64,000 bases of DNA from Schizochytrium sp. TIO01. Its lineage: Eukaryota > Protista > Bigyra: Labyrinthulomycetes. Below, piece by piece: positions 1 through 64,000 of the stretch. The number at the start of each line of letters is the position of its first letter. Position 1 is the first letter of the stretch. The notes under the pieces are model-generated. The model was given only the letters and a program-made list of their open reading frames with translations, searched no databases and was not told where the DNA came from. The position numbers and the translations under genes were made by a program. The DNA lies in contig SMSO01000031.1 in NCBI GenBank assembly GCA_004764695.1, positions 4,688,436 to 4,752,435 on the forward strand, in the 5' to 3' direction.

Positions 1-277
1 CAAACTTTTAAAGTTATTAATTTATAACAACATACATTTACCATCGAAGTCGCATTACTGAGTAACCTATTTAGTGATTCATTGTAGCTTCTTTATATGA
101 TATACCCTAACAATGTTTTTTTCTATTGCTTCCTTGGGGTATTATATATTAATTCACGATCAATCCCGTTTGGGAGCTTGCCACACGTTCGCTCGTTCGC
201 GCTTGGCCGCTTAATCAGGCAGGCCGGCAAGAAAGGGGACTAGGACAGTCAGTCGACAGGTAGACAGGCAGGCAAGC

Positions 278-1663
278 ATGGAAGCATCTCGCTCTGCGCT
301 GCTACCTGCAAATACCGCCGGCGGCTGCGGTCCCGGTGGTGGCGCCGTCGCCTCTCGTCTGACAGCCGTTCGCGATGCTTCTGTTCCCGAAGGCCAAGTT
401 CTCGTTGCTGCAGGTGTTCGCGATTGCCTCGTTGCCGCCCTTGCCAGCTTCCCTGATTCCCCTACCCGCGATACGTCTAACTCTTCCGATCCTCAGGATG
501 CCAAGGAGGATTCAGACTCGTCCTCCGCCAAGGTGCCGGTGCCTGCAACACTTGCCGACTCTATTTCGATTGAGCTGGGATGCTCTCCTCGTCGTGATCT
601 GACGAGTGTGTCTTCCTGCGGTTTTCTTGTTGCCGCGTCAGACTGTCGCGGCGGTGGTCTCGTTGCTCGCCTACCTTCCTCCATCTCCGATATTTCTGAC
701 ATCGTCGCTGCTCCCCTCTCACGGCATCTGCGTTCCTCCTCAGTTTCCTCAGAACCATCCTCAAAGAGGCCTCGTGTCGAGCTCGGTGCTTCTCTTCGTT
801 TCGCCCCTGGATCAAACTCTCTCATGCCAAGCTGGAGCCATGTGGCATTTCCTCGCATATCGAACTGCACTTCTGACTCTGCGTCGAACTCAGAGCCAGA
901 TTTCTTTGCGGTTTCGCACGGCCTCGGTCGCCTCACGCAGATTGTGGACGTAGTCTCTGGCCGCCAGAAAGTTTCAATGATACACTCCCAGGCGCCTGGT
1001 GGTCTGGTCTTTGTTGATCCGCACACCTTCGTAGCTTTGGAGTGGGGTTCCTTGTCTCTCTGGGATGTGCGTAGTGCAAAATGCGTGCGTCCTTCATCAC
1101 TCCCGGGTAACTCAGGGGGGGTGTTCCCCATCCCAGAGGAGCGGACTCCATGGTTGTGCGCTGATGTCAGCGAGGACGGGCTCGTGCTGGCGTTAGCAAA
1201 TGAATCGCGTACGGTTGCTGCGGTGGATCTAAGGTCGTGGAGAACCACGGCGACTTGGAGGGCGCCTATCAAGCACGAACCGGTAGCCGTGCGCCTTGCA
1301 GGCGCAGAGAACAGGTGCTTCGTGGCCGGCCGGGACCATGAACTCGTCGGATGTCGGTTAGAGGACATGGCACGCAAGAGTGGGGTTGCGACAGTATCCA
1401 AGAAGCAGAAGAAGCAGCAAAAAAATAAAATGGATGAGGATGACAATAATAACAGCAACAACGAGAATGTGCCGGAGGGTCCCAAGACGGTTACACCACA
1501 GTCAGTGCCTGTGGGGTCGCTACTCCACCAGAATCATCGTACGTTCCGCAGCGAGGCAACGTGGGCAGGTGTGGATCTCTGGCAGCCGAAGAACTCGGAG
1601 AGCACCAAGTTTGTCGGCTTGACAACCTCTGGCATCCTTTATGCAGGAAACTATTACTTTTGA
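278..1663 (+). CDS. WD40/beta-propeller-like protein with Ser-rich N-terminus
   Basis: 461-aa ATG-initiated ORF; WD-like blade endings LSLWDVRS and AAVDLRSW; repeated beta-strand pattern (WLCADVSEDGLVLALAN, CFVAGRDHEL). Confidence 0.6.
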   Translation: MEASRSALLPANTAGGCGPGGGAVASRLTAVRDASVPEGQVLVAAGVRDCLVAALASFPDSPTRDTSNSSDPQDAKEDSDSSSAKVPVPATLADSISIELGCSPRRDLTSVSSCGFLVAASDCRGGGLVARLPSSISDISDIVAAPLSRHLRSSSVSSEPSSKRPRVELGASLRFAPGSNSLMPSWSHVAFPRISNCTSDSASNSEPDFFAVSHGLGRLTQIVDVVSGRQKVSMIHSQAPGGLVFVDPHTFVALEWGSLSLWDVRSAKCVRPSSLPGNSGGVFPIPEERTPWLCADVSEDGLVLALANESRTVAAVDLRSWRTTATWRAPIKHEPVAVRLAGAENRCFVAGRDHELVGCRLEDMARKSGVATVSKKQKKQQKNKMDEDDNNNSNNENVPEGPKTVTPQSVPVGSLLHQNHRTFRSEATWAGVDLWQPKNSESTKFVGLTTSGILYAGNYYF

Positions 1664-3626
1664 GAACCAACTTCGCTAGGATTGCTGTGCCCACAATGCC
1701 AACTGCCAACTTTACATATATAGGTATGCTTGCAGCGCTGTAGTCCGAACTGGTGTCACTTGTTGTATCTGTCCCGCTGTCTGATCCCGAACCTGTTGAA
1801 GATGACGAACTATCTTTACCTTCGCGCAACTCCGCATAACATACATTATTTTCATCTGTTGAACTGTAGGGGTTAATCGCGGTAATATTGATTCCTAGTA
1901 CACTGCTTTCGTCACTACATAGGCTAGAAAATCTTAGGCCCGCTAATACGCTGTTGATGGCGGTCCGTGGTCCCCGAAGCCAAATTGACGAGGAACAACC
2001 GTGCTCCAAGCACAACGCCTGCGAAGTCCATGTTGAGCTATTGACATAGCGAAGAGACAGATAGTCTTCCAAAGCCACATCATAGAGTGCACTTACGGCC
2101 ACAGTGGCCTCTGCAAAATCCAGTGTCACATTACTGATTTGAGCACGTACATAAGCTTGTCCACATTCTGACACTGGGGCGAGCTTTACCAGCATGCTAA
2201 ATACATCAGCATTGTCATAAGGACGAATGCTGATCCCCGGGACATCCACGTATACGCCAAGGTCCTCCGGAGCAGATAACAAACTTGCATTAGGGCAATT
2301 GAAGCCATTCAGTGCTTGAGGACTAGCTCTTACATGGACTTTGGCGGACGCAGTCGTGGAGACTGTGGCCACACCAAATTCTGAGTCGTTCGCGATTACC
2401 TTAAATTGAAAGCCGATATCCTCAACACTAGCTATTTCTAAATCTTCGCTGCGACCAAATTCGCCTGCAGGTAACACATCAAAATAGTCCACGGAAGGAA
2501 GCTGAACAATAATCGAATCTCCAATAATTTCTTGAAAACCATCATTATTGTAATCCCATATTTCATTTTGATTTGTAAAATCAAATGCCCGACCGCCGTG
2601 CTGGTAAAGGCTTGAGACATTAACCCAGTATTGGTAATCTCTTGAGCGCACGCTCGCTTGCGTATCACTTATTCCTGTAGTGAGGTTCAATGTATAGTTA
2701 AGATAGCCTTGCGTCAATTGGAATTCGGTGTCATTAACTTGCAGGCCATCTATCAATGTAATCTCAACATTGCCATATTCAGGAGTGGTGGGAGCACCCC
2801 AGTAAATGTCACCCAAGACTAGCTCCCCCTCCAGAGTGTACTCCAGAACCTGAAACTGAAAGCTATCTTGGGTCGCATAAATCTCATCTTTGGTCCCATT
2901 TGATGCTGAAATGTAGCACACATACATTGATCCTTTGGGCGCAGAAAAAGAGTCATTGATTCCTTCCATGATTTCTAGGTTGGCCTGCTCTTCTTCATTT
3001 GTTGGGCATTTGTGCGCAAATAATCGACCCTGGAGAGAGTTCTTGGAAATTAAAATAACAGCCGTGCCAAGAGAGAAATCCTCTTCATCTGTGCTTTGTA
3101 GGTGTATAAGGGTGGCTTGCATTCGATGAATACTAAGATCCATGGAGATGGGAACTGGCGCATCTTCTTCGTCGACTACGCATACGTATACTCGTATCGT
3201 ATCATTTGTACGCTGAAGATAAATTCTTTCCAGTTGGAATTCATCTGAGGCGACATCTAAGGTACAGTTTTCTGTTGAGCCCTGCGAAAGCTGCGGAGCA
3301 CTTGTGCTTGTGCGGCGATATGCAACGTAGTCACTATCAACTGTTATGGACACAACTTTGGAAAACTTCACAAAGCTAGATGTTTCGTAGTAAAATTTCC
3401 ACAATTCACCAAACTCGGGCGCCTCGGCGATATAGAGACTTGTTTCCTCAGCATAATATGATGCTCCCTCATGAGAGGCACTCCAGGCCGAGGCAATCGT
3501 AGGGAAAATGTTCTGCGGTGTAAATTGAGGTACACGTATAAAGACCTCAGTTTCAATGGATTCTGTACGAATGGTGAAAACGGCCAGACTAATCAAACAC
3601 AGAGTTTGCACACTCTGTTGAATCAT
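1491..3626 (-). CDS. Secreted single-pass (type I) membrane protein with cadherin/Ig-like beta-rich ectodomain
   Basis: 711-aa ORF; N-terminal hydrophobic stretch (LCLISLAVFTI); acidic beta-rich ectodomain with IWLRGPRTAINSVLAGLRF motif; Ser/Thr/Asp linker; TM helix IYVKLAVGIVGTAILAKLVL followed by basic residues. Confidence 0.65.
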   Translation of the reverse strand: MIQQSVQTLCLISLAVFTIRTESIETEVFIRVPQFTPQNIFPTIASAWSASHEGASYYAEETSLYIAEAPEFGELWKFYYETSSFVKFSKVVSITVDSDYVAYRRTSTSAPQLSQGSTENCTLDVASDEFQLERIYLQRTNDTIRVYVCVVDEEDAPVPISMDLSIHRMQATLIHLQSTDEEDFSLGTAVILISKNSLQGRLFAHKCPTNEEEQANLEIMEGINDSFSAPKGSMYVCYISASNGTKDEIYATQDSFQFQVLEYTLEGELVLGDIYWGAPTTPEYGNVEITLIDGLQVNDTEFQLTQGYLNYTLNLTTGISDTQASVRSRDYQYWVNVSSLYQHGGRAFDFTNQNEIWDYNNDGFQEIIGDSIIVQLPSVDYFDVLPAGEFGRSEDLEIASVEDIGFQFKVIANDSEFGVATVSTTASAKVHVRASPQALNGFNCPNASLLSAPEDLGVYVDVPGISIRPYDNADVFSMLVKLAPVSECGQAYVRAQISNVTLDFAEATVAVSALYDVALEDYLSLRYVNSSTWTSQALCLEHGCSSSIWLRGPRTAINSVLAGLRFSSLCSDESSVLGINITAINPYSSTDENNVCYAELREGKDSSSSSTGSGSDSGTDTTSDTSSDYSAASIPIYVKLAVGIVGTAILAKLVLKSNSFLHKGCQRLSSRQTWCSPSSSAARDPHLPTLPRCGTYDDSGGVATPQALTVV

Positions 3627-3635
3627 CTTGTCAGC

Positions 3636-4726
3636 TCAAAACGCTGCCGCAGACGCTGTGTTGATAAAAAGGGCCAAACGTCGAAAAATTTCTTTTGTCT
3701 CCTTGACTTCAAGATTGTTATGGCCACCTTCTAAAACCCAGAACGGGGTGAACCTGTTTTGGTTTTACTCTCATTGATTCATTAAGTTAGTTTTCTGATA
3801 AATGCATAGATAATTTTTTTCAATATGATATCCTGAAACGTACCTGAATTTCTTCTGGGTTGCGAGGTATAACTCCTGCCCATGCCAGAATGGCACAATT
3901 TCATCTTTGGTTCCATGCATAATAAAGATTGGGCTATTGATGTGACCAATGTGATCGATATTGCAAAACTTATCCCCTGGAAGAGAGAAACGAAAGTGAA
4001 AAGCAACACGATACACTGACATGAGTGGACTTTGTAAAATGACACCACAGACCGGTTTACCTGTGAGAGACGCGAACATTTTGTTGAAGTGTTCCAGTCA
4101 GTAACCATTAGCTTTCATATGGGGACTTATTTTCACTTTCATTCTTGTAAACGCGTTATAAAGATAAATTTCAATTCCTAAAGACTGTTGATCGTTCCAT
4201 TGCAAAATCCTCACTATAGGTTTGCAGACCTTTCGCCTTCGCCCAAACGCGTGGCGGTTTAAAATTAAAAAATTTGATGCGCATGTGTAATCTTATAAAA
4301 CTTACCAGCTTCAGATTGTTTCCTTGCGAGATAGCATGTCGGGCCGGATCCAAGACTGCGGCCCCAAAGGAATATACGTCGTGCAGGAATCCCTTTGACT
4401 AGTGTGAGGAAATCAAATGCGGCTTCACAATCTGCATAGCAATCCTTTTCTGATGGAGGTAAATCATTATTTCCGTAGCCTGTATAATCATAGGCCAGTA
4501 CATTGACACGAAGTAACCGTCCGACTTCATTAAACCACGGATAGATAAGTCCAATATCTTCTGCATTTCCATGACTGAACATAATCGTGTATGGGGCTCC
4601 ATAATCGATAAAAAAGGCACTGATGGTGCTGCCCCGCGTGGTATGAAGTTTAAAGAATCTCGTGTCATACCTTGTATAGGTGGGCGTGGGGGGCTGAAAT
4701 AGAAGTGTAGAGATGCTGGCGCCCAT
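3636..4726 (-). CDS. ABHD17: ABHD17-like alpha/beta hydrolase (depalmitoylase family), 3 exons: 4726-4306, 4060-3844, 3753-3636; 251 aa
   Basis: Motifs FSHGNAEDIG, YDYTGYG, nucleophile elbow GRSLGSG, HGTKDEIVP (Asp), GGHNNLE (His). Introns 4305-4061 (GTAAG..CAG) and 3843-3754 (GTACG..CAG) restore the frame. N-terminus MGASIS fits myristoylation. Confidence 0.9.
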
Positions 4727-6559
4727 TTTAAAATAAGCGGCAGCCAATCAATTCGCAAGCTCTCAAACTCAAGCCTTTGAGCTGTGACAATAATAAGGGG
4801 GTCACCTCAAGATGCTCCGCCTCCTTTTTTTATTCTTCTTACTGCGAAGTCCAATCCCGTTGTTGGCAGCGAAAATAAAATTGAAGGGCACTAGTAGAGA
4901 GCGTCCTCAGCTATGCGAGTCTTGAAGAAGCTTCTTTCGCATCCAAGAAAGCTAGAGAAGCCACTAGCTGTGAGGGAGAGTATGCATGACCCAGGTTTGC
5001 TGCCCTTTCTTGCTTGGAATGCAGGCTTCTTTGATTTTTTTTTTTTTCAGTTGCTAGGACCTACCTATGCATACAGTAATATGTATATGTATGTACAATT
5101 ATGATGCAGAATTTAGCAAGATCACCCAAATTCCATCATGGCATATCTCATCATGCTATTACCGGGTAAGGAATGATCGCATGACATTCAAGAAACGTGT
5201 ATCGTTTGATAAGAAGCTCTTGCCTAAGTGGTCATCAATGTATCGACGCCATAATCAAGTGTATTGTAGTAGGGGGATTAGAGTTTGCGGCTCTGAGTGA
5301 TCTGTAATTAAGATCTTTGCAGAAACGCTAGAGATGCCATTGGCAAGATGGTGCGAAAGGGAATTTGATATGACGAGATGCCATCGTTGTCAGGTACTTA
5401 CTCTAACAAAGCTGTTAAAGTTAGTATCAGGCGGGGTACTTTGTACTAGCTGTTGCAAGAGGTGACTCAAGTGCGCAATTAGCTTTTAAGTGAAGATCAA
5501 AGCCAAGGAAAATGACATCCCCAGACTAAATTTGAAAGCTGCTTTGCAACAGTATACCCTAGATCGAACAAAATACGAACTACAAAACACTATATGCCTC
5601 ATCACCTTATAGTTCGGGTAACTACAACCTGTTTTAGTAAAAGCATTCAGTCATTTGTATACAACAGGACCAACTAGCTCTCCCAAGGCAATCAAAACGT
5701 GGGGAAGGTCATGCAAAGGGAGCTTCTAGCCTGGGAAAAGGTGAAGAAGGCACTGCTACTATCCTCAGAATTTGCGTTCTCACCCCTTATTGCCGATCTT
5801 TGTGCTCCATTAATAGTTGCATTCACTCGCTTCTTGAGTACCTTCAGGTTACGCATCGGTTCCGTACAGGATCTGAGTCTCTTTCACACGGAGGGAAAAA
5901 GAAAGAAAGAAATGCCAAAGAAAAGTAGAACTTTATTTCGCTTCCCAAGATAAACAAACTTTTGACTTTGACGTGCACAAGAAACAACACGTACAAAAGA
6001 CGTTCTCTACCTATATCTCGTGATGATAAAGGCTTGTGAATATAATAAAAGAGACTCGGGAAAATCTCTAGAGGAAGAAAGGATGAGAATAGAAAAGAAA
6101 CTTAAAGAACACGAATTAAAATGCCAAGGTAACATGAAAATAAGAGAGAAGGCAAGGAATGTAATAAACGAAAGCAGAAAATAAAAATGGATCAAAGAAG
6201 TGACAGCGGAGCTACTGCAAATCCGCTCGCTCACGACCTGAAAGCCGCACAGTAACGCGGTCTGCACGCATACTGGTTAAACCACCAGCTTTTGCCAGCC
6301 TAAGTGCTTTGCCTTCTCTGATCGAGCTCTGAACGGTACGGATCTGCAGGACAACGGCCCGGCCGAGCCTGCATCATTCCCGTCTCGGCGCTCGGCGTGA
6401 AGAAGGACTTTGACGCAAGTTATCATCGCCAATATCATCCGTGTGCAAAGTTTTCGTGCTCTTTGAGGGGCTTCGTACAAGCTTGTTGAGATCCTCAGTG
6501 TTCACATTCTCAACTGCATCGGCAATTTCCATTGCGAAGGATATTTTGGAGACTCAGCA

Positions 6560-9103
6560 ATGTCAGAGAACTTAAGAACTCCGACGCGACTTCGACCTCC
6601 AACAAACCGTAGCAGTGCGTGGAGCTCTCCGACTGTAAAATCTGAGAAAGGTCAATTGGGGACCTCTGGCTCGGCAGGCCCTGACAAATTTAGCGCGTTG
6701 GAGACGGGTTCTTCATCGACCTTGACCTCGCTCGCGTCAGTGAGCACAAAGTCACATCAAAAAGTTGCACATCACGAACATCACGATCATCATGAACTTG
6801 AACATGAGAGTATCAAAGTTTGCGTAAGGTTTCGTCCTGTGAATACTCGTGAGCGAAAGGCCTCTGGGGCCTCCAACGAACTCGCTGTGGCTGGAATTGA
6901 GGCACCAGATGTAGCCCCCTGGAGCTGGAACAAGCATAGTGTACTTGCATTGTTTCCCATCACGCGCGGTGAGAGATCTCGCCAAAGAACGAGGGAGCGA
7001 TATGGAGATGCTGCAGGTGTTTCACATAATAGCACAACAGGCGCGGATGGCTCAGGCCAATTTATTTTTGATAGGGTCTTTGGCATCGAGGAGTCTAATG
7101 CCACGCTTTATGAGGAGATTATGCAAGACCTTGTAAAGTCGTCTATGGAGGGCAAGCACTGTGCAGCATTTGCATTTGGACCAACATCCACAGGCAAGAC
7201 ATTCTCAATGCAAGGAACAGCAGAACATCCAGGCGTGATTCCGCGGGCTGTGCATGACGTTTTCGCGTATGTAAGCGAACATCAGACTCGTGAATTTCTA
7301 CTCCGTGCTTCTTATATGGAAGTGTACAATGAAAGCATCAATGATCTCTTCGAGCCAGCATCAACAAATCTGAAAGTATTTGAGGACCCGCGTCGTGGAC
7401 CGCAGGTTCAAGGCCTCGAAGAGAAAATTGTAGTTTCTCCGGACCAAGTTTTTGCCCTCATTTCTGCTGGCGAAGCGCAACGCAAGGTTGGTTGCACGGA
7501 CTACAACAAGCAGAGTTCAAGGTCACACACGATCTTCCGCCTGGTTATTGAAAGTAAAGCCAAGACAAACGCGGATAGTGAAACCGCGCGATCTGCACGT
7601 GTAGCAACGCTCAATCTTGTCGACTTAGCTGGTAGTGAAAGTGCACAAAACGTGCAAAATAAGGTGCGGCGTCAGGAAGGTTCCCACATTAACAAGTCCC
7701 TCCTTACGTTGACCAATATCATCTACAAACTTAGTGATGGCGCAGCGCAAAAGGGACAGCATATACCTTACCGCGATTCCAAATTAACTAGGATTTTGCA
7801 GGCCTCCTTGCAGGGGAACTCCAGAGTATCCATTGTTTGTACTTGTACACCTTGGGAGGGTGCACGTGAGGAAACCTTGAGTACTCTCCGCTTTGCCACG
7901 CGTGCGAAAAAGGTTTCTCGAACCGTGCAAGTAAATGAGGTACTAGATGAGCGCGCACTACTTCTACAATACAAGCGAGAGATTGCTGAGCTTCGCCGGA
8001 AACTTGCTGATGCTGAGCGCCGCACTATCAACGACAATGATGCAGATAGCGCGAGTGAATCGGAGCCTCCAACGCCAACCCCTCCTTCGCCATCAACTCC
8101 GGTAACTCCTGGTCGCGTTTTTGCAGACTTTTCTTTGACACCTGTCAGTAATGCGCCAAAATCATCCAAGTCGCGAGAGGAGAAAATACGCGCTCAAATT
8201 GACGCTGCAATCGCAAATCTGAATCGCGTTATTCTAAACTCTTCGACAATGGGACCTCTGTCTGGCGGGATGCGATCTCGCAGCGGGTCTCTGGAGAATG
8301 ATGGCGATTCTGTTCTGTTAGATAATCCCCCCGGATTGCTTTCCGAGGATGGTGCTGATGGCGACGAATTAGAGAGCCACCAGCGTGGACAAACCCCGTT
8401 TTTCCGCCGAATCTCTTCGCTCGACCGTGTCATTGGCGAAGATGTCAATCGGACGCGTATGCTCCGTTCGCGCAGCGAGGGCTCTGCTCACGAAGAAGTT
8501 TCTGCAGTTGATTCGGCCCGTGAAAATCTCGAGGCGCGTATGCGTTCACTGAGCGATCGTGTTTCAGTTAGCTCAAAGGGTGATACAGAGGGTGAGGAAC
8601 CTTTGCCAAGTCCTCCACGATCCTCATCTAGATTGAAAAAGAGACATTCTATTACTGCAGAGCTTCGAAGCATTCGAGAACAGCTCGCAAATCTTTTGAC
8701 TGGTAGTGGTGACTTGGATGAGGACCACAACATCGCGCACAACAACCAGCAACAATTGCAAAGTGAAGATAACGAACATACTCGCAAAGCTGGATCTACT
8801 ACAGGGGTAGTATCTTTGGACGACATTCCAGAGCAGACCAAGGCATATGTGCAGCAACTTGAAGCCCGTGTAAACGAGCTCGAGGGTCAGGTGCGCAAGT
8901 ATGCTCTTGAACAATCTGTTACACGCGCAGATCGCTCCTTTTTAGAAAGTATGCTTCGCGAAAAGGACGCGACAATTGCGGAGTGGTCCAATGAGATCCA
9001 AGTTATAGAGCAGCGCCAGAAAGAGCTAGAGGAAGAGAACTTTCTTTTGCAGGAGAGAATTTGTACGCTCGAAGCTCAGGCATCTGCCAACGGCAAGCAG
9101 TAG
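6560..9103 (+). CDS. Kinesin motor protein, kinesin-7 (CENP-E-like) subfamily likely
   Basis: IKVCVRFRP, FIFDRVF, P-loop GPTSTGKT, switch I SSRSH, switch II DLAGSE, HIPYRDSKLTRILQ; neck LLLQYKREIAELRRKL typical of kinesin-7; C-terminal coiled coil. Confidence 0.9.
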   Translation: MSENLRTPTRLRPPTNRSSAWSSPTVKSEKGQLGTSGSAGPDKFSALETGSSSTLTSLASVSTKSHQKVAHHEHHDHHELEHESIKVCVRFRPVNTRERKASGASNELAVAGIEAPDVAPWSWNKHSVLALFPITRGERSRQRTRERYGDAAGVSHNSTTGADGSGQFIFDRVFGIEESNATLYEEIMQDLVKSSMEGKHCAAFAFGPTSTGKTFSMQGTAEHPGVIPRAVHDVFAYVSEHQTREFLLRASYMEVYNESINDLFEPASTNLKVFEDPRRGPQVQGLEEKIVVSPDQVFALISAGEAQRKVGCTDYNKQSSRSHTIFRLVIESKAKTNADSETARSARVATLNLVDLAGSESAQNVQNKVRRQEGSHINKSLLTLTNIIYKLSDGAAQKGQHIPYRDSKLTRILQASLQGNSRVSIVCTCTPWEGAREETLSTLRFATRAKKVSRTVQVNEVLDERALLLQYKREIAELRRKLADAERRTINDNDADSASESEPPTPTPPSPSTPVTPGRVFADFSLTPVSNAPKSSKSREEKIRAQIDAAIANLNRVILNSSTMGPLSGGMRSRSGSLENDGDSVLLDNPPGLLSEDGADGDELESHQRGQTPFFRRISSLDRVIGEDVNRTRMLRSRSEGSAHEEVSAVDSARENLEARMRSLSDRVSVSSKGDTEGEEPLPSPPRSSSRLKKRHSITAELRSIREQLANLLTGSGDLDEDHNIAHNNQQQLQSEDNEHTRKAGSTTGVVSLDDIPEQTKAYVQQLEARVNELEGQVRKYALEQSVTRADRSFLESMLREKDATIAEWSNEIQVIEQRQKELEEENFLLQERICTLEAQASANGKQ

Positions 9104-9701
9104 ATCTTAATAATCCAGACACAATTTTCATCTTTATGGTGCTCAAGTTTGCTTTTCAACACCATTTGCCTGAACCACGTGTTTTGCTTTCCTTTGAAGC
9201 ATATGCATTGGCAATAGAGCGTATTTATATCACATGCAAAGCGTTGAGCTAATGTTCTATTTCTCCCCGACGACTTGGCTCTGTTATTTTGAATCAAATG
9301 TCACACTATCATCATATTTTTGTCGCAACCCATGCTTACAATCCCATCCGCAGTGCATTGAAGTTACTTGCAAGTGTTCCATCCCTAAACTAAACTTGCC
9401 ACATCCAAAGTCCCGTCCCCAGCCAGACAGCGCGGAGGTCAAACTGGACTCGACGGGTCCTGCTCATTTAACTAGTCTAAACTATAGTACTTCAGGTACT
9501 TCCAAAGTTCTTGTTATTCTGAAGTACACAGAATCAATCGTACATGAACCCAAACCAGAGCAAGCTTTACAAGACGTGATTGAGTGCAGGTCACTGTATG
9601 TTGCTGTGCGCAACCCTTTGTGGCACGGGGAGTCCTAAGGTAGACTCTGAAGAGCTTACGCGCAGACTCCTTTGCTAGATCCGGAGGTTGATCGTGCTAG
9701 A

Positions 9702-11537
9702 ATGAGGCTCCTAGGAGAAGGTCACGCGCCACAACGACGGAGCAGTGGACGGCTACGAGAATCTGACGATCCGCGAACCCTTCGTGAAGCATATGAGAGG
9801 AGCGGAGAGCTTGCCATGACAATGTACCTTCTGCAAGCCATGCCAATATTCGCAGCGCGTGAGAAGGCACTACCTGCTAGCAGACACGTGCTCGATGAGG
9901 TTCTTCAGAGCCTTCTTTGGCGAATACACCATGTACATGTACACCATGAGGATGAGGGTCATAATGGAGATGTAAGCACTATGTTACGGCCTCAGATGCT
10001 TGCAGAGTTTCAGTCTTGGGCCGAGCGTCAGCTTCAGGCGTATCACGCCGGTTCCAGTTCCTCGGATATTACAGATTCGGGTACGGCTAGAAAGACAACT
10101 CCAAACTCGGATGTAAGCATGAACATGCTCAACGCAGAAAGCGCAGACAATATCAAATTACCTCTGCAATTTCCAACCGCAAACTCAAATCTGTTAAACT
10201 CTTCTAAAGCGAGTCTTGCCGAAATGGGTTCTGCTAGAATAGGTTTTGCTCCAAGGATCCCTCGCAGCACAGCTCTGGATCCACCGGGAGATCTCTCAGC
10301 TGCAGTGGCATGTGATGCGCTGTGGCGACTAGGCCGAAACATGCCAGAACTACGTATTATTCACGCGCAGCTAGCACCAGCTGTGTTCAGAGGTTACAAG
10401 ACCCCACAGACATCCAGTGTGTACATGTTGGAATCTTGGCGAGATGCAGCGCGAACAGGCTCATGCGTGGAGCGAGACCGTGCAGACTTCCTGATTAAAG
10501 TATTTGAAAATGCAAGCCCAAAAGCTCAGGGAACTTTCCTAGCGGAGACGCTCCAAGGTCTCTCGAAAAACCCACGAGATCTGCAACGCAGCGAGAGCAT
10601 GCAACACTTGCTAATGGCATGCCACAACAAGACTCCACTTGCTTTCGTAGCCTTCCTAGTCCACGCAGCAAGTGCTGACGAACTTGAAAAGGCCGACTTT
10701 CACGCAATAAATTTCTCTCCTCGCGTCTCAAAAATTCTTGCGAGGAAGTCCCTTGCCAGACTCAAGCCTGCGCGCACCAAGCCGAAGCATCAAAACCCAG
10801 ATCATATTTCCCTAGTAAAAAATTCTTGTTTGGACAACGCTGAAAAGGGTGAAAATGGGTTGTGGCAAGCGGAAGGTGAAAAGAAGGTAAAAGAAGGCGA
10901 AGTGGCTAGGGTTTCCTCTAGTAGAGATGCTACACACAGAGACGAAGAGCAATGTGAGCAGAAAACAACAGCGAAGAGAACGCCTAGCCCCGCCAGCGCA
11001 TTGACGAGGCCCGGCGTGGCGAAGAAACATTCGCAGACATCACCAAGGGCGCGAATTGGCCTGGCGCATTCATCACAAAGCTTACAAGAAGAACCCTTAC
11101 AGCAGGAGGTTTCTAGAGGCGATTCACCGAGCTACGAGAAAGTTGACAACAACAACCTGGATAACCACGCGGGAAAGGACTTTGAAGGGGACTTTGAAGA
11201 GGACTCTGAAGAAGAAAGCAGTTTTGAATGGGACGGATTTGTTGAAGAGGAGGACAACGAGGACGAAGAAGGCAGGCAGGGAAATAAAGAACAGACACTA
11301 GGTACAAGTAAGGCTTCGAGGTTAGTGACAGCAGACAAGCCTGGGAAAGTTGAGGACGAGAAAAAAGTTCTACTGCAGCTAGTGGAGGAAGAAGAAGACC
11401 GCCAAGTCCTTGTGGCGGCGCTGACGCTCCTAGCAAGAAAAGTCGCCAAAGACGAGGTTGCAAGAATTAGAGCGCATAGGTCAAGTACACTTGCTGAAGC
11501 AATTTCTCTCCTTCTGCCAGATTTAGATACCAAGTGA
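9702..11537 (+). CDS. Hypothetical protein (helical N-half, acidic/disordered C-half)
   Basis: Open frame of more than 600 codons (track 9672-11537; first in-frame ATG at 9702); no recognisable motif. Confidence 0.6.
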   Translation: MRLLGEGHAPQRRSSGRLRESDDPRTLREAYERSGELAMTMYLLQAMPIFAAREKALPASRHVLDEVLQSLLWRIHHVHVHHEDEGHNGDVSTMLRPQMLAEFQSWAERQLQAYHAGSSSSDITDSGTARKTTPNSDVSMNMLNAESADNIKLPLQFPTANSNLLNSSKASLAEMGSARIGFAPRIPRSTALDPPGDLSAAVACDALWRLGRNMPELRIIHAQLAPAVFRGYKTPQTSSVYMLESWRDAARTGSCVERDRADFLIKVFENASPKAQGTFLAETLQGLSKNPRDLQRSESMQHLLMACHNKTPLAFVAFLVHAASADELEKADFHAINFSPRVSKILARKSLARLKPARTKPKHQNPDHISLVKNSCLDNAEKGENGLWQAEGEKKVKEGEVARVSSSRDATHRDEEQCEQKTTAKRTPSPASALTRPGVAKKHSQTSPRARIGLAHSSQSLQEEPLQQEVSRGDSPSYEKVDNNNLDNHAGKDFEGDFEEDSEEESSFEWDGFVEEEDNEDEEGRQGNKEQTLGTSKASRLVTADKPGKVEDEKKVLLQLVEEEEDRQVLVAALTLLARKVAKDEVARIRAHRSSTLAEAISLLLPDLDTK

Positions 11538-11725
11538 ACGCATAAACGCAAGGTTGTTGCGCCCTCCAGCAATTTCTTTAGCAAGCAAACGAGAACTTTG
11601 TCAGATTTAGTGTTCCTATACTCTGGAAAGAGGGCAAAACGAAGTATCTACTGTATCTGGGTCGCCCCAACTGGTAAAAGGCTTCTTGCCGCACCTCCCT
11701 TCATAGGCTTTCTTCCAGAATCGAA

Positions 11726-12742
11726 ATGCGCCTTGTGGTTTTTGAGAAGATTAATGCACGCCTGTCTCAGGCTGTCAAATACGGAGACCCTCTTGAAGAC
11801 ATTATTTCTGATAATGATCTTGAGTCGTGGGAGACAAGCTGGAATGCTGTGGGTAGCATTTATGCTCATCTTTACAAGGATCACATCAAAGCAACTACTC
11901 CAATGGTACGGCGTAAGTTACACCAACTTACACGAAGATATTTTAAAATGGCTGGAAACATGCCACCTCGGGATGATGTGATAATCCGGCTCGCACAGGA
12001 GGTAAATTATTCACCATTCTTGCTGGCCCGCCTCATCGTCGGGCAAAAGTATAAAATTGCAAAGAAGGAGCTCGCACGGACCATGCGAGACCCAGAAAAA
12101 TTAATTTCGGATAAAGTTCTGCGCCAAAATGTTCTAGCGTGCAGAGAAATCGATACTCAGTACTCTCCAATCCATGACAAGTGCCGTGAGGTGTCCGGTG
12201 ATGAGCATGAATATATTTTGAGCCGGAAATTAGGTGCGCTGGAGATTCCTTTTCTCTCGGAAGATGCTTTGAGAGACCTTGGATTTGCCAAGACTGTCGA
12301 TTTTCTGCTTGAAACGCCCATTGCTGTGTATGGTCCAAAGGGCGAGCTACGCGTGATCTTCTGGATCGATTCTAAAGCAATGTTTGGTGATCCCGCTACC
12401 CATAAGGAGAACACTCCTCAGCTGCAGGGTTATGTACACCGTTTTGGCCCAGGGCTTGTAATATATTGGACAGGTTATGTCGAAGAACTCAATGTACATG
12501 ATGATATTTTATTGGCACAAGATTTGCCAACGCGATTCGCGAGTCTTCCTCGCCTGCAAATGCATCCTTCGGTTGCAGTTGCATCTTCTCCGTCAGAGCC
12601 TGTGCCTGCAACTTTACCAGGTCTTCACTCGACTCAGACTTTTAACAAGACCTCTCCTCCTCCTCCTCCTCCTACTACTACCTCTACTACCACTACTATT
12701 GCTACTACTAGCAGCAGTTCTATTACACTCGCTTCAATGTAA
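11726..12742 (+). CDS. CDIN1: CDIN1/C15orf41-like PD-(D/E)XK nuclease-fold protein (TPD domain)
   Basis: Signatures GDEHEYIL, KTVDFLLETP (family TPD), WIDSKAMFG, QLQGYVHRFGPGLVIYW; poly-Pro/Thr tail. Confidence 0.85.
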   Translation: MRLVVFEKINARLSQAVKYGDPLEDIISDNDLESWETSWNAVGSIYAHLYKDHIKATTPMVRRKLHQLTRRYFKMAGNMPPRDDVIIRLAQEVNYSPFLLARLIVGQKYKIAKKELARTMRDPEKLISDKVLRQNVLACREIDTQYSPIHDKCREVSGDEHEYILSRKLGALEIPFLSEDALRDLGFAKTVDFLLETPIAVYGPKGELRVIFWIDSKAMFGDPATHKENTPQLQGYVHRFGPGLVIYWTGYVEELNVHDDILLAQDLPTRFASLPRLQMHPSVAVASSPSEPVPATLPGLHSTQTFNKTSPPPPPPTTTSTTTTIATTSSSSITLASM

Positions 12743-15700
12743 TTTATTTGTTGTCGGAATGTCCTATAAATAATGATTAGAAGAAACGTTTTTCACCAAA
12801 TATCCATGACGTAAGTCTGTTAGAAACATATCAAACTCACAACGCTTGTGAAGGTGTTTTTGAAAATTCCTTACACAGCAGGAGCACTAGGCCTGTGAAT
12901 TTCTTCTATCATGCTCAACATGAATGTTTAGTATTTGTCCTTATATTTCTCCGCTCTCAAAATCTTTTAATAAAAGGATTCTTCTGATGGCGGATCCTCG
13001 ATTTCAACAAGTGAAGTTCCAAGTTGTGGGACTCTCCTTTTCAAAGAAATTAGATGAAAAGGGGTTTCTTAGAAAAGATCATCTTTGTCGAATTGAGGTT
13101 GTTTGGTAGAGAATGTTCAATCTTTTTACTTTGTCGAATGAGATCTTTCGCTAACTATACATTAGTTTCACATGGTTCAAACTTCCACCATAGTAAAAAT
13201 TGGACGTGGTGTGAATTCCAAAACATGAGAAGTCATAATCTTCACGTTCTCAGATCGATCTGTTGCCTGGTTCGCCTCAGGTCTTTTCCCACTTTTACTT
13301 GAACTCTTCAATTTAATCGTCAAAAATTACTATTAATTAATTTTAATTTTAATAAATATTATTTGTATTGATCATATGATATGCACGTGTTACGTTGTGC
13401 AAAGGTACCACCAGATATAATAAAAGCTCACTTAACTTCTATGCTTTGTCGATAAAATTTACGCGATGAAGCTAAGGAACTCTCTAGCTGGTAGAGTATC
13501 TTTTATTTAGATGATGAATGGCAGGTCTAGCCTCGTGATGGCCTCAAAGATAGATTTCATACCTTATGTTTCACAAATGGACAGATATGTTTCGATCAAA
13601 GTCCAAATTTTTATTTTATTATTTTAGCAGATCACTTTTACTTTTTTATATTTCGTGTTTTAGAGACACATACTGACTCCTAGGAGAAATTAGTACCTGT
13701 ATCTTCACATTCTAAATTTTCGGCTAGTGGTACATTATGATGATGTGAATTCGCAAAGGAGCTTTGGGATACTGGAGAGTTGTTTACGTATGTTGGTTGC
13801 TGCTCGCGATTTAGTTGTATGCACTTGAGAGACTTTATTTAGTAACTCAGCCAAAGTTATTCTCTCTTTTTGCTCTCTCTCTCTCTATTTATAAAATTAA
13901 AAAAAGTTTTTAAGCAAGCCTTGGATTCTTCTTTGGTTCTGTGCTCAAAAGAGCTTTTTATTAATCTCTTATGGCCACACGTCTTTGTTAGAATTCCCAG
14001 ACATCTATTTGATCTGTGTGAACTAGTATACCTCATGCTAACTAAACAAGCGAAACTTTTACATACTTACCCAGCAACTCTCTATTTATATTAAACATTC
14101 TAGAAAGTATGGATCGTCTTCGAGGTTCCCATAACAATTTTCACAATTTATCAGATGAGCACGTTCTTAGAACGAAAAATAATCCTTCATTCTGCAATCA
14201 TAATGTTCCTTCCACTGCCACTGCAACCGGGGTAGCTACCTCCTTAGTAAGCTGGCGAATATTAGGTGCTCACGTTTTCTTTGGCCATGCGCATGGGCAT
14301 GGGTGCTTCCCTTCGAGTCTTGTTTTGCACTGACGTGGCTGGTTTTAAGAGAGTGCTGTGCTCGTGCCGTGCTTCATGCTTTTCATTCCCTCCCCCAATC
14401 TTTTATGTAATGTCCAACATTTTCAGTTGTGTTGGCGAGCGAGCATAATCCGTTGTTAGTTCTATTTTTACCTCGAGATTGGTAAAAGAAGGTTGACAAA
14501 ATCAAACACTCTGCTACCAGCTACCACTAGCTGCCTATTATTTATCTATACCTGGTGGGTAGGTAAGCAAAGAAACAGCTCTTCTCCAGACAGCGATGAT
14601 ATATACGCCTCTGCGAAGCAATGGCCAGCACCTACAAGCTTCTACGTTTTAAAAGTTGAATTGTTGGTGTTGCAAGTAGGTAGGCATCTATTACAATCTT
14701 CATGAAAGTGGTTTTTGTTAGATCTTCAATTCGATTGCCTCAACACGTCCTCAGAGTTCCTGTGGTCCACACAGTGCAATCAAATATTTATTACACATGA
14801 TCTTTCTTTCACTCTTGTGTTACAGGTTAAAAGTTTTACTGTTACTGGTGTTAGTGCTAAGAATTGCTACGTAGATGCCTTTCGTAGTGTGTCTGGGCAA
14901 TGCGATATACACAACCCCCGCTGGCTCGTCGTCAATTAAAGATAAGCAGGCAACTACAAAAAATGAATCATTGGCCACGATCGAAGAGTGGAGTGATTGC
15001 GAAACTCAATTCACGTGGACCCTTGGCTTTGTGCAGTGTAGGTGAGGTTAACAAAACTTGGTTAACAAAACTTAAAGCGCAGTCTACGTCTCGTTGGCTG
15101 CTGGTAATGAATGTGGCATGGATCAAAAAAGCAAAATGTTGCTCCTTTTAAAGACTATATTATTACTATTACCAATTTTAATATATATAAGACAAACTAA
15201 TCATTGCGAGTGCCCTTTTCGAGAGATCTGATCTACCAGTAGTAGTATTACATAGGCAACTCAGTTGTTCTTAGATTGCGTTGCTAGCACCAAGGAAAGA
15301 AAGAGAGTGTGCTTTCAGACGTTTCAATTAAAAGATCATGCACAACTTCGCAATTTTCAATCACTTTCATTTTATTACGTTAATAATAACAATGTTCCAA
15401 ATCTTTAAGTTGCTGCTTATCTTCAATAAGCGACTGCCGTGGCCCTGCCTAGTAAATATATCTCCTTCAATGCGAAGGACCCTCAAAAAGCTGCCTGAGC
15501 CAGCACCACACCACACAAATGGTCTCAAGTGGGTTCTGCACGGGCTGAAAGAAGTCCCGGACCCACTCGCATCACTTCAACTTCAGGTCGAAGCGCAATT
15601 GTAATGGCACTTTCATTTCGTAAATTTTAAAGAGGTTTGCTAATTCAGTTTATAATAGAGCAACACTTCAAACAAAAATGCGTAGCTTACATGTTGCATT

Positions 15701-18256
15701 TCATTCACGAATCCGGTTTGGGGGAAGCGAGATAGAGACACACTCGTTCAATTATGAGTTCACAAAGGAAGGTTCTGCAACCAATTTGACGATATCAATG
15801 CATGTGCCAACTAGGGAACCAGTCAACCAAAGAGTAGCTGGCTGGTATCTAGGTACTACACCTCGGCGTCTCATCACCAAGTTCAAGTTGCTGGTTTCTA
15901 TTATTGGCGCTTGTAATGAGAAGCCTTCGAGTTTTCCAGCTACATCACCGAAAGCTAAAGCGGCGCCATAGACGATAATCTTCCATCCTCATGTGGTTCA
16001 CACAAGAAAGAAAGTAGTTACCTTGTTTGCCTTTGTTGTAATTTCATTAAAGAAAATAGTTTTTTGTTGTTGTTGTTGTTTTAGCTCTCGCTTTTCTGAT
16101 GACTCGGAATCCCCTGCACAGAAACTTCTGGCGAAGCTCGTCAAGGTAGTCTCGCACACGTTTACTCTAAATTTAACCTCATCAGCAATGCTTAAGACTT
16201 AATTTCGCTCCAGCCTAAGTACACGTGAACATATCATAGTCACAAAAACCACCATTATCTTCGCGAGAGACTTGGAATGAGGCATTCAAGAAAGCTCGTG
16301 GAGTCCGTCATTCCGGCCGAATTTATCTTTAAAGAGACCTTGGAGGCGTCAGCTTTGGCCCTAGAACTACCAGCCTCTCAGACTGGGTCCGCTGCAACTT
16401 TTATATGCAGCACTTGGCCAACTTGCAAGTTAGAAAACTGTACACGGAACAGCTGCAGCACCAAAAGAGAACGTGCCGCTTTTTCGGGAGGTTCTGCAAA
16501 CGTACCTCTACGGGGGCACTCGGCGATAGATTTTGATACTATATGTTCGCACACCTACATACTTTTATAACAAAACCCCCTAAAATGCACGACCCTGTAT
16601 AAACATACTATAAACTTGTATGAACTTGACGTCTTTGAGGTGCAATTTGCAATTGTTTATAAAAGTTGGAAAGCTGAGGACTCCTTCCGGAACTCATTCG
16701 CATGCCCCACTCACTCCGCATCTGACCGCTGCCTACCATACAGTTTTGGAGGCTTCCGCAGCCGTCAGTTTGTGAAACAAGAGGCTCGAAGCTGAGAAGA
16801 ACGATCATGGAGGATCGTGCATTGAAATTTTGCAGACTTTACGCGCAAGGCCCCAAGGATGTACTACAGTGAATATTGATAAATCGTCGCGTTCGATCGA
16901 AGTTCTGGCCAAATTATACAAAGTTGAGTTTGGAAAGAATGATTTGCTTTTCATTTGTATTTGTAGTTGTCGTTCCGCAACCAACTTGGCTTATCCTAGC
17001 CATGATGTGGATTCAAAATAGTACCCCATGCATCATCTTACTAATAGTATCCGTCATTTTTTCTTTTTTTTTTAATTAGTTCACGTGGTCAGATGCATCT
17101 GCTGTTTCGGACACCCCAGCCACATGCTCAACCTGAAGATTGTTATGCTATGTAGCCTTGATCGATCACGTGAATGGAGCTATCCAAATTGGGATGCAAA
17201 GCTTGTTCAGGGTAGCTATCTTTCTTGCAAAACGCCACCGCTCAGGTCAGCCAGCAGCGCAAGAATAGAACTTTTGATCTACAATACTTTGTTGGACGCT
17301 ATTTCTGCGAAACTTTTTTTAAAGCTAAACGTGTGAAAAACAAAAAACAAAAAACCACATTTTTTTTTTAAAATAAAATTAAAAATAACTTTTAAATTAA
17401 AATCAAAACTTCGACGAAAGTCTCCATAGTAGGGCATATTAATTTCGAGCTAAATTAAGAACTATCTCTTGAAGAAAGAAATGATGAAATTAAACCTATT
17501 ATTATTTTATATACATCTTTTCATTTATTTATTTTTCAAAGCTGATTAATAATATATTATAAGGGGGAGTTACTTCTGAGCCCATTTTAATCTTCTCTCT
17601 TATTATTATTATCTTCTCTAGCTCTAAAAGTTTCTTACCTACATTCTTTACATTCCTTATTTCTACTTCGTCATCATCATTCATGCGCGGCAAATCCGGA
17701 TCTCGAGAGCGACGCGCGTACGGCGAGCAAGAAGTAGCAAAGCTTTGATCGACCTGGCAGCCGCGAGGTCGGCTGGGTCGCCAAGAATCCCTTGAGATTT
17801 GTGAGGCTGTGCAGAGAACCGCTCAGAGGTTGTTCCAGACAGAGAATACTGTGAGAGCGTTGACACGAGTTGCTTGCAATCCACGTTTACTTCGATTTGT
17901 TTCGAACCGAAGGACGTGTTTGGCGAGTTGCATTGTGACGCAAGATTGATTGTATTCTCGCTTTGGTTTTGCATTTACGCTACTTCTGTTGTGTACTGGG
18001 CATCGGAAGTTCGAAGCGAACGAGCGTAGAAGGATTCCTCTAGAGCGTTAAGACTTAGGCCAGGGAAGGAACCAACAGGACAGTCAGTCTTTTGCCGTTC
18101 AAAAAGTACAGCCTCTGCTGTGAACCAAGTTACCCAAATATATTTCAAATACAACATCGTCTGCTACACAGAGAAGAGAGTTCTTGCAATAGCAACAACA
18201 GGGTATCTCTTTGGCGTACTCTTTGGTGAGACTTGATACGATATTTGCCACCGAGA

Positions 18257-21200
18257 ATGGCGAGAACAAGGCGTATTGTACCTCCTGCAAGCCAACAGGA
18301 CCTTCAAATTCATGACTATGGTGATGACCTGGACGACCTTGCCCAAGATGTACTTTGGGAAGCAGTAGGGGACGCTGGGAACGATGATGATGATGGTTCT
18401 GATGATGATGGAAACCCTCGGGCAGTTCACCGACTCGGCCATGGTCGCAACAAGAAGGAAAAGGAAGCCAAACTTATGTCTGCGGCCTTTGACTTTCGAC
18501 GTGGACCTACTCGCTGGCCTGAGGGTGTTGAACTCATTGACGAAAAGAAGGCAGAAGAACTGATTAAGAAAGCCGAGCAGAGTGCTCAAGAGACCAAGAC
18601 CACAACTGGCTCTGCTGTAGCTGATGACCCTTGGGCGGCGGCAGGAATGTACACTTCAATTTCTGGCAATACTGGAGGGTCTGGATTTGGCGGATCTCAC
18701 GAACGCTCTGCTGGTGGGGGATTTGCAAGCATGGGAACCAGCACCTCAACTGGTACAATGCATGGTAGCTCTGGCGTTATGCAAGGTCCAATTGGTCCCA
18801 GTGGCCCTGGTGGATGGGGTTCTCTGGGATTTGGTGCAGAAATGCCTACAGAAGGAAGTGGAGCTGGTGCCCGTGCTACCGCAGCCAAGTCCTCTAGCAG
18901 CACGAAAATTGATGAACGTGCTCTGGACGACCCCTTGTTTAACTTGGCACCACAAAACGCCACGTTTGAGACTCTAAAGGATCACAGTACTGCACTTATC
19001 CTCATGCCTGGTCAACGCTTGAAGCTAGATCTCGAGGAACTCACAAGCTATGGTGCCAGTTCCAAAGCTCGTGCGCGGTCTCGGAAAGAAGTCAAGCGCC
19101 GTGAAGCTCTTCATAAACGCGGCTTGAAGCGCCAGGCAGCAATGGCAAGAGCTGCTGCTTCAAAGGCTGGTGCCGACCTTGCAGCTGTAGAAGCTGCTGT
19201 AGCTAAGGCCGAAGAAGAGGCCGAAAATATGTTTGCTCAACATGAAGGCCTGGAAGACACCTCCGATGAGGAGGGGTTAATGATGGGCGCTGATGATCTC
19301 TTTGATGGAGATGATGATGATGACGGTAGCTTCTATGGTGGTGGTAACCTTGATTCCGATGGCGGATCCATGGTCATGATCGGTGGCAAGTCGCATGGGA
19401 CAGGTGGGGGAGGCGGTGTTCGTTGGACCGATGAGGTTTTTATGGGCACTGGTGGAGACTCTTCGTGGGGTGGCTTTGGAGGCTATGGAGGTTATGGATC
19501 ACTCTTTAAATCCTATGTGAATCAGTACACAATTACGTTGGATGTTAAGTTCGAGTATGACCCTCCTCGTACGGGTGTATCTCTCTTCCAAACTCGTCTT
19601 GTCCATGTGGAGGAGCACCAGCGCACTGGCAAGAAGCGCATCAAGCAATCTGACGGCGAATGTATGATCAACAGTGAAGGTGGAGTTGGTATTTTGGGAT
19701 CCTATGGTGACGTAACAAAAGCCAAAGTGAAGAAGGGTCGCTGGACTCGTATCGTAATTGCTGTGACTTGTGGTAACGAAGAAAGCAAAGGTCAGATTCG
19801 TACATGGGTTGATGCGGTTCCTTGTGCAAGCGTGACCCACGAAGAAATTATGAAAGATGGGCGCTTTGCAATTGACCCAGAGTCCCTCTTTCTCTTTTCA
19901 TCAAAGAATCAAAATATGATGCCAGGTCACGTTGCCATCCGCCATATCCGCGTTGAGACTTGCTTTGCCGACAACAACACGGTTCGGCAGCAGCGCGCAC
20001 GAGATAAACTGATTAGTATGTATGAGGAAGAACGAAAAGATGAAGTTACAGAACAGCGGAAGGGACTTAGCCTTTCAGTTCTTTTTCCTAAGCCGCGTCC
20101 TGTGTGGGTTGCACCTGCACTTACAGGTACATTTGGTGATGCTTTTATTGAAGGCACAACTTTGGAAGCATCAAGCTTATTGAGTTGGTCATACACTGTT
20201 CTCAACTACACTCTTTCTCGTGCCTTGCATGAAATGTCCCCATTCCTTAGTGCACTTTCTGGGGCAGAAAGGGGTTATGTGAGTGATGCTGCCTTCATCT
20301 TTTCACGGAGTGGTGTAATGATGCGCCAGATGATCAGGTTGCTCAAGCACCGAAACAAGACTCAACTCATGGCCTTTTTGCGAAAGCTTCGTACGACTCT
20401 TGCAGACCTTGAGGTTGGTGACACCGTGATGTTGCCTGTGATCGTGGAAAGCAGTGAATTGGTTATTGTGGTCTCACGCACTGCAGATCAACGATTTCGC
20501 TTTGTGGTAATCAACACTGACCCCCTTGGTGGACTAAAGTACCACGCAGTATCCCCGGTCGCTGGTCCACCCAAGCTAAAATATCGCACTTGCATGGTTC
20601 TGAACAACGTTCCCAAAAAGAACGCGCTTGACAATGTGTTCTGGATGGCTGTCTATAACTTGTCTGTTCACACGCACAAGCGCGATATGGACCGCTTCTA
20701 CGACATTTTGTTGCCCTTCCTTACAGGCAAGCCTCTTGAGGCATCGCTCGTCGAGGCAGAAATGGAGGCTGAGCATGGCGACCAGGCAGCCAATGCGGGT
20801 GCCTACCGCTCGCCACAGCGATCGAAAACCGCCTATGTGCGTTGCTTGCTGCAATCTTTACATTTTGTACTACGCGAGAAGGGGCTTGACGAAATGCGCG
20901 CCAAGATGGTTACACTTGCCCTTCGCGCTCAATTTATCAAAATGATTGCCAATGATCTGGAGTTTGTCCATCCTGACGATAATGGAGTGCGGGTCTGTCG
21001 AATGGCCTGCTCCCAGCTGGCGTACTCTACCGTGAAACTGGTAAAACGGCTCTTGACGGATGCTGAAAACCCTGCAAGCTCTCGTGTTGATGACGAAGAG
21101 GGTGAAGTCGAGGACGAAAAGAGCGAAAAGCATCAAGATCCCAAATCCCCAAGTCGACCTTTGGTGAATGAGGATAACCAGGTAAAGGAGAAACGTGATT

Positions 21201-24200
21201 TGCTCAAGCGCCAGCGTCGCGCAGAAGCGTGCAGAAAGCTGATGCTTGAGGAGTGCAAACGCTTGACCTTCTCTGTTTTGGACAAGGTCAAAGCATGCGA
21301 GGATGACTCTGTCGAGCTTCCTGCGCTTCTTGAGCTCAGTGATTCCAAATTTGAATCCCCCAAGCAGACCATGGAAGCTTTGACAAACACAACAAGAGCC
21401 TCGGGAAGTTCGAAGACTGATGGTGCTACCTCTCCAAGCACTGAGACAGCAGCGGCGCATGACAACCCTGAAACAACAAGGCATGCACCCACGCAGTTGC
21501 TTAAGATTAGTGCTGATGATCCTAATGCAATCTGCATCAAGGTGAAACATACTTTGCCCCAAGCTGACCGTCTACCTTTTGAGTTTTGGATCGATCGTAC
21601 GGGTCTCGTGTCCCAAATATTTGCCCTCATTGAAGATAAGACCGGGGTTCCCGCATCAAAGCAGAGACTCATTTTCCTGGGTAAAATGCTGGATTCAAGC
21701 AAAACATTGGAGAGCTATAAACTCACCGAATCTGGCAAGGTAATTCATCTCGCCGTGACCAAGGTCATTGGAAAGGAGTCTGGGGAAGAGGAAGCCAAAG
21801 GCAAGGCAAAGGCGACACGAGGATTGTTAGGTGGTCCAGAAAGCTCAAGTGCTACAACCTCTTCTAATCATGATAGCGAAGATGCAAATGAGCGCGTGCG
21901 GCAGAATGTTCAATTTTGTGATTCTCCTATGTGGACCATCCCCACCAATATTCCGAACCCTGGCCAAGCTTCAGCGCTGAAGAAATACGTTCCAGTAGAC
22001 TTTTTACAACTGCCGGAAAAAATTGTCAATCGCGCCGAGGCAGTGGACACACTTCGGATGACGGACAAACTGTGTACTCTTCTTGATAATGAAAGTCACT
22101 GCGTGAAGAATGATAAATTGTTGATCCTCAACCTTATTCAATATGTGATGACACAGTTGGTACCTCTCCCTGCGCCGCGTGACGTCCCAAAGGAATCGCT
22201 AGATCGTTTGCGCTCAGAGCGTGCATATAGACGTCAAAAGCGCCGCCAGCGTAAGGAAGCCGAGGCAGCGGCTAAACTTGCAGCAAAGCTTGAAGCAGGC
22301 GGTGATAATGCTCTTCAGGAGCTCAAGTTAGAACATGATCAAGAAGATGACGACTCTGATTGGGATGACGCTTCAAACTCGAGCGATTATTCTGAGGAGG
22401 AGTGGGATAGCGACATTGGAGAGTACGTCTCGCGTCGTGATCGTGATCGTAAAAAGTCACAGGAAGACAAAGAAAGTGACAATGCCTCGAAGGCTGGCTC
22501 AGAAAGCTCGGATGACGAAGATGATGATGCAGCTTTCAATGATGAACTTGACCACGCGAACATTGATGCTGAACTTGCACGAAAGTTAGACGTGCCTAAT
22601 TTGAGCGCGGCGAGCCTAGAGCAAGCTAAGCAACTTCTGGATAACTTGCCCAAGGAACGTGCCGATGCGCTAGAAGAGGTTGATACGCAAGCACATGCTA
22701 ATGCTGAGGATCTTACTATGGACTATTTAGACGATGAACGCTTTCAGCCTGGACTCGGTCAACGCGTGCGTGTTCGATTCATGGGCGAATTCGGTATCTG
22801 GTACAATGGAACGGTCTCACGCTTGAATGATGATGGGACTTACTTTGTTGTTTATGACGATGGTGATACGGAGGATAATGTCCAACGTAGTGCAATCCGC
22901 AGTATCTTTGCGCCGAAGGTACACCGCAGTAAGGAGGAGCGTGTACGTCTTACATCTCGTCTTTTCTCACGGCTTGAAACTGCATTGAAGTCCTTGATTG
23001 CAAAGCTCGAGAAGAAGGAGGAAGATGAAGGAAGCCTGAAAAACGGCAATGAATCATCAGTAAAGGACGGCGTTTCGGGCAATTCTAAGGATGTTGCTAC
23101 AACTGGAGCCACTAGTGGGGCTTCAGAGGCCTCCTCAGAGCAACGACCTGACCTAGAAAATGGTCGTCGTGCAGAATCTGCTGCCACCGCCCGCACTTGC
23201 ATCTGGGATCAAGAACCAATTGATTATGCATTGCAGGTAGAGCTTTTGCTCACCTTGCAGCGACTTATGGAACACTTTGCTGCAGCAGCCTTCTCGCTCC
23301 AGCAGTGCAGACCACTAGATGCTGTTTGCGTCATTGTCCCAGGATGTATTGCTGCTATTTCTGATGCCGTGATGCGTCAAGTAGCCTATGATACGCCTTC
23401 TGAGGTATGCACTCACCTTCTCGGTCAAACACGCGAAGGAAGGCAGCTTGGCATTCCTGGCTTTGGACTGAGCGTTTCGACGTTTGCTGATCAAACAGAG
23501 ACCATTGAAGTGCATACACCAGAATTGAATTTGGCCAGAACTGCTGTGTTGGACTACTTCGAGAGTCCAGCTCAACGTCGTCTCTTCAAGATCTTTACCT
23601 GGGAAACGGCGCCAGAGGTCAAACCCAATGTCTCTCTGATCAAGTACCTCCGCAACGTTTGTCGAGAGACAGCAGCTGTCGAGGCAAGTTCAGCACATTT
23701 CTTGCTAACAGATCGTCACCCTAAGAGTTCCCGCTTGCTCAAAAACTATCCGGAACTTGAGGCATTCCGTGATATCGCCTTTTATTGGAAGTACTTCCTA
23801 AATCCAGATATTACGGCATTCCCAAACTACGGTGGACGAGAGGGTCGAGATATCGATCGTTTTGATCGCCTTACCTCACAGCTGAATTGGCGTTGGAACA
23901 GTGACACTCTTTCTTACGAAATTCGATCATTCAATAACCGTCTCATGGTGTGTCGTCCGTTTCCTGATGTAAATCATGCGGGCCAATCTCATGGTAAAAG
24001 TAACCAGCCCCCCAAACATCGTTTTCCTTCAACAGCAACTCCCTCGTTCTACTTGAATGAACCGCCAGTTTTCACTGAAGACGATATCATCTACCGGCCG
24101 AGCTTGCCCGCTTTCGAAGAGACGATTGAACAGCCTAAGGCACCTTCTGCTCTCTCAGAAGAAAAATCTGATCGTAGCAAGGCATCCAGCGGAGAAGGTC

Positions 24201-27200
24201 GCAAAAACAGTGGAAAGGAGCGCGATGGGGGCACTACAGTTGTCAAGACTCAAGTTCTTGGGCAGCATGATTCCGAGCTCTTACTATCTTACCTCACAGT
24301 TCCTTACATTCGTTTACCACTCGTGTTGACGTTTTTCGCCAGCGATGACCGTTTACACAAGCTTCAGAGCGGCCGACTGCGCGAAATTCTCGATTCTGTT
24401 TTGTTTGAGCCAGGTCGCTACCTATCCTTGGGCCTGCGAGGAGTTGAACCTGTCCTTGTGCCCACCCCTTACAAGGAACTTTTGGCAACTCCGTATGGAA
24501 TGTTTATCAACGAGTTATGCTCTAGCCCTGAGACGGTTCTGCGAGCTACAACGACTCTGATCAAGGACGCACTGGCGCTCGATACTGGCTCCGTGTGTGA
24601 CATTGGAGCGGAGGACTTTAACGTAAGCGTTCAGATTATTCTCTTCACGGCGCGTCTGGCAGCACGCCTCGAAAACTACCTGGCATTTGTTATTCGCCGG
24701 GCTCGCTCGGCAAGAGAACCCCGGCATGCCCTTCGTGACACGCCACTCACTCCTGAATGTGTTGCAAAGCTTGAAGAAGGAATGAAACAAGTTCGCGACC
24801 TGTTGCAAGGTGCTCTTAGTGACCTCTTTAGAGACTATCTTCTTAAGTTGGATGACCAAACCAGAAAGGATCCTTTCGACGAGGACTTAATCCGACGGAA
24901 TTCTCACCTCGCCTGTGATTTGCACGCGCACCTCTTGCTCATCTGCCGTAATGCGACGAAAGAGACCATGACCACCCGCGTGGCGCAAACTTTGGTGGGA
25001 AGTTTTATCTATCTAACCACCCGGCACACCTGGAACAAAGCCACCCGTGAAGATGGCCGCTTGCTGATCCCTGAATTCGAGCTTTACGAGGTCCTACAGG
25101 TACAACGACGCACAATCGTTGAATGGTGTCGCCATTTGCGTCAAGGGGAGCTTGATAAGGTGATGCAATATGCCCTTCAAGTTTCCACAAGCACAAGTGG
25201 CAGCCTCGGATCGAATGACGACGTGCTTTCTGCGTCAAATCGCTGGAGTCGGATTTCTGGACTTCGCTCTGTAGGACGCTATGCAGTCTCCTCACAGAGG
25301 ATGAGTGGCGCTAGTACAGAAGATGCTTCCGGAGCTGCGAAATCAACATCTACTCCATCTTCCAGCACTCCACCGCGTACTCCTACCCTGGAAGAAGACG
25401 GTGATGCAGCCACCACAGCAAGTGGAAACAGCGGTACAACAGCACCATCGCCCTCTCGTATCCAAGCTCTGCTCGAGAAATCGATGCAGCTTGAAGTTGA
25501 GGAAATCTCAGACCAAGAGATGTTTGGTGTTGAAATGGATGTCCAAATTGGACAAATGACTTTGCGCAGCCGCCATTTGAGCGCTCTTCGCTCGGAGATC
25601 AGTAATCATCCCGACATGAAGGACCTCTTTGGTAATGGAACCCTGCAAGTATCTTTGCTTGAGCGCGCAGAGCATCGCGACCGCTACCGCCTTGTTGGTC
25701 TACAACATGATCTTGAACACTGGATCACTCCACACAACGCTTGCCCTCCGATCGACGAGCAGTGGGAGCGCCAATATGACCCTGCATCGCTTTTTCCTTC
25801 CGAGGAATGGATCCCCTTCCTTTTTGAGCCAGTACGCAAGTCATTCTTTGATGGACCCCATCCTGAAGCTATGGAATTTTTAATGCCTGAGTGGGCTCTT
25901 CCAGAGGACGCTGAAGTAGCAGTTTTGCTTGGATTACACCAGCAGCTTGGCGGCCCATTCAAGCTTGTCTATCTTTTCCGTCGCTTACGTTGTGTCCATG
26001 TGTATGAGTGCTTATCGCATGGTCGTCACTGGTTTTGGTCTTTGCATTTGGCCACTGATGCCCGTTTCTGCCTTCGTGAGCTGCAGCCAAGTGTCGACGC
26101 ACGTATGGTTCCCCGCCCACGTTGGTGGAAGCATGGTGCTGGAGATGCTTACCCTAAAGGCGTCGGAGGTTCTTTGATGAATGTGGTTCAGGGAGGCCAC
26201 TTTGTAAGCTCTCCAGATCTTTCCATTGTTGTAGTCCGAGAAGCCGGACATCCAGAAAACTTTAGTGGAGGTAAGGAAACATACATCCCAGCACGCCTTC
26301 TATACGGAGCTATCCCGCAAACTTTACTGGATTCATACCGATTCTGGCACGACGAGACTTGGTCTGAGGACATCCGAGTTCCATCCAATTTATTTCAAGG
26401 CGGAAATGATCTCAACGAAATCGGGTTGCCAAAGGATTCCAAGGTGCCTTCAACAGAAACTGAGGATCCTGACGCAGTATTGAAGCAAGAAAAACCGTGG
26501 CTAGGCAAGCAAGCTCGGGCTACCCAGCAACAGTCTCGCGATGGTTATCGTGCTGTTCGCTACCTCCGTGGATATCCAGTCGATGAAGATGGTGAACATG
26601 TCATTGTAGTTGAGCTCAAGAGTGTGGGTTCTTGGCTTGAGGTGCTGCGTCGCAAACCAGGCGAAGCTGGCGCTGCGAGTGATTCTGGCCTGGAGAGTAT
26701 GGGTGGTCTCCCGGGTACGGTATCTCGCATCACTCGATATGACAAGGCTGCTATGAAGAAACGCTTCGCTGATAAACAAAATTTAGCTTTGTGTCTGGAG
26801 TCACTGCAGCTGATCAAGGATCCGGCCAATGATCCATTCATGAATCAGGCTAGGGAACGTCGAGAAAAGGCCTTGCGTAAGGCAGCTGATCGCAAGAAAA
26901 AATGGGCAAAACGAACAAAATCCAAGACCAAGAATGGAGCTACTGCGGCAGCTCTTGCTGGCTTGAGCAACGCAGATGGAAAACCTTCTGCTTCCAATCA
27001 TAGCGACAAGCTTTTGGCTCCAGAGCATGACGCTAATCCTTCAGGTCATGTGTATGAAGTGAATGTGGGAGACCAAGTAAAGTTTATGGTGAAGCGTGGT
27101 CGCTACATTGATGTTGTTGTTCTTTCCAAGAACACAGATAGTACGTTTGATGTGAAGGGCATGCGTGGTGCAAGTGCTGGTATGGTGCTTGAGCGTGTTG

Positions 27201-30200
27201 AAGGTCGCGACTTGCACAAAATGCGACCGCATGATGTAGATCGTGGAGAGGAAATATGGCATTGGGACGGCATGAGTGATTCAGAAGACGAAGCTTGGGC
27301 CTCTGAAGACCAAGATACAGATGATGAAGAAACTGGTCGTGTTGGGGCTAAGACATCAAAAGACCAACATAGTGGTTCTTCCGAAGATAGCAAATCCAAA
27401 AAGAAGGATGAGGAGGACGAGGATAAATGCCGCGCATCGCTGAGTTTTCAGCAGTTCCTCATTCTAGACTACGTGCTGGAGGCTGCAGGTGGTGATATTG
27501 AGCTATGCATGGACCTCTTGTACCGCCTGTCTGCTGTACCAAATGTCAGTTTTCCTGATGTTGAGTCGATTGCATTGGCAGTGAAAGCAGCGCGCGCTGA
27601 CCATCTCGCTTTTACGCTTGATGCAAACGGAGAGCGCGTTGCTCGTATGCCGGAAGAGTCTGAATCAAAGTCTGCAGAACACTTGACCGTGGAGACTAAA
27701 GCACCAGACGCGGCTCTGGCAACGAAGGTTGCCGACCTGGAGGGAAGCGCAATGGTCATGTTAAATTTGATGTACGCACCAAGAGGCTCACGTCTCTTTT
27801 CTGTTGCTAAAACCCTAGCTCGTGTGGAGAACCTTTCGCACATGCTTGCATGGACGAAGAAGTCAAACCTCAGGGTTTGGGAAAACGAGATGATTTTCAA
27901 GTATGGTTCAAAACTTGCAACTATGCTTCCGTTGCGAGGATGCGTATCTGTTGATCTTGTGGAGCTCCCGCGCCTGAAGCTATCCTTTACTGTGCGAAAA
28001 GACTTTGAGGGCCAACTGCGCATGTATAGCATGGATCATGCAGACCTCTATGTTTGCAATGAGAGGGACCCATCAACAACACAAATGTTGCGTGGCATTC
28101 CACACTCGCTGCTTATGAGTAACACACAAGGTGAGCTGCAAGTCCTTGTGCCTCTTGTGGCACCCGTTCGACCAGTAGTGTACTGGCAACCATTTTCGAC
28201 AGAGCTTGTGCTTGATAGAGAAAATGGTTCATGGAACAATCGCATCTCACAACGATACTTTCTGTACCCAGTTCACGTATCTCTTTCCTTTCTGGAAACC
28301 CGTGGTTTGGAGTCTGCTCTCTACCTCATGTTGTTACGCTTCTTGCATCGCGACTATGATGAAGTTTTCCGACTTACAGATTCCATTGCAACAGATACAG
28401 CGCTGGGCGAAACTGCCTCTGTCATTTTTGACTATTTTGATGGAGCAGCCGATGACTGGCATCCTGATGCACACGCGTGCCGCTTGAAGATTTCGCTAGT
28501 TACTGCCGATGCAGGCGCATTGCTTCCTTGGGATCTTACAACACAATGTGCACGTTATGCTGTTAAGCTTCCACATGTCCGCGCAAGTTGCCGAATTTCA
28601 CTTGAAGAGGAGCTGCAAATTCTCCAGCTGGAACGAATTATTGTGACTCAGAAGAAGCACAAAAACTACATCGCTGAGCTACACTTTGATTACATCATGA
28701 CCCTTGTGAAAAATCGGTTGCATGCTCTGAAGGCTCAGCTGTCGAGTGAGGACCACGCGTCCTCTGTTCAAGATGTGACGTACGGAAGCACAGTGGAAAT
28801 CCCTCTCCTCCAAAGTATTCCTTCCTCTCAGAGGGGAGATATTTTGGAGACTAAAGATAGCGATGGCATGGATATGGCTAAGCATGATAAGTCTGGTAAG
28901 GTAGTTCTCGCGCCTTGCTGGGTACCACCCCGAGCTCCATCTTCTAGCTGGCCGTATTATCAGGATAAAACAGTTTTCGGTGAGACCTATCAGGAGGTTG
29001 CCACAGTGAAAAGCCTTGAGCAGTGGGAAAACCTTCGAATGAATGGCGTTGAACAAATGGTTCGGGCGCGTGTGATGGGCCTTGATGAAGATGCAGAGGA
29101 CGACGGGGAGGAGGATGCGACTGGGACTGTTACCACTGTAGCTAAGCAAGACGAGGTCAGCTTCCCTACAGTGGAGCCTCCTTCTGGCGGCTGGCTCGTT
29201 GTTGCATGCTTTCATGTTACGTGGAAACCAACTTGTGTTAAAGCTATGCAGGGTATCACCGAGCTAGCACCGGTCTTCCCCAGTTGTGCGTTTGTGAGCA
29301 TTCGGGCTGATTCTCTCGACTTAAGCTCACTGGCTCGAGACATGAAAATCAAGACCTTTCCTACGTTTGTTCTGATGCGAGGCGGCGAGGAGATCGAGGA
29401 TGCGCGCATCACTGCCGAGGATCGCGTGAGTGAAGCTCTTGTTAGTGCTCTTAAGGTACACGTCACACCAGAAGATGAGGCCCAGTTTGGAGAAATCTTG
29501 CGAGCGGAGCGGCGGGTGACTCGCGAGCGTCTGCGAGCAACCTTGAGCAGCTTTCAGGAGATAGCAAACGAGGGTCAAAATGATTCCACTGACAAGGTCA
29601 AAAACAAAAAGAAGGGTGGTCAAAAGGGCAATGACCAGAAAGTCAAGCCCGGGGATTCTCTGAAGGGAGATGATGCTCGCCGTGCCCTTGAAATTCAGCT
29701 CGCTCAACTGGATTCAGATAACGATGAAAGCGACTATGATGATGATGAGCTGCAGTGGACCTGGGATGATGAATCCGGTGGTCAGTCTCTAGTCCTCGAA
29801 AAGCTCGGTATGAAGGTTGCGCTTCGTCCAGATGACCTTGAGTCATCCGATGCAACGTGGGAGTGGTCCTTGGAGTACGATGGGCGCAACTGGTCAAAGT
29901 TTCCGGCGGACCAAAACAAGGAAATCGAAATGCATTACATTGCAGGCGATCTCTATAGAGGAAATGTAAGAATTAGCCGTGGCAACAGTGGAGGTCGCGA
30001 AGCTGAATTCTGGGATGCGAATGTTCAGATCGAGTCGTTTGAGCTGTCTGGAATTCGGGGCCGCTTCACTGAGCCTTACTCTGAATACATTCAGGTTCGT
30101 CGTCGAGGTGCTCGTCTTCCTGTGCAAGGTGAGCCAGAGGTTTCCTATGAGAGGAAAGTGCGTGATGAGGAGATGCGTCGTGAGCGCGAATACCGTGAAC

Positions 30201-33200
30201 GTGCAAAGCGAGCAATGATTGAAGCGCGCCGCGGTAAGGACGTTGAAGGTATTCGAGGTAGTGTTGGATTTGTGCCATTTAGTGGTGTGCACGAATGGAC
30301 AATAAATTGGGAGCATGAGCCAAACCGTAACGGTGAAGGTGATGCTGTGGGTCTTTGTTCTGACAATTGTGAGGAGTTTGGCCCTGCTCCTGCTCCTCTT
30401 CTTGGTGGTGAAGGAGACTCATCGTCGCTCGCTCTCTGTGCTAATGGTAAGCTGTACCATCATGGAAAAATTCTGGCTGACCTTGCACCACGCTTACGAG
30501 AAACCCAAGCAAAGCTCAAGCAGCTGAGTAAAGCAGAGGCTGATTCTGCTGCCGACGCTGATGCTAATGCTAGTGATAATAACGATGACGAGGAGAAATC
30601 TGAGACTGAGACCGAGACTGAGGCTGAAGCTGCAAAAATTTCTGCCAGAGAGGGCAAAGCGGAAGGTGATGTGGAGGAGACCATGGTCAAGTCGGACGAA
30701 GCTGAAGTGAAGGTCGCCGAGGGCAATAGCGAGGTCAACGACACATCAGAAAATGATGAGGCAGATGACGATGGTGATGAAGACAAGGATGACAACGATG
30801 GGGAGGAGGCGTCTGATGATAACCAGGATGCTATCCGCAAGATCCTTGCCGATTTTGGACTTGAGAAGTTTGCAGAAAAGCTTTTTGATGCTGGATACAC
30901 ATCATTTGAGAGTCTTGCTAACATGAGCATTAGAGACTACAAAGACTTCAAGATTCGACCCTCGGTTGTCACAAAAATCCGTAAAGCATTTATGAAGAAA
31001 GTGAAAGATAATGAGGGTAACGACGACACTGAAGGCCGCAAGGGTAAGCGCCACCCTGGATTTCGGCATCTGAAGCAGCGTGAGGATGATGCAGAGTTGT
31101 TGCCCATTCTTGCTGAAGCTACTGGGTTGCTGGGTACAATGGCCCGCTTGACTCAAGGTGAGGCAGTCAATCTTTGGGGCAAGGGATCGCAAATCACCTG
31201 CATTCTCAATACTGATGAAGCAGAAGGTATCCTTCGATTTCAGATCGACGGTGTCGATATCGATTGCGAGATCCGAGGTGTCTTCAACATCCTCAGTGCT
31301 CACTGCGTGTATCCTGTCGTATCTCTTGCTCCATTTGATCCGGCAGAACAGGTGGAAGACCCAGCAGCAACTTCAAAGAAGGTAAACGACGATGATGATG
31401 ATGACGGCCCTGATGGTGATGGCGAGACAAAGCAAGCGGAAGCCATCGACCGAGCGAAGAAGGCGAAGAAAGCAAAGAAGGCGTCAAAGAGTGACAACAA
31501 CAATGGTGAAGAGCCTAGTAGCGATAGCGAGGATGACAAGGACAACGGTGAAGATGGTGATAACAAAAATGAAGAAGAGGAGGAAGATGATGAACGCAAG
31601 GCTATTATGAAGGTATTAGTTGGGCTTTGCAAACTTCAAGAGTCAACCTTCAAGCCGATGTCCACCGACAAACTTCAAAAGCTTGTTTCTCGTGCTGAGG
31701 AGCTTCTTAAGATTCAAGCCTCAGAGCCTGCTGTGTCTTTGGTCTCTGAAGGTGATGTCCCGGGCCTGGCCTACGAAGAAGAGCGCAAGAAGGGTAAAAA
31801 GCGCGGGGATTCCGAGCGTAAGTCCAGTTCCAGTGGCTCTGAGGAATCTGAATCTGAATCTGAGGAGAATTCTTCAGAATCTTCAGAATCTTCAGAATCT
31901 GAGGAGTCTGAGGAGTCTGAGGAGTCTGGCTCCGAGGAAGAAAGTGATAACAGTGGCGATGAATCCGGCAGTGATAATGAGTCAGTTGATGAAGCAGGTA
32001 GCCAAGCAGAACAAGGCAGCAACAATGGCGATGCTACAACTGGCAAACAAAGTGCGGGGAAGAAGGTGCCAATCAAGCGCTGTGTGTGGATGTATCAGTT
32101 AGACAATCGTTGGCTCCGCTACGAGCCAGAGGTATGCGAAAAACTAGAACGTGCACGCCGCTCTGGTGCTAAAGAGTGTGAAGTTATTGTTGATACTGAG
32201 CGCATGATGGTTCGCTTTCGCAAAGCAGAAAATGCATCTGCCCAAGAAGTAGGTGAACAGAGTCGCACTGGCTCTGCTGGTGATAAGATGCGGGTCCGCC
32301 GCCAGATCGTTAGCAAAGATATTAGTGCAGGCTGGGAAACCCTCAGTGTGTTATATGATCCTCCTGTTTCCCTTTATGGTTCCACAGCATTGGATGTGCT
32401 TGACCGTGTTTGGGGGAAGGGAGAGACTATGGACGGCAAGAAATGTGGTTACGGTTTCTTGTTCTTGTACGGCCTTTTGCAAGGCAAACTCCGTTGTCGT
32501 GTTGCAGCTTCCAGCTTTGGCGGCTTTGGCGGCTTTGGTGGCTTTGGTGGCTTTGGCGGCTTTGGTGGCTTTGGTGGCTTTGGCGACTGGGGTGGCTGGG
32601 GTGGCTGGGGGTCGTCTGGAGCTGGTAAATCTGATTCTCATCGATTCGCCACCCTCCTTGCGCAGCTTTACTCGGACCGGCGTTTAAAGTCAGTTCCGGC
32701 ATCAATTATTAATGTGCTGATTCGCAATCGTCAATTGTGCCAACGCATGCCTGAGTTCCGTGATACTCGAAAGTTCAAACGCTCAAAGGTATACAATGGT
32801 TGGTCCGATGAACGTGACGGCGGATCACCACTGGGATCTCTGTTTGCACAAGTTGTGTCTTCTTTGCAGGCCCTCAAGCGAAAGCGTGGCGCTATGCAGT
32901 TTCCACCTCCACCTCCATACCCGGAGCTCGACCCACCCCCTAAGGACTACCCTTTGACGCTAGCCAGCAAGGACAGCATGTGCGGAGGCAATGTTGAACG
33001 ACCTGAGCTCACAGATCTTTCTTGCTCGAAACGTCGTCTAGAACCGGTTTCAGACTCTGAAATCAGGGCTCTTGCCAATAGCATACGCCTTCGCCTTGCA
33101 GGAGGTAATGTCCGCTTTCGTGTAGAAACACCTCTGGAAATCGAGGATGAGGATCACTTTGAGCGTGTCATGGAGGCCTTAGCACAGGAAAAACGATTGG

Positions 33201-36200
33201 TCGCAATTCAATTTCACGCTGCATGGTGCGCGCCGTGCAAGGCGGTGTCCCCTACGGTGCTAGCACTGAGCCGCACAACCCCGGGAGTTCGCTTTCTTCG
33301 TGTTGATATTGACGATTGTGATATGTTGCGGGATCTTTATGAGGTAGAACGCCTTCCTACAATGAAATTCTTCCGTGGAGGAGCTACTCCTCACCACTGC
33401 CTTGCTAGTCTTGTTGGCCATGGAGAGGACTTTCACGATTCTCTCGAGAGCAGCATTCAAAAGCTTTTGACCGAGGAAGAGCGCACAGCGGTAGACCAGT
33501 TCCGGAAGGATCAGGGTCGAAACCGCGAGGAACTGGCGGAATCTATGAGTGAACATTCTGATGAGGCAAGCTCTTCCAACACAAAGTATAAGGAGCTAGA
33601 GGAGGAGAATGAGGTCATGCATCTCGGTACGGATGCTGAAGAGCTAAGTACTCTTGCACAAGCACCGTTAGCTTGCATGGAAAAGTATCTTCTTTCTTCA
33701 ACTCGTGAAGAAATTGGACTATCTACAATCAATGATACGATTCCTTTCCGTGTTCAGAATCACGAGGCTGCCGGAAATGCAGTGGCAAAGTCGATGCTTC
33801 GTCGTATGGAGGATGATGTACGCTCATGGTCCCAAACTGCAAACGCGAGCTCTACAATTGGCTTAAAGGTTCTTCCGCGCCAACTTTTGACTGATTTCTG
33901 TCGACAAGAAGGTGATGTAAAGACAATTGAGGCTGCTGTAGAGGGCTTGTCCACTATGATCGCTGAATTACGAACCCTGCGCGAAAAAGATGCCAAGGTT
34001 GTAGAAAAGATGTTGCCGTTGCTTACGGAGGCCGCCAACTATATTCAAGTTGGTGGGAGCTCTGAAATTTCATCGCGATTGGACCGAATTACACATTTGC
34101 TCCGTCGCGAATCAGGCCAGGAAACATACATCTGGATCGAATTTCTCTTTGGCGCTCTCCTTTCAACAAAGGCTGAAGAGGACATCCAGCGTCTTAACCC
34201 GTATTTGTCATCCGAGAACGTCCAAACTTTGCTACGCATTGTTGCAATTGTACTTTTGCGTGCTAACCGAATTGGCCACACGAATCGCTGCGTGGGCTTG
34301 GGTATCCGTTTACGTGCTCAGCTTCGCAAGTTGCTTGAGCTCCCACCTGAGATGCGAAATGCTCGTCGTCATGAGCTTGTGCTTTCTTTGTCTCAGATGA
34401 GTGAGTCTCTTGGCGAGGCATTGTCCGACGGCCGTCACTACGTGAATTCGCAAGACATGACATTTGATCCGCGATACTTGCTCTTTGAGTTCACATGGAA
34501 TTTGCTTCTTCGCAGAAAGCAGGTCGAAATTGTGGACATGTTCATGGATAATCTTGATAAAGATATCAGCAAGGTCAAACAAATGATTATGGGAGCTGGT
34601 AAAACCACAGTGGTTGCGCCATTGCTGGCTCTCATGCTTGCAGACGGCAAAAGTCTCGTCATGAGTGTTGTGCCAAAGGCTTTGCTTGAAATGTCACGTA
34701 CCCGCATGCGTGAAACATTTGCTACAATTATGCAGAAACGCATCTACACGTTGCAATTTGATCGCAGTACCACTGTGCACCCTTCAATGAGACGAGGACT
34801 GGAGAATGCTGTGCGCAATCGTGGTATTGTTGTGGCAACTCCTACAACTGTTAAAAGTGTGATGCTCGCTTATGTGGAGACTCTGAACAAGATTACTCTT
34901 GCCAAGGAACAAGGTGTAAGCTTGCGCACAGCTGCGGCTGCGTTAGGCGAACCCTCCGCACGAGTAGGTAAACAACAAAAGATTGAGGCAGCGCAGAACT
35001 CAGATAACGATGCGAAGAGCGACTCAAAAGATTCTGCAAATGGAACTGTTGTTTTGAGTCTCGACGAGCAAGCAAGTGAGTTGCAAAAGATTTTGGCTAT
35101 TTTTCGCAAGGGCTCAATCTTACTAGACGAAGTTGACCTTATTCTACACCCTCTCAAGAGTGAGCTGAACTTTCCCATGGGAGAAAAGTTTCGACCTTGA
35201 CGCTTCTCAGCAAGGAGAGCGCTGGAGCCTGCCCACTCACTTGCTTGATGCCATCTTTTTCACAGAACGTGGCAAAGTTTCAACTTTTGAGCAGCGTGGC
35301 CAGGCGCTTGATATTCTTAAGCGTCTTAGTATCAGCATTGACGAAGGTTATTCCCGCCGGGCATTGCAAAAGCTTCCGCATATCACACTGCTGAATATTT
35401 CATTTTATCAGCAGGAACTGCGACCAATTTTAGCAGAATGGGCATATCTGTGGCTGCAAAAGCATCATCTGCATGGAATTGATCATGCTGAGGCTATTCG
35501 TTATATTGTGGATGGTGGAGAACCTCGCTCCCATGCACAACTGCGTCTGGAAGGTCTTGAGAAGTCTTCTCTTGACGATGAAATTGCTCGAGTAACCACT
35601 GAGCAGGCTCGCAATACCTGGCAGCTCACAAATGATCTGTATAGCGTGGAAACAGACCTCGCGGAACATATTTCGCGAAGTGGAGAATTACTTGGTCAGA
35701 TTCAACAACGTATTGCACGGTTGACGAAGCAGGTAGATGAGGCACAGTATCCACGTGATGACTCATTGGACAATAATATTATTGTCTGGCTCTCAGTTGC
35801 TTTTGAGATGCAGCAATCTACATCCCAAGCTCTCCACCAAGGTTCAGTACTTTCCCAAAGTGCCAAATTTGAGGAAAGTGGTATGACTGTAAAGCGCTGC
35901 GAAGATGAAGATGAGACTGTTCATCGTGCTAAAGACCTCTTTGTTGCGAAGCAACTTCGATGTGTGATCATTGGTGGTGATGAGTCACGTGTTGGATGCG
36001 GCCCAGACTGCGAAAATCACCACAATACTATTTGTTTGCGGTGCAACAAGGACTGGGGTGGGCACGCTGGGCATAACTGCAATCACGGCTCTGGCCGAGG
36101 AAGCTTCCCACCTGAAGATGCTGAAGAAGTGTACAATGTTGTGGATATCGTCACTGATCTTGTCGAAGGTGAGCGTACTATCAAGGTACCTGCGGAGCGC

Positions 36201-39200
36201 ATTCTAGTTTTCAGTGCTCACAGTAGTGTAGACGAAGAAGATCGTATGACACTTTGGGAGATGGGTGTTACTGTTGTTGATTCAACCGAAGATCTCGTAA
36301 AGATCGTAGAGGAAATTCAGGACTACGACCGTGCTAACAAGTCGCATAGTCAACACACTGGTGAAGAGGATGATCTTGGCGAAGAGGTCGAAGAAAAGGA
36401 AGCAAGTATATCTGAGACGGGCGAGGCTACATCCAGCTTTTCTGAGGATGACGACCCTGATGTAATCTTCTTGCGGGATACTTTAGGCCGTGATGCAGAG
36501 GGTCGTAGGCTTGACTGCGACAGCAGCAAAAAGGATATGAAGGAGAAAGACAACTTAGAACTTTCTGATATCACACCTCCTGCTCCTTTGGTTCGCGTTC
36601 CTAGTTCAGGTTCTAAGACGTTGCAGATGCTGCGCCGTCGTCTGGAAGCCTTTGAGCGAGCTAAAAGTGAGATTACAGATGATGACGAGGAGGTGCGGCA
36701 ACAATTTCGTGAGCGAATTTCGGCTACTCGTGCAAAACTCGAATACGAGCTTGATGCTATTCGTACTGAGACCAAGGTTGCTTTGCAACGCATCCCAGAA
36801 CATCTATTAGATGATGCGCTTGCGACTGCTGGAAAAGGCAAGCTAGACTCCGAAGAAGACTTCATCCACCCACGTTCACTTGGTGTACGCCGAGCGCGGG
36901 CGCTTGCTTGGTTGGATCGTGTTGCACCAGCTTCAACATCCGGTAAACGTATCATTAAATCTGCAAAGGCTCCTGTTGAAGGTTCGCACGAGGTTGCCGC
37001 CTCGGCTGATGAGAAGGAAGCTGCTCTTGAGGCCTATTATACCTTCAAGACCGAGCTGAAATTCTTTGATCGTCAAAGTTTGGCAGCTAAGATTGTTGCC
37101 AGGGTATCTCCACAGCACAAAAAGCTTCTAAATCTTACTCGTGACTGGTTGCGAACTTTTCTGCCTCATTGTTTGGCGAAGGTCAACCGGGTCTCATTTG
37201 GACTTCTTAATGAAGAAGACTGTAAGCGTGCTCTGGAAGAGGATCCATTGATGCCTCGATCTCGTCTAAAGCTTGCGGTCCCTTTTGTCGGTAAGGATGT
37301 ACCAAGTTCAAGTTCGGAGTTTGCCCATCCTGATATCACAATTGGTTTAACAATTTTGGGCTACCGCTACAGTGGCTTACGCGAGTCCGACTTTGAGACA
37401 GTAGTAGATGAAATTACAACTGAATTCGCTAGGGAAATTGGTCCCGCGCGGGAACGCAAGTCTAGTCAGCGATACGAACAGTGGGTGAATGAGTCAGGTG
37501 GTACCTTGCGTGGAGTTCGCGACATCACAACTTCGACCCCGGCCAATGGAGGTGGGTCAGCCCTTGGCTCAGCATCCCCAGCTTCTAGCTTTCCGACGAG
37601 ACGCATTCCGGATTCCCAAGGAACTTCGGCATCTGCAGTTGTTGCTGCAAGCCGCGATCGGATGGACGCAGAGGAGCGTGAGGTAGTGCAACTCAAATAT
37701 CTGCAGAAAAGCAATCGTGAGCAAATGCAAAAACTCTATAAGCTGTGGAAGTTTGAGCCACTTGTGATTCACCATTACCTCAGTCATACTGTTTTACCTG
37801 CTCATATGCGGTCTCAAAAGGTGAAAATCTCTGCTTCTGGCCAAGCCGTGGGTGGAGAAATGCTCTTTGGGCGCCGTGTTGGGTTTAGTGGTACTCCAAG
37901 CGACTTGTTACCAAAGGAACTTGGACGTTGTGACTACGAGACAGGTGATGATGGAAAGATGTTAAGCACTGTCTTGGACCCTGACACTACTGGCTATGAG
38001 TACATAAAGTCGAACTGGAATGTCGAGGATTTGCTGAAGGGCATTGCTCAGGCAGAATCTCCGCGTTACCATGCTTTGATCGATACAGGCGCCTTGATCA
38101 CTGGTTACACAAACAAGCAGGTAGCCCAGACGTTACTCGATCTCGGTCTGCCTTGGTGTGACGGTGTAGTGTTTCTTGACGATGATGACAAGCAGCAGGT
38201 TCTTGTACGTGCTACAGGCCGTGTGATCAGCGCAGACCAATGTGGTGTTCCTTTGGAGCGGCGTTTTGCATTCTACGATCAGATTCATACCACCGGAATG
38301 GATATCAAACACGTTGTCAATGCACGTGCTGTAATTACACTTGGTAAGGATATGGTCTTCCGCGACTATGTCCAGGGCGCCTTCCGTATGCGTGGTATTG
38401 GAAAGGGCCAAACCATTTGTGCGTACATCATTCCCGAAGTGCAAGAGCTTATGAAACGCGAGCTTCTTGCAGCAGGAGTTTCTGAAGGATCATATTCTCA
38501 TACTGGTGAAGACAAAACCTTAGTAGATATTGTTGCTTGGCTCGTGATCAACTCGATGCGCTCTGAGCAAGTGCAGTGGAGCATGCTTTGCATGCAGAAC
38601 ATTTCCAATGTTTATCGGAAAAACGCACTTAAACAGCTTATGCGGGATGAGGCAGTAAAACTCGACACAGCTCTGGACTCACGACCTGCGCTTGAGGTGT
38701 TCAGGGAAACTGTAGACTTTGCGCTCGAGGGTAATGTTCCAGATCCCTTGCCTTTCTCTAAGCGTCTCGAAAATATGATCGAGCACCATCGTGAGTTCAT
38801 CATTAACGACGTCGAAGAGAAGATTGGCCAAGATGTTCTCCATGAGGTGCAAAAGTATTCTGGATCATCTGAGGAAACTTCCGCACAAAAACTTGAATCA
38901 GAGCAGGAGCGCGAACAGGAGCAGGAACAAGAGAAGGAGGTGCGCGCAAAACGCGAGCAGCAAATTGAGGTGGAGAAGTTTGTCGACCGCGAGTACTCTC
39001 GTGCTGATGAAATTCCCCGCTCATGGCCTTTCCGTTTACTCTCTCGTGATCCTGCACGAGTAAAAAGCTCAAAGAGGTTGACCGGTAAGGAGCGTGCAGC
39101 AGCTTCTGCCGCTGCTGTGGACGAAGATTATCCCTTTTTCCCACTCTCAGATTTCAAGCTTCGTCATCAAGAGCCACTTGAGTATCCTGACTTTATGTAC

Positions 39201-42200
39201 TTCTCACGGAATTACTTTAACCCAAGCTGGAATGGCTTACGGCGAGTGAAGAATGTTATCATGGTGCTCGAGTGGGCTCCGTCTGTCGCAAAGGTCCGAA
39301 ATCTGGGACCAGAGGAGTGTGCAGAGATGCATCCTATCCAAGGGGACGCAAAACGCTCATTGAAGAAAGCATATGAGTTACTTTCGGTGCGCACAGGTGA
39401 GCTTGGTCCAGAAGATGTTATGCAAGCTGTTTGGGCAGCCACTGATGTCCGTCTCAGCGAAGTGGATGTTGCAGACATCATTGCCGAATATGGCACAGAA
39501 CGCAACAGCCTAACGTTAGATGGCTTGCAACGCTTGCTTACGCGTGGTCGTCTGCGCTCTGTCGAGCACGGCCGGAATTATGTTGTTGTGTCATTAGCCG
39601 AGGCTGAGACTATTCGTCGTATCTTGCATTTACGTGCAGCTCAAGGGGAAGCTCTGATTTCGGGTAGCGACACCGAGATTGCTTTGCGGTATTCCCCAAT
39701 GTCTACAATGGGCTCTTCCGAAAGCTCGAAGAAGAAAGCTGTTCAAGATGACACACATGTTCTTGAGGATAGTAGTCTTGATGGGCTCGACGAAGCTCTT
39801 ACCTTGAGTGGAGCTTCAAAATCAACGCAGCTTCGGGACGCTCGGAACAGTTCACGCGCAAAGCAATCGCTTGCTGAGTACGGCATGGTCCTTGATGCTT
39901 CTAAGCACTGGCGTGCCGCAGATGGCGTGTCTTTCGACACCTTGGCTCCGAGTTTTCAGGCAGCGATTGCTCATACGTGCGCTCGGTTTTTGGATTGCAA
40001 CATGCATTTCCGATCTATGGATCTAAATGTGTTGCTGTGTGCTTTGCAGAGAAACTCCACGCACTCTCGGGAGCTGTTCTTCTTGCAGACCATGGGTTGC
40101 AAGCGACGAATGGACCGTAAATGGAACGATACACCACTGGCCAAGGTCTTCTCCGTTCCTGATGAATGGTGTGCCTTCAAGCAACGTGCCCAGGCAGTGT
40201 TTGTTCGTGAGGCAATTCGCAATAAGCGTTTGACTGAGTGGGAAGCATTTACTGCTTTTGATTCGGATGACAACGGTTTGCTTAGCCCAGCCGAATTCTA
40301 TGGTGCATTGCGCTGGCTCGGTGTTCCAAACTTGACTCCGAATGATGTGATCGACATGTTTGAGGTTGCTGACCGGAACCACGATGGTCTCATTGACTAT
40401 AAGGAGTACATCGTCTTCCTTCAAGGCGAAGAGGAAAGTGAAGCAGCTGACGAAGATGAGGAAGATCACGAGCAGGCATCACAAATCGATGGTTCTATGC
40501 CTCATGCCAAGCCATTGGTAGAACCTTATGGTGCCGATCTTCTGCGCGAGGTAATTGTACAACGTGCTCGTGATGAATTGAAACGACAAGAGGAGGAGCG
40601 AATTCGCCGTGAGGCTTACAATCGTGCGTTTGATATTAAGATATTTGAAGAAGAATTAGAGGCAAGCAAGTCTCGTGAAGGTGGTGCAAACCCGTTGCTG
40701 AGCACGCTTGACTCAGGGACGCAAATCTGCGAGTATTCTTTTGTTCAAAATGAGCGTCCTCTTCGTATGACCTCAACAGGACATAGCAAATTTGTCCAGG
40801 AACATACTATGTATACAACTGAGAAGGCAACGCAAGCTGCAAACAAGGTTCGTTGCCGTATGGGTCACGAATTGACTACCACATGGTACTCATGGCGGAA
40901 ATGCTGTGGATGCTCTAATCGCAATAGTGTTCGCTATGACTGCAACCATTGGCAATGTTCGTACTACCTTTGCCAACGTTGCTATTCTAGTATCTTGGAA
41001 ACCAAGAAACGCGAGCGAGAGGACTTATCAAAGCAACTATCCTTCTTTAGCTGCGCAACCGGTGGCAGTTTACTTGTTCAAGTTCCGACAGCTATTACTG
41101 AAGCTACAAAAGTTGAAATGTCGTCTTCTGAGGAGTCAAAGGCCGAGGTGTATAAGGAATTGACTACAGGACACGAGTCGGCATCAGTAAATGATGATAA
41201 CAGTGGCGAAAATGAAAAACCCGGGGCAGACGCAGTGACAACACAGGCAGCTTCCGTCTTCACATTCATGATGGATGTTCGGATCGATCGGTTGCCTGGC
41301 AAAGATGGAAGACACGCTCTCGCGAAGTTTTCTGCTAACCCTCAGAACAGGCACAACCGCAAGCGCAACAAGGCGAATGTCTACATCGATGAAACTGGAC
41401 GTGTGACCAACGGTAGCACGGCAATGCCGAAGCTTGAGGCATCTGAGGAAGCCAACTCGAAGCCAGTTGCTAATGCTGACATGTCCGTTTCTAGCCACCC
41501 TACTCTTCAGAGCGAGGGGCAACCTCTTCCTGTTGAAGATACCTCTAGCAAAGAGGTTATGGATGATGCGAAAATTTCTTTGATTGCGGATTCTAGCGAG
41601 GACAGTGTAGCCGCTGAGACCGGTACAACAAAGCCTGACCTAGAAAAGAGTGATGAGGTTGCCAGCAGTCAAAACGATGCTGGGGAATCTGAAGATCATG
41701 CATCAGAAGATGGAGAGAAGACTAAGGTTTTGCACGAGGCTTGTAAGGAGCAAGAGGAGGAAGATAGCAATGAACTTGAGGAAGAAGTCCATAACGAAAA
41801 GAAGATTAAACGTACATCTTCTAAGAAGGACAAGGCGAAGAAGAAGAAGAAGAAGAGATCGTCCAAGAAGAGCTCGGAAGACGTTGATTCTGACAATGAT
41901 GACTCTAATGATGACTCCAATGATGACGACTCGGACGACGAAGAAGAAAATGAGTCAAACAAGGCTGAGGCAACCCCTGCGAAGCCATGGCATGGTGTTG
42001 TTAAGGGTGGTACCTGGCACGTCGTTACTGTAGTAGTTGATGGAACTAAATCTACAATGACTACTTATGTAGATGGCGTGAGCTCTTGTGAATTCTCAGG
42101 GTTGAGTAAAGAGGATTTGGAGCTTCAGCATCAAGTAACCTTGTTTGGAGGGGCCCAGCAACGTGACATGCGAGGCGGCTCTGTTCGTCGTTTAATTATT

Positions 42201-42974
42201 TATAACCGCGCATTGGATGAGGAAGAGGTACAAACTCGTACTAACGAGTTGAAGGAGAAGTCGCAAAAGCGTATTCTTTGGTATCGCTCTCGCCCTGACT
42301 CAATGGACGATAAGAGCATCATGAAGTCAATTCGTGGAATTGATGTCGAAGTCAAGGTGGTTGACTCAGAGGAGGAGGCTATGGACTTTCTCAACTCTGG
42401 TAAGAGTGTATCTAGCATCGTCAGTCAGCTTTGGGCTCCTCAGTATGAAGATGATGAAGGAGTGCTTCGTTTGCCCGGGTTCAACAAAGACGGCGAAGGC
42501 AAACCGCCCGGCATCCTCTTTGCAGAAAAGGTACGCACTATCAACAAGACTGTGCCAATTGTGATGGATCTTTCTAGCCCACCCGAAAAAGCTAAGGAGT
42601 ACATTGTTGGTGAAATGGTGAAGGCTCGCTATGGAGGAGGTAGTGTATGGTATCCAGGACGAATCTCTAAGGTGCATGAGACAAAGACAAAGCGTGGAAA
42701 GGTAATTCGTTCTTATGATATTAGCTACTCTGATGGTGATTCTGAAAGCAAGGTCAAATCCAAGCTAATCAAGGTTGGACGCAAGAAGAGTAAAAGTGCA
42801 GCTCGTACGGACAACTTATATCAGTACAAGGACGAATACAACAAGGATGTGCGTCGCAAGGCTATTCGTCTGTACGCCCACAAGGAGCAAGCAGAGGAAT
42901 TGATATGCAGTACCATTTCTTTGCGCACCCGCCCTGATACATCTGCTCAACAAGATAAAACACCTAAAAGGTGA
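18257..42974 (+). CDS. Giant (~8,240 aa) multidomain DUF3638/DUF3645 helicase-like P-loop ATPase; one gene split by a +1 frameshift at 35189-35192
   Basis: ORFs 18233-35200 and 35241-42974 join on skipping one base (GEK-F-DLDASQQGERWSLP). DUF3638-type motifs FDPRYLLFEF, MIMGAGKTT (Walker A, 34592-34606), LLDEVDLIL (Walker B, ~35126). DUF3645-type LAVPFVGKDVPSSSSEFAHPD (~37260-37370). Later motifs GFSGTP, ALIDTGALITG, YDQIHTTGMD, QGAFRMR, EQEREQEQEQE. Confidence 0.85.
21530..21757 (+). other. Integral ubiquitin-like domain in giant protein
   Basis: IKVKHTL...VSQIFALIEDKTGVPASKQRLIFLGKMLDSSKTLESYKL...VIHLAV; no terminal di-Gly. Confidence 0.85.
22748..22903 (+). other. Tudor-like domain 1 (further copies ~27059-27220, weaker, and ~42600-42775)
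   Basis: GQRVRVRF...WYNGTVSRLNDDGTYFVVYDDGDTE; C-terminal copy GEMVKARYGGGSVWYPGRISKV...YDISYSDGDSE. Confidence 0.75.
29190..29455 (+). other. Thioredoxin-like domain 1, non-canonical active site (WKPTC)
   Basis: VVACFHVTWKPTC...AFVSIRAD...IKTFPTFVLMRGGEEI follows the Trx fold pattern including the cis-Pro loop (FPT). Confidence 0.7.
29750..31330 (+). other. SPRY-like domain interrupted by WWE (~29858-30115) and SAM (~30830-31000) domains
   Basis: SPRY segments GSVGFVPFSGVHEWTI, AVGLC, LCANGKLYHHG, GSQITCILN...LRFQIDG...VYPVVSL; WWE WEWSLEYDGRNWSKFPADQNKEIE; SAM KILADFGLEKFAEKLFDAGYTSFESL...KIRKAF. Confidence 0.65.
32080..32310 (+). other. WWE domain 2
   Basis: VWMYQLDNRWLRYEPEVCEKLERARRSG...MRVRR matches the W-W-E spacing and terminal R-x-RR. 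Confidence 0.7.
32516..32612 (+). repeat. Coding 9-nt tandem repeat (TTTGGYGGC)n encoding (FGG)7-FG-DWGGWGGWG
   Basis: Directly visible in sequence and translation. Confidence 0.95.
33130..33460 (+). other. Thioredoxin domain 2 with intact CxxC (WCAPC, 33224-33238)
   Basis: LVAIQFHAAWCAPCKAVSP...VRFLRVDIDDC...VERLPTMKFFR. Confidence 0.9.
40255..40420 (+). other. EF-hand pair
   Basis: Canonical 12-residue loops DSDDNGLLSPAE and DRNHDGLIDYKE. Confidence 0.9.
40854..40985 (+). other. Cys/His zinc finger (DC1/ZZ-like); a second Cys/His cluster at ~35997-36080
   Basis: CRMGHEL...CCGC...YDCNHWQCSYYLCQRC; CGPDCENHHNTICLRCNKDWGGHAGHNC. Confidence 0.65.
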
Positions 42975-43556
42975 TCAACCAATTATGAGATTTTAAACAG
43001 CAAATTCATATTTCAATGTTATAAAAATCTTTTTTGATGTTTTCTTGACATTTTGTCCCACACGTGTTGAATTAATGAGGATACGTGATGGCAGCTCGCA
43101 ATTCCATATTGATTTTGGACCTTTCGATCGCATTTTTAGCCCATTTGCACTTTCTCAACTTAATAGATTTCTTTCAATAACGCTAGCTAGAAGGCAACCT
43201 CACGATATTAGCCTCTGGATGATTTTTAAATGCATGTATACAATCTTTCCCTTCAAATACCGTACTATTGCAGCTCTTATTCAGTATTTGTTGTCTCAGA
43301 ACATAGAAGTATCGAATATGTTAGAATTGATTATGAAAGTTCACTCCTTGCCTTCAGTACACAGGTCGGGTAGTAAGACAAAAATGTTATGATTGATTTT
43401 TTATTTTTTTTTAATAATCATAAATATACATATATCATGATACCTCGAAAAGGTATTTTTATAATAAAAATGCGCTAAGCAACGGCTAATTTTTTTCGAT
43501 AGGCCCCCATTTTCTCAAGCTTATCATCAATCGACTCATGTCAAATCTCTAAAGAT

Positions 43557-44780
43557 ATGTGGCTGAGGCGTAAGGGATCACAAGTTCATCGTGAGCATCC
43601 AGGAAGAGCTGAGCCTGATGATTGCCACAATACTGGTCGTGAACAGCAAGAAGAGGAGTTGAAGCATTCCTATCTTGTGTCTGTAACACCAGCGTCTAAG
43701 AACCCCGTGAAAGTAGAGAAAAAAGGGAAGAGAAGCCAACAATGGCAGAAGAAGAAGAAAGACGAGAAGAAGTCTGCGTTGAGGAAAGAAAGACCGAATT
43801 TACAAGGGGAGGGGGGGTCGACTGCACCGGAGCTAGTTAAAAACCATTGTGCAGAGAACGAGAAACAACGAATCCGTCGTCGTAGGCAAAGAATCTCACG
43901 AGAGGTGGTTCTACGAAAGGCTCTACGTCAAACCCGACGTCCTTCTATTCCAAAACCCCATCCACAGTATAACAATGATGATCAAGAGGAAGCTCTACTT
44001 CAGATGCTTGAAGCAAAAGCAAAGATTGATCGAAAGAAAACTAATCGAAGTAATAGGTACGAACGAGACGATGAAGATAGTGACGACAGTGATGGAGCTA
44101 TTGAAGATTTGTGGAATTTATTTCCACGATTCAGACCACCTCCAAGCCGAGCAGAAAAAGAAATACTTGCACAGTCCTTTCTAGCAAAACTGCACGCTTT
44201 TCAAGACATTAAATCCAAACAAAAGACTGTAGAAGAGCGTATAGAGAAAGTATTCTTGTGCTCTGCGACTGTCGATGTGACAAGTCAAAATCGACCTGAT
44301 TTTTCGACAAACTTTCCCAAAGAGACCACATTGGGATCTCTAGATAACGAGAAGTCTGTGTTTGAAGTTAACAGTGATGACGATAGTGAAAGAGAGGACA
44401 ATGGGTCAATTTCATCTTTTCAACGACCACCAATTTTGAAGAAATATAGATGCGAAAGCTTATTGCGTTGTCCCTACTGTATTGGAAAAGGATGTTGGTG
44501 CCCGTTCCATTCCAGATCGAAAGGCAATGCGTATAGTACACTGAAAAGGTTCCCTCCGCGGGACGTGGCATTACCAGAACCAGATTTCAATGAAGACGAC
44601 AAAGACTCAAATGTGTTGGGGTCATTATCGGCTTCTATGGGGCCTCCATTGCCGCAAAGCCGTACAGTAAAGACCAAAGAGATTGAAGATGCTTCGGGAG
44701 GTCTTGCGCAAGACCACGATGGGGAATTTCTATCTTTTAACCAATTCCGAGAACAGGTTCGAAAAGAAGACCGTTTATAA
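43557..44780 (+). CDS. Hypothetical charged/disordered protein with small Cys/His cluster
   Basis: 407-aa ATG ORF; basic NLS-like runs; CESLLRCPYCIGKGCWCPFH. Confidence 0.6.
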   Translation: MWLRRKGSQVHREHPGRAEPDDCHNTGREQQEEELKHSYLVSVTPASKNPVKVEKKGKRSQQWQKKKKDEKKSALRKERPNLQGEGGSTAPELVKNHCAENEKQRIRRRRQRISREVVLRKALRQTRRPSIPKPHPQYNNDDQEEALLQMLEAKAKIDRKKTNRSNRYERDDEDSDDSDGAIEDLWNLFPRFRPPPSRAEKEILAQSFLAKLHAFQDIKSKQKTVEERIEKVFLCSATVDVTSQNRPDFSTNFPKETTLGSLDNEKSVFEVNSDDDSEREDNGSISSFQRPPILKKYRCESLLRCPYCIGKGCWCPFHSRSKGNAYSTLKRFPPRDVALPEPDFNEDDKDSNVLGSLSASMGPPLPQSRTVKTKEIEDASGGLAQDHDGEFLSFNQFREQVRKEDRL

Positions 44781-45056
44781 AAACATGAACGTAATTTGTA
44801 AATATTTATAATTTGCCTTAAAGCATGCGGAAACAACGATCCTGAAACTTCAAAGGAGTTATGCGAGATGTAATCAGTTTATCTTGTTGGAGAGATGAAG
44901 ATGGAGATCAGAGAGAGCCTGCTTGACGATTTACATTATAAAAGTGTAGGATTCAATCTTAACATAACTAAGTAAGAAAGAGCATTAGTTGACATGCTAG
45001 AAGATTTATGAGCAAGCAGTATGACAAGATGAGGAACGAAGACATATATTCCAACA

Positions 45057-47663
45057 CTAGTCTTGATGCATGTGCTCATGCTCTTGGCGGGGTTGCGGTT
45101 CTTCCTCTTGCTCTTGCTGCTCAAGAGCTGCGATTTCACGCTGGCGTTGCAACCTCCTCTGTTGCTCTCTGGACCGGAGAATTAGGACAGCTAAAAGAAG
45201 AATAGAGAGAACAATAGCAACAACCGTGTCATCTTCTAGATCCACAGCTGTAGCTAGTGGGTCAAAACTCCCGAGGGCAATAGCAAGATCTTTGAAGAAA
45301 GAGAATGGATCAGTATCATATACATCCACTGTTGTAGAGCTCTGATCTGGCAAGCTGACACCACCTGTTGTGGTAGGGGGGGGGGCTGCTTCTGCCTGCT
45401 CAACATCCTCGCCATTCCCATAAAAGAAGTCTATCCATCGTGCAAGGGCTGGAATAAATGAAGGAAGGTCCGTGGCACTCTCCTTAAATAGTATTGCGCG
45501 ATAAATTCGATGCATCCACAAACCGCTAAGTGCTAGAGAAACAGGTACCTTCGCATCAACATGGGCTCCTTCTGCAAGATCATAGTAGCGCTTTGCAAGG
45601 TGGAAATCTCTATCCAAACCAATTCCATGTTGATGCATGAACCCAAGATTAAACATAGCTTGCGCATTGCGTCGGTTTGATGCCTTCTTATAATGAAATG
45701 CAGCTAGTTCATAATCAGGAGCATCCATTCCGCCCAACCCATAATAGTAATAATCCCCAATTTTAAGCCGGGCTTCTACATTCTCCTGTTCAGCAGCGAG
45801 TTCATATAGACGGAGGGCATCAGGTGATCCAGATGTATGGCCAATATGAGGTAAATTAGCGGCTGTCCAGAGGGCATCAACGATTGCGTCATGGCTAAGT
45901 TGCACACCCAGCGTTTCAGTGATGTCTCTTTCCTTATTTTCGTTGTCGGGGTTTGTCGATGCTTTCTCATCGAATACTTCAGGTTTTTTGTTCCCTCCAA
46001 AAACGCTTGCATTGATATCAGCTCCGTCATCAAGAAGCCACGCGGCGTTACTTTGTGCTACCTCATAACCAAGTTCTGCAGCAAGGAGGTAAATCTGCAA
46101 AGAACTGTCTGCATCATCATAGCTATTCCATAGTAGAAATGCTCGTGAAAGGAGTTGTACAGGGTCACCTCGCTCTGCCACCGCCTTGAAAAGATGCATG
46201 GCATTTTCGCACTGACGAGGAGTTCCAATGCCGTGAAGATTCATCTGCGCAAGCTTATGCATGGCAAGGGTGTGCCCCTTTTGCACCGCCATTTGAAAAT
46301 AGTTAAGAGCAGTAGGATAGTTCCGGCGACGTACTCCTACTCCACTAACATATAGAGCACCAAGGTTATAGTAAGCCTCTGCGTTTCCCATTTCAGCAGC
46401 ATCATTGAAGAATTTCTGAGCACGCTCTCGATCTTGCTCAACGTGTAGACCGTAAAGATACATAAAACCTAGTCCATTCATCCCAGCTGCGGAGCCGGCT
46501 TCCGCAGCAGCACTAAAGTTGCCGAATGCCGCCCGCAAGTCCTGCTTTACAGCCATACCTTTGACCAGCATGTGAGCTAAACTTGTCTGTGCTAGAGGTT
46601 CCCCGGTAGCCGCTGCACGTTGAAAGAACTTGGCAGCTACTTGGTGGTCTCGTTCGACACCGCGTGCGCCATAGAAATAAATTTGTCCGAGCGCTACTAG
46701 AGCTGGGACATCTCCCTTTTCGGCGGCATGCTTGTAGTAGTCTACAACTTCTTCATCCTCCGAACGTACAGCTCGGTTTCCAGTGTAAGAGTATGACTTT
46801 TTATCTAGACTGACTCTGTCTCTCTCATTCAAAGGACCAACACCAATGGTCTCGATTTGGTCAGCGGCTTTATTGGCCGCAAGTTCATAATACAGGACGG
46901 CAGTTTTGCAATCTCGTGGGACTCCAAGACCCATGCTATGCCGGAAACCGAGAGCCATCTGGGCCTCCATGCTGCCTCCGATGGCAGCAAAATAATAATG
47001 AAGGGCCATTTTCACTTGGTCCTGGGGTACTCCAAGGGCCCCTGTAGCATATAAAGAGCCCATGCGGAACTGAGCAGTTTCATTACCCAAAGATGCCCCA
47101 AGTTCATATAGCTCCACAGCCCTCGACCTATTCAACATCGGGTGATCTTCTGCGCTAACAAGGGATCTAGATAGAACATGACCATCTTCAGAAGTACCGT
47201 GAGTGCCATAATTGATGTCTTTATGCACAAAAGAAGGCCAAACATTTTCGTGTGCAATAGCAAGCTCTGTTGCAGCAGCGCCTCTTACAGGAGCTGGTAG
47301 GTTTTTGTCCATCATAGTATCTTCTAACAGTGCCCGAGTTTCCTTTACAGTGCGAGTTTGTGCTCTCGCAAGTTGATATTTTGCCAAAGATGCTTCAATC
47401 TCGATTGTTGACTTTGGGTTCGCTGCTTCTACCGTTGCAGTTGCTGCTGCTGTTGCAGCAGCAGCTGCTGATGTGGATGTTTCAGCAGATTGCGCAGAAT
47501 TCGAAGACGATGTAATTGATGCATCTGCAATGCCATTTACAGCAAGAGAAAGTGTGGATCCGCACATGGCAAGAAAAAGAACACTCAGGAGCGCGAGGGA
47601 TACAAAGCTCCTGAAAGCGAATCCTTGTCGCTTTCGGCGCCACATTTTTCTTTTCATAAACAT
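45057..47663 (-). CDS. SEL1L: SEL1L/Hrd3-like ERAD component (SEL1 repeats)
   Basis: Signal peptide; many SEL1 repeats (AQMALGFRHSMGLGVPRDC, ALVALGQIYFYGARGV); family motifs GYEVAQSNAAWLL, KIGDYYYYG, DFHLAKRYYD; C-terminal TM helix. Confidence 0.9.
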   Translation of the reverse strand: MFMKRKMWRRKRQGFAFRSFVSLALLSVLFLAMCGSTLSLAVNGIADASITSSSNSAQSAETSTSAAAAATAAATATVEAANPKSTIEIEASLAKYQLARAQTRTVKETRALLEDTMMDKNLPAPVRGAAATELAIAHENVWPSFVHKDINYGTHGTSEDGHVLSRSLVSAEDHPMLNRSRAVELYELGASLGNETAQFRMGSLYATGALGVPQDQVKMALHYYFAAIGGSMEAQMALGFRHSMGLGVPRDCKTAVLYYELAANKAADQIETIGVGPLNERDRVSLDKKSYSYTGNRAVRSEDEEVVDYYKHAAEKGDVPALVALGQIYFYGARGVERDHQVAAKFFQRAAATGEPLAQTSLAHMLVKGMAVKQDLRAAFGNFSAAAEAGSAAGMNGLGFMYLYGLHVEQDRERAQKFFNDAAEMGNAEAYYNLGALYVSGVGVRRRNYPTALNYFQMAVQKGHTLAMHKLAQMNLHGIGTPRQCENAMHLFKAVAERGDPVQLLSRAFLLWNSYDDADSSLQIYLLAAELGYEVAQSNAAWLLDDGADINASVFGGNKKPEVFDEKASTNPDNENKERDITETLGVQLSHDAIVDALWTAANLPHIGHTSGSPDALRLYELAAEQENVEARLKIGDYYYYGLGGMDAPDYELAAFHYKKASNRRNAQAMFNLGFMHQHGIGLDRDFHLAKRYYDLAEGAHVDAKVPVSLALSGLWMHRIYRAILFKESATDLPSFIPALARWIDFFYGNGEDVEQAEAAPPPTTTGGVSLPDQSSTTVDVYDTDPFSFFKDLAIALGSFDPLATAVDLEDDTVVAIVLSILLLAVLILRSREQQRRLQRQREIAALEQQEQEEEPQPRQEHEHMHQD

Positions 47664-48542
47664 CAGGGTCTTACTCGGATTCCGTGCGAGTATTTTATTT
47701 CGAGCGAGAGAGATTTAGTGGCTGCTTCAAAGGCCTGCGTAACCTTGATCCAAAATCAGTTCAAGCTGCTTAGTTGAGAGAGGAGAAACAACGCCTCCAC
47801 CAGAAAGGATCTCCGTAAAATCTTGCAATTCTTAGACCCTTTTTTGTAAGACTCAAACCACAGGAAGTATATACTCAACTCAGGGTTGGGCAAGCAGCTA
47901 GCCGCAATACTTTTGATCTTTCACCTCCGAATATGCTCTTCGTCTTAAACGAACTTAAAGAATTGAGCGATCTACCTAGCTATCTACCGAAGCGAAGAAT
48001 TGCGTTGCAGTTGTCAGGACTGGAGAGGGCCTCTGCAGCACCAGGAACCTAAGGGGTGAAAAACCGGCGGTTCACTCGCCGCCGCCTCAACCCCGCGACG
48101 AACTCGCGTAGGTGGCGGTGAACGAGCGAAGTGAGTCTGCGCAGGATTCGCTTTGCTTGCTCGCCGAATAAATAAGAATAAGGGTCTCTCTTTCATTTAG
48201 TTTCTCACTCTACCTACTACTCTATAAGCTACTCCTATGCCACTTTATGAAACTTGACTATGCATTCTCTTGCTTCTACTTTATAATACTCTATACTCTA
48301 CTTGCGCATGGTTTATCTATGGGAGCCACCGTGGCAGTGCTATCAAGCACTACGCATACTAATACACGAAGTCAGAATAAAGCATACTACTACGCAAAAT
48401 TGATGATATGCATACTATTACACAAAGTATGAGTTGCGGAATGCAATGCACTGCAGTGAGCGAGATGTTATTGTATGGAAGGAGCGATAACAAATGGGAT
48501 TTAGAGCAAAAGTAGATTGACGAGATTGCGATTTCGAGCAAG

Positions 48543-49673
48543 ATGGCAAGCATCCGGGCTGTTTGTGGTATTGTGGGCCTGCCGAATGTAGGCAAGTCCA
48601 CGCTGGCGAATGCTTTGTCTCAGACGCAGGTGGCTCTCGCGTCGAACTTCCCGTTCTGCACCATTGAACCTAATGTGGCACGAGTGGCTGTGCCTGATGC
48701 AAGGCTTGCGAAGCTTGCGGACATCGCCAAGTCGGAGAAGATTGTGCCGCAAATGCTCGAACTTCACGATATCGCAGGCCTCATCAAAGGTGCCAGTGAT
48801 GGCGAAGGTCTAGGAAACAAATTCCTCGCCAACATCCGCAATGTCTCCGTCATCGTGCATGTGCTCAGATGCTTTCATAACGTGGACATTCTTCATGTGA
48901 GCGCTGATAGCCAAGGCAAGACCAACCCAATCGAAGATCTTGCAGTCGTAGATATGGAGCTGCTGTTTGCAGATATTGATTCTGTGAAAAAGCGTCTTGA
49001 AAAGAAGAAAGTTGCTCCCGAAGAGAAGCGTCTGCTTGAGGACCTCTTTAACAGCCTTGAGGCAGGTACTCCTGCGAGAGAAGTGCCTCTTCTCAGTGAG
49101 ACAAAGTACGAGCCTACTAGCAAGGAATTCGGACTTGCCCAAGAGCTCAAGCAAAACCTGCTCACGTTTAAGCCGGTGCTCCCAGTGTGTAATGTGGACG
49201 AGGACACGATCCGCGCTGGTGGTAACGAAATGACCAAGATGGTGGCGGAAGAATTCAAGAACCGCAAGTCTAAGTGTGAGCCCGTTATTGTTTGTGCCTC
49301 TCTTGAAGAGGAGGCCATCACATTTGCTCCGGAGGAGCGTGATGAGTACCTTGCAGAATACGGTCTGAAACAAACTGGTCTTGACAAGGTTGCAACGGGT
49401 GCTGCCAGTCTGCTTGACTTGGACGTTTTTTACACTGTTGGCCCCATGGAGGCGCACGCTTGGAGTATCCCCAAGGGTGCTACAGCGCGCGAGGCAGCAG
49501 GTAAAATCCACACGGACATGTACAAGGGTTTTATCGCCGCTGATACAATTGCTTACGACGATTTCATCGCATATGGTGGCGAGAAGCAGGCCAAGGAGGC
49601 TGGCAAACTCCGTTCTGAAGGCCGTGACTACATTGTCCAGTCTGGTGACGTTATGCACTTCAAATTTAACTAA
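48543..49673 (+). CDS. ychF: Obg-family ATPase YchF/OLA1
   Basis: [45 protein letters not shown], NxxE-type G4 (CNVDE), TGS domain (AAGKIHTD...[11 protein letters not shown]). Confidence 0.95.
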
Positions 49674-50826
49674 ACATCAGCTTCTTACGATAGCCTTTGG
49701 CGTTTAACTTTGCCAATACCTGTTCATGTCTTTTTAATAAAAACTAGTATTACTTACCTGCTCACCAACCGTATTTGGACACCTTGTTTCGTTCTTATAT
49801 GTATGCCACTGGACTTTCGGTTTACATCCTTCTGCCCTTTACGTGGACACCTATCAATACCCACTGATTACTTTAACTTTAAGTGTCAACTTATTATGAC
49901 TTTCCTTTCAAATTATCAAATGTATGTTTAAAATGATTGAATCTATGCATTTGAGCTTAAACGTAGCTACCTACAACATTTAGTTCAGGTTTTCTCTTGG
50001 GCATAGTCCAGTTTCATCTTTGCATTCAATTAATGCTTAAATCCATATGTATTTAAAACACGATCAAATGGTTTCTGCTCGGATGGCGCCGTTAGCTTCA
50101 ACCTCAAAAACTCTGCAAAATTACTCTGAGTCATCGAGTCCAGTTGAAGTGTTTTCTCTACCTCATAGCAACTACTAGAAGCTGTTCAACCCTACTTGAA
50201 CTTGAGTCAACCAGAGTTGCACGGCCTCTAGAGTTAAAACAGTGAAACACACGAACTAAAACGAAGAAAATACTCTCCTGTAGCACTGTACAACAAACTA
50301 AACCTAAGTACTCATCTCTACAGCTGCAGTCCTCGCCAACTTCGCTCTAGAGATCCCAATATGTTCCCACTCGTCGCGAACTCCACTGCCACGAACTAAC
50401 AGAGAAGCCCACCTCATCAATACAGCAAGAACTTCCTTTCCGGCACCTAATACCTCCCAATCTAGCAACCCGTGGGACATCGGAACGATCTGAGAACCGA
50501 TTACTACCCCCCGTAGGTGGTTCTGTAGATAGTTGCCTATTAGCCACTGCTACGGCTCTAAAAACGTCTATATGCTACGAGTTGCGGAACCGAAGCCTCC
50601 GCAGGTTTCTTGTGTTTTGTTGTCCTTCTCTCCTCTTTTGCGCTGCTGTGGCTGAGGGCTCTGCCTCCTCAGGGCCGGGTCATGTGGCCGCTCGTTGGCC
50701 GCGCTTTCTTTCAGGCTCCTTCGATCCACGCCTCCGGAAAACAGAGAGACAGAAACCTCTTTTGATCCCAAAGTTCTGAAAAGCCAAGCCTCGTTAGTAG
50801 GCGCCTTCTACCTCTAACGGTAGCAC

Positions 50827-50828
<2 letters not shown>

Positions 50829-50864
<36 letters not shown>
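50829..50864. repeat. (CT)18 microsatellite
   Basis: Visible perfect repeat. Confidence 0.95.
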
Positions 50865-50868
<4 letters not shown>

Positions 50869-51089
50869 GGGCGTCTAAGAGTATCAGCTATCGGCTACTC
50901 TTAGCACCACGAGTAGGGGATTGCTATGCCTATGGAGCCCTACTGTAAAGGGTAGAAGGCAGAGCACGTTCGGTATGTAACTCTTCTCCTATCTATCTAT
51001 CTATGATCTATCTATCATATTGATCTCTTTCAAAGTGATGATCTAAGAAGAAAAGAGAGATCATGCTAATATTAGTGTATGCTTGCTTA

Positions 51090-51140
51090 CTAACTAACTA
51101 ACTAACTAACTAACTAGCTAACTAACTAACTAACTAACTA
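51090..51140. repeat. (CTAA)n microsatellite
   Basis: Visible repeat with one CTAG variant. Confidence 0.95.
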
Positions 51141-51934
51141 GTAGGTAGGTAGGCAGGTAGTGAGATAGGCATATATGTATTAATCATTCTCTCGAAGCCC
51201 TGCCCTCGCCGAACGGTCCGTGCATTCCGCTTCCGCCCGTACTCCGCGTTGGCTCGTACGCTGTGGAGACGCGGGTCGTCGGCTTTCACTTGTGTGGCGT
51301 TGGCTACGTCCACGACCGACGCTCGCCAGCTGACACGTTCGTTCCGGGTGGACTCGCCTCGGAATCTCCGACTCGACGTTCTGCTCGACTTCCTTCTTTC
51401 TTCTTGCCTTTTCTGCTCGATTTCTCGTAGCTGCGCCTGATTCAAGGCTCTGGTTTCACCTTTGCCTCATCAGCGCTCAAGTCTGGCAATATTTCTCTCT
51501 GCAGACTTTGCTTTGCTTCGATCATCTCGTATTGGCGCACTATCTGTGAAATATACTCTTCGTAGAGTTTCGAACTCTTTTCATTGCATATATATATATA
51601 TATATATATACTCATTATATATACATACAGCAACACATTCGCGTTCAGATTGACTCGCGGTGTCTTTGATTGGTATAAATTTGCTGCAGACTTCATTGAA
51701 ACTCAGCTGATTATTGATTTAAACATTGTACAGGCTCGTTTCAAGACCCAGTTCGAATTCTCTGCGTTTCTCGTTATATAGGCTAGCACCTTCTGTCAGG
51801 CGCGACAACGGGTCTGTGCAAATAACTGTCAGCTAGCAGAGGCGACACAGAGTTTTTTTTAGGTGTATCCAAGCAGTAGGCAAGTGTAAGCAGTAGCTTG
51901 GTTTGTGTCGAAAACTTAAGAAACGTCAGCAAAG

Positions 51935-53742
51935 ATGGATAGCGACGAGGAATACTACTATTATAGTGATGAGGATCAATACGAAGACGAGGACGATGGA
52001 GTAAATGTTTCTAAGCATGCCCATTCGGAGAACAAGATGGATGGGCATGATTTCTGCTCAATGTCAGTAGATGGAGAAAATAAAAACACGGAGAATGTAT
52101 TGGGCGGAGCAGGTGCAAGTTTGACCAAACCTCGCCCTCAGGCAGCGACACAAGAGGAGTACACTGTGTTAACCCCGGAAATGCTGCGTGCAGAACAAGA
52201 GAAATTGATTAATAATGTTTCTGATGTCCTCGACACCAGCTTCGACACCAGCAATGTGCTTCTTCTGCACTTTAAGTGGAATAAGGAACGTCTGTTTGAT
52301 GCTTACTATGCAGACTCCGTAAAGGCGTGCAAAGATGCTGGTGCCGTGCAGCTCGTTAGCGAAGAGCATGCTATGGATGCTGATGCGGCAGGCGGCAGCA
52401 AGGAGCAAGGCATGTTCATGTGCCAAATTCTGTATATGGAGGTACCCTACAAGTTTACTTTTTCGTTGGGTTGCACGAGTGAAGACGGCACTGAACACCG
52501 CTTCTCGCTAGACGCTTGGCAGCAATATCTGTGCACAAAGGTAAGCGAGGGAAAGATTGCATCTTCACACGATGCCCGGCAGATAAGTGTAACGCTATGA
52601 TCAGCCCAAAACAGTGGGAAAAGGTCCTTACTAGCGAAATTGAAGGTGGTCGCTCTGAAGACATGATTGCCCGCCATACTGATGCACTTCGAGTATATCG
52701 ACGGCATCTGGCCACCTCTTTTGTAGACATCAACCGTAACATTCGCTGGTGCCCAGGCAAGCACTGCCAGTGTGCAGTTCTAGCTTCCGGTGCTGTTAAG
52801 GAAGTACGTTGTTCCAGTTGCGAACAACTCTTTTGTTTCAAGTGCGGTGCGGATGCTCACGCTCCTATTTCCTGCAAGGGTCTTGTCATGTGGCAAGATA
52901 AATGCGTTAACGAGAGCGAAACGGCGAACTGGATTCTTGCAAATACTAAGATTTGTCCCAAGTGCTCAACCCGTATTGAGAAAAATCAGGGTTGCAACCA
53001 CATGACTTGCCGCGTATGCCGCCATGACTTTTGCTGGATTTGTACTCAGCCATGGAGCGAGCACGGAACCTCAACTGGTGGATACTACAACTGTAACAAG
53101 TATCGTGAGGCTGTGGGAGATGGTACTGAGGACAAAAAGGCGCGAGCTGAGAAGGAGTTAAACCGTTACTTGCACTACTACAAGCGTTACGCTTCTCATC
53201 AAGCCGCCGGGAAATTCGCTGCAGACCAGCGTAAGAATGCTGAGAAACGTATGATTGAGATGCAGGGATCTCAGCAGGACTCTAGTTGGGTCGATGTACA
53301 ATTTTTGCAGCAGGCTGCGGAGCAACTCATTGAGTGCCGTCGCGTGCTCATGTATACATATGCTTTTGCCTACTTTCTACCTGAAGGTCCCAAGAAGGAG
53401 CTCTTTGAGTACAACCAAAGCATGCTGGAAAGTAACACTGAGCATCTTAGTGAGCTTAGTGAGGCTCCTCCTGAGAAGATGGACCGTGCTGATGTTATTA
53501 ACTACACGCGTGTCACGGGCAAGTTCTTGAAGTCTTTGTTGGAGCAAGTGGAGAGCGAAGGTCTCGCAATTGATCAGGTCCGTGATACGTCTGGGGCGAG
53601 CGATAGTGAGCTCAAGCCAGGTTCTAAGAGTGTCAGCAGCAACAATAACAGCTCAGCTGCTTCGAACAGAGCCTCAAAGACTTCTCTCTTTAACTCAAGA
53701 GGCAAGGGGTCTTCATCGAAGCAAGGAAACGTTCATCGTTGA
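51935..53742 (+). CDS. ARIH1: Ariadne-family RBR E3 ubiquitin ligase (~602 aa), split by a -1 frameshift near 52549-52555
   Basis: Acidic N-terminus; UBA-like LLLHFKWNKERL; degenerate RING1; IBR WCPGKHC...CSSC...FCFKC...HAPISC; ETANWI; RING2 CPKC...IEKNQGCNHMTC..C...FCWIC (catalytic Cys ~52993); Ariadne domain LNRYLHYY...CRRVLMYTY. Confidence 0.9.
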
Positions 53743-56205
53743 AGTGGGCCACTGATGTTTCTCTTGTATGGCCATGCGCCTTTATATCAACTACAAACAA
53801 ATCTATAATTAAATCACATCATTCTAACGATTTCCTCGGTAGTTTTGGTCTCTTGCTCATCTCTTCATAATAATAACAATAATTCCACTTCTCTCAAACT
53901 TTATAATGGCGCATTATGTCCAAGGTGCAAAATACGGCAGTGGCTGTATTGGAAGGTCAAATGTTTGTTATATTGTTTCTAGTTTAGGAACCGAGAATGT
54001 AAGGCTTCGTCACTTGGAAAACTTTGTTTGTGGACTGAGTGTATATCTATCTAACTTTTCTCTAGAGTTTCCCCGCGTTTGCTGATTTGGGTTTCGTAAA
54101 GTTCTTTGTGGCTTTTTAGTTTGCATCGCGTTGGCCATCATGTTGGCCAGATGCTACAACACTGTTTAGTTACAAGTCGCGAGCTGCTTTTAGTTTCAGT
54201 TGTTTCGAAAAGCGACTACCATGTTAAACATTTTAAATATACATGCATGGCCTTGGCCGAGAAGAAGTAGCGAGAGTCTCTGATTTGATGGGCAATTTCA
54301 GCCAATCCAAAGCACTGAACTACCTTAATAAAAAAAAAAAAATCAGAAGAAAACGCGAAGACACAAGAACTCAGGGACCAAGATGAACACAATACTTTGA
54401 GGATGCTTTTGCTCCCCCTAAGGGTAGCATTCGATGGCATCTGGTAAGACGGCCCATGGTGGAAAGCAGAATCTACAAACTGAGCTTCGTATAACTCGAA
54501 GTTCGAAATGTAGTACACAGTGACTCTTGAGCAAAGCGGTAGAGAGTTTTGGTTCTTGGCACCGGGTATGAAACCCTGGTTTGTGTAAAACGAATTAAAA
54601 AGGGAAGCAGGATACGGGTTTCGGGTTTCGCTGGAACTTACCTTGACTGATGAAACTAGAGAGCCGCTGTTCTACGTGTTTTTCAATCTGGGCAGTAGTG
54701 TTTGTTGTCGCGAAACACATCCAAATGCGGTTCCTAGAGTTTGCGCTGACAACTTATAATCAAGTACATATTCTTCAAATTGAAGAAAGCAGAAATAATC
54801 ACTAAAGCACATAAAAGCACCCTGTCCTCTCCGAGCACAACTGCCCATCTCAACTCGGGGCCTCGGCCTCCTTGCCAATCTCGCCTTCTGCGCCTCCATA
54901 TTTCATAAATCCTCATCTTGCTTTCTGATCCTCCAAGTTGTGTACTCTCACAGCATTCACAGCATTCACATACGTACTCTCTGGCTATGCTGCGCGATAG
55001 GTGTAGGTAGCTAGCTACCAGCTAGCTAAGTGCCTCGCTCTCCCTGGTACGCTCCTTCTGCTTCTCGCTCCTCTGGTGAGAAGGCATCCCGAGATGGCTT
55101 ATAAATCCCGAGGTTGTCGCGAGGCCCTCTTCGCGAGCGCAGGGCACACCAACACCAGGCGCTTGGGCAGGCTTCTTGCGCTCCTCCTTGTAGCGTCAGG
55201 AGCAGCTTCCCGTGCTGCCTTGGGGTACAGCGCGCGGGTTTAGAGCGCAAGCACAGCAAACCTGCGCGACTTTGATTGATCCCATCCTTTAGGCATCCTG
55301 CATGGATTCCATGCATCCCTGCATCCATGAGAGCGCGTACATTCAATGATGATCGGTTCTCCTCGAGGATTCCGCAGTTCCTCAATTCCTCAGCTTGCCG
55401 CCATCTTTCCCTCGGCTCTTGTCGCACGAGTCTCGCGCGATAAAGATCACTTGCACGCAGTGCTCCGCCACCACCCTGAGCGGAGTGGAGTGTGGTGTCT
55501 TGGCCGAGTGGAGTTGGTTCTGGGCGCCGCCATCCATCTCATGCCGCTTCAGTCGCTCACTCGTCGTCAGAACCGTCGCTAACTGCGAAGCTCGCTTGCT
55601 CGCTTGCTTGCTTGCTTGCCTGCTTACTGCCTGCTTGTCTGCTTGTCTGCTCGCCAGGTTCCCCAAGCCTTCAGGCCAGCCCTGGCCACTCGCTGCCTGC
55701 GCCACTCGCGTTGTTCGCGCCGAGCTTGCTGCGCACCAGTATCTTGCGGCCGCTGCGCAGGAAGGACCAAGAAAGAAGAGAGAGAACGAGAAAAAAGAAG
55801 AAAAAAGAAGAAAAAAGAGGCTTTCGCCCTTTCTTCCTTCCGCTTTCCTCTCCGTTTATTGGCCTTCTTTCTAATTTTACTTCATTTTACCAATTCGTTC
55901 TTTTCTTCTTCAAGGTTAGCGCGAGGAAGAAGTAAGTAGTAAGGGAAAGAAGGAAAGGGAACCAAACAACGAGAGTCGCCTCGTCTTTGAAAGGGTGTCA
56001 TAAGTTGAGCCAACCAACCTCTATCAAACATCATGATGTTTATTAATTATTTATTTAGAAACAAGATTGGATATTAGGGAGAGAGAGGGCACTAAGTTTG
56101 GTTTGTTTTATTTTAATTAAAGTAGATGATAAAATGAGCACTTCAAAATAAACAAGGATTAAAAGAGGAAAAGTATCACCCAAATTTTAAATGAATATGA
56201 TCACG

Positions 56206-56256
<51 letters not shown>
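56206..56256. repeat. (AAT)n microsatellite
   Basis: Visible perfect repeat. Confidence 0.95.
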
Positions 56257-57543
56257 GATTGATTTAAAAATAGAAAAGTAAGAAGAAAGCCAGGCGGGCC
56301 TGTAGGCGCCAAAAAGATGTTCAACCATCTCTCGCTGACTGCCGCGAAAACAGGCCAGCTTTTCACCTGTAAGAAAGTCCTTCTATTGTTGGTGGATACG
56401 AAAGAATGTCCGCTTAATTAGGCCGAGTTCTGCATTTTATGATTCACACATGTGTGCTGATGGAGGAGGTCGATTTCTTGCTTATTTTGTTTTCTCCACA
56501 TGCTTTTGGCCGTCCCATGTTTAACACTCGCACTATTCTTTCAATCGCCTCTGTCAGTATTTTTCCTTTTAATCCCAAGGGGGAAAACTCTGATGCTCCA
56601 AGCGACCTAGTGCTCTTCAAAAGTAATACATATATATATTATATATATTAAATAATAATTTCATTTACTGGTACTTTAATTTATTTATTTTATTTTACTT
56701 TAAAAGTAAAGGTTAAAAAAGAAAAAGAAGAGAAAAAAGAAAAAAGAAAAAAGAAGAGGTTATGGTGTTATTTTTCTTAATCTTCAAATGTTTTCCAGCC
56801 AGCTACTTTAAACCATTTCAAGACCAAGTTTACACGCACATTCGCCAATCGGTTTGCTTCATTCAAATCGATCAACAAAACGTTTCCTCCCTATACGCAG
56901 CGTCCTCCATTCCAGAGGCAACAAACACTCACGCGATACGCTCGTTTTCCAACAAAGTAACGAGCTAACTCAACAGCTTATAATGGCTAGCTAGCTAGGC
57001 AACCAACTAACTAACAAACTAACTAACGATGTCGTATGCCCTTCAAGTCTGCAATTGAAGTGTTTCCTAGTTCCATCTTGACGAGACCATCTCATGAAGC
57101 CCTTCAAAGCCACCGCACTGGCCACGCTCGCTCGGATGCGCGGGCGTCCGTAGCGTCGTGGTCCTTTGCGAGGTGCTGCCACGAGTCTCGCTGGCTGCTT
57201 GGGCTCCTGTGCTTTCGCTCGCTTGCTCGCTTGCTTGTTCGCTTGCTCGCTTGCTTGCTGGCGTGCCTGGATGCAGGCACGCACGGCCTTGCGCAAGGAT
57301 GGATGCCGCCGCGGCGTCCACCAGGACTGAGGGCGGCAGCTTGAGATTCCTGCGAGACAAGACCGCAGAAGTCCACAAGCTATCGAAGAAGCTGCTGCGA
57401 GATAGTACCTTTAGAGTGTGCGCGGGAATGCGGGCAGATGGTAGCTAGCTGGGCATCGATCAACCAGGCGCCCAATGTTTAGGCGTCGGAAAGGTGGAAG
57501 ACCCTGTTCGCTATTCTGCCAACTCCAGCAAGGTCTCCCTCCA

Positions 57544-57544
<1 letters not shown>

Positions 57545-57601
<57 letters not shown>

Positions 57602-57608
57602 TTGCTGT
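57545..57608. repeat. (CTG)n microsatellite (second tract ~58380-58406)
   Basis: Visible repeat with TTG interruptions. Confidence 0.95.
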
Positions 57609-59067
57609 TTGTTGCTCCCCGTCAGCAGTGCTGTCAAGGCACTCATTGGTTGATTCGTCGATGCATTTGATCCATTGATGAATTTGATTCATTGGTCTAT
57701 TTGCGACTGTGCCTTTCGGGGTCCTTATTGCAGTTCGTCCATCTTCGCGCCATACTTACTTTCTTGAGTGGAACAAGTCTAAGACTCGCCGGGTCGACTC
57801 CAGAGAGCGAACCGCTTCGTGTCCTTCATTAGGTGCAAGGTCAACTGCCACTTGGATCGTGGCTGGTGAACAATGTCGTCTTTTGGATGTTTGGTCCCAG
57901 CTTTGGAAGCTTGATTTTTTGAAGCCCTCAGGGGTTTTCAGGGCCTTTTCAGGTTTAACAGGCTGAGTTTTCTGCTACAGGGCTCAACAGGCTGGTTTTG
58001 AGGCCGCCGCGATGACGAAGGTCACACGCACGCACGCACACACATTCACACTCTTACATTCACACATACACACGCACTTTTGAAAGAGCGAACTGTGCAT
58101 TGGAGTTTATTTAGCAAGTTACAAGACCAACCAGTGCTCTAAGTTGCTCGAATAAGGTGCTTCTCCAGAGATTGCCGTGGTGGGCTGCTCGGCTTGCTTG
58201 CCGTGCCTTTGAAAGGAAAATGATCTTTACCGAGAGGAAGAAGCTGCCACGCCTTTCTTGGTGTTCGTCTAACCAACCAACCAACCAGCTAACCACACTC
58301 GACGCGCTGTGTTCTATTATGCGCAGTAATTATTCTCGCGAAGTGGTCCCTACATCCTTTTTCACCCTTTCCCCAAAGTTGCTGCTGCTGCTGCTGCTGC
58401 TGCTGCGCTCAATATATGAAAGTTAAGAAACAGCCATGGTTCTTGAAAACCACTACTTGTAAGCACTTCGCATTGCAGACTCGAGTCTTGCTCCAGCCCA
58501 GCTACCCGAAAGAACAGCGGACTCTTTCAAATGTTCTCTTTCTACCTCGTGTGAATACCCCTCTCTCTGTCTCTCACACACAATCTTAATGAAAGAAATG
58601 AAAGAAATGTAATGAAATAAAATAAAATAAAATGGGTGCTTATGTAACTTTTGAATTTCAATTAAATAAGAACTTATTCTTTAAGAAACAATAATAAATA
58701 AAGAAAGGCCATCTTGTCGTTGATGAGTGAGAGACCGTTCATTCCCTCGAGCTCAAGTTGAAGCTCGAAAACGCGGGGCGTTCGCGCTCTCCACCTGCAC
58801 CGCATGCCTGTTTGTTTGTTTGTTTGTTTGCTTGTTTGCTTGCTTGCTTGCTTTCTTTCTGCCTGGCCTGGCGAGAGGCGCGTTCCTTTGGCGACGGCTG
58901 AACCCATACTGGACGGCCTTCTTTTGTGCGCCACGTGCTGATCACCACACGTAGCGCGGACCTCCCCACTCGTGAACTTCAATTGAAGCTCCTCAATTGC
59001 AGCGTTTCTATTGAAACTCTTGAAATGGTGCAATTCATCATCTTCAAATGTTGAAAATTTTGTAGAT

Positions 59068-59204
59068 AAGATTCTTCGATTGAAGAAGAAGTTCTGCAAT
59101 TGAAGTTCCTCAAAAGAGATTCTTTAAATGAAATTCTGCACTCGAAGTTCTCCAAATAAGATCCCTCAGTTATTGAAGAAGCTCTGCAACTGAAGTTCTT
59201 CAAA
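59068..59204. repeat. Degenerate 42-48 nt minisatellite, about 3 units
   Basis: Recurrent AGATYC...TCTGCA...GAAGTTCYYCAAA core. Confidence 0.6.
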
Positions 59205-61534
59205 TGAATGGAGCTTTCGGCGCCTGGAAACTGTCTGACTTGAATCAGCTCCAGAGCAGCCATCGCTATGTGCGCGCGCGCAAGAGGTGCTCGAGCCCAG
59301 CCAGTGAACGAACTCGAAGTCGTCGGCTTTGCTCTCTTGATGTCCTCTTGAAAGTATTCAAGCAACATAGCAACATAGCAACATAGAAAGCAAGCTCGCC
59401 CACTTGAAAAACCGGTCGAGGGCCGCCCGCCAGGCCATCGCTCATCTCCTCCGCAGGCTCTGTCCCTTCGCCTGACACGCAGTCCCAGCAGCTCATCCAA
59501 CTTACCCAACTTATTCAAGCATGTGTTTATTTCTTCAACTTCCTGGGCACGACGAGGAGGAGGAGGAGCACGTCTGCGCCTCTCTGATTTCGAGCGACTT
59601 TGTCCTCGTTATTTGTTTCCTCCCTCGAGAGCAGACCAAGTTCCCGACTTCTTCTCGGCCATTCACGTGCCTCTTTTTCCCTTCGAGATCTGCATCTGCG
59701 CATTTGACCTCTTCGCGTTGGACTCGCTAGCTTGGTCCGTCGGCCCGCTTACGACCAGGAGGCGGCTGCGCTTGGCTTCGCTACGCTTGGCTTCGCTTCG
59801 CTTCAAGGTCGGTTATTCGCTCGCTGGAAAGGCAGGCAGGCGGTTTTGATCTGCAGTCGGTGCGACGCTCTGCGCATCGTCATCAAAGCTGCGTGCATTT
59901 TGCAGCTCAGAGCACTCGTCTACAGCTTCTCCAATTGGCCCTCCCTCTCAAAACTCTCAAAAGGCTCCTTCTTCGCCCTCCCACATATGATATCATCATC
60001 GCAGGTATCTATCTATCTATCTATCTATACCTACCTACCTTCTACCTTCGAGCTGTCAACCCAAGTCGCTCGTCTGCTCGCAGACGCCCTGGTTCGTCTT
60101 TCTTTCTGCCTGTGTGTCTGTCTGTATGTCTGTCTGTCTGTCTGTCTGTATGTCTGTATGTCTGCGAGACAGCTTTGGTCGCGGCAGCTTTGGCCGCGGC
60201 GGCCTCTGTTGCGGCAGCCTTTGTCGCGCTGCTCTCAATTGTCGTAGCTCTCATCTATTAGAAAGTCTCCGCCGTTTGTTTTTTAAAAGTAAGTTTATTG
60301 CGTAGAGAAGGTAGGCAGGCAGTCAGTTCGTTGGTTCTTTTTCCTTCTCCTTTTCCTTTTCCTTTTCTTCTTTTTCCTCTTTTTCTTCCCGTCGCTCGTC
60401 GGTTTTGATCTCGATTCTCACAGCATGTGTCACAAATGTATTACAAGCAAGAAAAGCCACAGCAGAGCAGAGCAGTTCTCGTTTGAATCTCAATTTTATG
60501 ACAGTAAGAGGGCTCAAATCGCGCGAGATGAAAGATGGACGGATGGGTGAATCAACAAATAACTAACTACACTGATTGATCATTACATTAATTAATGTAT
60601 GTCGCTCAGGTTTCTGCGCCACGCCGCGCCGGGGCTGCCGGGAGGTAGATGGGCGGGACGCCTGCGTTGATTGAAGGCATGCATCAGTGGTGCAATCTTG
60701 AGCGGCGCAGCTAACCATCAGCGGTGCAACCATCAGTGCTCTTGCCTCTGAGGGTTGCTTACCTGAGTCTCGCTTGCTTGTTTCAATGGCGCTTTCTATT
60801 CATTCCACTTTTGTTCTTCTTTGCTCAATCAATTAATCAGTTGATTGATTAATTAATTCTAATTCATTCATTCATTCATTTTTAAAACAAACATGATTGT
60901 AAAACTTCTGGTTGCTCAGAGGGCGCGGGTTCTGTGAGTCTGTCTGTGAGCGAAGGCTTCGAGGGCTCTGACTGACTGCCTGGTTAGTCAGCTGGCTGGC
61001 TGCCGGTGGCTGAGCTCTAGAAGCTGGTTTCGGGTTCTTCGAAGCTAGTTGAAGCGGGTTGGAGCTATCGGTGGGGCTGAGGTCGAGCTAGAGAACAGAA
61101 TTTGGGGTCAACTTACTCGCTGTGCCACAAGCGTCCCCGCGAGCTCGCACCTTTCCAGGCAGTCAGTGCCAGTCACCGGTTCTTACACGTGCGCATAGCA
61201 AGTGCTAGGAGAGAGAGGATTTTTAATTGTTTTGAAACCAAATTTTAAAACTCTGGTGTAATATTAAACTCACTACTTCTTTAAACTTGCACAGAAAGCA
61301 ATCAATCAATACATCAATCAATCAATACATCGATCGATCAATACATCGGTTAATCAATCAATCAAAAATCAATAAATGCTCCAGCTACGGCTTGGTAGGC
61401 AGATGTTTAAAGCTAAAGAAAATAAAAATGCTTTTGCTTCGCCTCCTTATCTCGCGCTGTGACCTGTATGTCTAGTGGCGTGGCCTTTGCATCACTTGCC
61501 CAAAGCAACAGAGGTAGAAAGAGGCGACGCGTGT

Positions 61535-61565
<31 letters not shown>

Positions 61566-62172
61566 CTCGATGGGTGCCATTTAATTGAATGTACGTCATT
61601 AATTCGAACCGTGAGCTTTGGCCATCTCCTCGCTTGCGTCGGTACTCTCTGCAATGTCCCGGCAAGCAGCCAGCCAGTCGCTCGACCAGAAGCTGCTTGC
61701 TTTCAGGGTTTCCTAAAGCTTATAGACTTTCTGGAAATATTATCGTCCTCAGGAATGATGAGTGAATGTGTCGTTGAAGGCGAAGAGTGGCTGAAAGACT
61801 CGTTTGCCGGAACTTGGAAACAGAGGCGGGAACTGATATTTTGATGTTGTCAAATTGAGAGTTAGTTATTTTCACTCTTTTCAAGTTTACTATTATCGAA
61901 ATGATGAAATGAATCAAATTGAAATCGATTTAGCAAATGTAATATATCATCATGTTCTAAATCACCCGCCACGATGGCTGCCAAACTGCACGACATCAGT
62001 AGAGTTGGCACTCACTCATTCACTCATTCACTCATTCATTCATTCATTCGTTCATTCATTCAGGCCATCGTTACCGATGAGGAGAGCGCTTTCAAAACGG
62101 ACGAAGCCTCAAGCCTGGCTTCAGGAAGGCTGCTCGAGGAAGAAAGCAGGCACCTCATTAGTTAATTTTTGC

Positions 62173-62320
62173 TTTCTTTGTTTCTTTGTTTCTTTGTTTC
62201 TTTGTTTCTTTGTTTCTTTGTGTCTTTGTTTCTTTGTTTCTTTGTTTCTTTGTTTCTTTGTTTCTTAGTTTCTTTGTTTCTTAGTTTCTTTGTTTCTTTG
62301 TTTCTTTGTTTCTTTGTTTC
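62173..62320. repeat. (TTTCTTTG)n octamer tandem repeat
   Basis: Visible array with minor variants (TGTCTTTG, TTTCTTAG). Confidence 0.95.
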
Positions 62321-62894
62321 TGCGGTCGCTTGCTTCTAAGAGGCGCATGCATGCATGTATGTATGTATCTGAGCAGTCGCTCCACTTGACGCTGGCGCTG
62401 CGCAGGTCGGTTTCGCAGGCTGGACCGAGGCGCCGCGATTTCCTTCATTTCGTCCCAACTCGAAGGAAGCTAGCTAGCAAGCAAGCTTTCTTTCCATGAT
62501 TTCAAGCTTTCATCCATCCTCGCCCTCTACCACACCAGCTAGCCTTCCGCAGCTCCACGCGAATTCGACCTAAGCCAAGCCAAAGCTCAGCAGAGCAAAG
62601 GAACCGCATCGAATTACACCAAAGCTCAGCAAAGCTCTCGACTTCGGCGGAAACGTCGGAAGTTCGGAACCTACCTGAGAATAAAACGGGACCTTTCTCA
62701 AGATGACTCATATCGCATCGCATCGCATCGCATTCGCCACGAAGCAAACGAGTCCTCGTAACATGTGTAAATATGTACAGATCTATCCATTTAGTTTGCT
62801 GTCGTCTGCGAGTGCTTACATCGCTCAAGGTCTTGAGCTGCTCATCGATGATGCCGATCGAAGCCTTTTGCGGGGTCCTCTCCCAGCGAGCGCC

Positions 62895-62982
62895 CAAGCA
62901 AGCCAAAGATCACAAGCCAGCCAAAGATTACAAGCAAGCCAAAGATTACAAGCCAAAGCAAGTTTCAAGCCAAAGATTACAA
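62895..62982. repeat. 18-nt tandem repeat CAAGCMAGCCAAAGATYA, 3 full units plus partial copies
   Basis: Visible in sequence. Confidence 0.85.
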
Positions 62983-63464
62983 GGAGGCCGCATCTTTCAC
63001 AACGTTCGCGCGTAACACTTCGCGAAGCTACAGCATTCGCTTGTGAGCTCCAGCGCCTCTGAACTTGAAGTGAGCGAGCGACTATCTATTTACTTTACTG
63101 TTCGACTTCCTTCCTTCCTTCCTTCCTTCCTGCCTGAATGCCTGCCTGCCTGCCTGAATGCCAGCCTCCTCCGCGGTCCTGGCCAATAAACGTCGCAGAG
63201 GCGAGCTCGTTGATAGATCGATAGATCGATGGACAGCCCCAGACTTCGACTTGAGTTGCTTGCTTGCTTTGGCTTGCTTTGGCTTGCTTGGCCGGTTGTC
63301 TCGTGCCTTCCAAAGCCGCCACGAGCGTCCTCACGAAAGGTCACTTGCCGCTGTCTAGGTACACTTCCACCACCGCAGTGCCAGATTTCTCATGGAACTC
63401 GGACGGAACCATCCGTGTCGATGCGCACTTTTGCTGCTGTTTTTGTCTTTCTTTCCTTTTTTTT

Positions 63465-63527
63465 TTCTTCTTCTTCTTCTTCTTCTGCTTCTTCTTCTTC
63501 TTCTGCTTCTTCTTCTGCTTCTTCTTT
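63465..63527. repeat. (TTC)n/(TGC) compound microsatellite
   Basis: Visible in sequence. Confidence 0.9.
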
Positions 63528-64000
63528 TCTTTCCGCCTGCTTGTCATGTCTCAGGTTTGTTTGTTGGAATTTGCATTCCCTGGACGAGCTCTGGTGGTTT
63601 CAAATTGCGAAGCTACGTTTGCGCTCTCTTGAATCGGCGCTGTGAGGCGCGCGAAGGCGAGAAGGGAAACGAGCGAAGGCAAGGAGACCAGCGGTGAGGA
63701 GTAAGTGATTGATGTATATATATGGTGAATATGAATAAGCAGGAAGGGCCGTGCAGTATGGCTAGCTGGCTGGCTTGCTGGCTTGCTTGCTTGCTTAGGA
63801 ATGAAGCCAATCTTGGGGTCGCTGGAATGGATGAAGAAGAATGAATACCTGGAATTATTGATAACCACATAAGCAGGAAAGCGAAGACTGGTGGAGGGAG
63901 GCGTCAAAAGGGGAGTTAGTTGGTGGGTGGAGATTGTGTGATAGTGAGTGGTGATGCTGATGGGAAAGAGCAAACACATGCAGACAGGGGTCGTTCGTTG

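What the first reader, a model, noticed from the sequence alone, without database searches (positions are those of the whole stretch)
18257..42974. Giant intronless DUF3638/DUF3645 ATPase with a suite of ubiquitin, ADP-ribose, redox and calcium-type sensor domains
Seen, in order: LamG-like, protease-like, Ubl, Tudor, Tudor-like, Trx, SPRY[WWE, SAM], WWE, FGG repeat, Trx(CxxC), Walker A GAGKT / Walker B DEVD, Zn cluster, DUF3645, helicase-C-like motifs (QGAFRMR), EF-hand pair, Zn finger, LamG-like, receiver-like, Tudor; about 8,240 aa with no apparent intron. Knowledge: DUF3638/DUF3645 are domains of unknown function; WWE domains bind ADP-ribose chains and co-occur with ubiquitin/PARP systems; SPRY and SAM are interaction or polymerisation modules common in immunity proteins. 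Inference: a signal-integrating ATP-driven machine, conceptually like the giant immune ATPases RNF213 and ZNFX1, possibly for antiviral or stress defence. The sensor modules sit in acidic loops of a conserved scaffold. I know of no functional description of this architecture.
Basis: partly seen in the sequence, partly recalled or inferred. Interest (0 to 1): 0.88.

Follow-up and report, generated by a model that had tools for sequence, protein, structure and literature searches.

The report
Giant SecA-like DUF3638/DUF3645 ATPase gene
This is a real, intron-free gene for an 8,238-residue protein of a widespread but unstudied protist family. It joins a SecA-like ATP motor to ubiquitin-, ADP-ribose-, redox- and calcium-type modules, and the one break in its reading frame is absent from four other sequencing data sets.

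Summary
The gene is real: window 18257-42974 (+), no intron. The assembly splits it into 5,647 and 2,593 codons through one extra T in TTT at 35189-35191. Contigs of 4 of 4 independent runs lack that T, giving one 8,238-aa ORF. SNPs among those runs are 20 synonymous to 5 non-synonymous, on both sides of the break.

Most domain calls hold: two LamG-like domains, Ubl, Tudor, two Trx, split SPRY, one WWE, FGG repeat, DUF3638/DUF3645, EF-hand pair and two Cys/His clusters. A nested WWE was not found. The receiver-like and second Tudor-like calls were not tested.

New here:
- The motor's closest solved fold is SecA (Z 17.1). About 915 aa are inserted between motifs II and III.
- The "protease-like" block has the fold of the Legionella AnkH/AnkD/LegA15 C-terminal domain (Z 16.5/14.6). 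His and Asp are conserved, but no Cys is.

Full-length orthologues (5,000-8,000 aa) occur in stramenopiles and Rhizaria. The genome holds three intact paralogues, which this scan had already noted on other pieces. No paper describes a function.

The immune-sensor analogy is unproven. An ATP-driven remodeller linked to ubiquitin and PAR is my best guess. Verdict: a new member of a known, uncharacterised family.

The parts
18257..42974 (+). Whole gene: 8,238 codons plus stop once one extra T at 35189-35191 is discounted; no intron
   Evidence: ORFs; junction; reads; colinear with the 7,997-aa orthologue P0121
35189..35191 (+). TTT run holding one surplus T. This is the only frame break, and it lies inside DUF3638, 18 codons after Walker B
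   Evidence: All four runs laid (X1, X7, X9, X17) leave out 1 letter at 35189. Without it the text reads GEKFDLD, as in homologues
19514..19966 (+). LamG/pentraxin/CBM40-like beta-sandwich no. 1 (aa ~420-570)
   Evidence: AF2 model, pLDDT 80; PTX3 Z 11.5, NanA CBM40 Z 11.4; Foldseek E 1e-4
20078..21136 (+). Family-wide N-terminal domain with the fold of the Legionella AnkH/AnkD/LegA15 C-terminal ('cysteine protease-like'/atypical GTPase) domain (aa ~608-960). H763, W796 and Y815 are near-invariant; D792 54/60; C863 only 27/60
   Evidence: 6mca Z 16.5 over 265 aa; 7ew8 Z 14.6 over 250 aa; 7xql/7kj6 Foldseek E 6e-4; conservation
21563..21793 (+). Integral ubiquitin-like domain (aa 1103-1179) with no C-terminal LRGG. 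Present only in the nearest orthologues
   Evidence: PF00240 E 9e-12; PDB ubiquitin/NEDD8; coverage map; sequence
22757..22900 (+). Tudor/Agenet-like domain (aa 1501-1548), below the Pfam threshold
   Evidence: PF21743 24.6 bits against 27.2
23177..26356 (+). Family-wide conserved scaffold (aa 1641-2700), probably helical; fold not determined
   Evidence: BLAST blocks shared with paralogues; coverage map. The ESM Atlas gave only weak helical TPR/MUN-like leads at 0.77
27599..28636 (+). Second family-wide scaffold block (aa 3115-3460)
   Evidence: 36% identity to all three paralogues
29087..29443 (+). Thioredoxin-fold domain no. 1 without CxxC (WKPTC; aa 3611-3729)
   Evidence: PDB thioredoxin h E 1e-5; PF00085 18.8 bits; internal match to Trx no. 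2
30236..31342 (+). SPRY-like domain (aa ~3994-4362), split by an acidic linker and a SAM-like insert (aa 4193-4234)
   Evidence: SPSB4 SPRY E 0.018; SAM_1 E 0.07; both SPRY halves conserved in 15 orthologues, insert not
32084..32257 (+). WWE domain (aa 4610-4667)
   Evidence: PF02825 E 3e-8
32516..32578 (+). FGG x7 repeat (aa 4754-4774)
   Evidence: Direct reading
33173..33397 (+). Thioredoxin no. 2 with WCAPC (C4991, C4994)
   Evidence: PF00085 E 2e-20; sequence
34463..39617 (+). ATPase core (aa ~5403-7120). Motif I GAGKT at 34592-34606; motif II DEVD at 35126-35137; a ~915-aa insert between motifs II and III; motif III GFSGTPS at 37881-37901; motif VI QGAFRMR at 38373-38393; then a long helix
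   Evidence: PF12340 E 7e-28 and PF12359 E 2e-14; motifs. Model of the paralogue's core (pLDDT 80.5) is closest to SecA: 2fsf Z 17.1 over 426 aa, 4uaq Z 15.2; the 17 best Foldseek hits are SecA/SecA2
35961..36086 (+). Cys/His cluster in the motor insert (C5902, C5914, C5918, H5922, C5926, C5929, H5936, H5939, C5941, H5943). Specific to this orthologous group
   Evidence: Sequence; ligand positions conserved in 15 orthologues; region absent from paralogues
37254..37352 (+). DUF3645 motif (AVPFVGKDVPSxSSEFAHPD), inside the motif II-III insert
   Evidence: PF12359 E 2e-14; near-invariant in alignments A4 and A5
40239..40424 (+). EF-hand pair (aa 7328-7389), both loops canonical
   Evidence: PF13499 and PF00036; calmodulin E 4e-11; sequence
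40854..40982 (+). Second Cys/His cluster, ZZ/RING-like by pattern (C7533, H7537, C7549, C7552, C7562, C7567, C7572, C7575)
   Evidence: Sequence; conserved in orthologues; no Pfam hit
41943..42254 (+). LamG-like domain no. 2 (aa 7896-7999)
   Evidence: PF13385 E 3e-8
42606..42752 (+). C-terminal Tudor (aa 8117-8165)
   Evidence: PF18359 E 0.006 here, E 2.4e-5 in orthologue P0001; alignment

Best explanation
Shown. Window 18257-42974 is one functional, intron-free gene for an ~8,238-aa cytosolic protein of the eukaryotic DUF3638/DUF3645 family. It belongs to a giant subfamily that is conserved across stramenopiles and Rhizaria and carries Trx, SPRY, WWE, two Zn modules and EF-hands. The single frame break in this assembly is most likely a homopolymer consensus error.

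Fold-level result. The engine is an SF2-type pair of RecA-like domains whose closest solved architecture is SecA. It has motif I GAGKT, motif II DEVD, a very large helical insert between motifs II and III, motif III GFSGTPS, motif VI QGAFRMR and a long helix after the second RecA domain. The insert sits where SecA carries its preprotein-binding domain; here it holds DUF3645 and a Zn module. A second conserved domain near the N-terminus has the fold of the Legionella LegA15/AnkH/AnkD C-terminal domain. It keeps a His/Asp pair and a basic R-x-P-Q-R...R motif, but no conserved Cys. I therefore read it as a nucleotide- or phosphate-binding domain or a pseudo-protease, not as a proven deubiquitinase.

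Inferred mechanism. ATP hydrolysis by the SecA-like motor clamps and pulls or remodels a polymeric client, most likely a polypeptide or protein complex. Reader modules choose and gate the client: Ubl, WWE (poly-ADP-ribose/ubiquitin systems), SPRY, Tudor, LamG, a redox-active Trx and Ca2+-binding EF-hands. They are built into loops of a large helical scaffold.
For: Gene integrity:
- 4 of 4 runs lack the extra T.
- 20 synonymous against 5 non-synonymous SNPs across both frames, where 23% synonymous is expected by chance.
- Homologues read through the site.

Family and orthologues:
- Pfam PF12340 and PF12359 score above their cut-offs.
- The orthologues are P0121 (7,997 aa, 64% identity, full coverage), P0122, Paulinella (6,815 and 7,115 aa), Epipyxis and Chrysophaeum.
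- Three intact paralogues share a colinear scaffold.

Motor:
- AF2 model with pLDDT 80.5.
- SecA Z 17.1 over 426 aa and SecA2 Z 15.2 over 447 aa, against 11-13.7 over ~330-350 aa for ordinary helicases.
- The 17 best Foldseek hits are SecA or SecA2.
- Motif positions.

N-terminal domain:
- AnkH Z 16.5 and AnkD Z 14.6 stand clearly above all other hits for that part of the model.
- Residue conservation.
- LegA15 biochemistry (PMC9757750).

Ubiquitin and proteostasis leaning, from domains fused to this core in other family members: UBA, RanBP2-type Zn fingers, MIB_HERC2, AZUL, RING, DnaJ, Ubl and many Trx/peroxiredoxin domains (precomputed Pfam lists).
Against: - No sequence-level link to SecA or any helicase family. 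There were no Pfam SecA or Helicase_C hits, a profile search of PDB sequences found nothing for the core, and NCBIfam found nothing.
- SecA's lead over DinG and SNF2-type motors is only 2-4 Z units. DinG/XPD also carry an insert between motifs II and III.
- The motor model is of the paralogue on contig C3 (35-44% identical), because the frame break prevents handing in this gene's own core as one chain.
- The client is unknown. Tudor, SPRY and Zn modules would equally suit a nucleic-acid or chromatin client.
- Transcription in this organism was not shown. The 'RNA?' label of runs X9 and X17 is a guess by the tool.
- The strain that was assembled could really carry the extra T.
Confidence: 0.55

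Rival explanations
1. It is a nucleic-acid-dependent SF2 helicase or translocase. The motor moves on RNA or DNA, and the Tudor, SPRY, Zn and WWE modules tie it to chromatin, RNP granules or PAR-marked damage sites.
For: After SecA, the next structural hits are all DNA/RNA motors at Z 12-13.7: DinG, CHD4, FANCM, RecG and Hel308. There is a weak ResIII match at E 0.03. DinG/XPD also have a domain inserted between motifs II and III. Tudor and WWE domains often work in nucleic-acid-linked pathways (established knowledge).
Against: SecA and SecA2 rank first in both searches and align about 100 more residues. No recognisable nucleic-acid-binding domain (RRM, KH, dsRBD, OB) is present in this protein. 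The domains fused to the core across the family are dominated by ubiquitin, redox and chaperone types.
Confidence: 0.2
2. This is the first reader's model: an immune or stress sensor ATPase analogous to RNF213 or ZNFX1. The integrated decoy or sensor domains detect viral or stress signals and switch the motor on.
For: The module inserts differ between the four paralogues and partly between orthologues. WWE, SPRY and SAM-like modules are common in immunity proteins (established knowledge). Giant viruses of protists (Hokovirus, Harvfovirus, Fadolivirus and others) encode several DUF3638 proteins whose predicted N-terminal domains match this one, which hints at a host-virus interface.
Against: The protein has one-to-one orthologues of 45-64% identity over more than 6,000 aa across distant SAR (stramenopile-alveolate-rhizarian) lineages. 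Trx, SPRY, WWE, Zn and EF modules are fixed in them. There are only four family members in the genome. Purifying selection is seen among strains. No effector domain was found and PADLOC gave no match. The motor class differs from both RNF213 and ZNFX1.
Confidence: 0.12
3. It is a deubiquitinase, as the automatic UniRef name 'ubiquitinyl hydrolase 1' implies. The N-terminal protease-like domain would be the catalytic centre and the ATPase would feed it substrates.
For: UniRef names many family members this way. The domain's solved structural relatives were first described as cysteine protease-like, with a putative H268-N290-C361 triad (Chung et al. 2021, as cited in PMC9757750). Here H763 and D792 are conserved with similar spacing, Q854 follows 62 residues later, and this protein does have C863.
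Against: No Cys is conserved in the domain. C863 is Cys in only 27 of 60 homologues, and Ala, Ser, Thr or Asn elsewhere. There is no peptidase Pfam match. LegA15 itself was later shown to be a GTPase, with H268A having little effect (PMC9757750). No experimental paper on the family was found.
Confidence: 0.06
4. In the sequenced strain the gene is a very young pseudogene: the extra T is real.
For: The assembly shows the frameshift. I could not lay the reads of the assembly's own sample with certainty.
Against: Four runs from four studies, 99.7-99.8% identical to the window, all lack the T. The error sits in a homopolymer. Other frame breaks by one extra base have been noted elsewhere in this assembly (unchecked notes). 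Both halves are otherwise intact over 16.9 and 7.8 kb.
Confidence: 0.08

Closest known systems
Pfam DUF3638 (PF12340) / DUF3645 (PF12359) giant proteins of protists and fungi, often auto-named 'ubiquitinyl hydrolase 1' or 'nucleoredoxin' (e.g. Chrysophaeum taylorii CTAYLR_001253, Paulinella transcripts, Thecamonas AMSG_00592)
   Same: Both Pfam signatures score above threshold. The scaffold is colinear, and the Walker A/B, DUF3645 and motif VI blocks are shared. This gene's subfamily also shares the Trx, SPRY, WWE, Zn-module and EF-hand set.
   Different: At 8,238 aa it is the longest member seen in these searches. With its nearest relatives alone it has an extra N-terminal extension, a Ubl, a Tudor and a C-terminal LamG/Tudor block. 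It also has a SAM-like insert not matched elsewhere. The family has no described function.
SecA / SecA2 protein-translocation ATPase (PDB 2fsf, 4uaq, 1tf5)
   Same: It is the best structural match of the motor: two RecA-like domains, a large domain inserted between motifs II and III, and a long helix after the second RecA domain. Both carry a DEVD Walker B; for SecA that is from memory, not tested here.
   Different: No detectable sequence homology. The insert here is helical and 300-915 aa long, not a PPXD (SecA's preprotein cross-linking domain). The protein is cytosolic and eukaryotic, has no partner channel, and is embedded in a protein of 4,000-8,000 aa.
C-terminal domain of Legionella effectors AnkH (6mca), AnkD (7ew8) and LegA15 (7kj6, 7xql)
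   Same: Same fold at Z 16.5 and 14.6 over 250-265 residues. A His followed ~25 residues later by Asp/Asn, and ~62-66 residues later by a Gln-containing conserved motif.
   Different: No sequence-level similarity. The Cys that is essential in LegA15 (C361) has no conserved counterpart. Here the domain is one module of a giant eukaryotic protein, preceded by a LamG-like domain instead of ankyrin repeats. A residue-by-residue superposition could not be made with these tools.
RNF213 and ZNFX1
   Same: Very large cytosolic NTPases with ubiquitin-system links and Zn modules.
   Different: RNF213 has a dynein-like AAA+ ring plus RING/RZ E3 modules, and ZNFX1 has a Upf1-like SF1 helicase plus NFX1 zinc fingers (established knowledge). 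Neither architecture is present here. The motor is SF2/SecA-like and no E3 domain was found.
DinG/XPD-type SF2 helicases
   Same: Second-best structural class (Z 13.7). They also carry a domain inserted between motifs II and III (the insert position is established knowledge).
   Different: No Fe-S cluster domain lies before motif II, fewer residues align than for SecA, and there is no sequence match.

Membership tests
DUF3638/DUF3645 family (Pfam PF12340 + PF12359) | PF12340 match above the gathering score | tested here: met
   97.8 bits against a cut-off of 31, covering profile positions 8-154 up to the frame break. The rest continues in the next frame.
DUF3638/DUF3645 family (Pfam PF12340 + PF12359) | PF12359 match above the gathering score, downstream of PF12340 | tested here: met
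   53.1 bits against a cut-off of 25, full profile 1-33, at aa 6333-6365.
DUF3638/DUF3645 family (Pfam PF12340 + PF12359) | Colinear homology with other members outside the two Pfam segments | tested here: met
   More than 238 homologues. The blocks are shared with three paralogues and with distant protist proteins.
SecA family | Sequence membership (Pfam SecA_DEAD, SecA_PP_bind, SecA_SW; NCBIfam secA) | tested here: not met
   No such hit at E <= 1 in Pfam or NCBIfam, and a profile search of PDB sequences found no SecA.
SecA family | DEAD-motor fold with a domain inserted between motifs II and III and a long scaffold helix after NBD2 (the second nucleotide-binding domain) | tested here: met
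   Fold level only, and on the paralogue's core: 2fsf Z 17.1 over 426 aa spanning model residues 33-919; helix 796-839 follows the second RecA domain.
SecA family | Polypeptide translocation through SecYEG | not testable with these tools
   Needs biochemistry. There is no signal of membrane association in the sequence.
SF2 helicase-like NTPases | Motifs I, II, III and VI in order on two RecA-like domains | tested here: met
   GAGKT 5446, DEVD 5624, GFSGTPS 6542, QGAFRMR 6706; fold. Pfam Helicase_C was not matched, and ResIII only at E 0.03.
Deubiquitinase ('ubiquitinyl hydrolase 1', EC 3.4.19.12) | Conserved catalytic Cys with His (and Asp/Asn) in a recognised DUB fold | tested here: not met
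   His763 is conserved in 60/60 and Asp792 in 54/60, but no conserved Cys exists (the best candidate, C863, is 27/60). No peptidase family matched.
LegA15/AnkH/AnkD C-terminal domain (atypical GTPase / Cys-protease-like) | Shared fold | tested here: met
   Z 16.5 and 14.6, clearly above other hits for that part of the model.
LegA15/AnkH/AnkD C-terminal domain (atypical GTPase / Cys-protease-like) | GTP-binding and hydrolysis residues (R291, Q356, C361, K/R367, R408 of LegA15) | tested here: inconclusive
   Conserved R851, Q854, R855 and R/K862 lie at comparable spacing, but no residue-level superposition was possible and the Cys is not conserved.
RNF213 / ZNFX1-type immune ATPases | AAA+ dynein-like ring with RING/RZ E3, or Upf1-like SF1 helicase with NFX1 zinc fingers | tested here: not met
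   The motor is SF2/SecA-like. No RING, RZ or NFX1 domains were found.

The most novel reading that the evidence does not exclude
The DUF3638/DUF3645 proteins are an ancient, eukaryote-wide and wholly unstudied class of cytosolic SecA-like polypeptide-handling motors. They are coupled to a LegA15-type nucleotide-binding (or pseudo-protease) domain and to ubiquitin, PAR, redox and Ca2+ readers. They would be a new kind of protein-remodelling or quality-control machine, lost in animals and plants and copied by giant viruses. The Legionella AnkH/AnkD/LegA15 effector domain would be a bacterial acquisition of its N-terminal module from protist hosts.
Probability: 0.2. Interest if true: 0.85.

Novelty: new member of a known kind. 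Interest (0 to 1): 0.55.

Why it matters
The family is present in most protist supergroups, in fungi and in giant viruses. Its members are among the largest proteins of their genomes. Yet as late as 2025 it is described only as 'domain of unknown function' (PMC12615304).

This locus gives two fold-level, testable handles on it:
- The motor looks like SecA, the only well-known SF2-type engine that moves polypeptides rather than nucleic acids.
- The conserved N-terminal domain looks like a Legionella effector domain whose activity (protease or GTPase) is itself disputed.

If the inferred mechanism holds, it would define a new ATP-driven branch of ubiquitin/PAR-linked proteostasis or signalling. 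It would also explain where a Legionella effector fold came from.

On the practical side:
- The database label 'ubiquitinyl hydrolase 1' for this family rests on no conserved catalytic Cys.
- The frame break in this assembly should not be read as programmed frameshifting or as a pseudogene.

Tried and rejected

Sequence-level links that came back empty:
- N-terminal domain against PDB sequences.
- Core profile against PDB sequences: only low-complexity and calmodulin noise.
- PADLOC and NCBIfam.
- N-domain alignment against bacterial and archaeal genomes: 157 pattern hits, none confirmed.
- Core alignment against viral contigs: none confirmed.

Searches that gave little:
- The exhaustive HMMER search with the N-terminal domain returned 567 hits, but the 150 listed are all fragments or members of the same family. 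It could not show relatives outside the family.
- Whole-piece PDB searches were swamped by ubiquitin and calmodulin.
- The ESM Atlas gave only sub-0.9 leads: ShET2 and YopJ-type families for the N-domain, and helical TPR/MUN-like families for the scaffold. I treat these as leads only.

Technical limits:
- The two halves were always searched apart. Only in my scripts were they joined, with X at the break, for numbering and BLAST.
- The neighbouring genes (kinesin, TPD-motif protein, Sel1-repeat protein, YchF, Ariadne RBR) suggest no functional cluster.

Full report
**1. What is in the sequence.**
On the + strand the window holds two very long ORFs, 18233-35200 and 35241-42974. G+C is about 0.49-0.51, against 0.39-0.44 in the flanks. 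The first ATG is at 18257. The two ORFs are in different frames and overlap as open frames between 35169 and 35200.

At the junction the DNA reads GGA GAA AAG TTT C GAC CTT GAC. The first frame gives ...SELNFPMGEKFRP-stop and the next frame gives ...DLDASQQGERWSLPTHLLDAIFF. Fifty homologues read SELNFP[IML]GEKFDLD[GA]S..GERWSLP without interruption, so exactly one base is surplus.

I laid the contigs of four public runs from four studies on 32500-38000. The tool labels two of them DNA and two 'RNA?' by guess. All four cover the place at 99.7-99.8% identity, and all four leave out one letter at 35189, the TTT run. There are no other insertions, deletions or joints. The sequence then reads AAG TTC GAC = K F D, and the gene is one ORF of 5,645 + 2,593 = 8,238 codons.

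The 25 SNPs among those runs are 20 synonymous and 5 non-synonymous, spread over both frames. About 23% synonymous would be expected by chance. The gene is therefore under purifying selection on both sides of the break.

The break is most simply a homopolymer error of this assembly; a strain-private mutation cannot be fully excluded. The two halves were searched apart in every tool. Only in my own scripts were they joined, with X at the break, for numbering.

**2. Domain calls.**
Numbering below is on the 8,238-aa product.

| Support | Domain and position | Evidence |
|---|---|---|
| Pfam above threshold | Ubl 1103-1168 | |
| Pfam above threshold | WWE 4610-4667 | |
| Pfam above threshold | Thioredoxin 4973-5047, with WCAPC | |
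| Pfam above threshold | DUF3638 from 5403 | |
| Pfam above threshold | DUF3645 6333-6365 | |
| Pfam above threshold | EF-hand pair 7328-7389, both loops canonical | |
| Pfam above threshold | Laminin_G_3 7896-7999 | |
| Weaker but consistent | Tudor 1501-1548, just under threshold | |
| Weaker but consistent | First Trx fold 3611-3729 without CxxC; PDB thioredoxins at E 1e-5; matches Trx no. 2 internally | |
| Weaker but consistent | SPRY in two halves (~3994-4080 and ~4300-4362), split by an acidic linker and a SAM-like stretch | |
| Weaker but consistent | C-terminal Tudor 8117-8165, E 2.4e-5 in an orthologue | |
| Read directly | FGG x7 (4754-4774); GAGKT (5446); DEVD (5624); GFSGTPS (6542); QGAFRMR (6706) | |
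| Read directly | Cys/His clusters 5902-5943 and 7533-7575, ligand positions conserved in 15 orthologues | |

I found only one WWE, not two. The 'receiver-like' stretch (~8005-8105, conserved only in the nearest relatives) and the second 'Tudor-like' call were not tested.

**3. Scaffold and inserts.**
The genome holds three further DUF3638 genes with intact ORFs of 4,027, 4,831 and 5,144 aa, on contigs C3, C13 and C6. This scan had already noted them on other pieces.

BLAST shows a colinear scaffold shared with all three. The shared blocks are aa ~610-940, 1236-1333, 1641-2700, 3115-3460, 5123-5760, 6270-7120 and ~7240-7410. The accessory modules lie between these blocks.

A search with aa 600-2700 found a true orthologue of 7,997 aa (64% identity, full coverage). 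It also found a series of 5,000-7,400-aa proteins at 44-53% identity. Their names include Paulinella chromatophora and P. micropora, the chrysophyte Epipyxis, Chrysophaeum taylorii and Aureococcus. The Paulinella chromatophora member is a complete 6,815-aa ORF from a transcriptome.

The coverage map separates two classes of module:
- Shared by this whole orthologous group: Trx no. 1, SPRY, WWE, Trx no. 2, the Zn module inside the motor, the EF-hands and the second Zn cluster.
- Confined to the nearest relatives or to this gene: the first 400 aa, the Ubl, the first Tudor, the acidic/SAM-like insert and the C-terminal LamG/Tudor block.

The 'variable insert' picture is therefore true between paralogues and at the edges. 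Most of the module set, however, is an old and fixed architecture.

More distant members number over 238 at E <= 1e-3. They come from kinetoplastids, diplonemids, euglenids, alveolates, haptophytes, Amoebozoa, apusomonads and chlorarachniophytes. They carry the same core fused to UBA, RanBP2-type Zn fingers, MIB_HERC2, AZUL, RING, DnaJ, ankyrin, peroxiredoxin/nucleoredoxin, Vps62, SH3, WW and PDZ domains.

Other agents' notes call this genome a thraustochytrid.

**4. The N-terminal conserved domain.**
I predicted aa 381-960 with 20 homologues as the alignment. Mean pLDDT was 80.2.

Residues ~420-570 form a pentraxin/LamG/CBM40-type beta-sandwich (PTX3 Z 11.5, NanA CBM40 Z 11.4).

Residues ~608-960 are the block shared by the whole family. 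They match the C-terminal domain of the Legionella effectors AnkH (6mca, Z 16.5, 265 aligned residues) and AnkD (7ew8, Z 14.6, 250 aligned residues). Foldseek also finds LegA15 (7xql and 7kj6, E 6e-4). These stand far above any other hit for that part of the model.

That domain was first described as 'cysteine protease-like', with a putative H268-N290-C361 triad. It was then shown to bind and hydrolyse GTP through R291, Q356, C361, K367 and R408, while H268A had little effect (PMC9757750).

Conservation in 60 family members:

| Residue | Conserved in |
|---|---|
| H763 | 60/60 |
| W796 | 59/60 |
| Y815 | 59/60 |
| D792 | 54/60 |
| R851 | 51/60 |
| R855 | 47/60 |
| Q854 | 41/60 |
| R/K862 | 53/60 |
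| C863 (the only nearby Cys) | 27/60 |

A conserved Cys nucleophile is missing, however, so the UniRef name 'ubiquitinyl hydrolase 1' carried by many members is not backed by a conserved active site.

No sequence-level link to the Legionella proteins, or to any bacterial genome, was found. An exhaustive HMMER search listed only members and fragments of the same family among its best 150 hits.

The same model also matches predicted N-terminal parts of DUF3638 proteins of giant viruses: Harvfovirus, Hyperionvirus, Fadolivirus, Yasminevirus and four proteins of Hokovirus.

**5. The motor.**
The frame break prevents handing in this gene's core as one chain. I therefore modelled the intact core of the paralogue on C3 (1,161 aa, 35-44% identical to this gene's two core pieces), with 38 rows including both halves of this gene. 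Mean pLDDT was 80.5 and pTM 0.72.

Foldseek's 17 best PDB hits are SecA or SecA2, from E 1.5e-7. The independent all-against-representatives search put E. coli SecA first (Z 17.1, 426 aligned residues, model 33-919) and M. tuberculosis SecA2 second (Z 15.2, 447 aligned). DinG, CHD4, FANCM, RecG, SNF2-type and DEAD-box motors follow at Z 11-13.7, with ~330-350 residues aligned.

The model shows:
- a first RecA-like domain with Walker A and DEVD;
- a ~300-residue helical insert before the strand bearing GFSGTPS (motif III);
- a second RecA-like domain ending in QGxFRMR (motif VI);
- a 44-residue helix directly after it.

In this gene the motif II-III insert is ~915 aa. It contains the near-invariant DUF3645 motif (AVPFVGKDVPSxSSEFAHPD) and the orthologue-specific Zn module. 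A large insert between motifs II and III and a long scaffold helix after the second domain are the hallmarks of SecA. DinG/XPD share only the first of these.

Profile and family searches give no sequence-level match to SecA or to helicase families. Membership in the SecA family is thus not met; the resemblance is architectural.

**6. How it most likely works.**
- Shown: an intact, selected, giant gene; family membership; the module inventory; the conserved scaffold.
- Fold-level results: the SecA-like SF2 motor and the LegA15/AnkH-like domain.
- Inferred: the motor uses ATP to clamp and move or remodel a polymer held by the insert domain. The readers select and gate the client. These are the Ubl, the WWE for poly-ADP-ribose-linked ubiquitin signalling, the SPRY, Tudor and LamG domains, a redox-active thioredoxin and Ca2+-binding EF-hands.

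I lean to a protein client, meaning ubiquitin/PAR-linked remodelling or quality control. SecA is the nearest engine, and the family's fusions are dominated by ubiquitin-binding, E3, DnaJ and redox domains. I give this about 0.35-0.4 on its own, and 0.55 for the whole statement including the solid parts.

Rivals:
- A nucleic-acid motor (0.2).
The giant-virus copies and paralogue-specific module sets speak for it. Deep one-to-one orthology, only four copies in the genome, no effector domain and no PADLOC match speak against it.
- A true deubiquitinase (0.06).
- A young pseudogene in this strain (0.08).

**7. Novelty.**
Full-text searches found no functional study of DUF3638 or DUF3645. A 2025 paper states that the domain's mechanism is undefined (PMC12615304). 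A 2017 paper only lists it as the domain of an expanded microsporidian gene family (PMC5423893).

The locus is a new and unusually large member of a known but uncharacterised family, not a new kind of element. I did not find the LegA15/AnkH-like identity of the N-terminal domain, or the lack of a conserved Cys, described anywhere in the papers searched.

**8. Limits.**
- Transcription in this organism is not demonstrated. The 'RNA?' labels are guesses, though long contigs of 24.7 and 25.4 kb in those runs span the laid stretch.
- The organism's name is not verified.
- The central scaffold (aa 1641-3460) has no fold assignment.
- The motor model is of a paralogue.
- No residue-level superposition on SecA or LegA15 was possible with these tools.

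Noticed in passing
window 35186-35195: The frame break is a TT-to-TTT homopolymer difference between this assembly and four other data sets. Earlier notes on this genome report other genes broken by a single extra base, some at UUU-C, and propose programmed +1 frameshifting. At this site the simpler reading is a systematic consensus error of the assembly.
   Followed up: yes
G000 C3:1133998-1146081 (+), C13 about 3061490-3075985 (-), C6 about 2528208-2543642 (-); loci L005-L016: Three intact paralogous DUF3638/DUF3645 genes of 4,027, 4,831 and 5,144 aa. They share the scaffold but carry different inserts. The C6 copy has a ~520-aa insert inside the LegA15/AnkH-like domain.
   Followed up: partly
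BFVD hits to model m08159ab79a50: Giant viruses of protists encode DUF3638 proteins whose predicted N-terminal domains match this one: Hokovirus (four proteins), Harvfovirus, Hyperionvirus, Fadolivirus and Yasminevirus. The direction of transfer and the role in infection are unknown.
   Followed up: no
homologue lists: UniRef auto-names many family members 'ubiquitinyl hydrolase 1', and others are named 'nucleoredoxin' or 'calmodulin' after a single accessory domain. The only protease-like domain lacks a conserved Cys, so these names look unreliable. P0036 is filed as an Anaerolineaceae MAG (metagenome-assembled genome) protein but is 53% identical to this eukaryotic core, so it is probably a mis-binned eukaryotic contig.
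   Followed up: partly
window 52516-53742 (+): An Ariadne-type RBR E3 ligase gene (IBR, IBR and Ariadne domains) lies about 9.5 kb downstream. Other neighbours are a kinesin (6560-9103), a TPD-motif protein (11726-12742), a Sel1-repeat protein (45057-47663, minus strand) and YchF (48543-49673). No sign of a functional cluster.
   Followed up: partly
window 32500-38000, run X17: The X17 contig that spans the laid stretch is 24,718 nt long, the same length as the finding. By its offsets it would cover about 18283-43000, which is almost exactly the ORF. If X17 is truly RNA, this would be a near full-length intron-free transcript contig, but the tool marks the RNA label as a guess.
   Followed up: no
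window 30600-31900 (aa ~4100-4600): Extremely acidic and Ser/Glu-rich low-complexity linkers (up to 42% D+E per 50 aa, with SE/ESE repeats) surround the SAM-like insert and precede the WWE. Orthologues cover this stretch only partly.
   Followed up: partly
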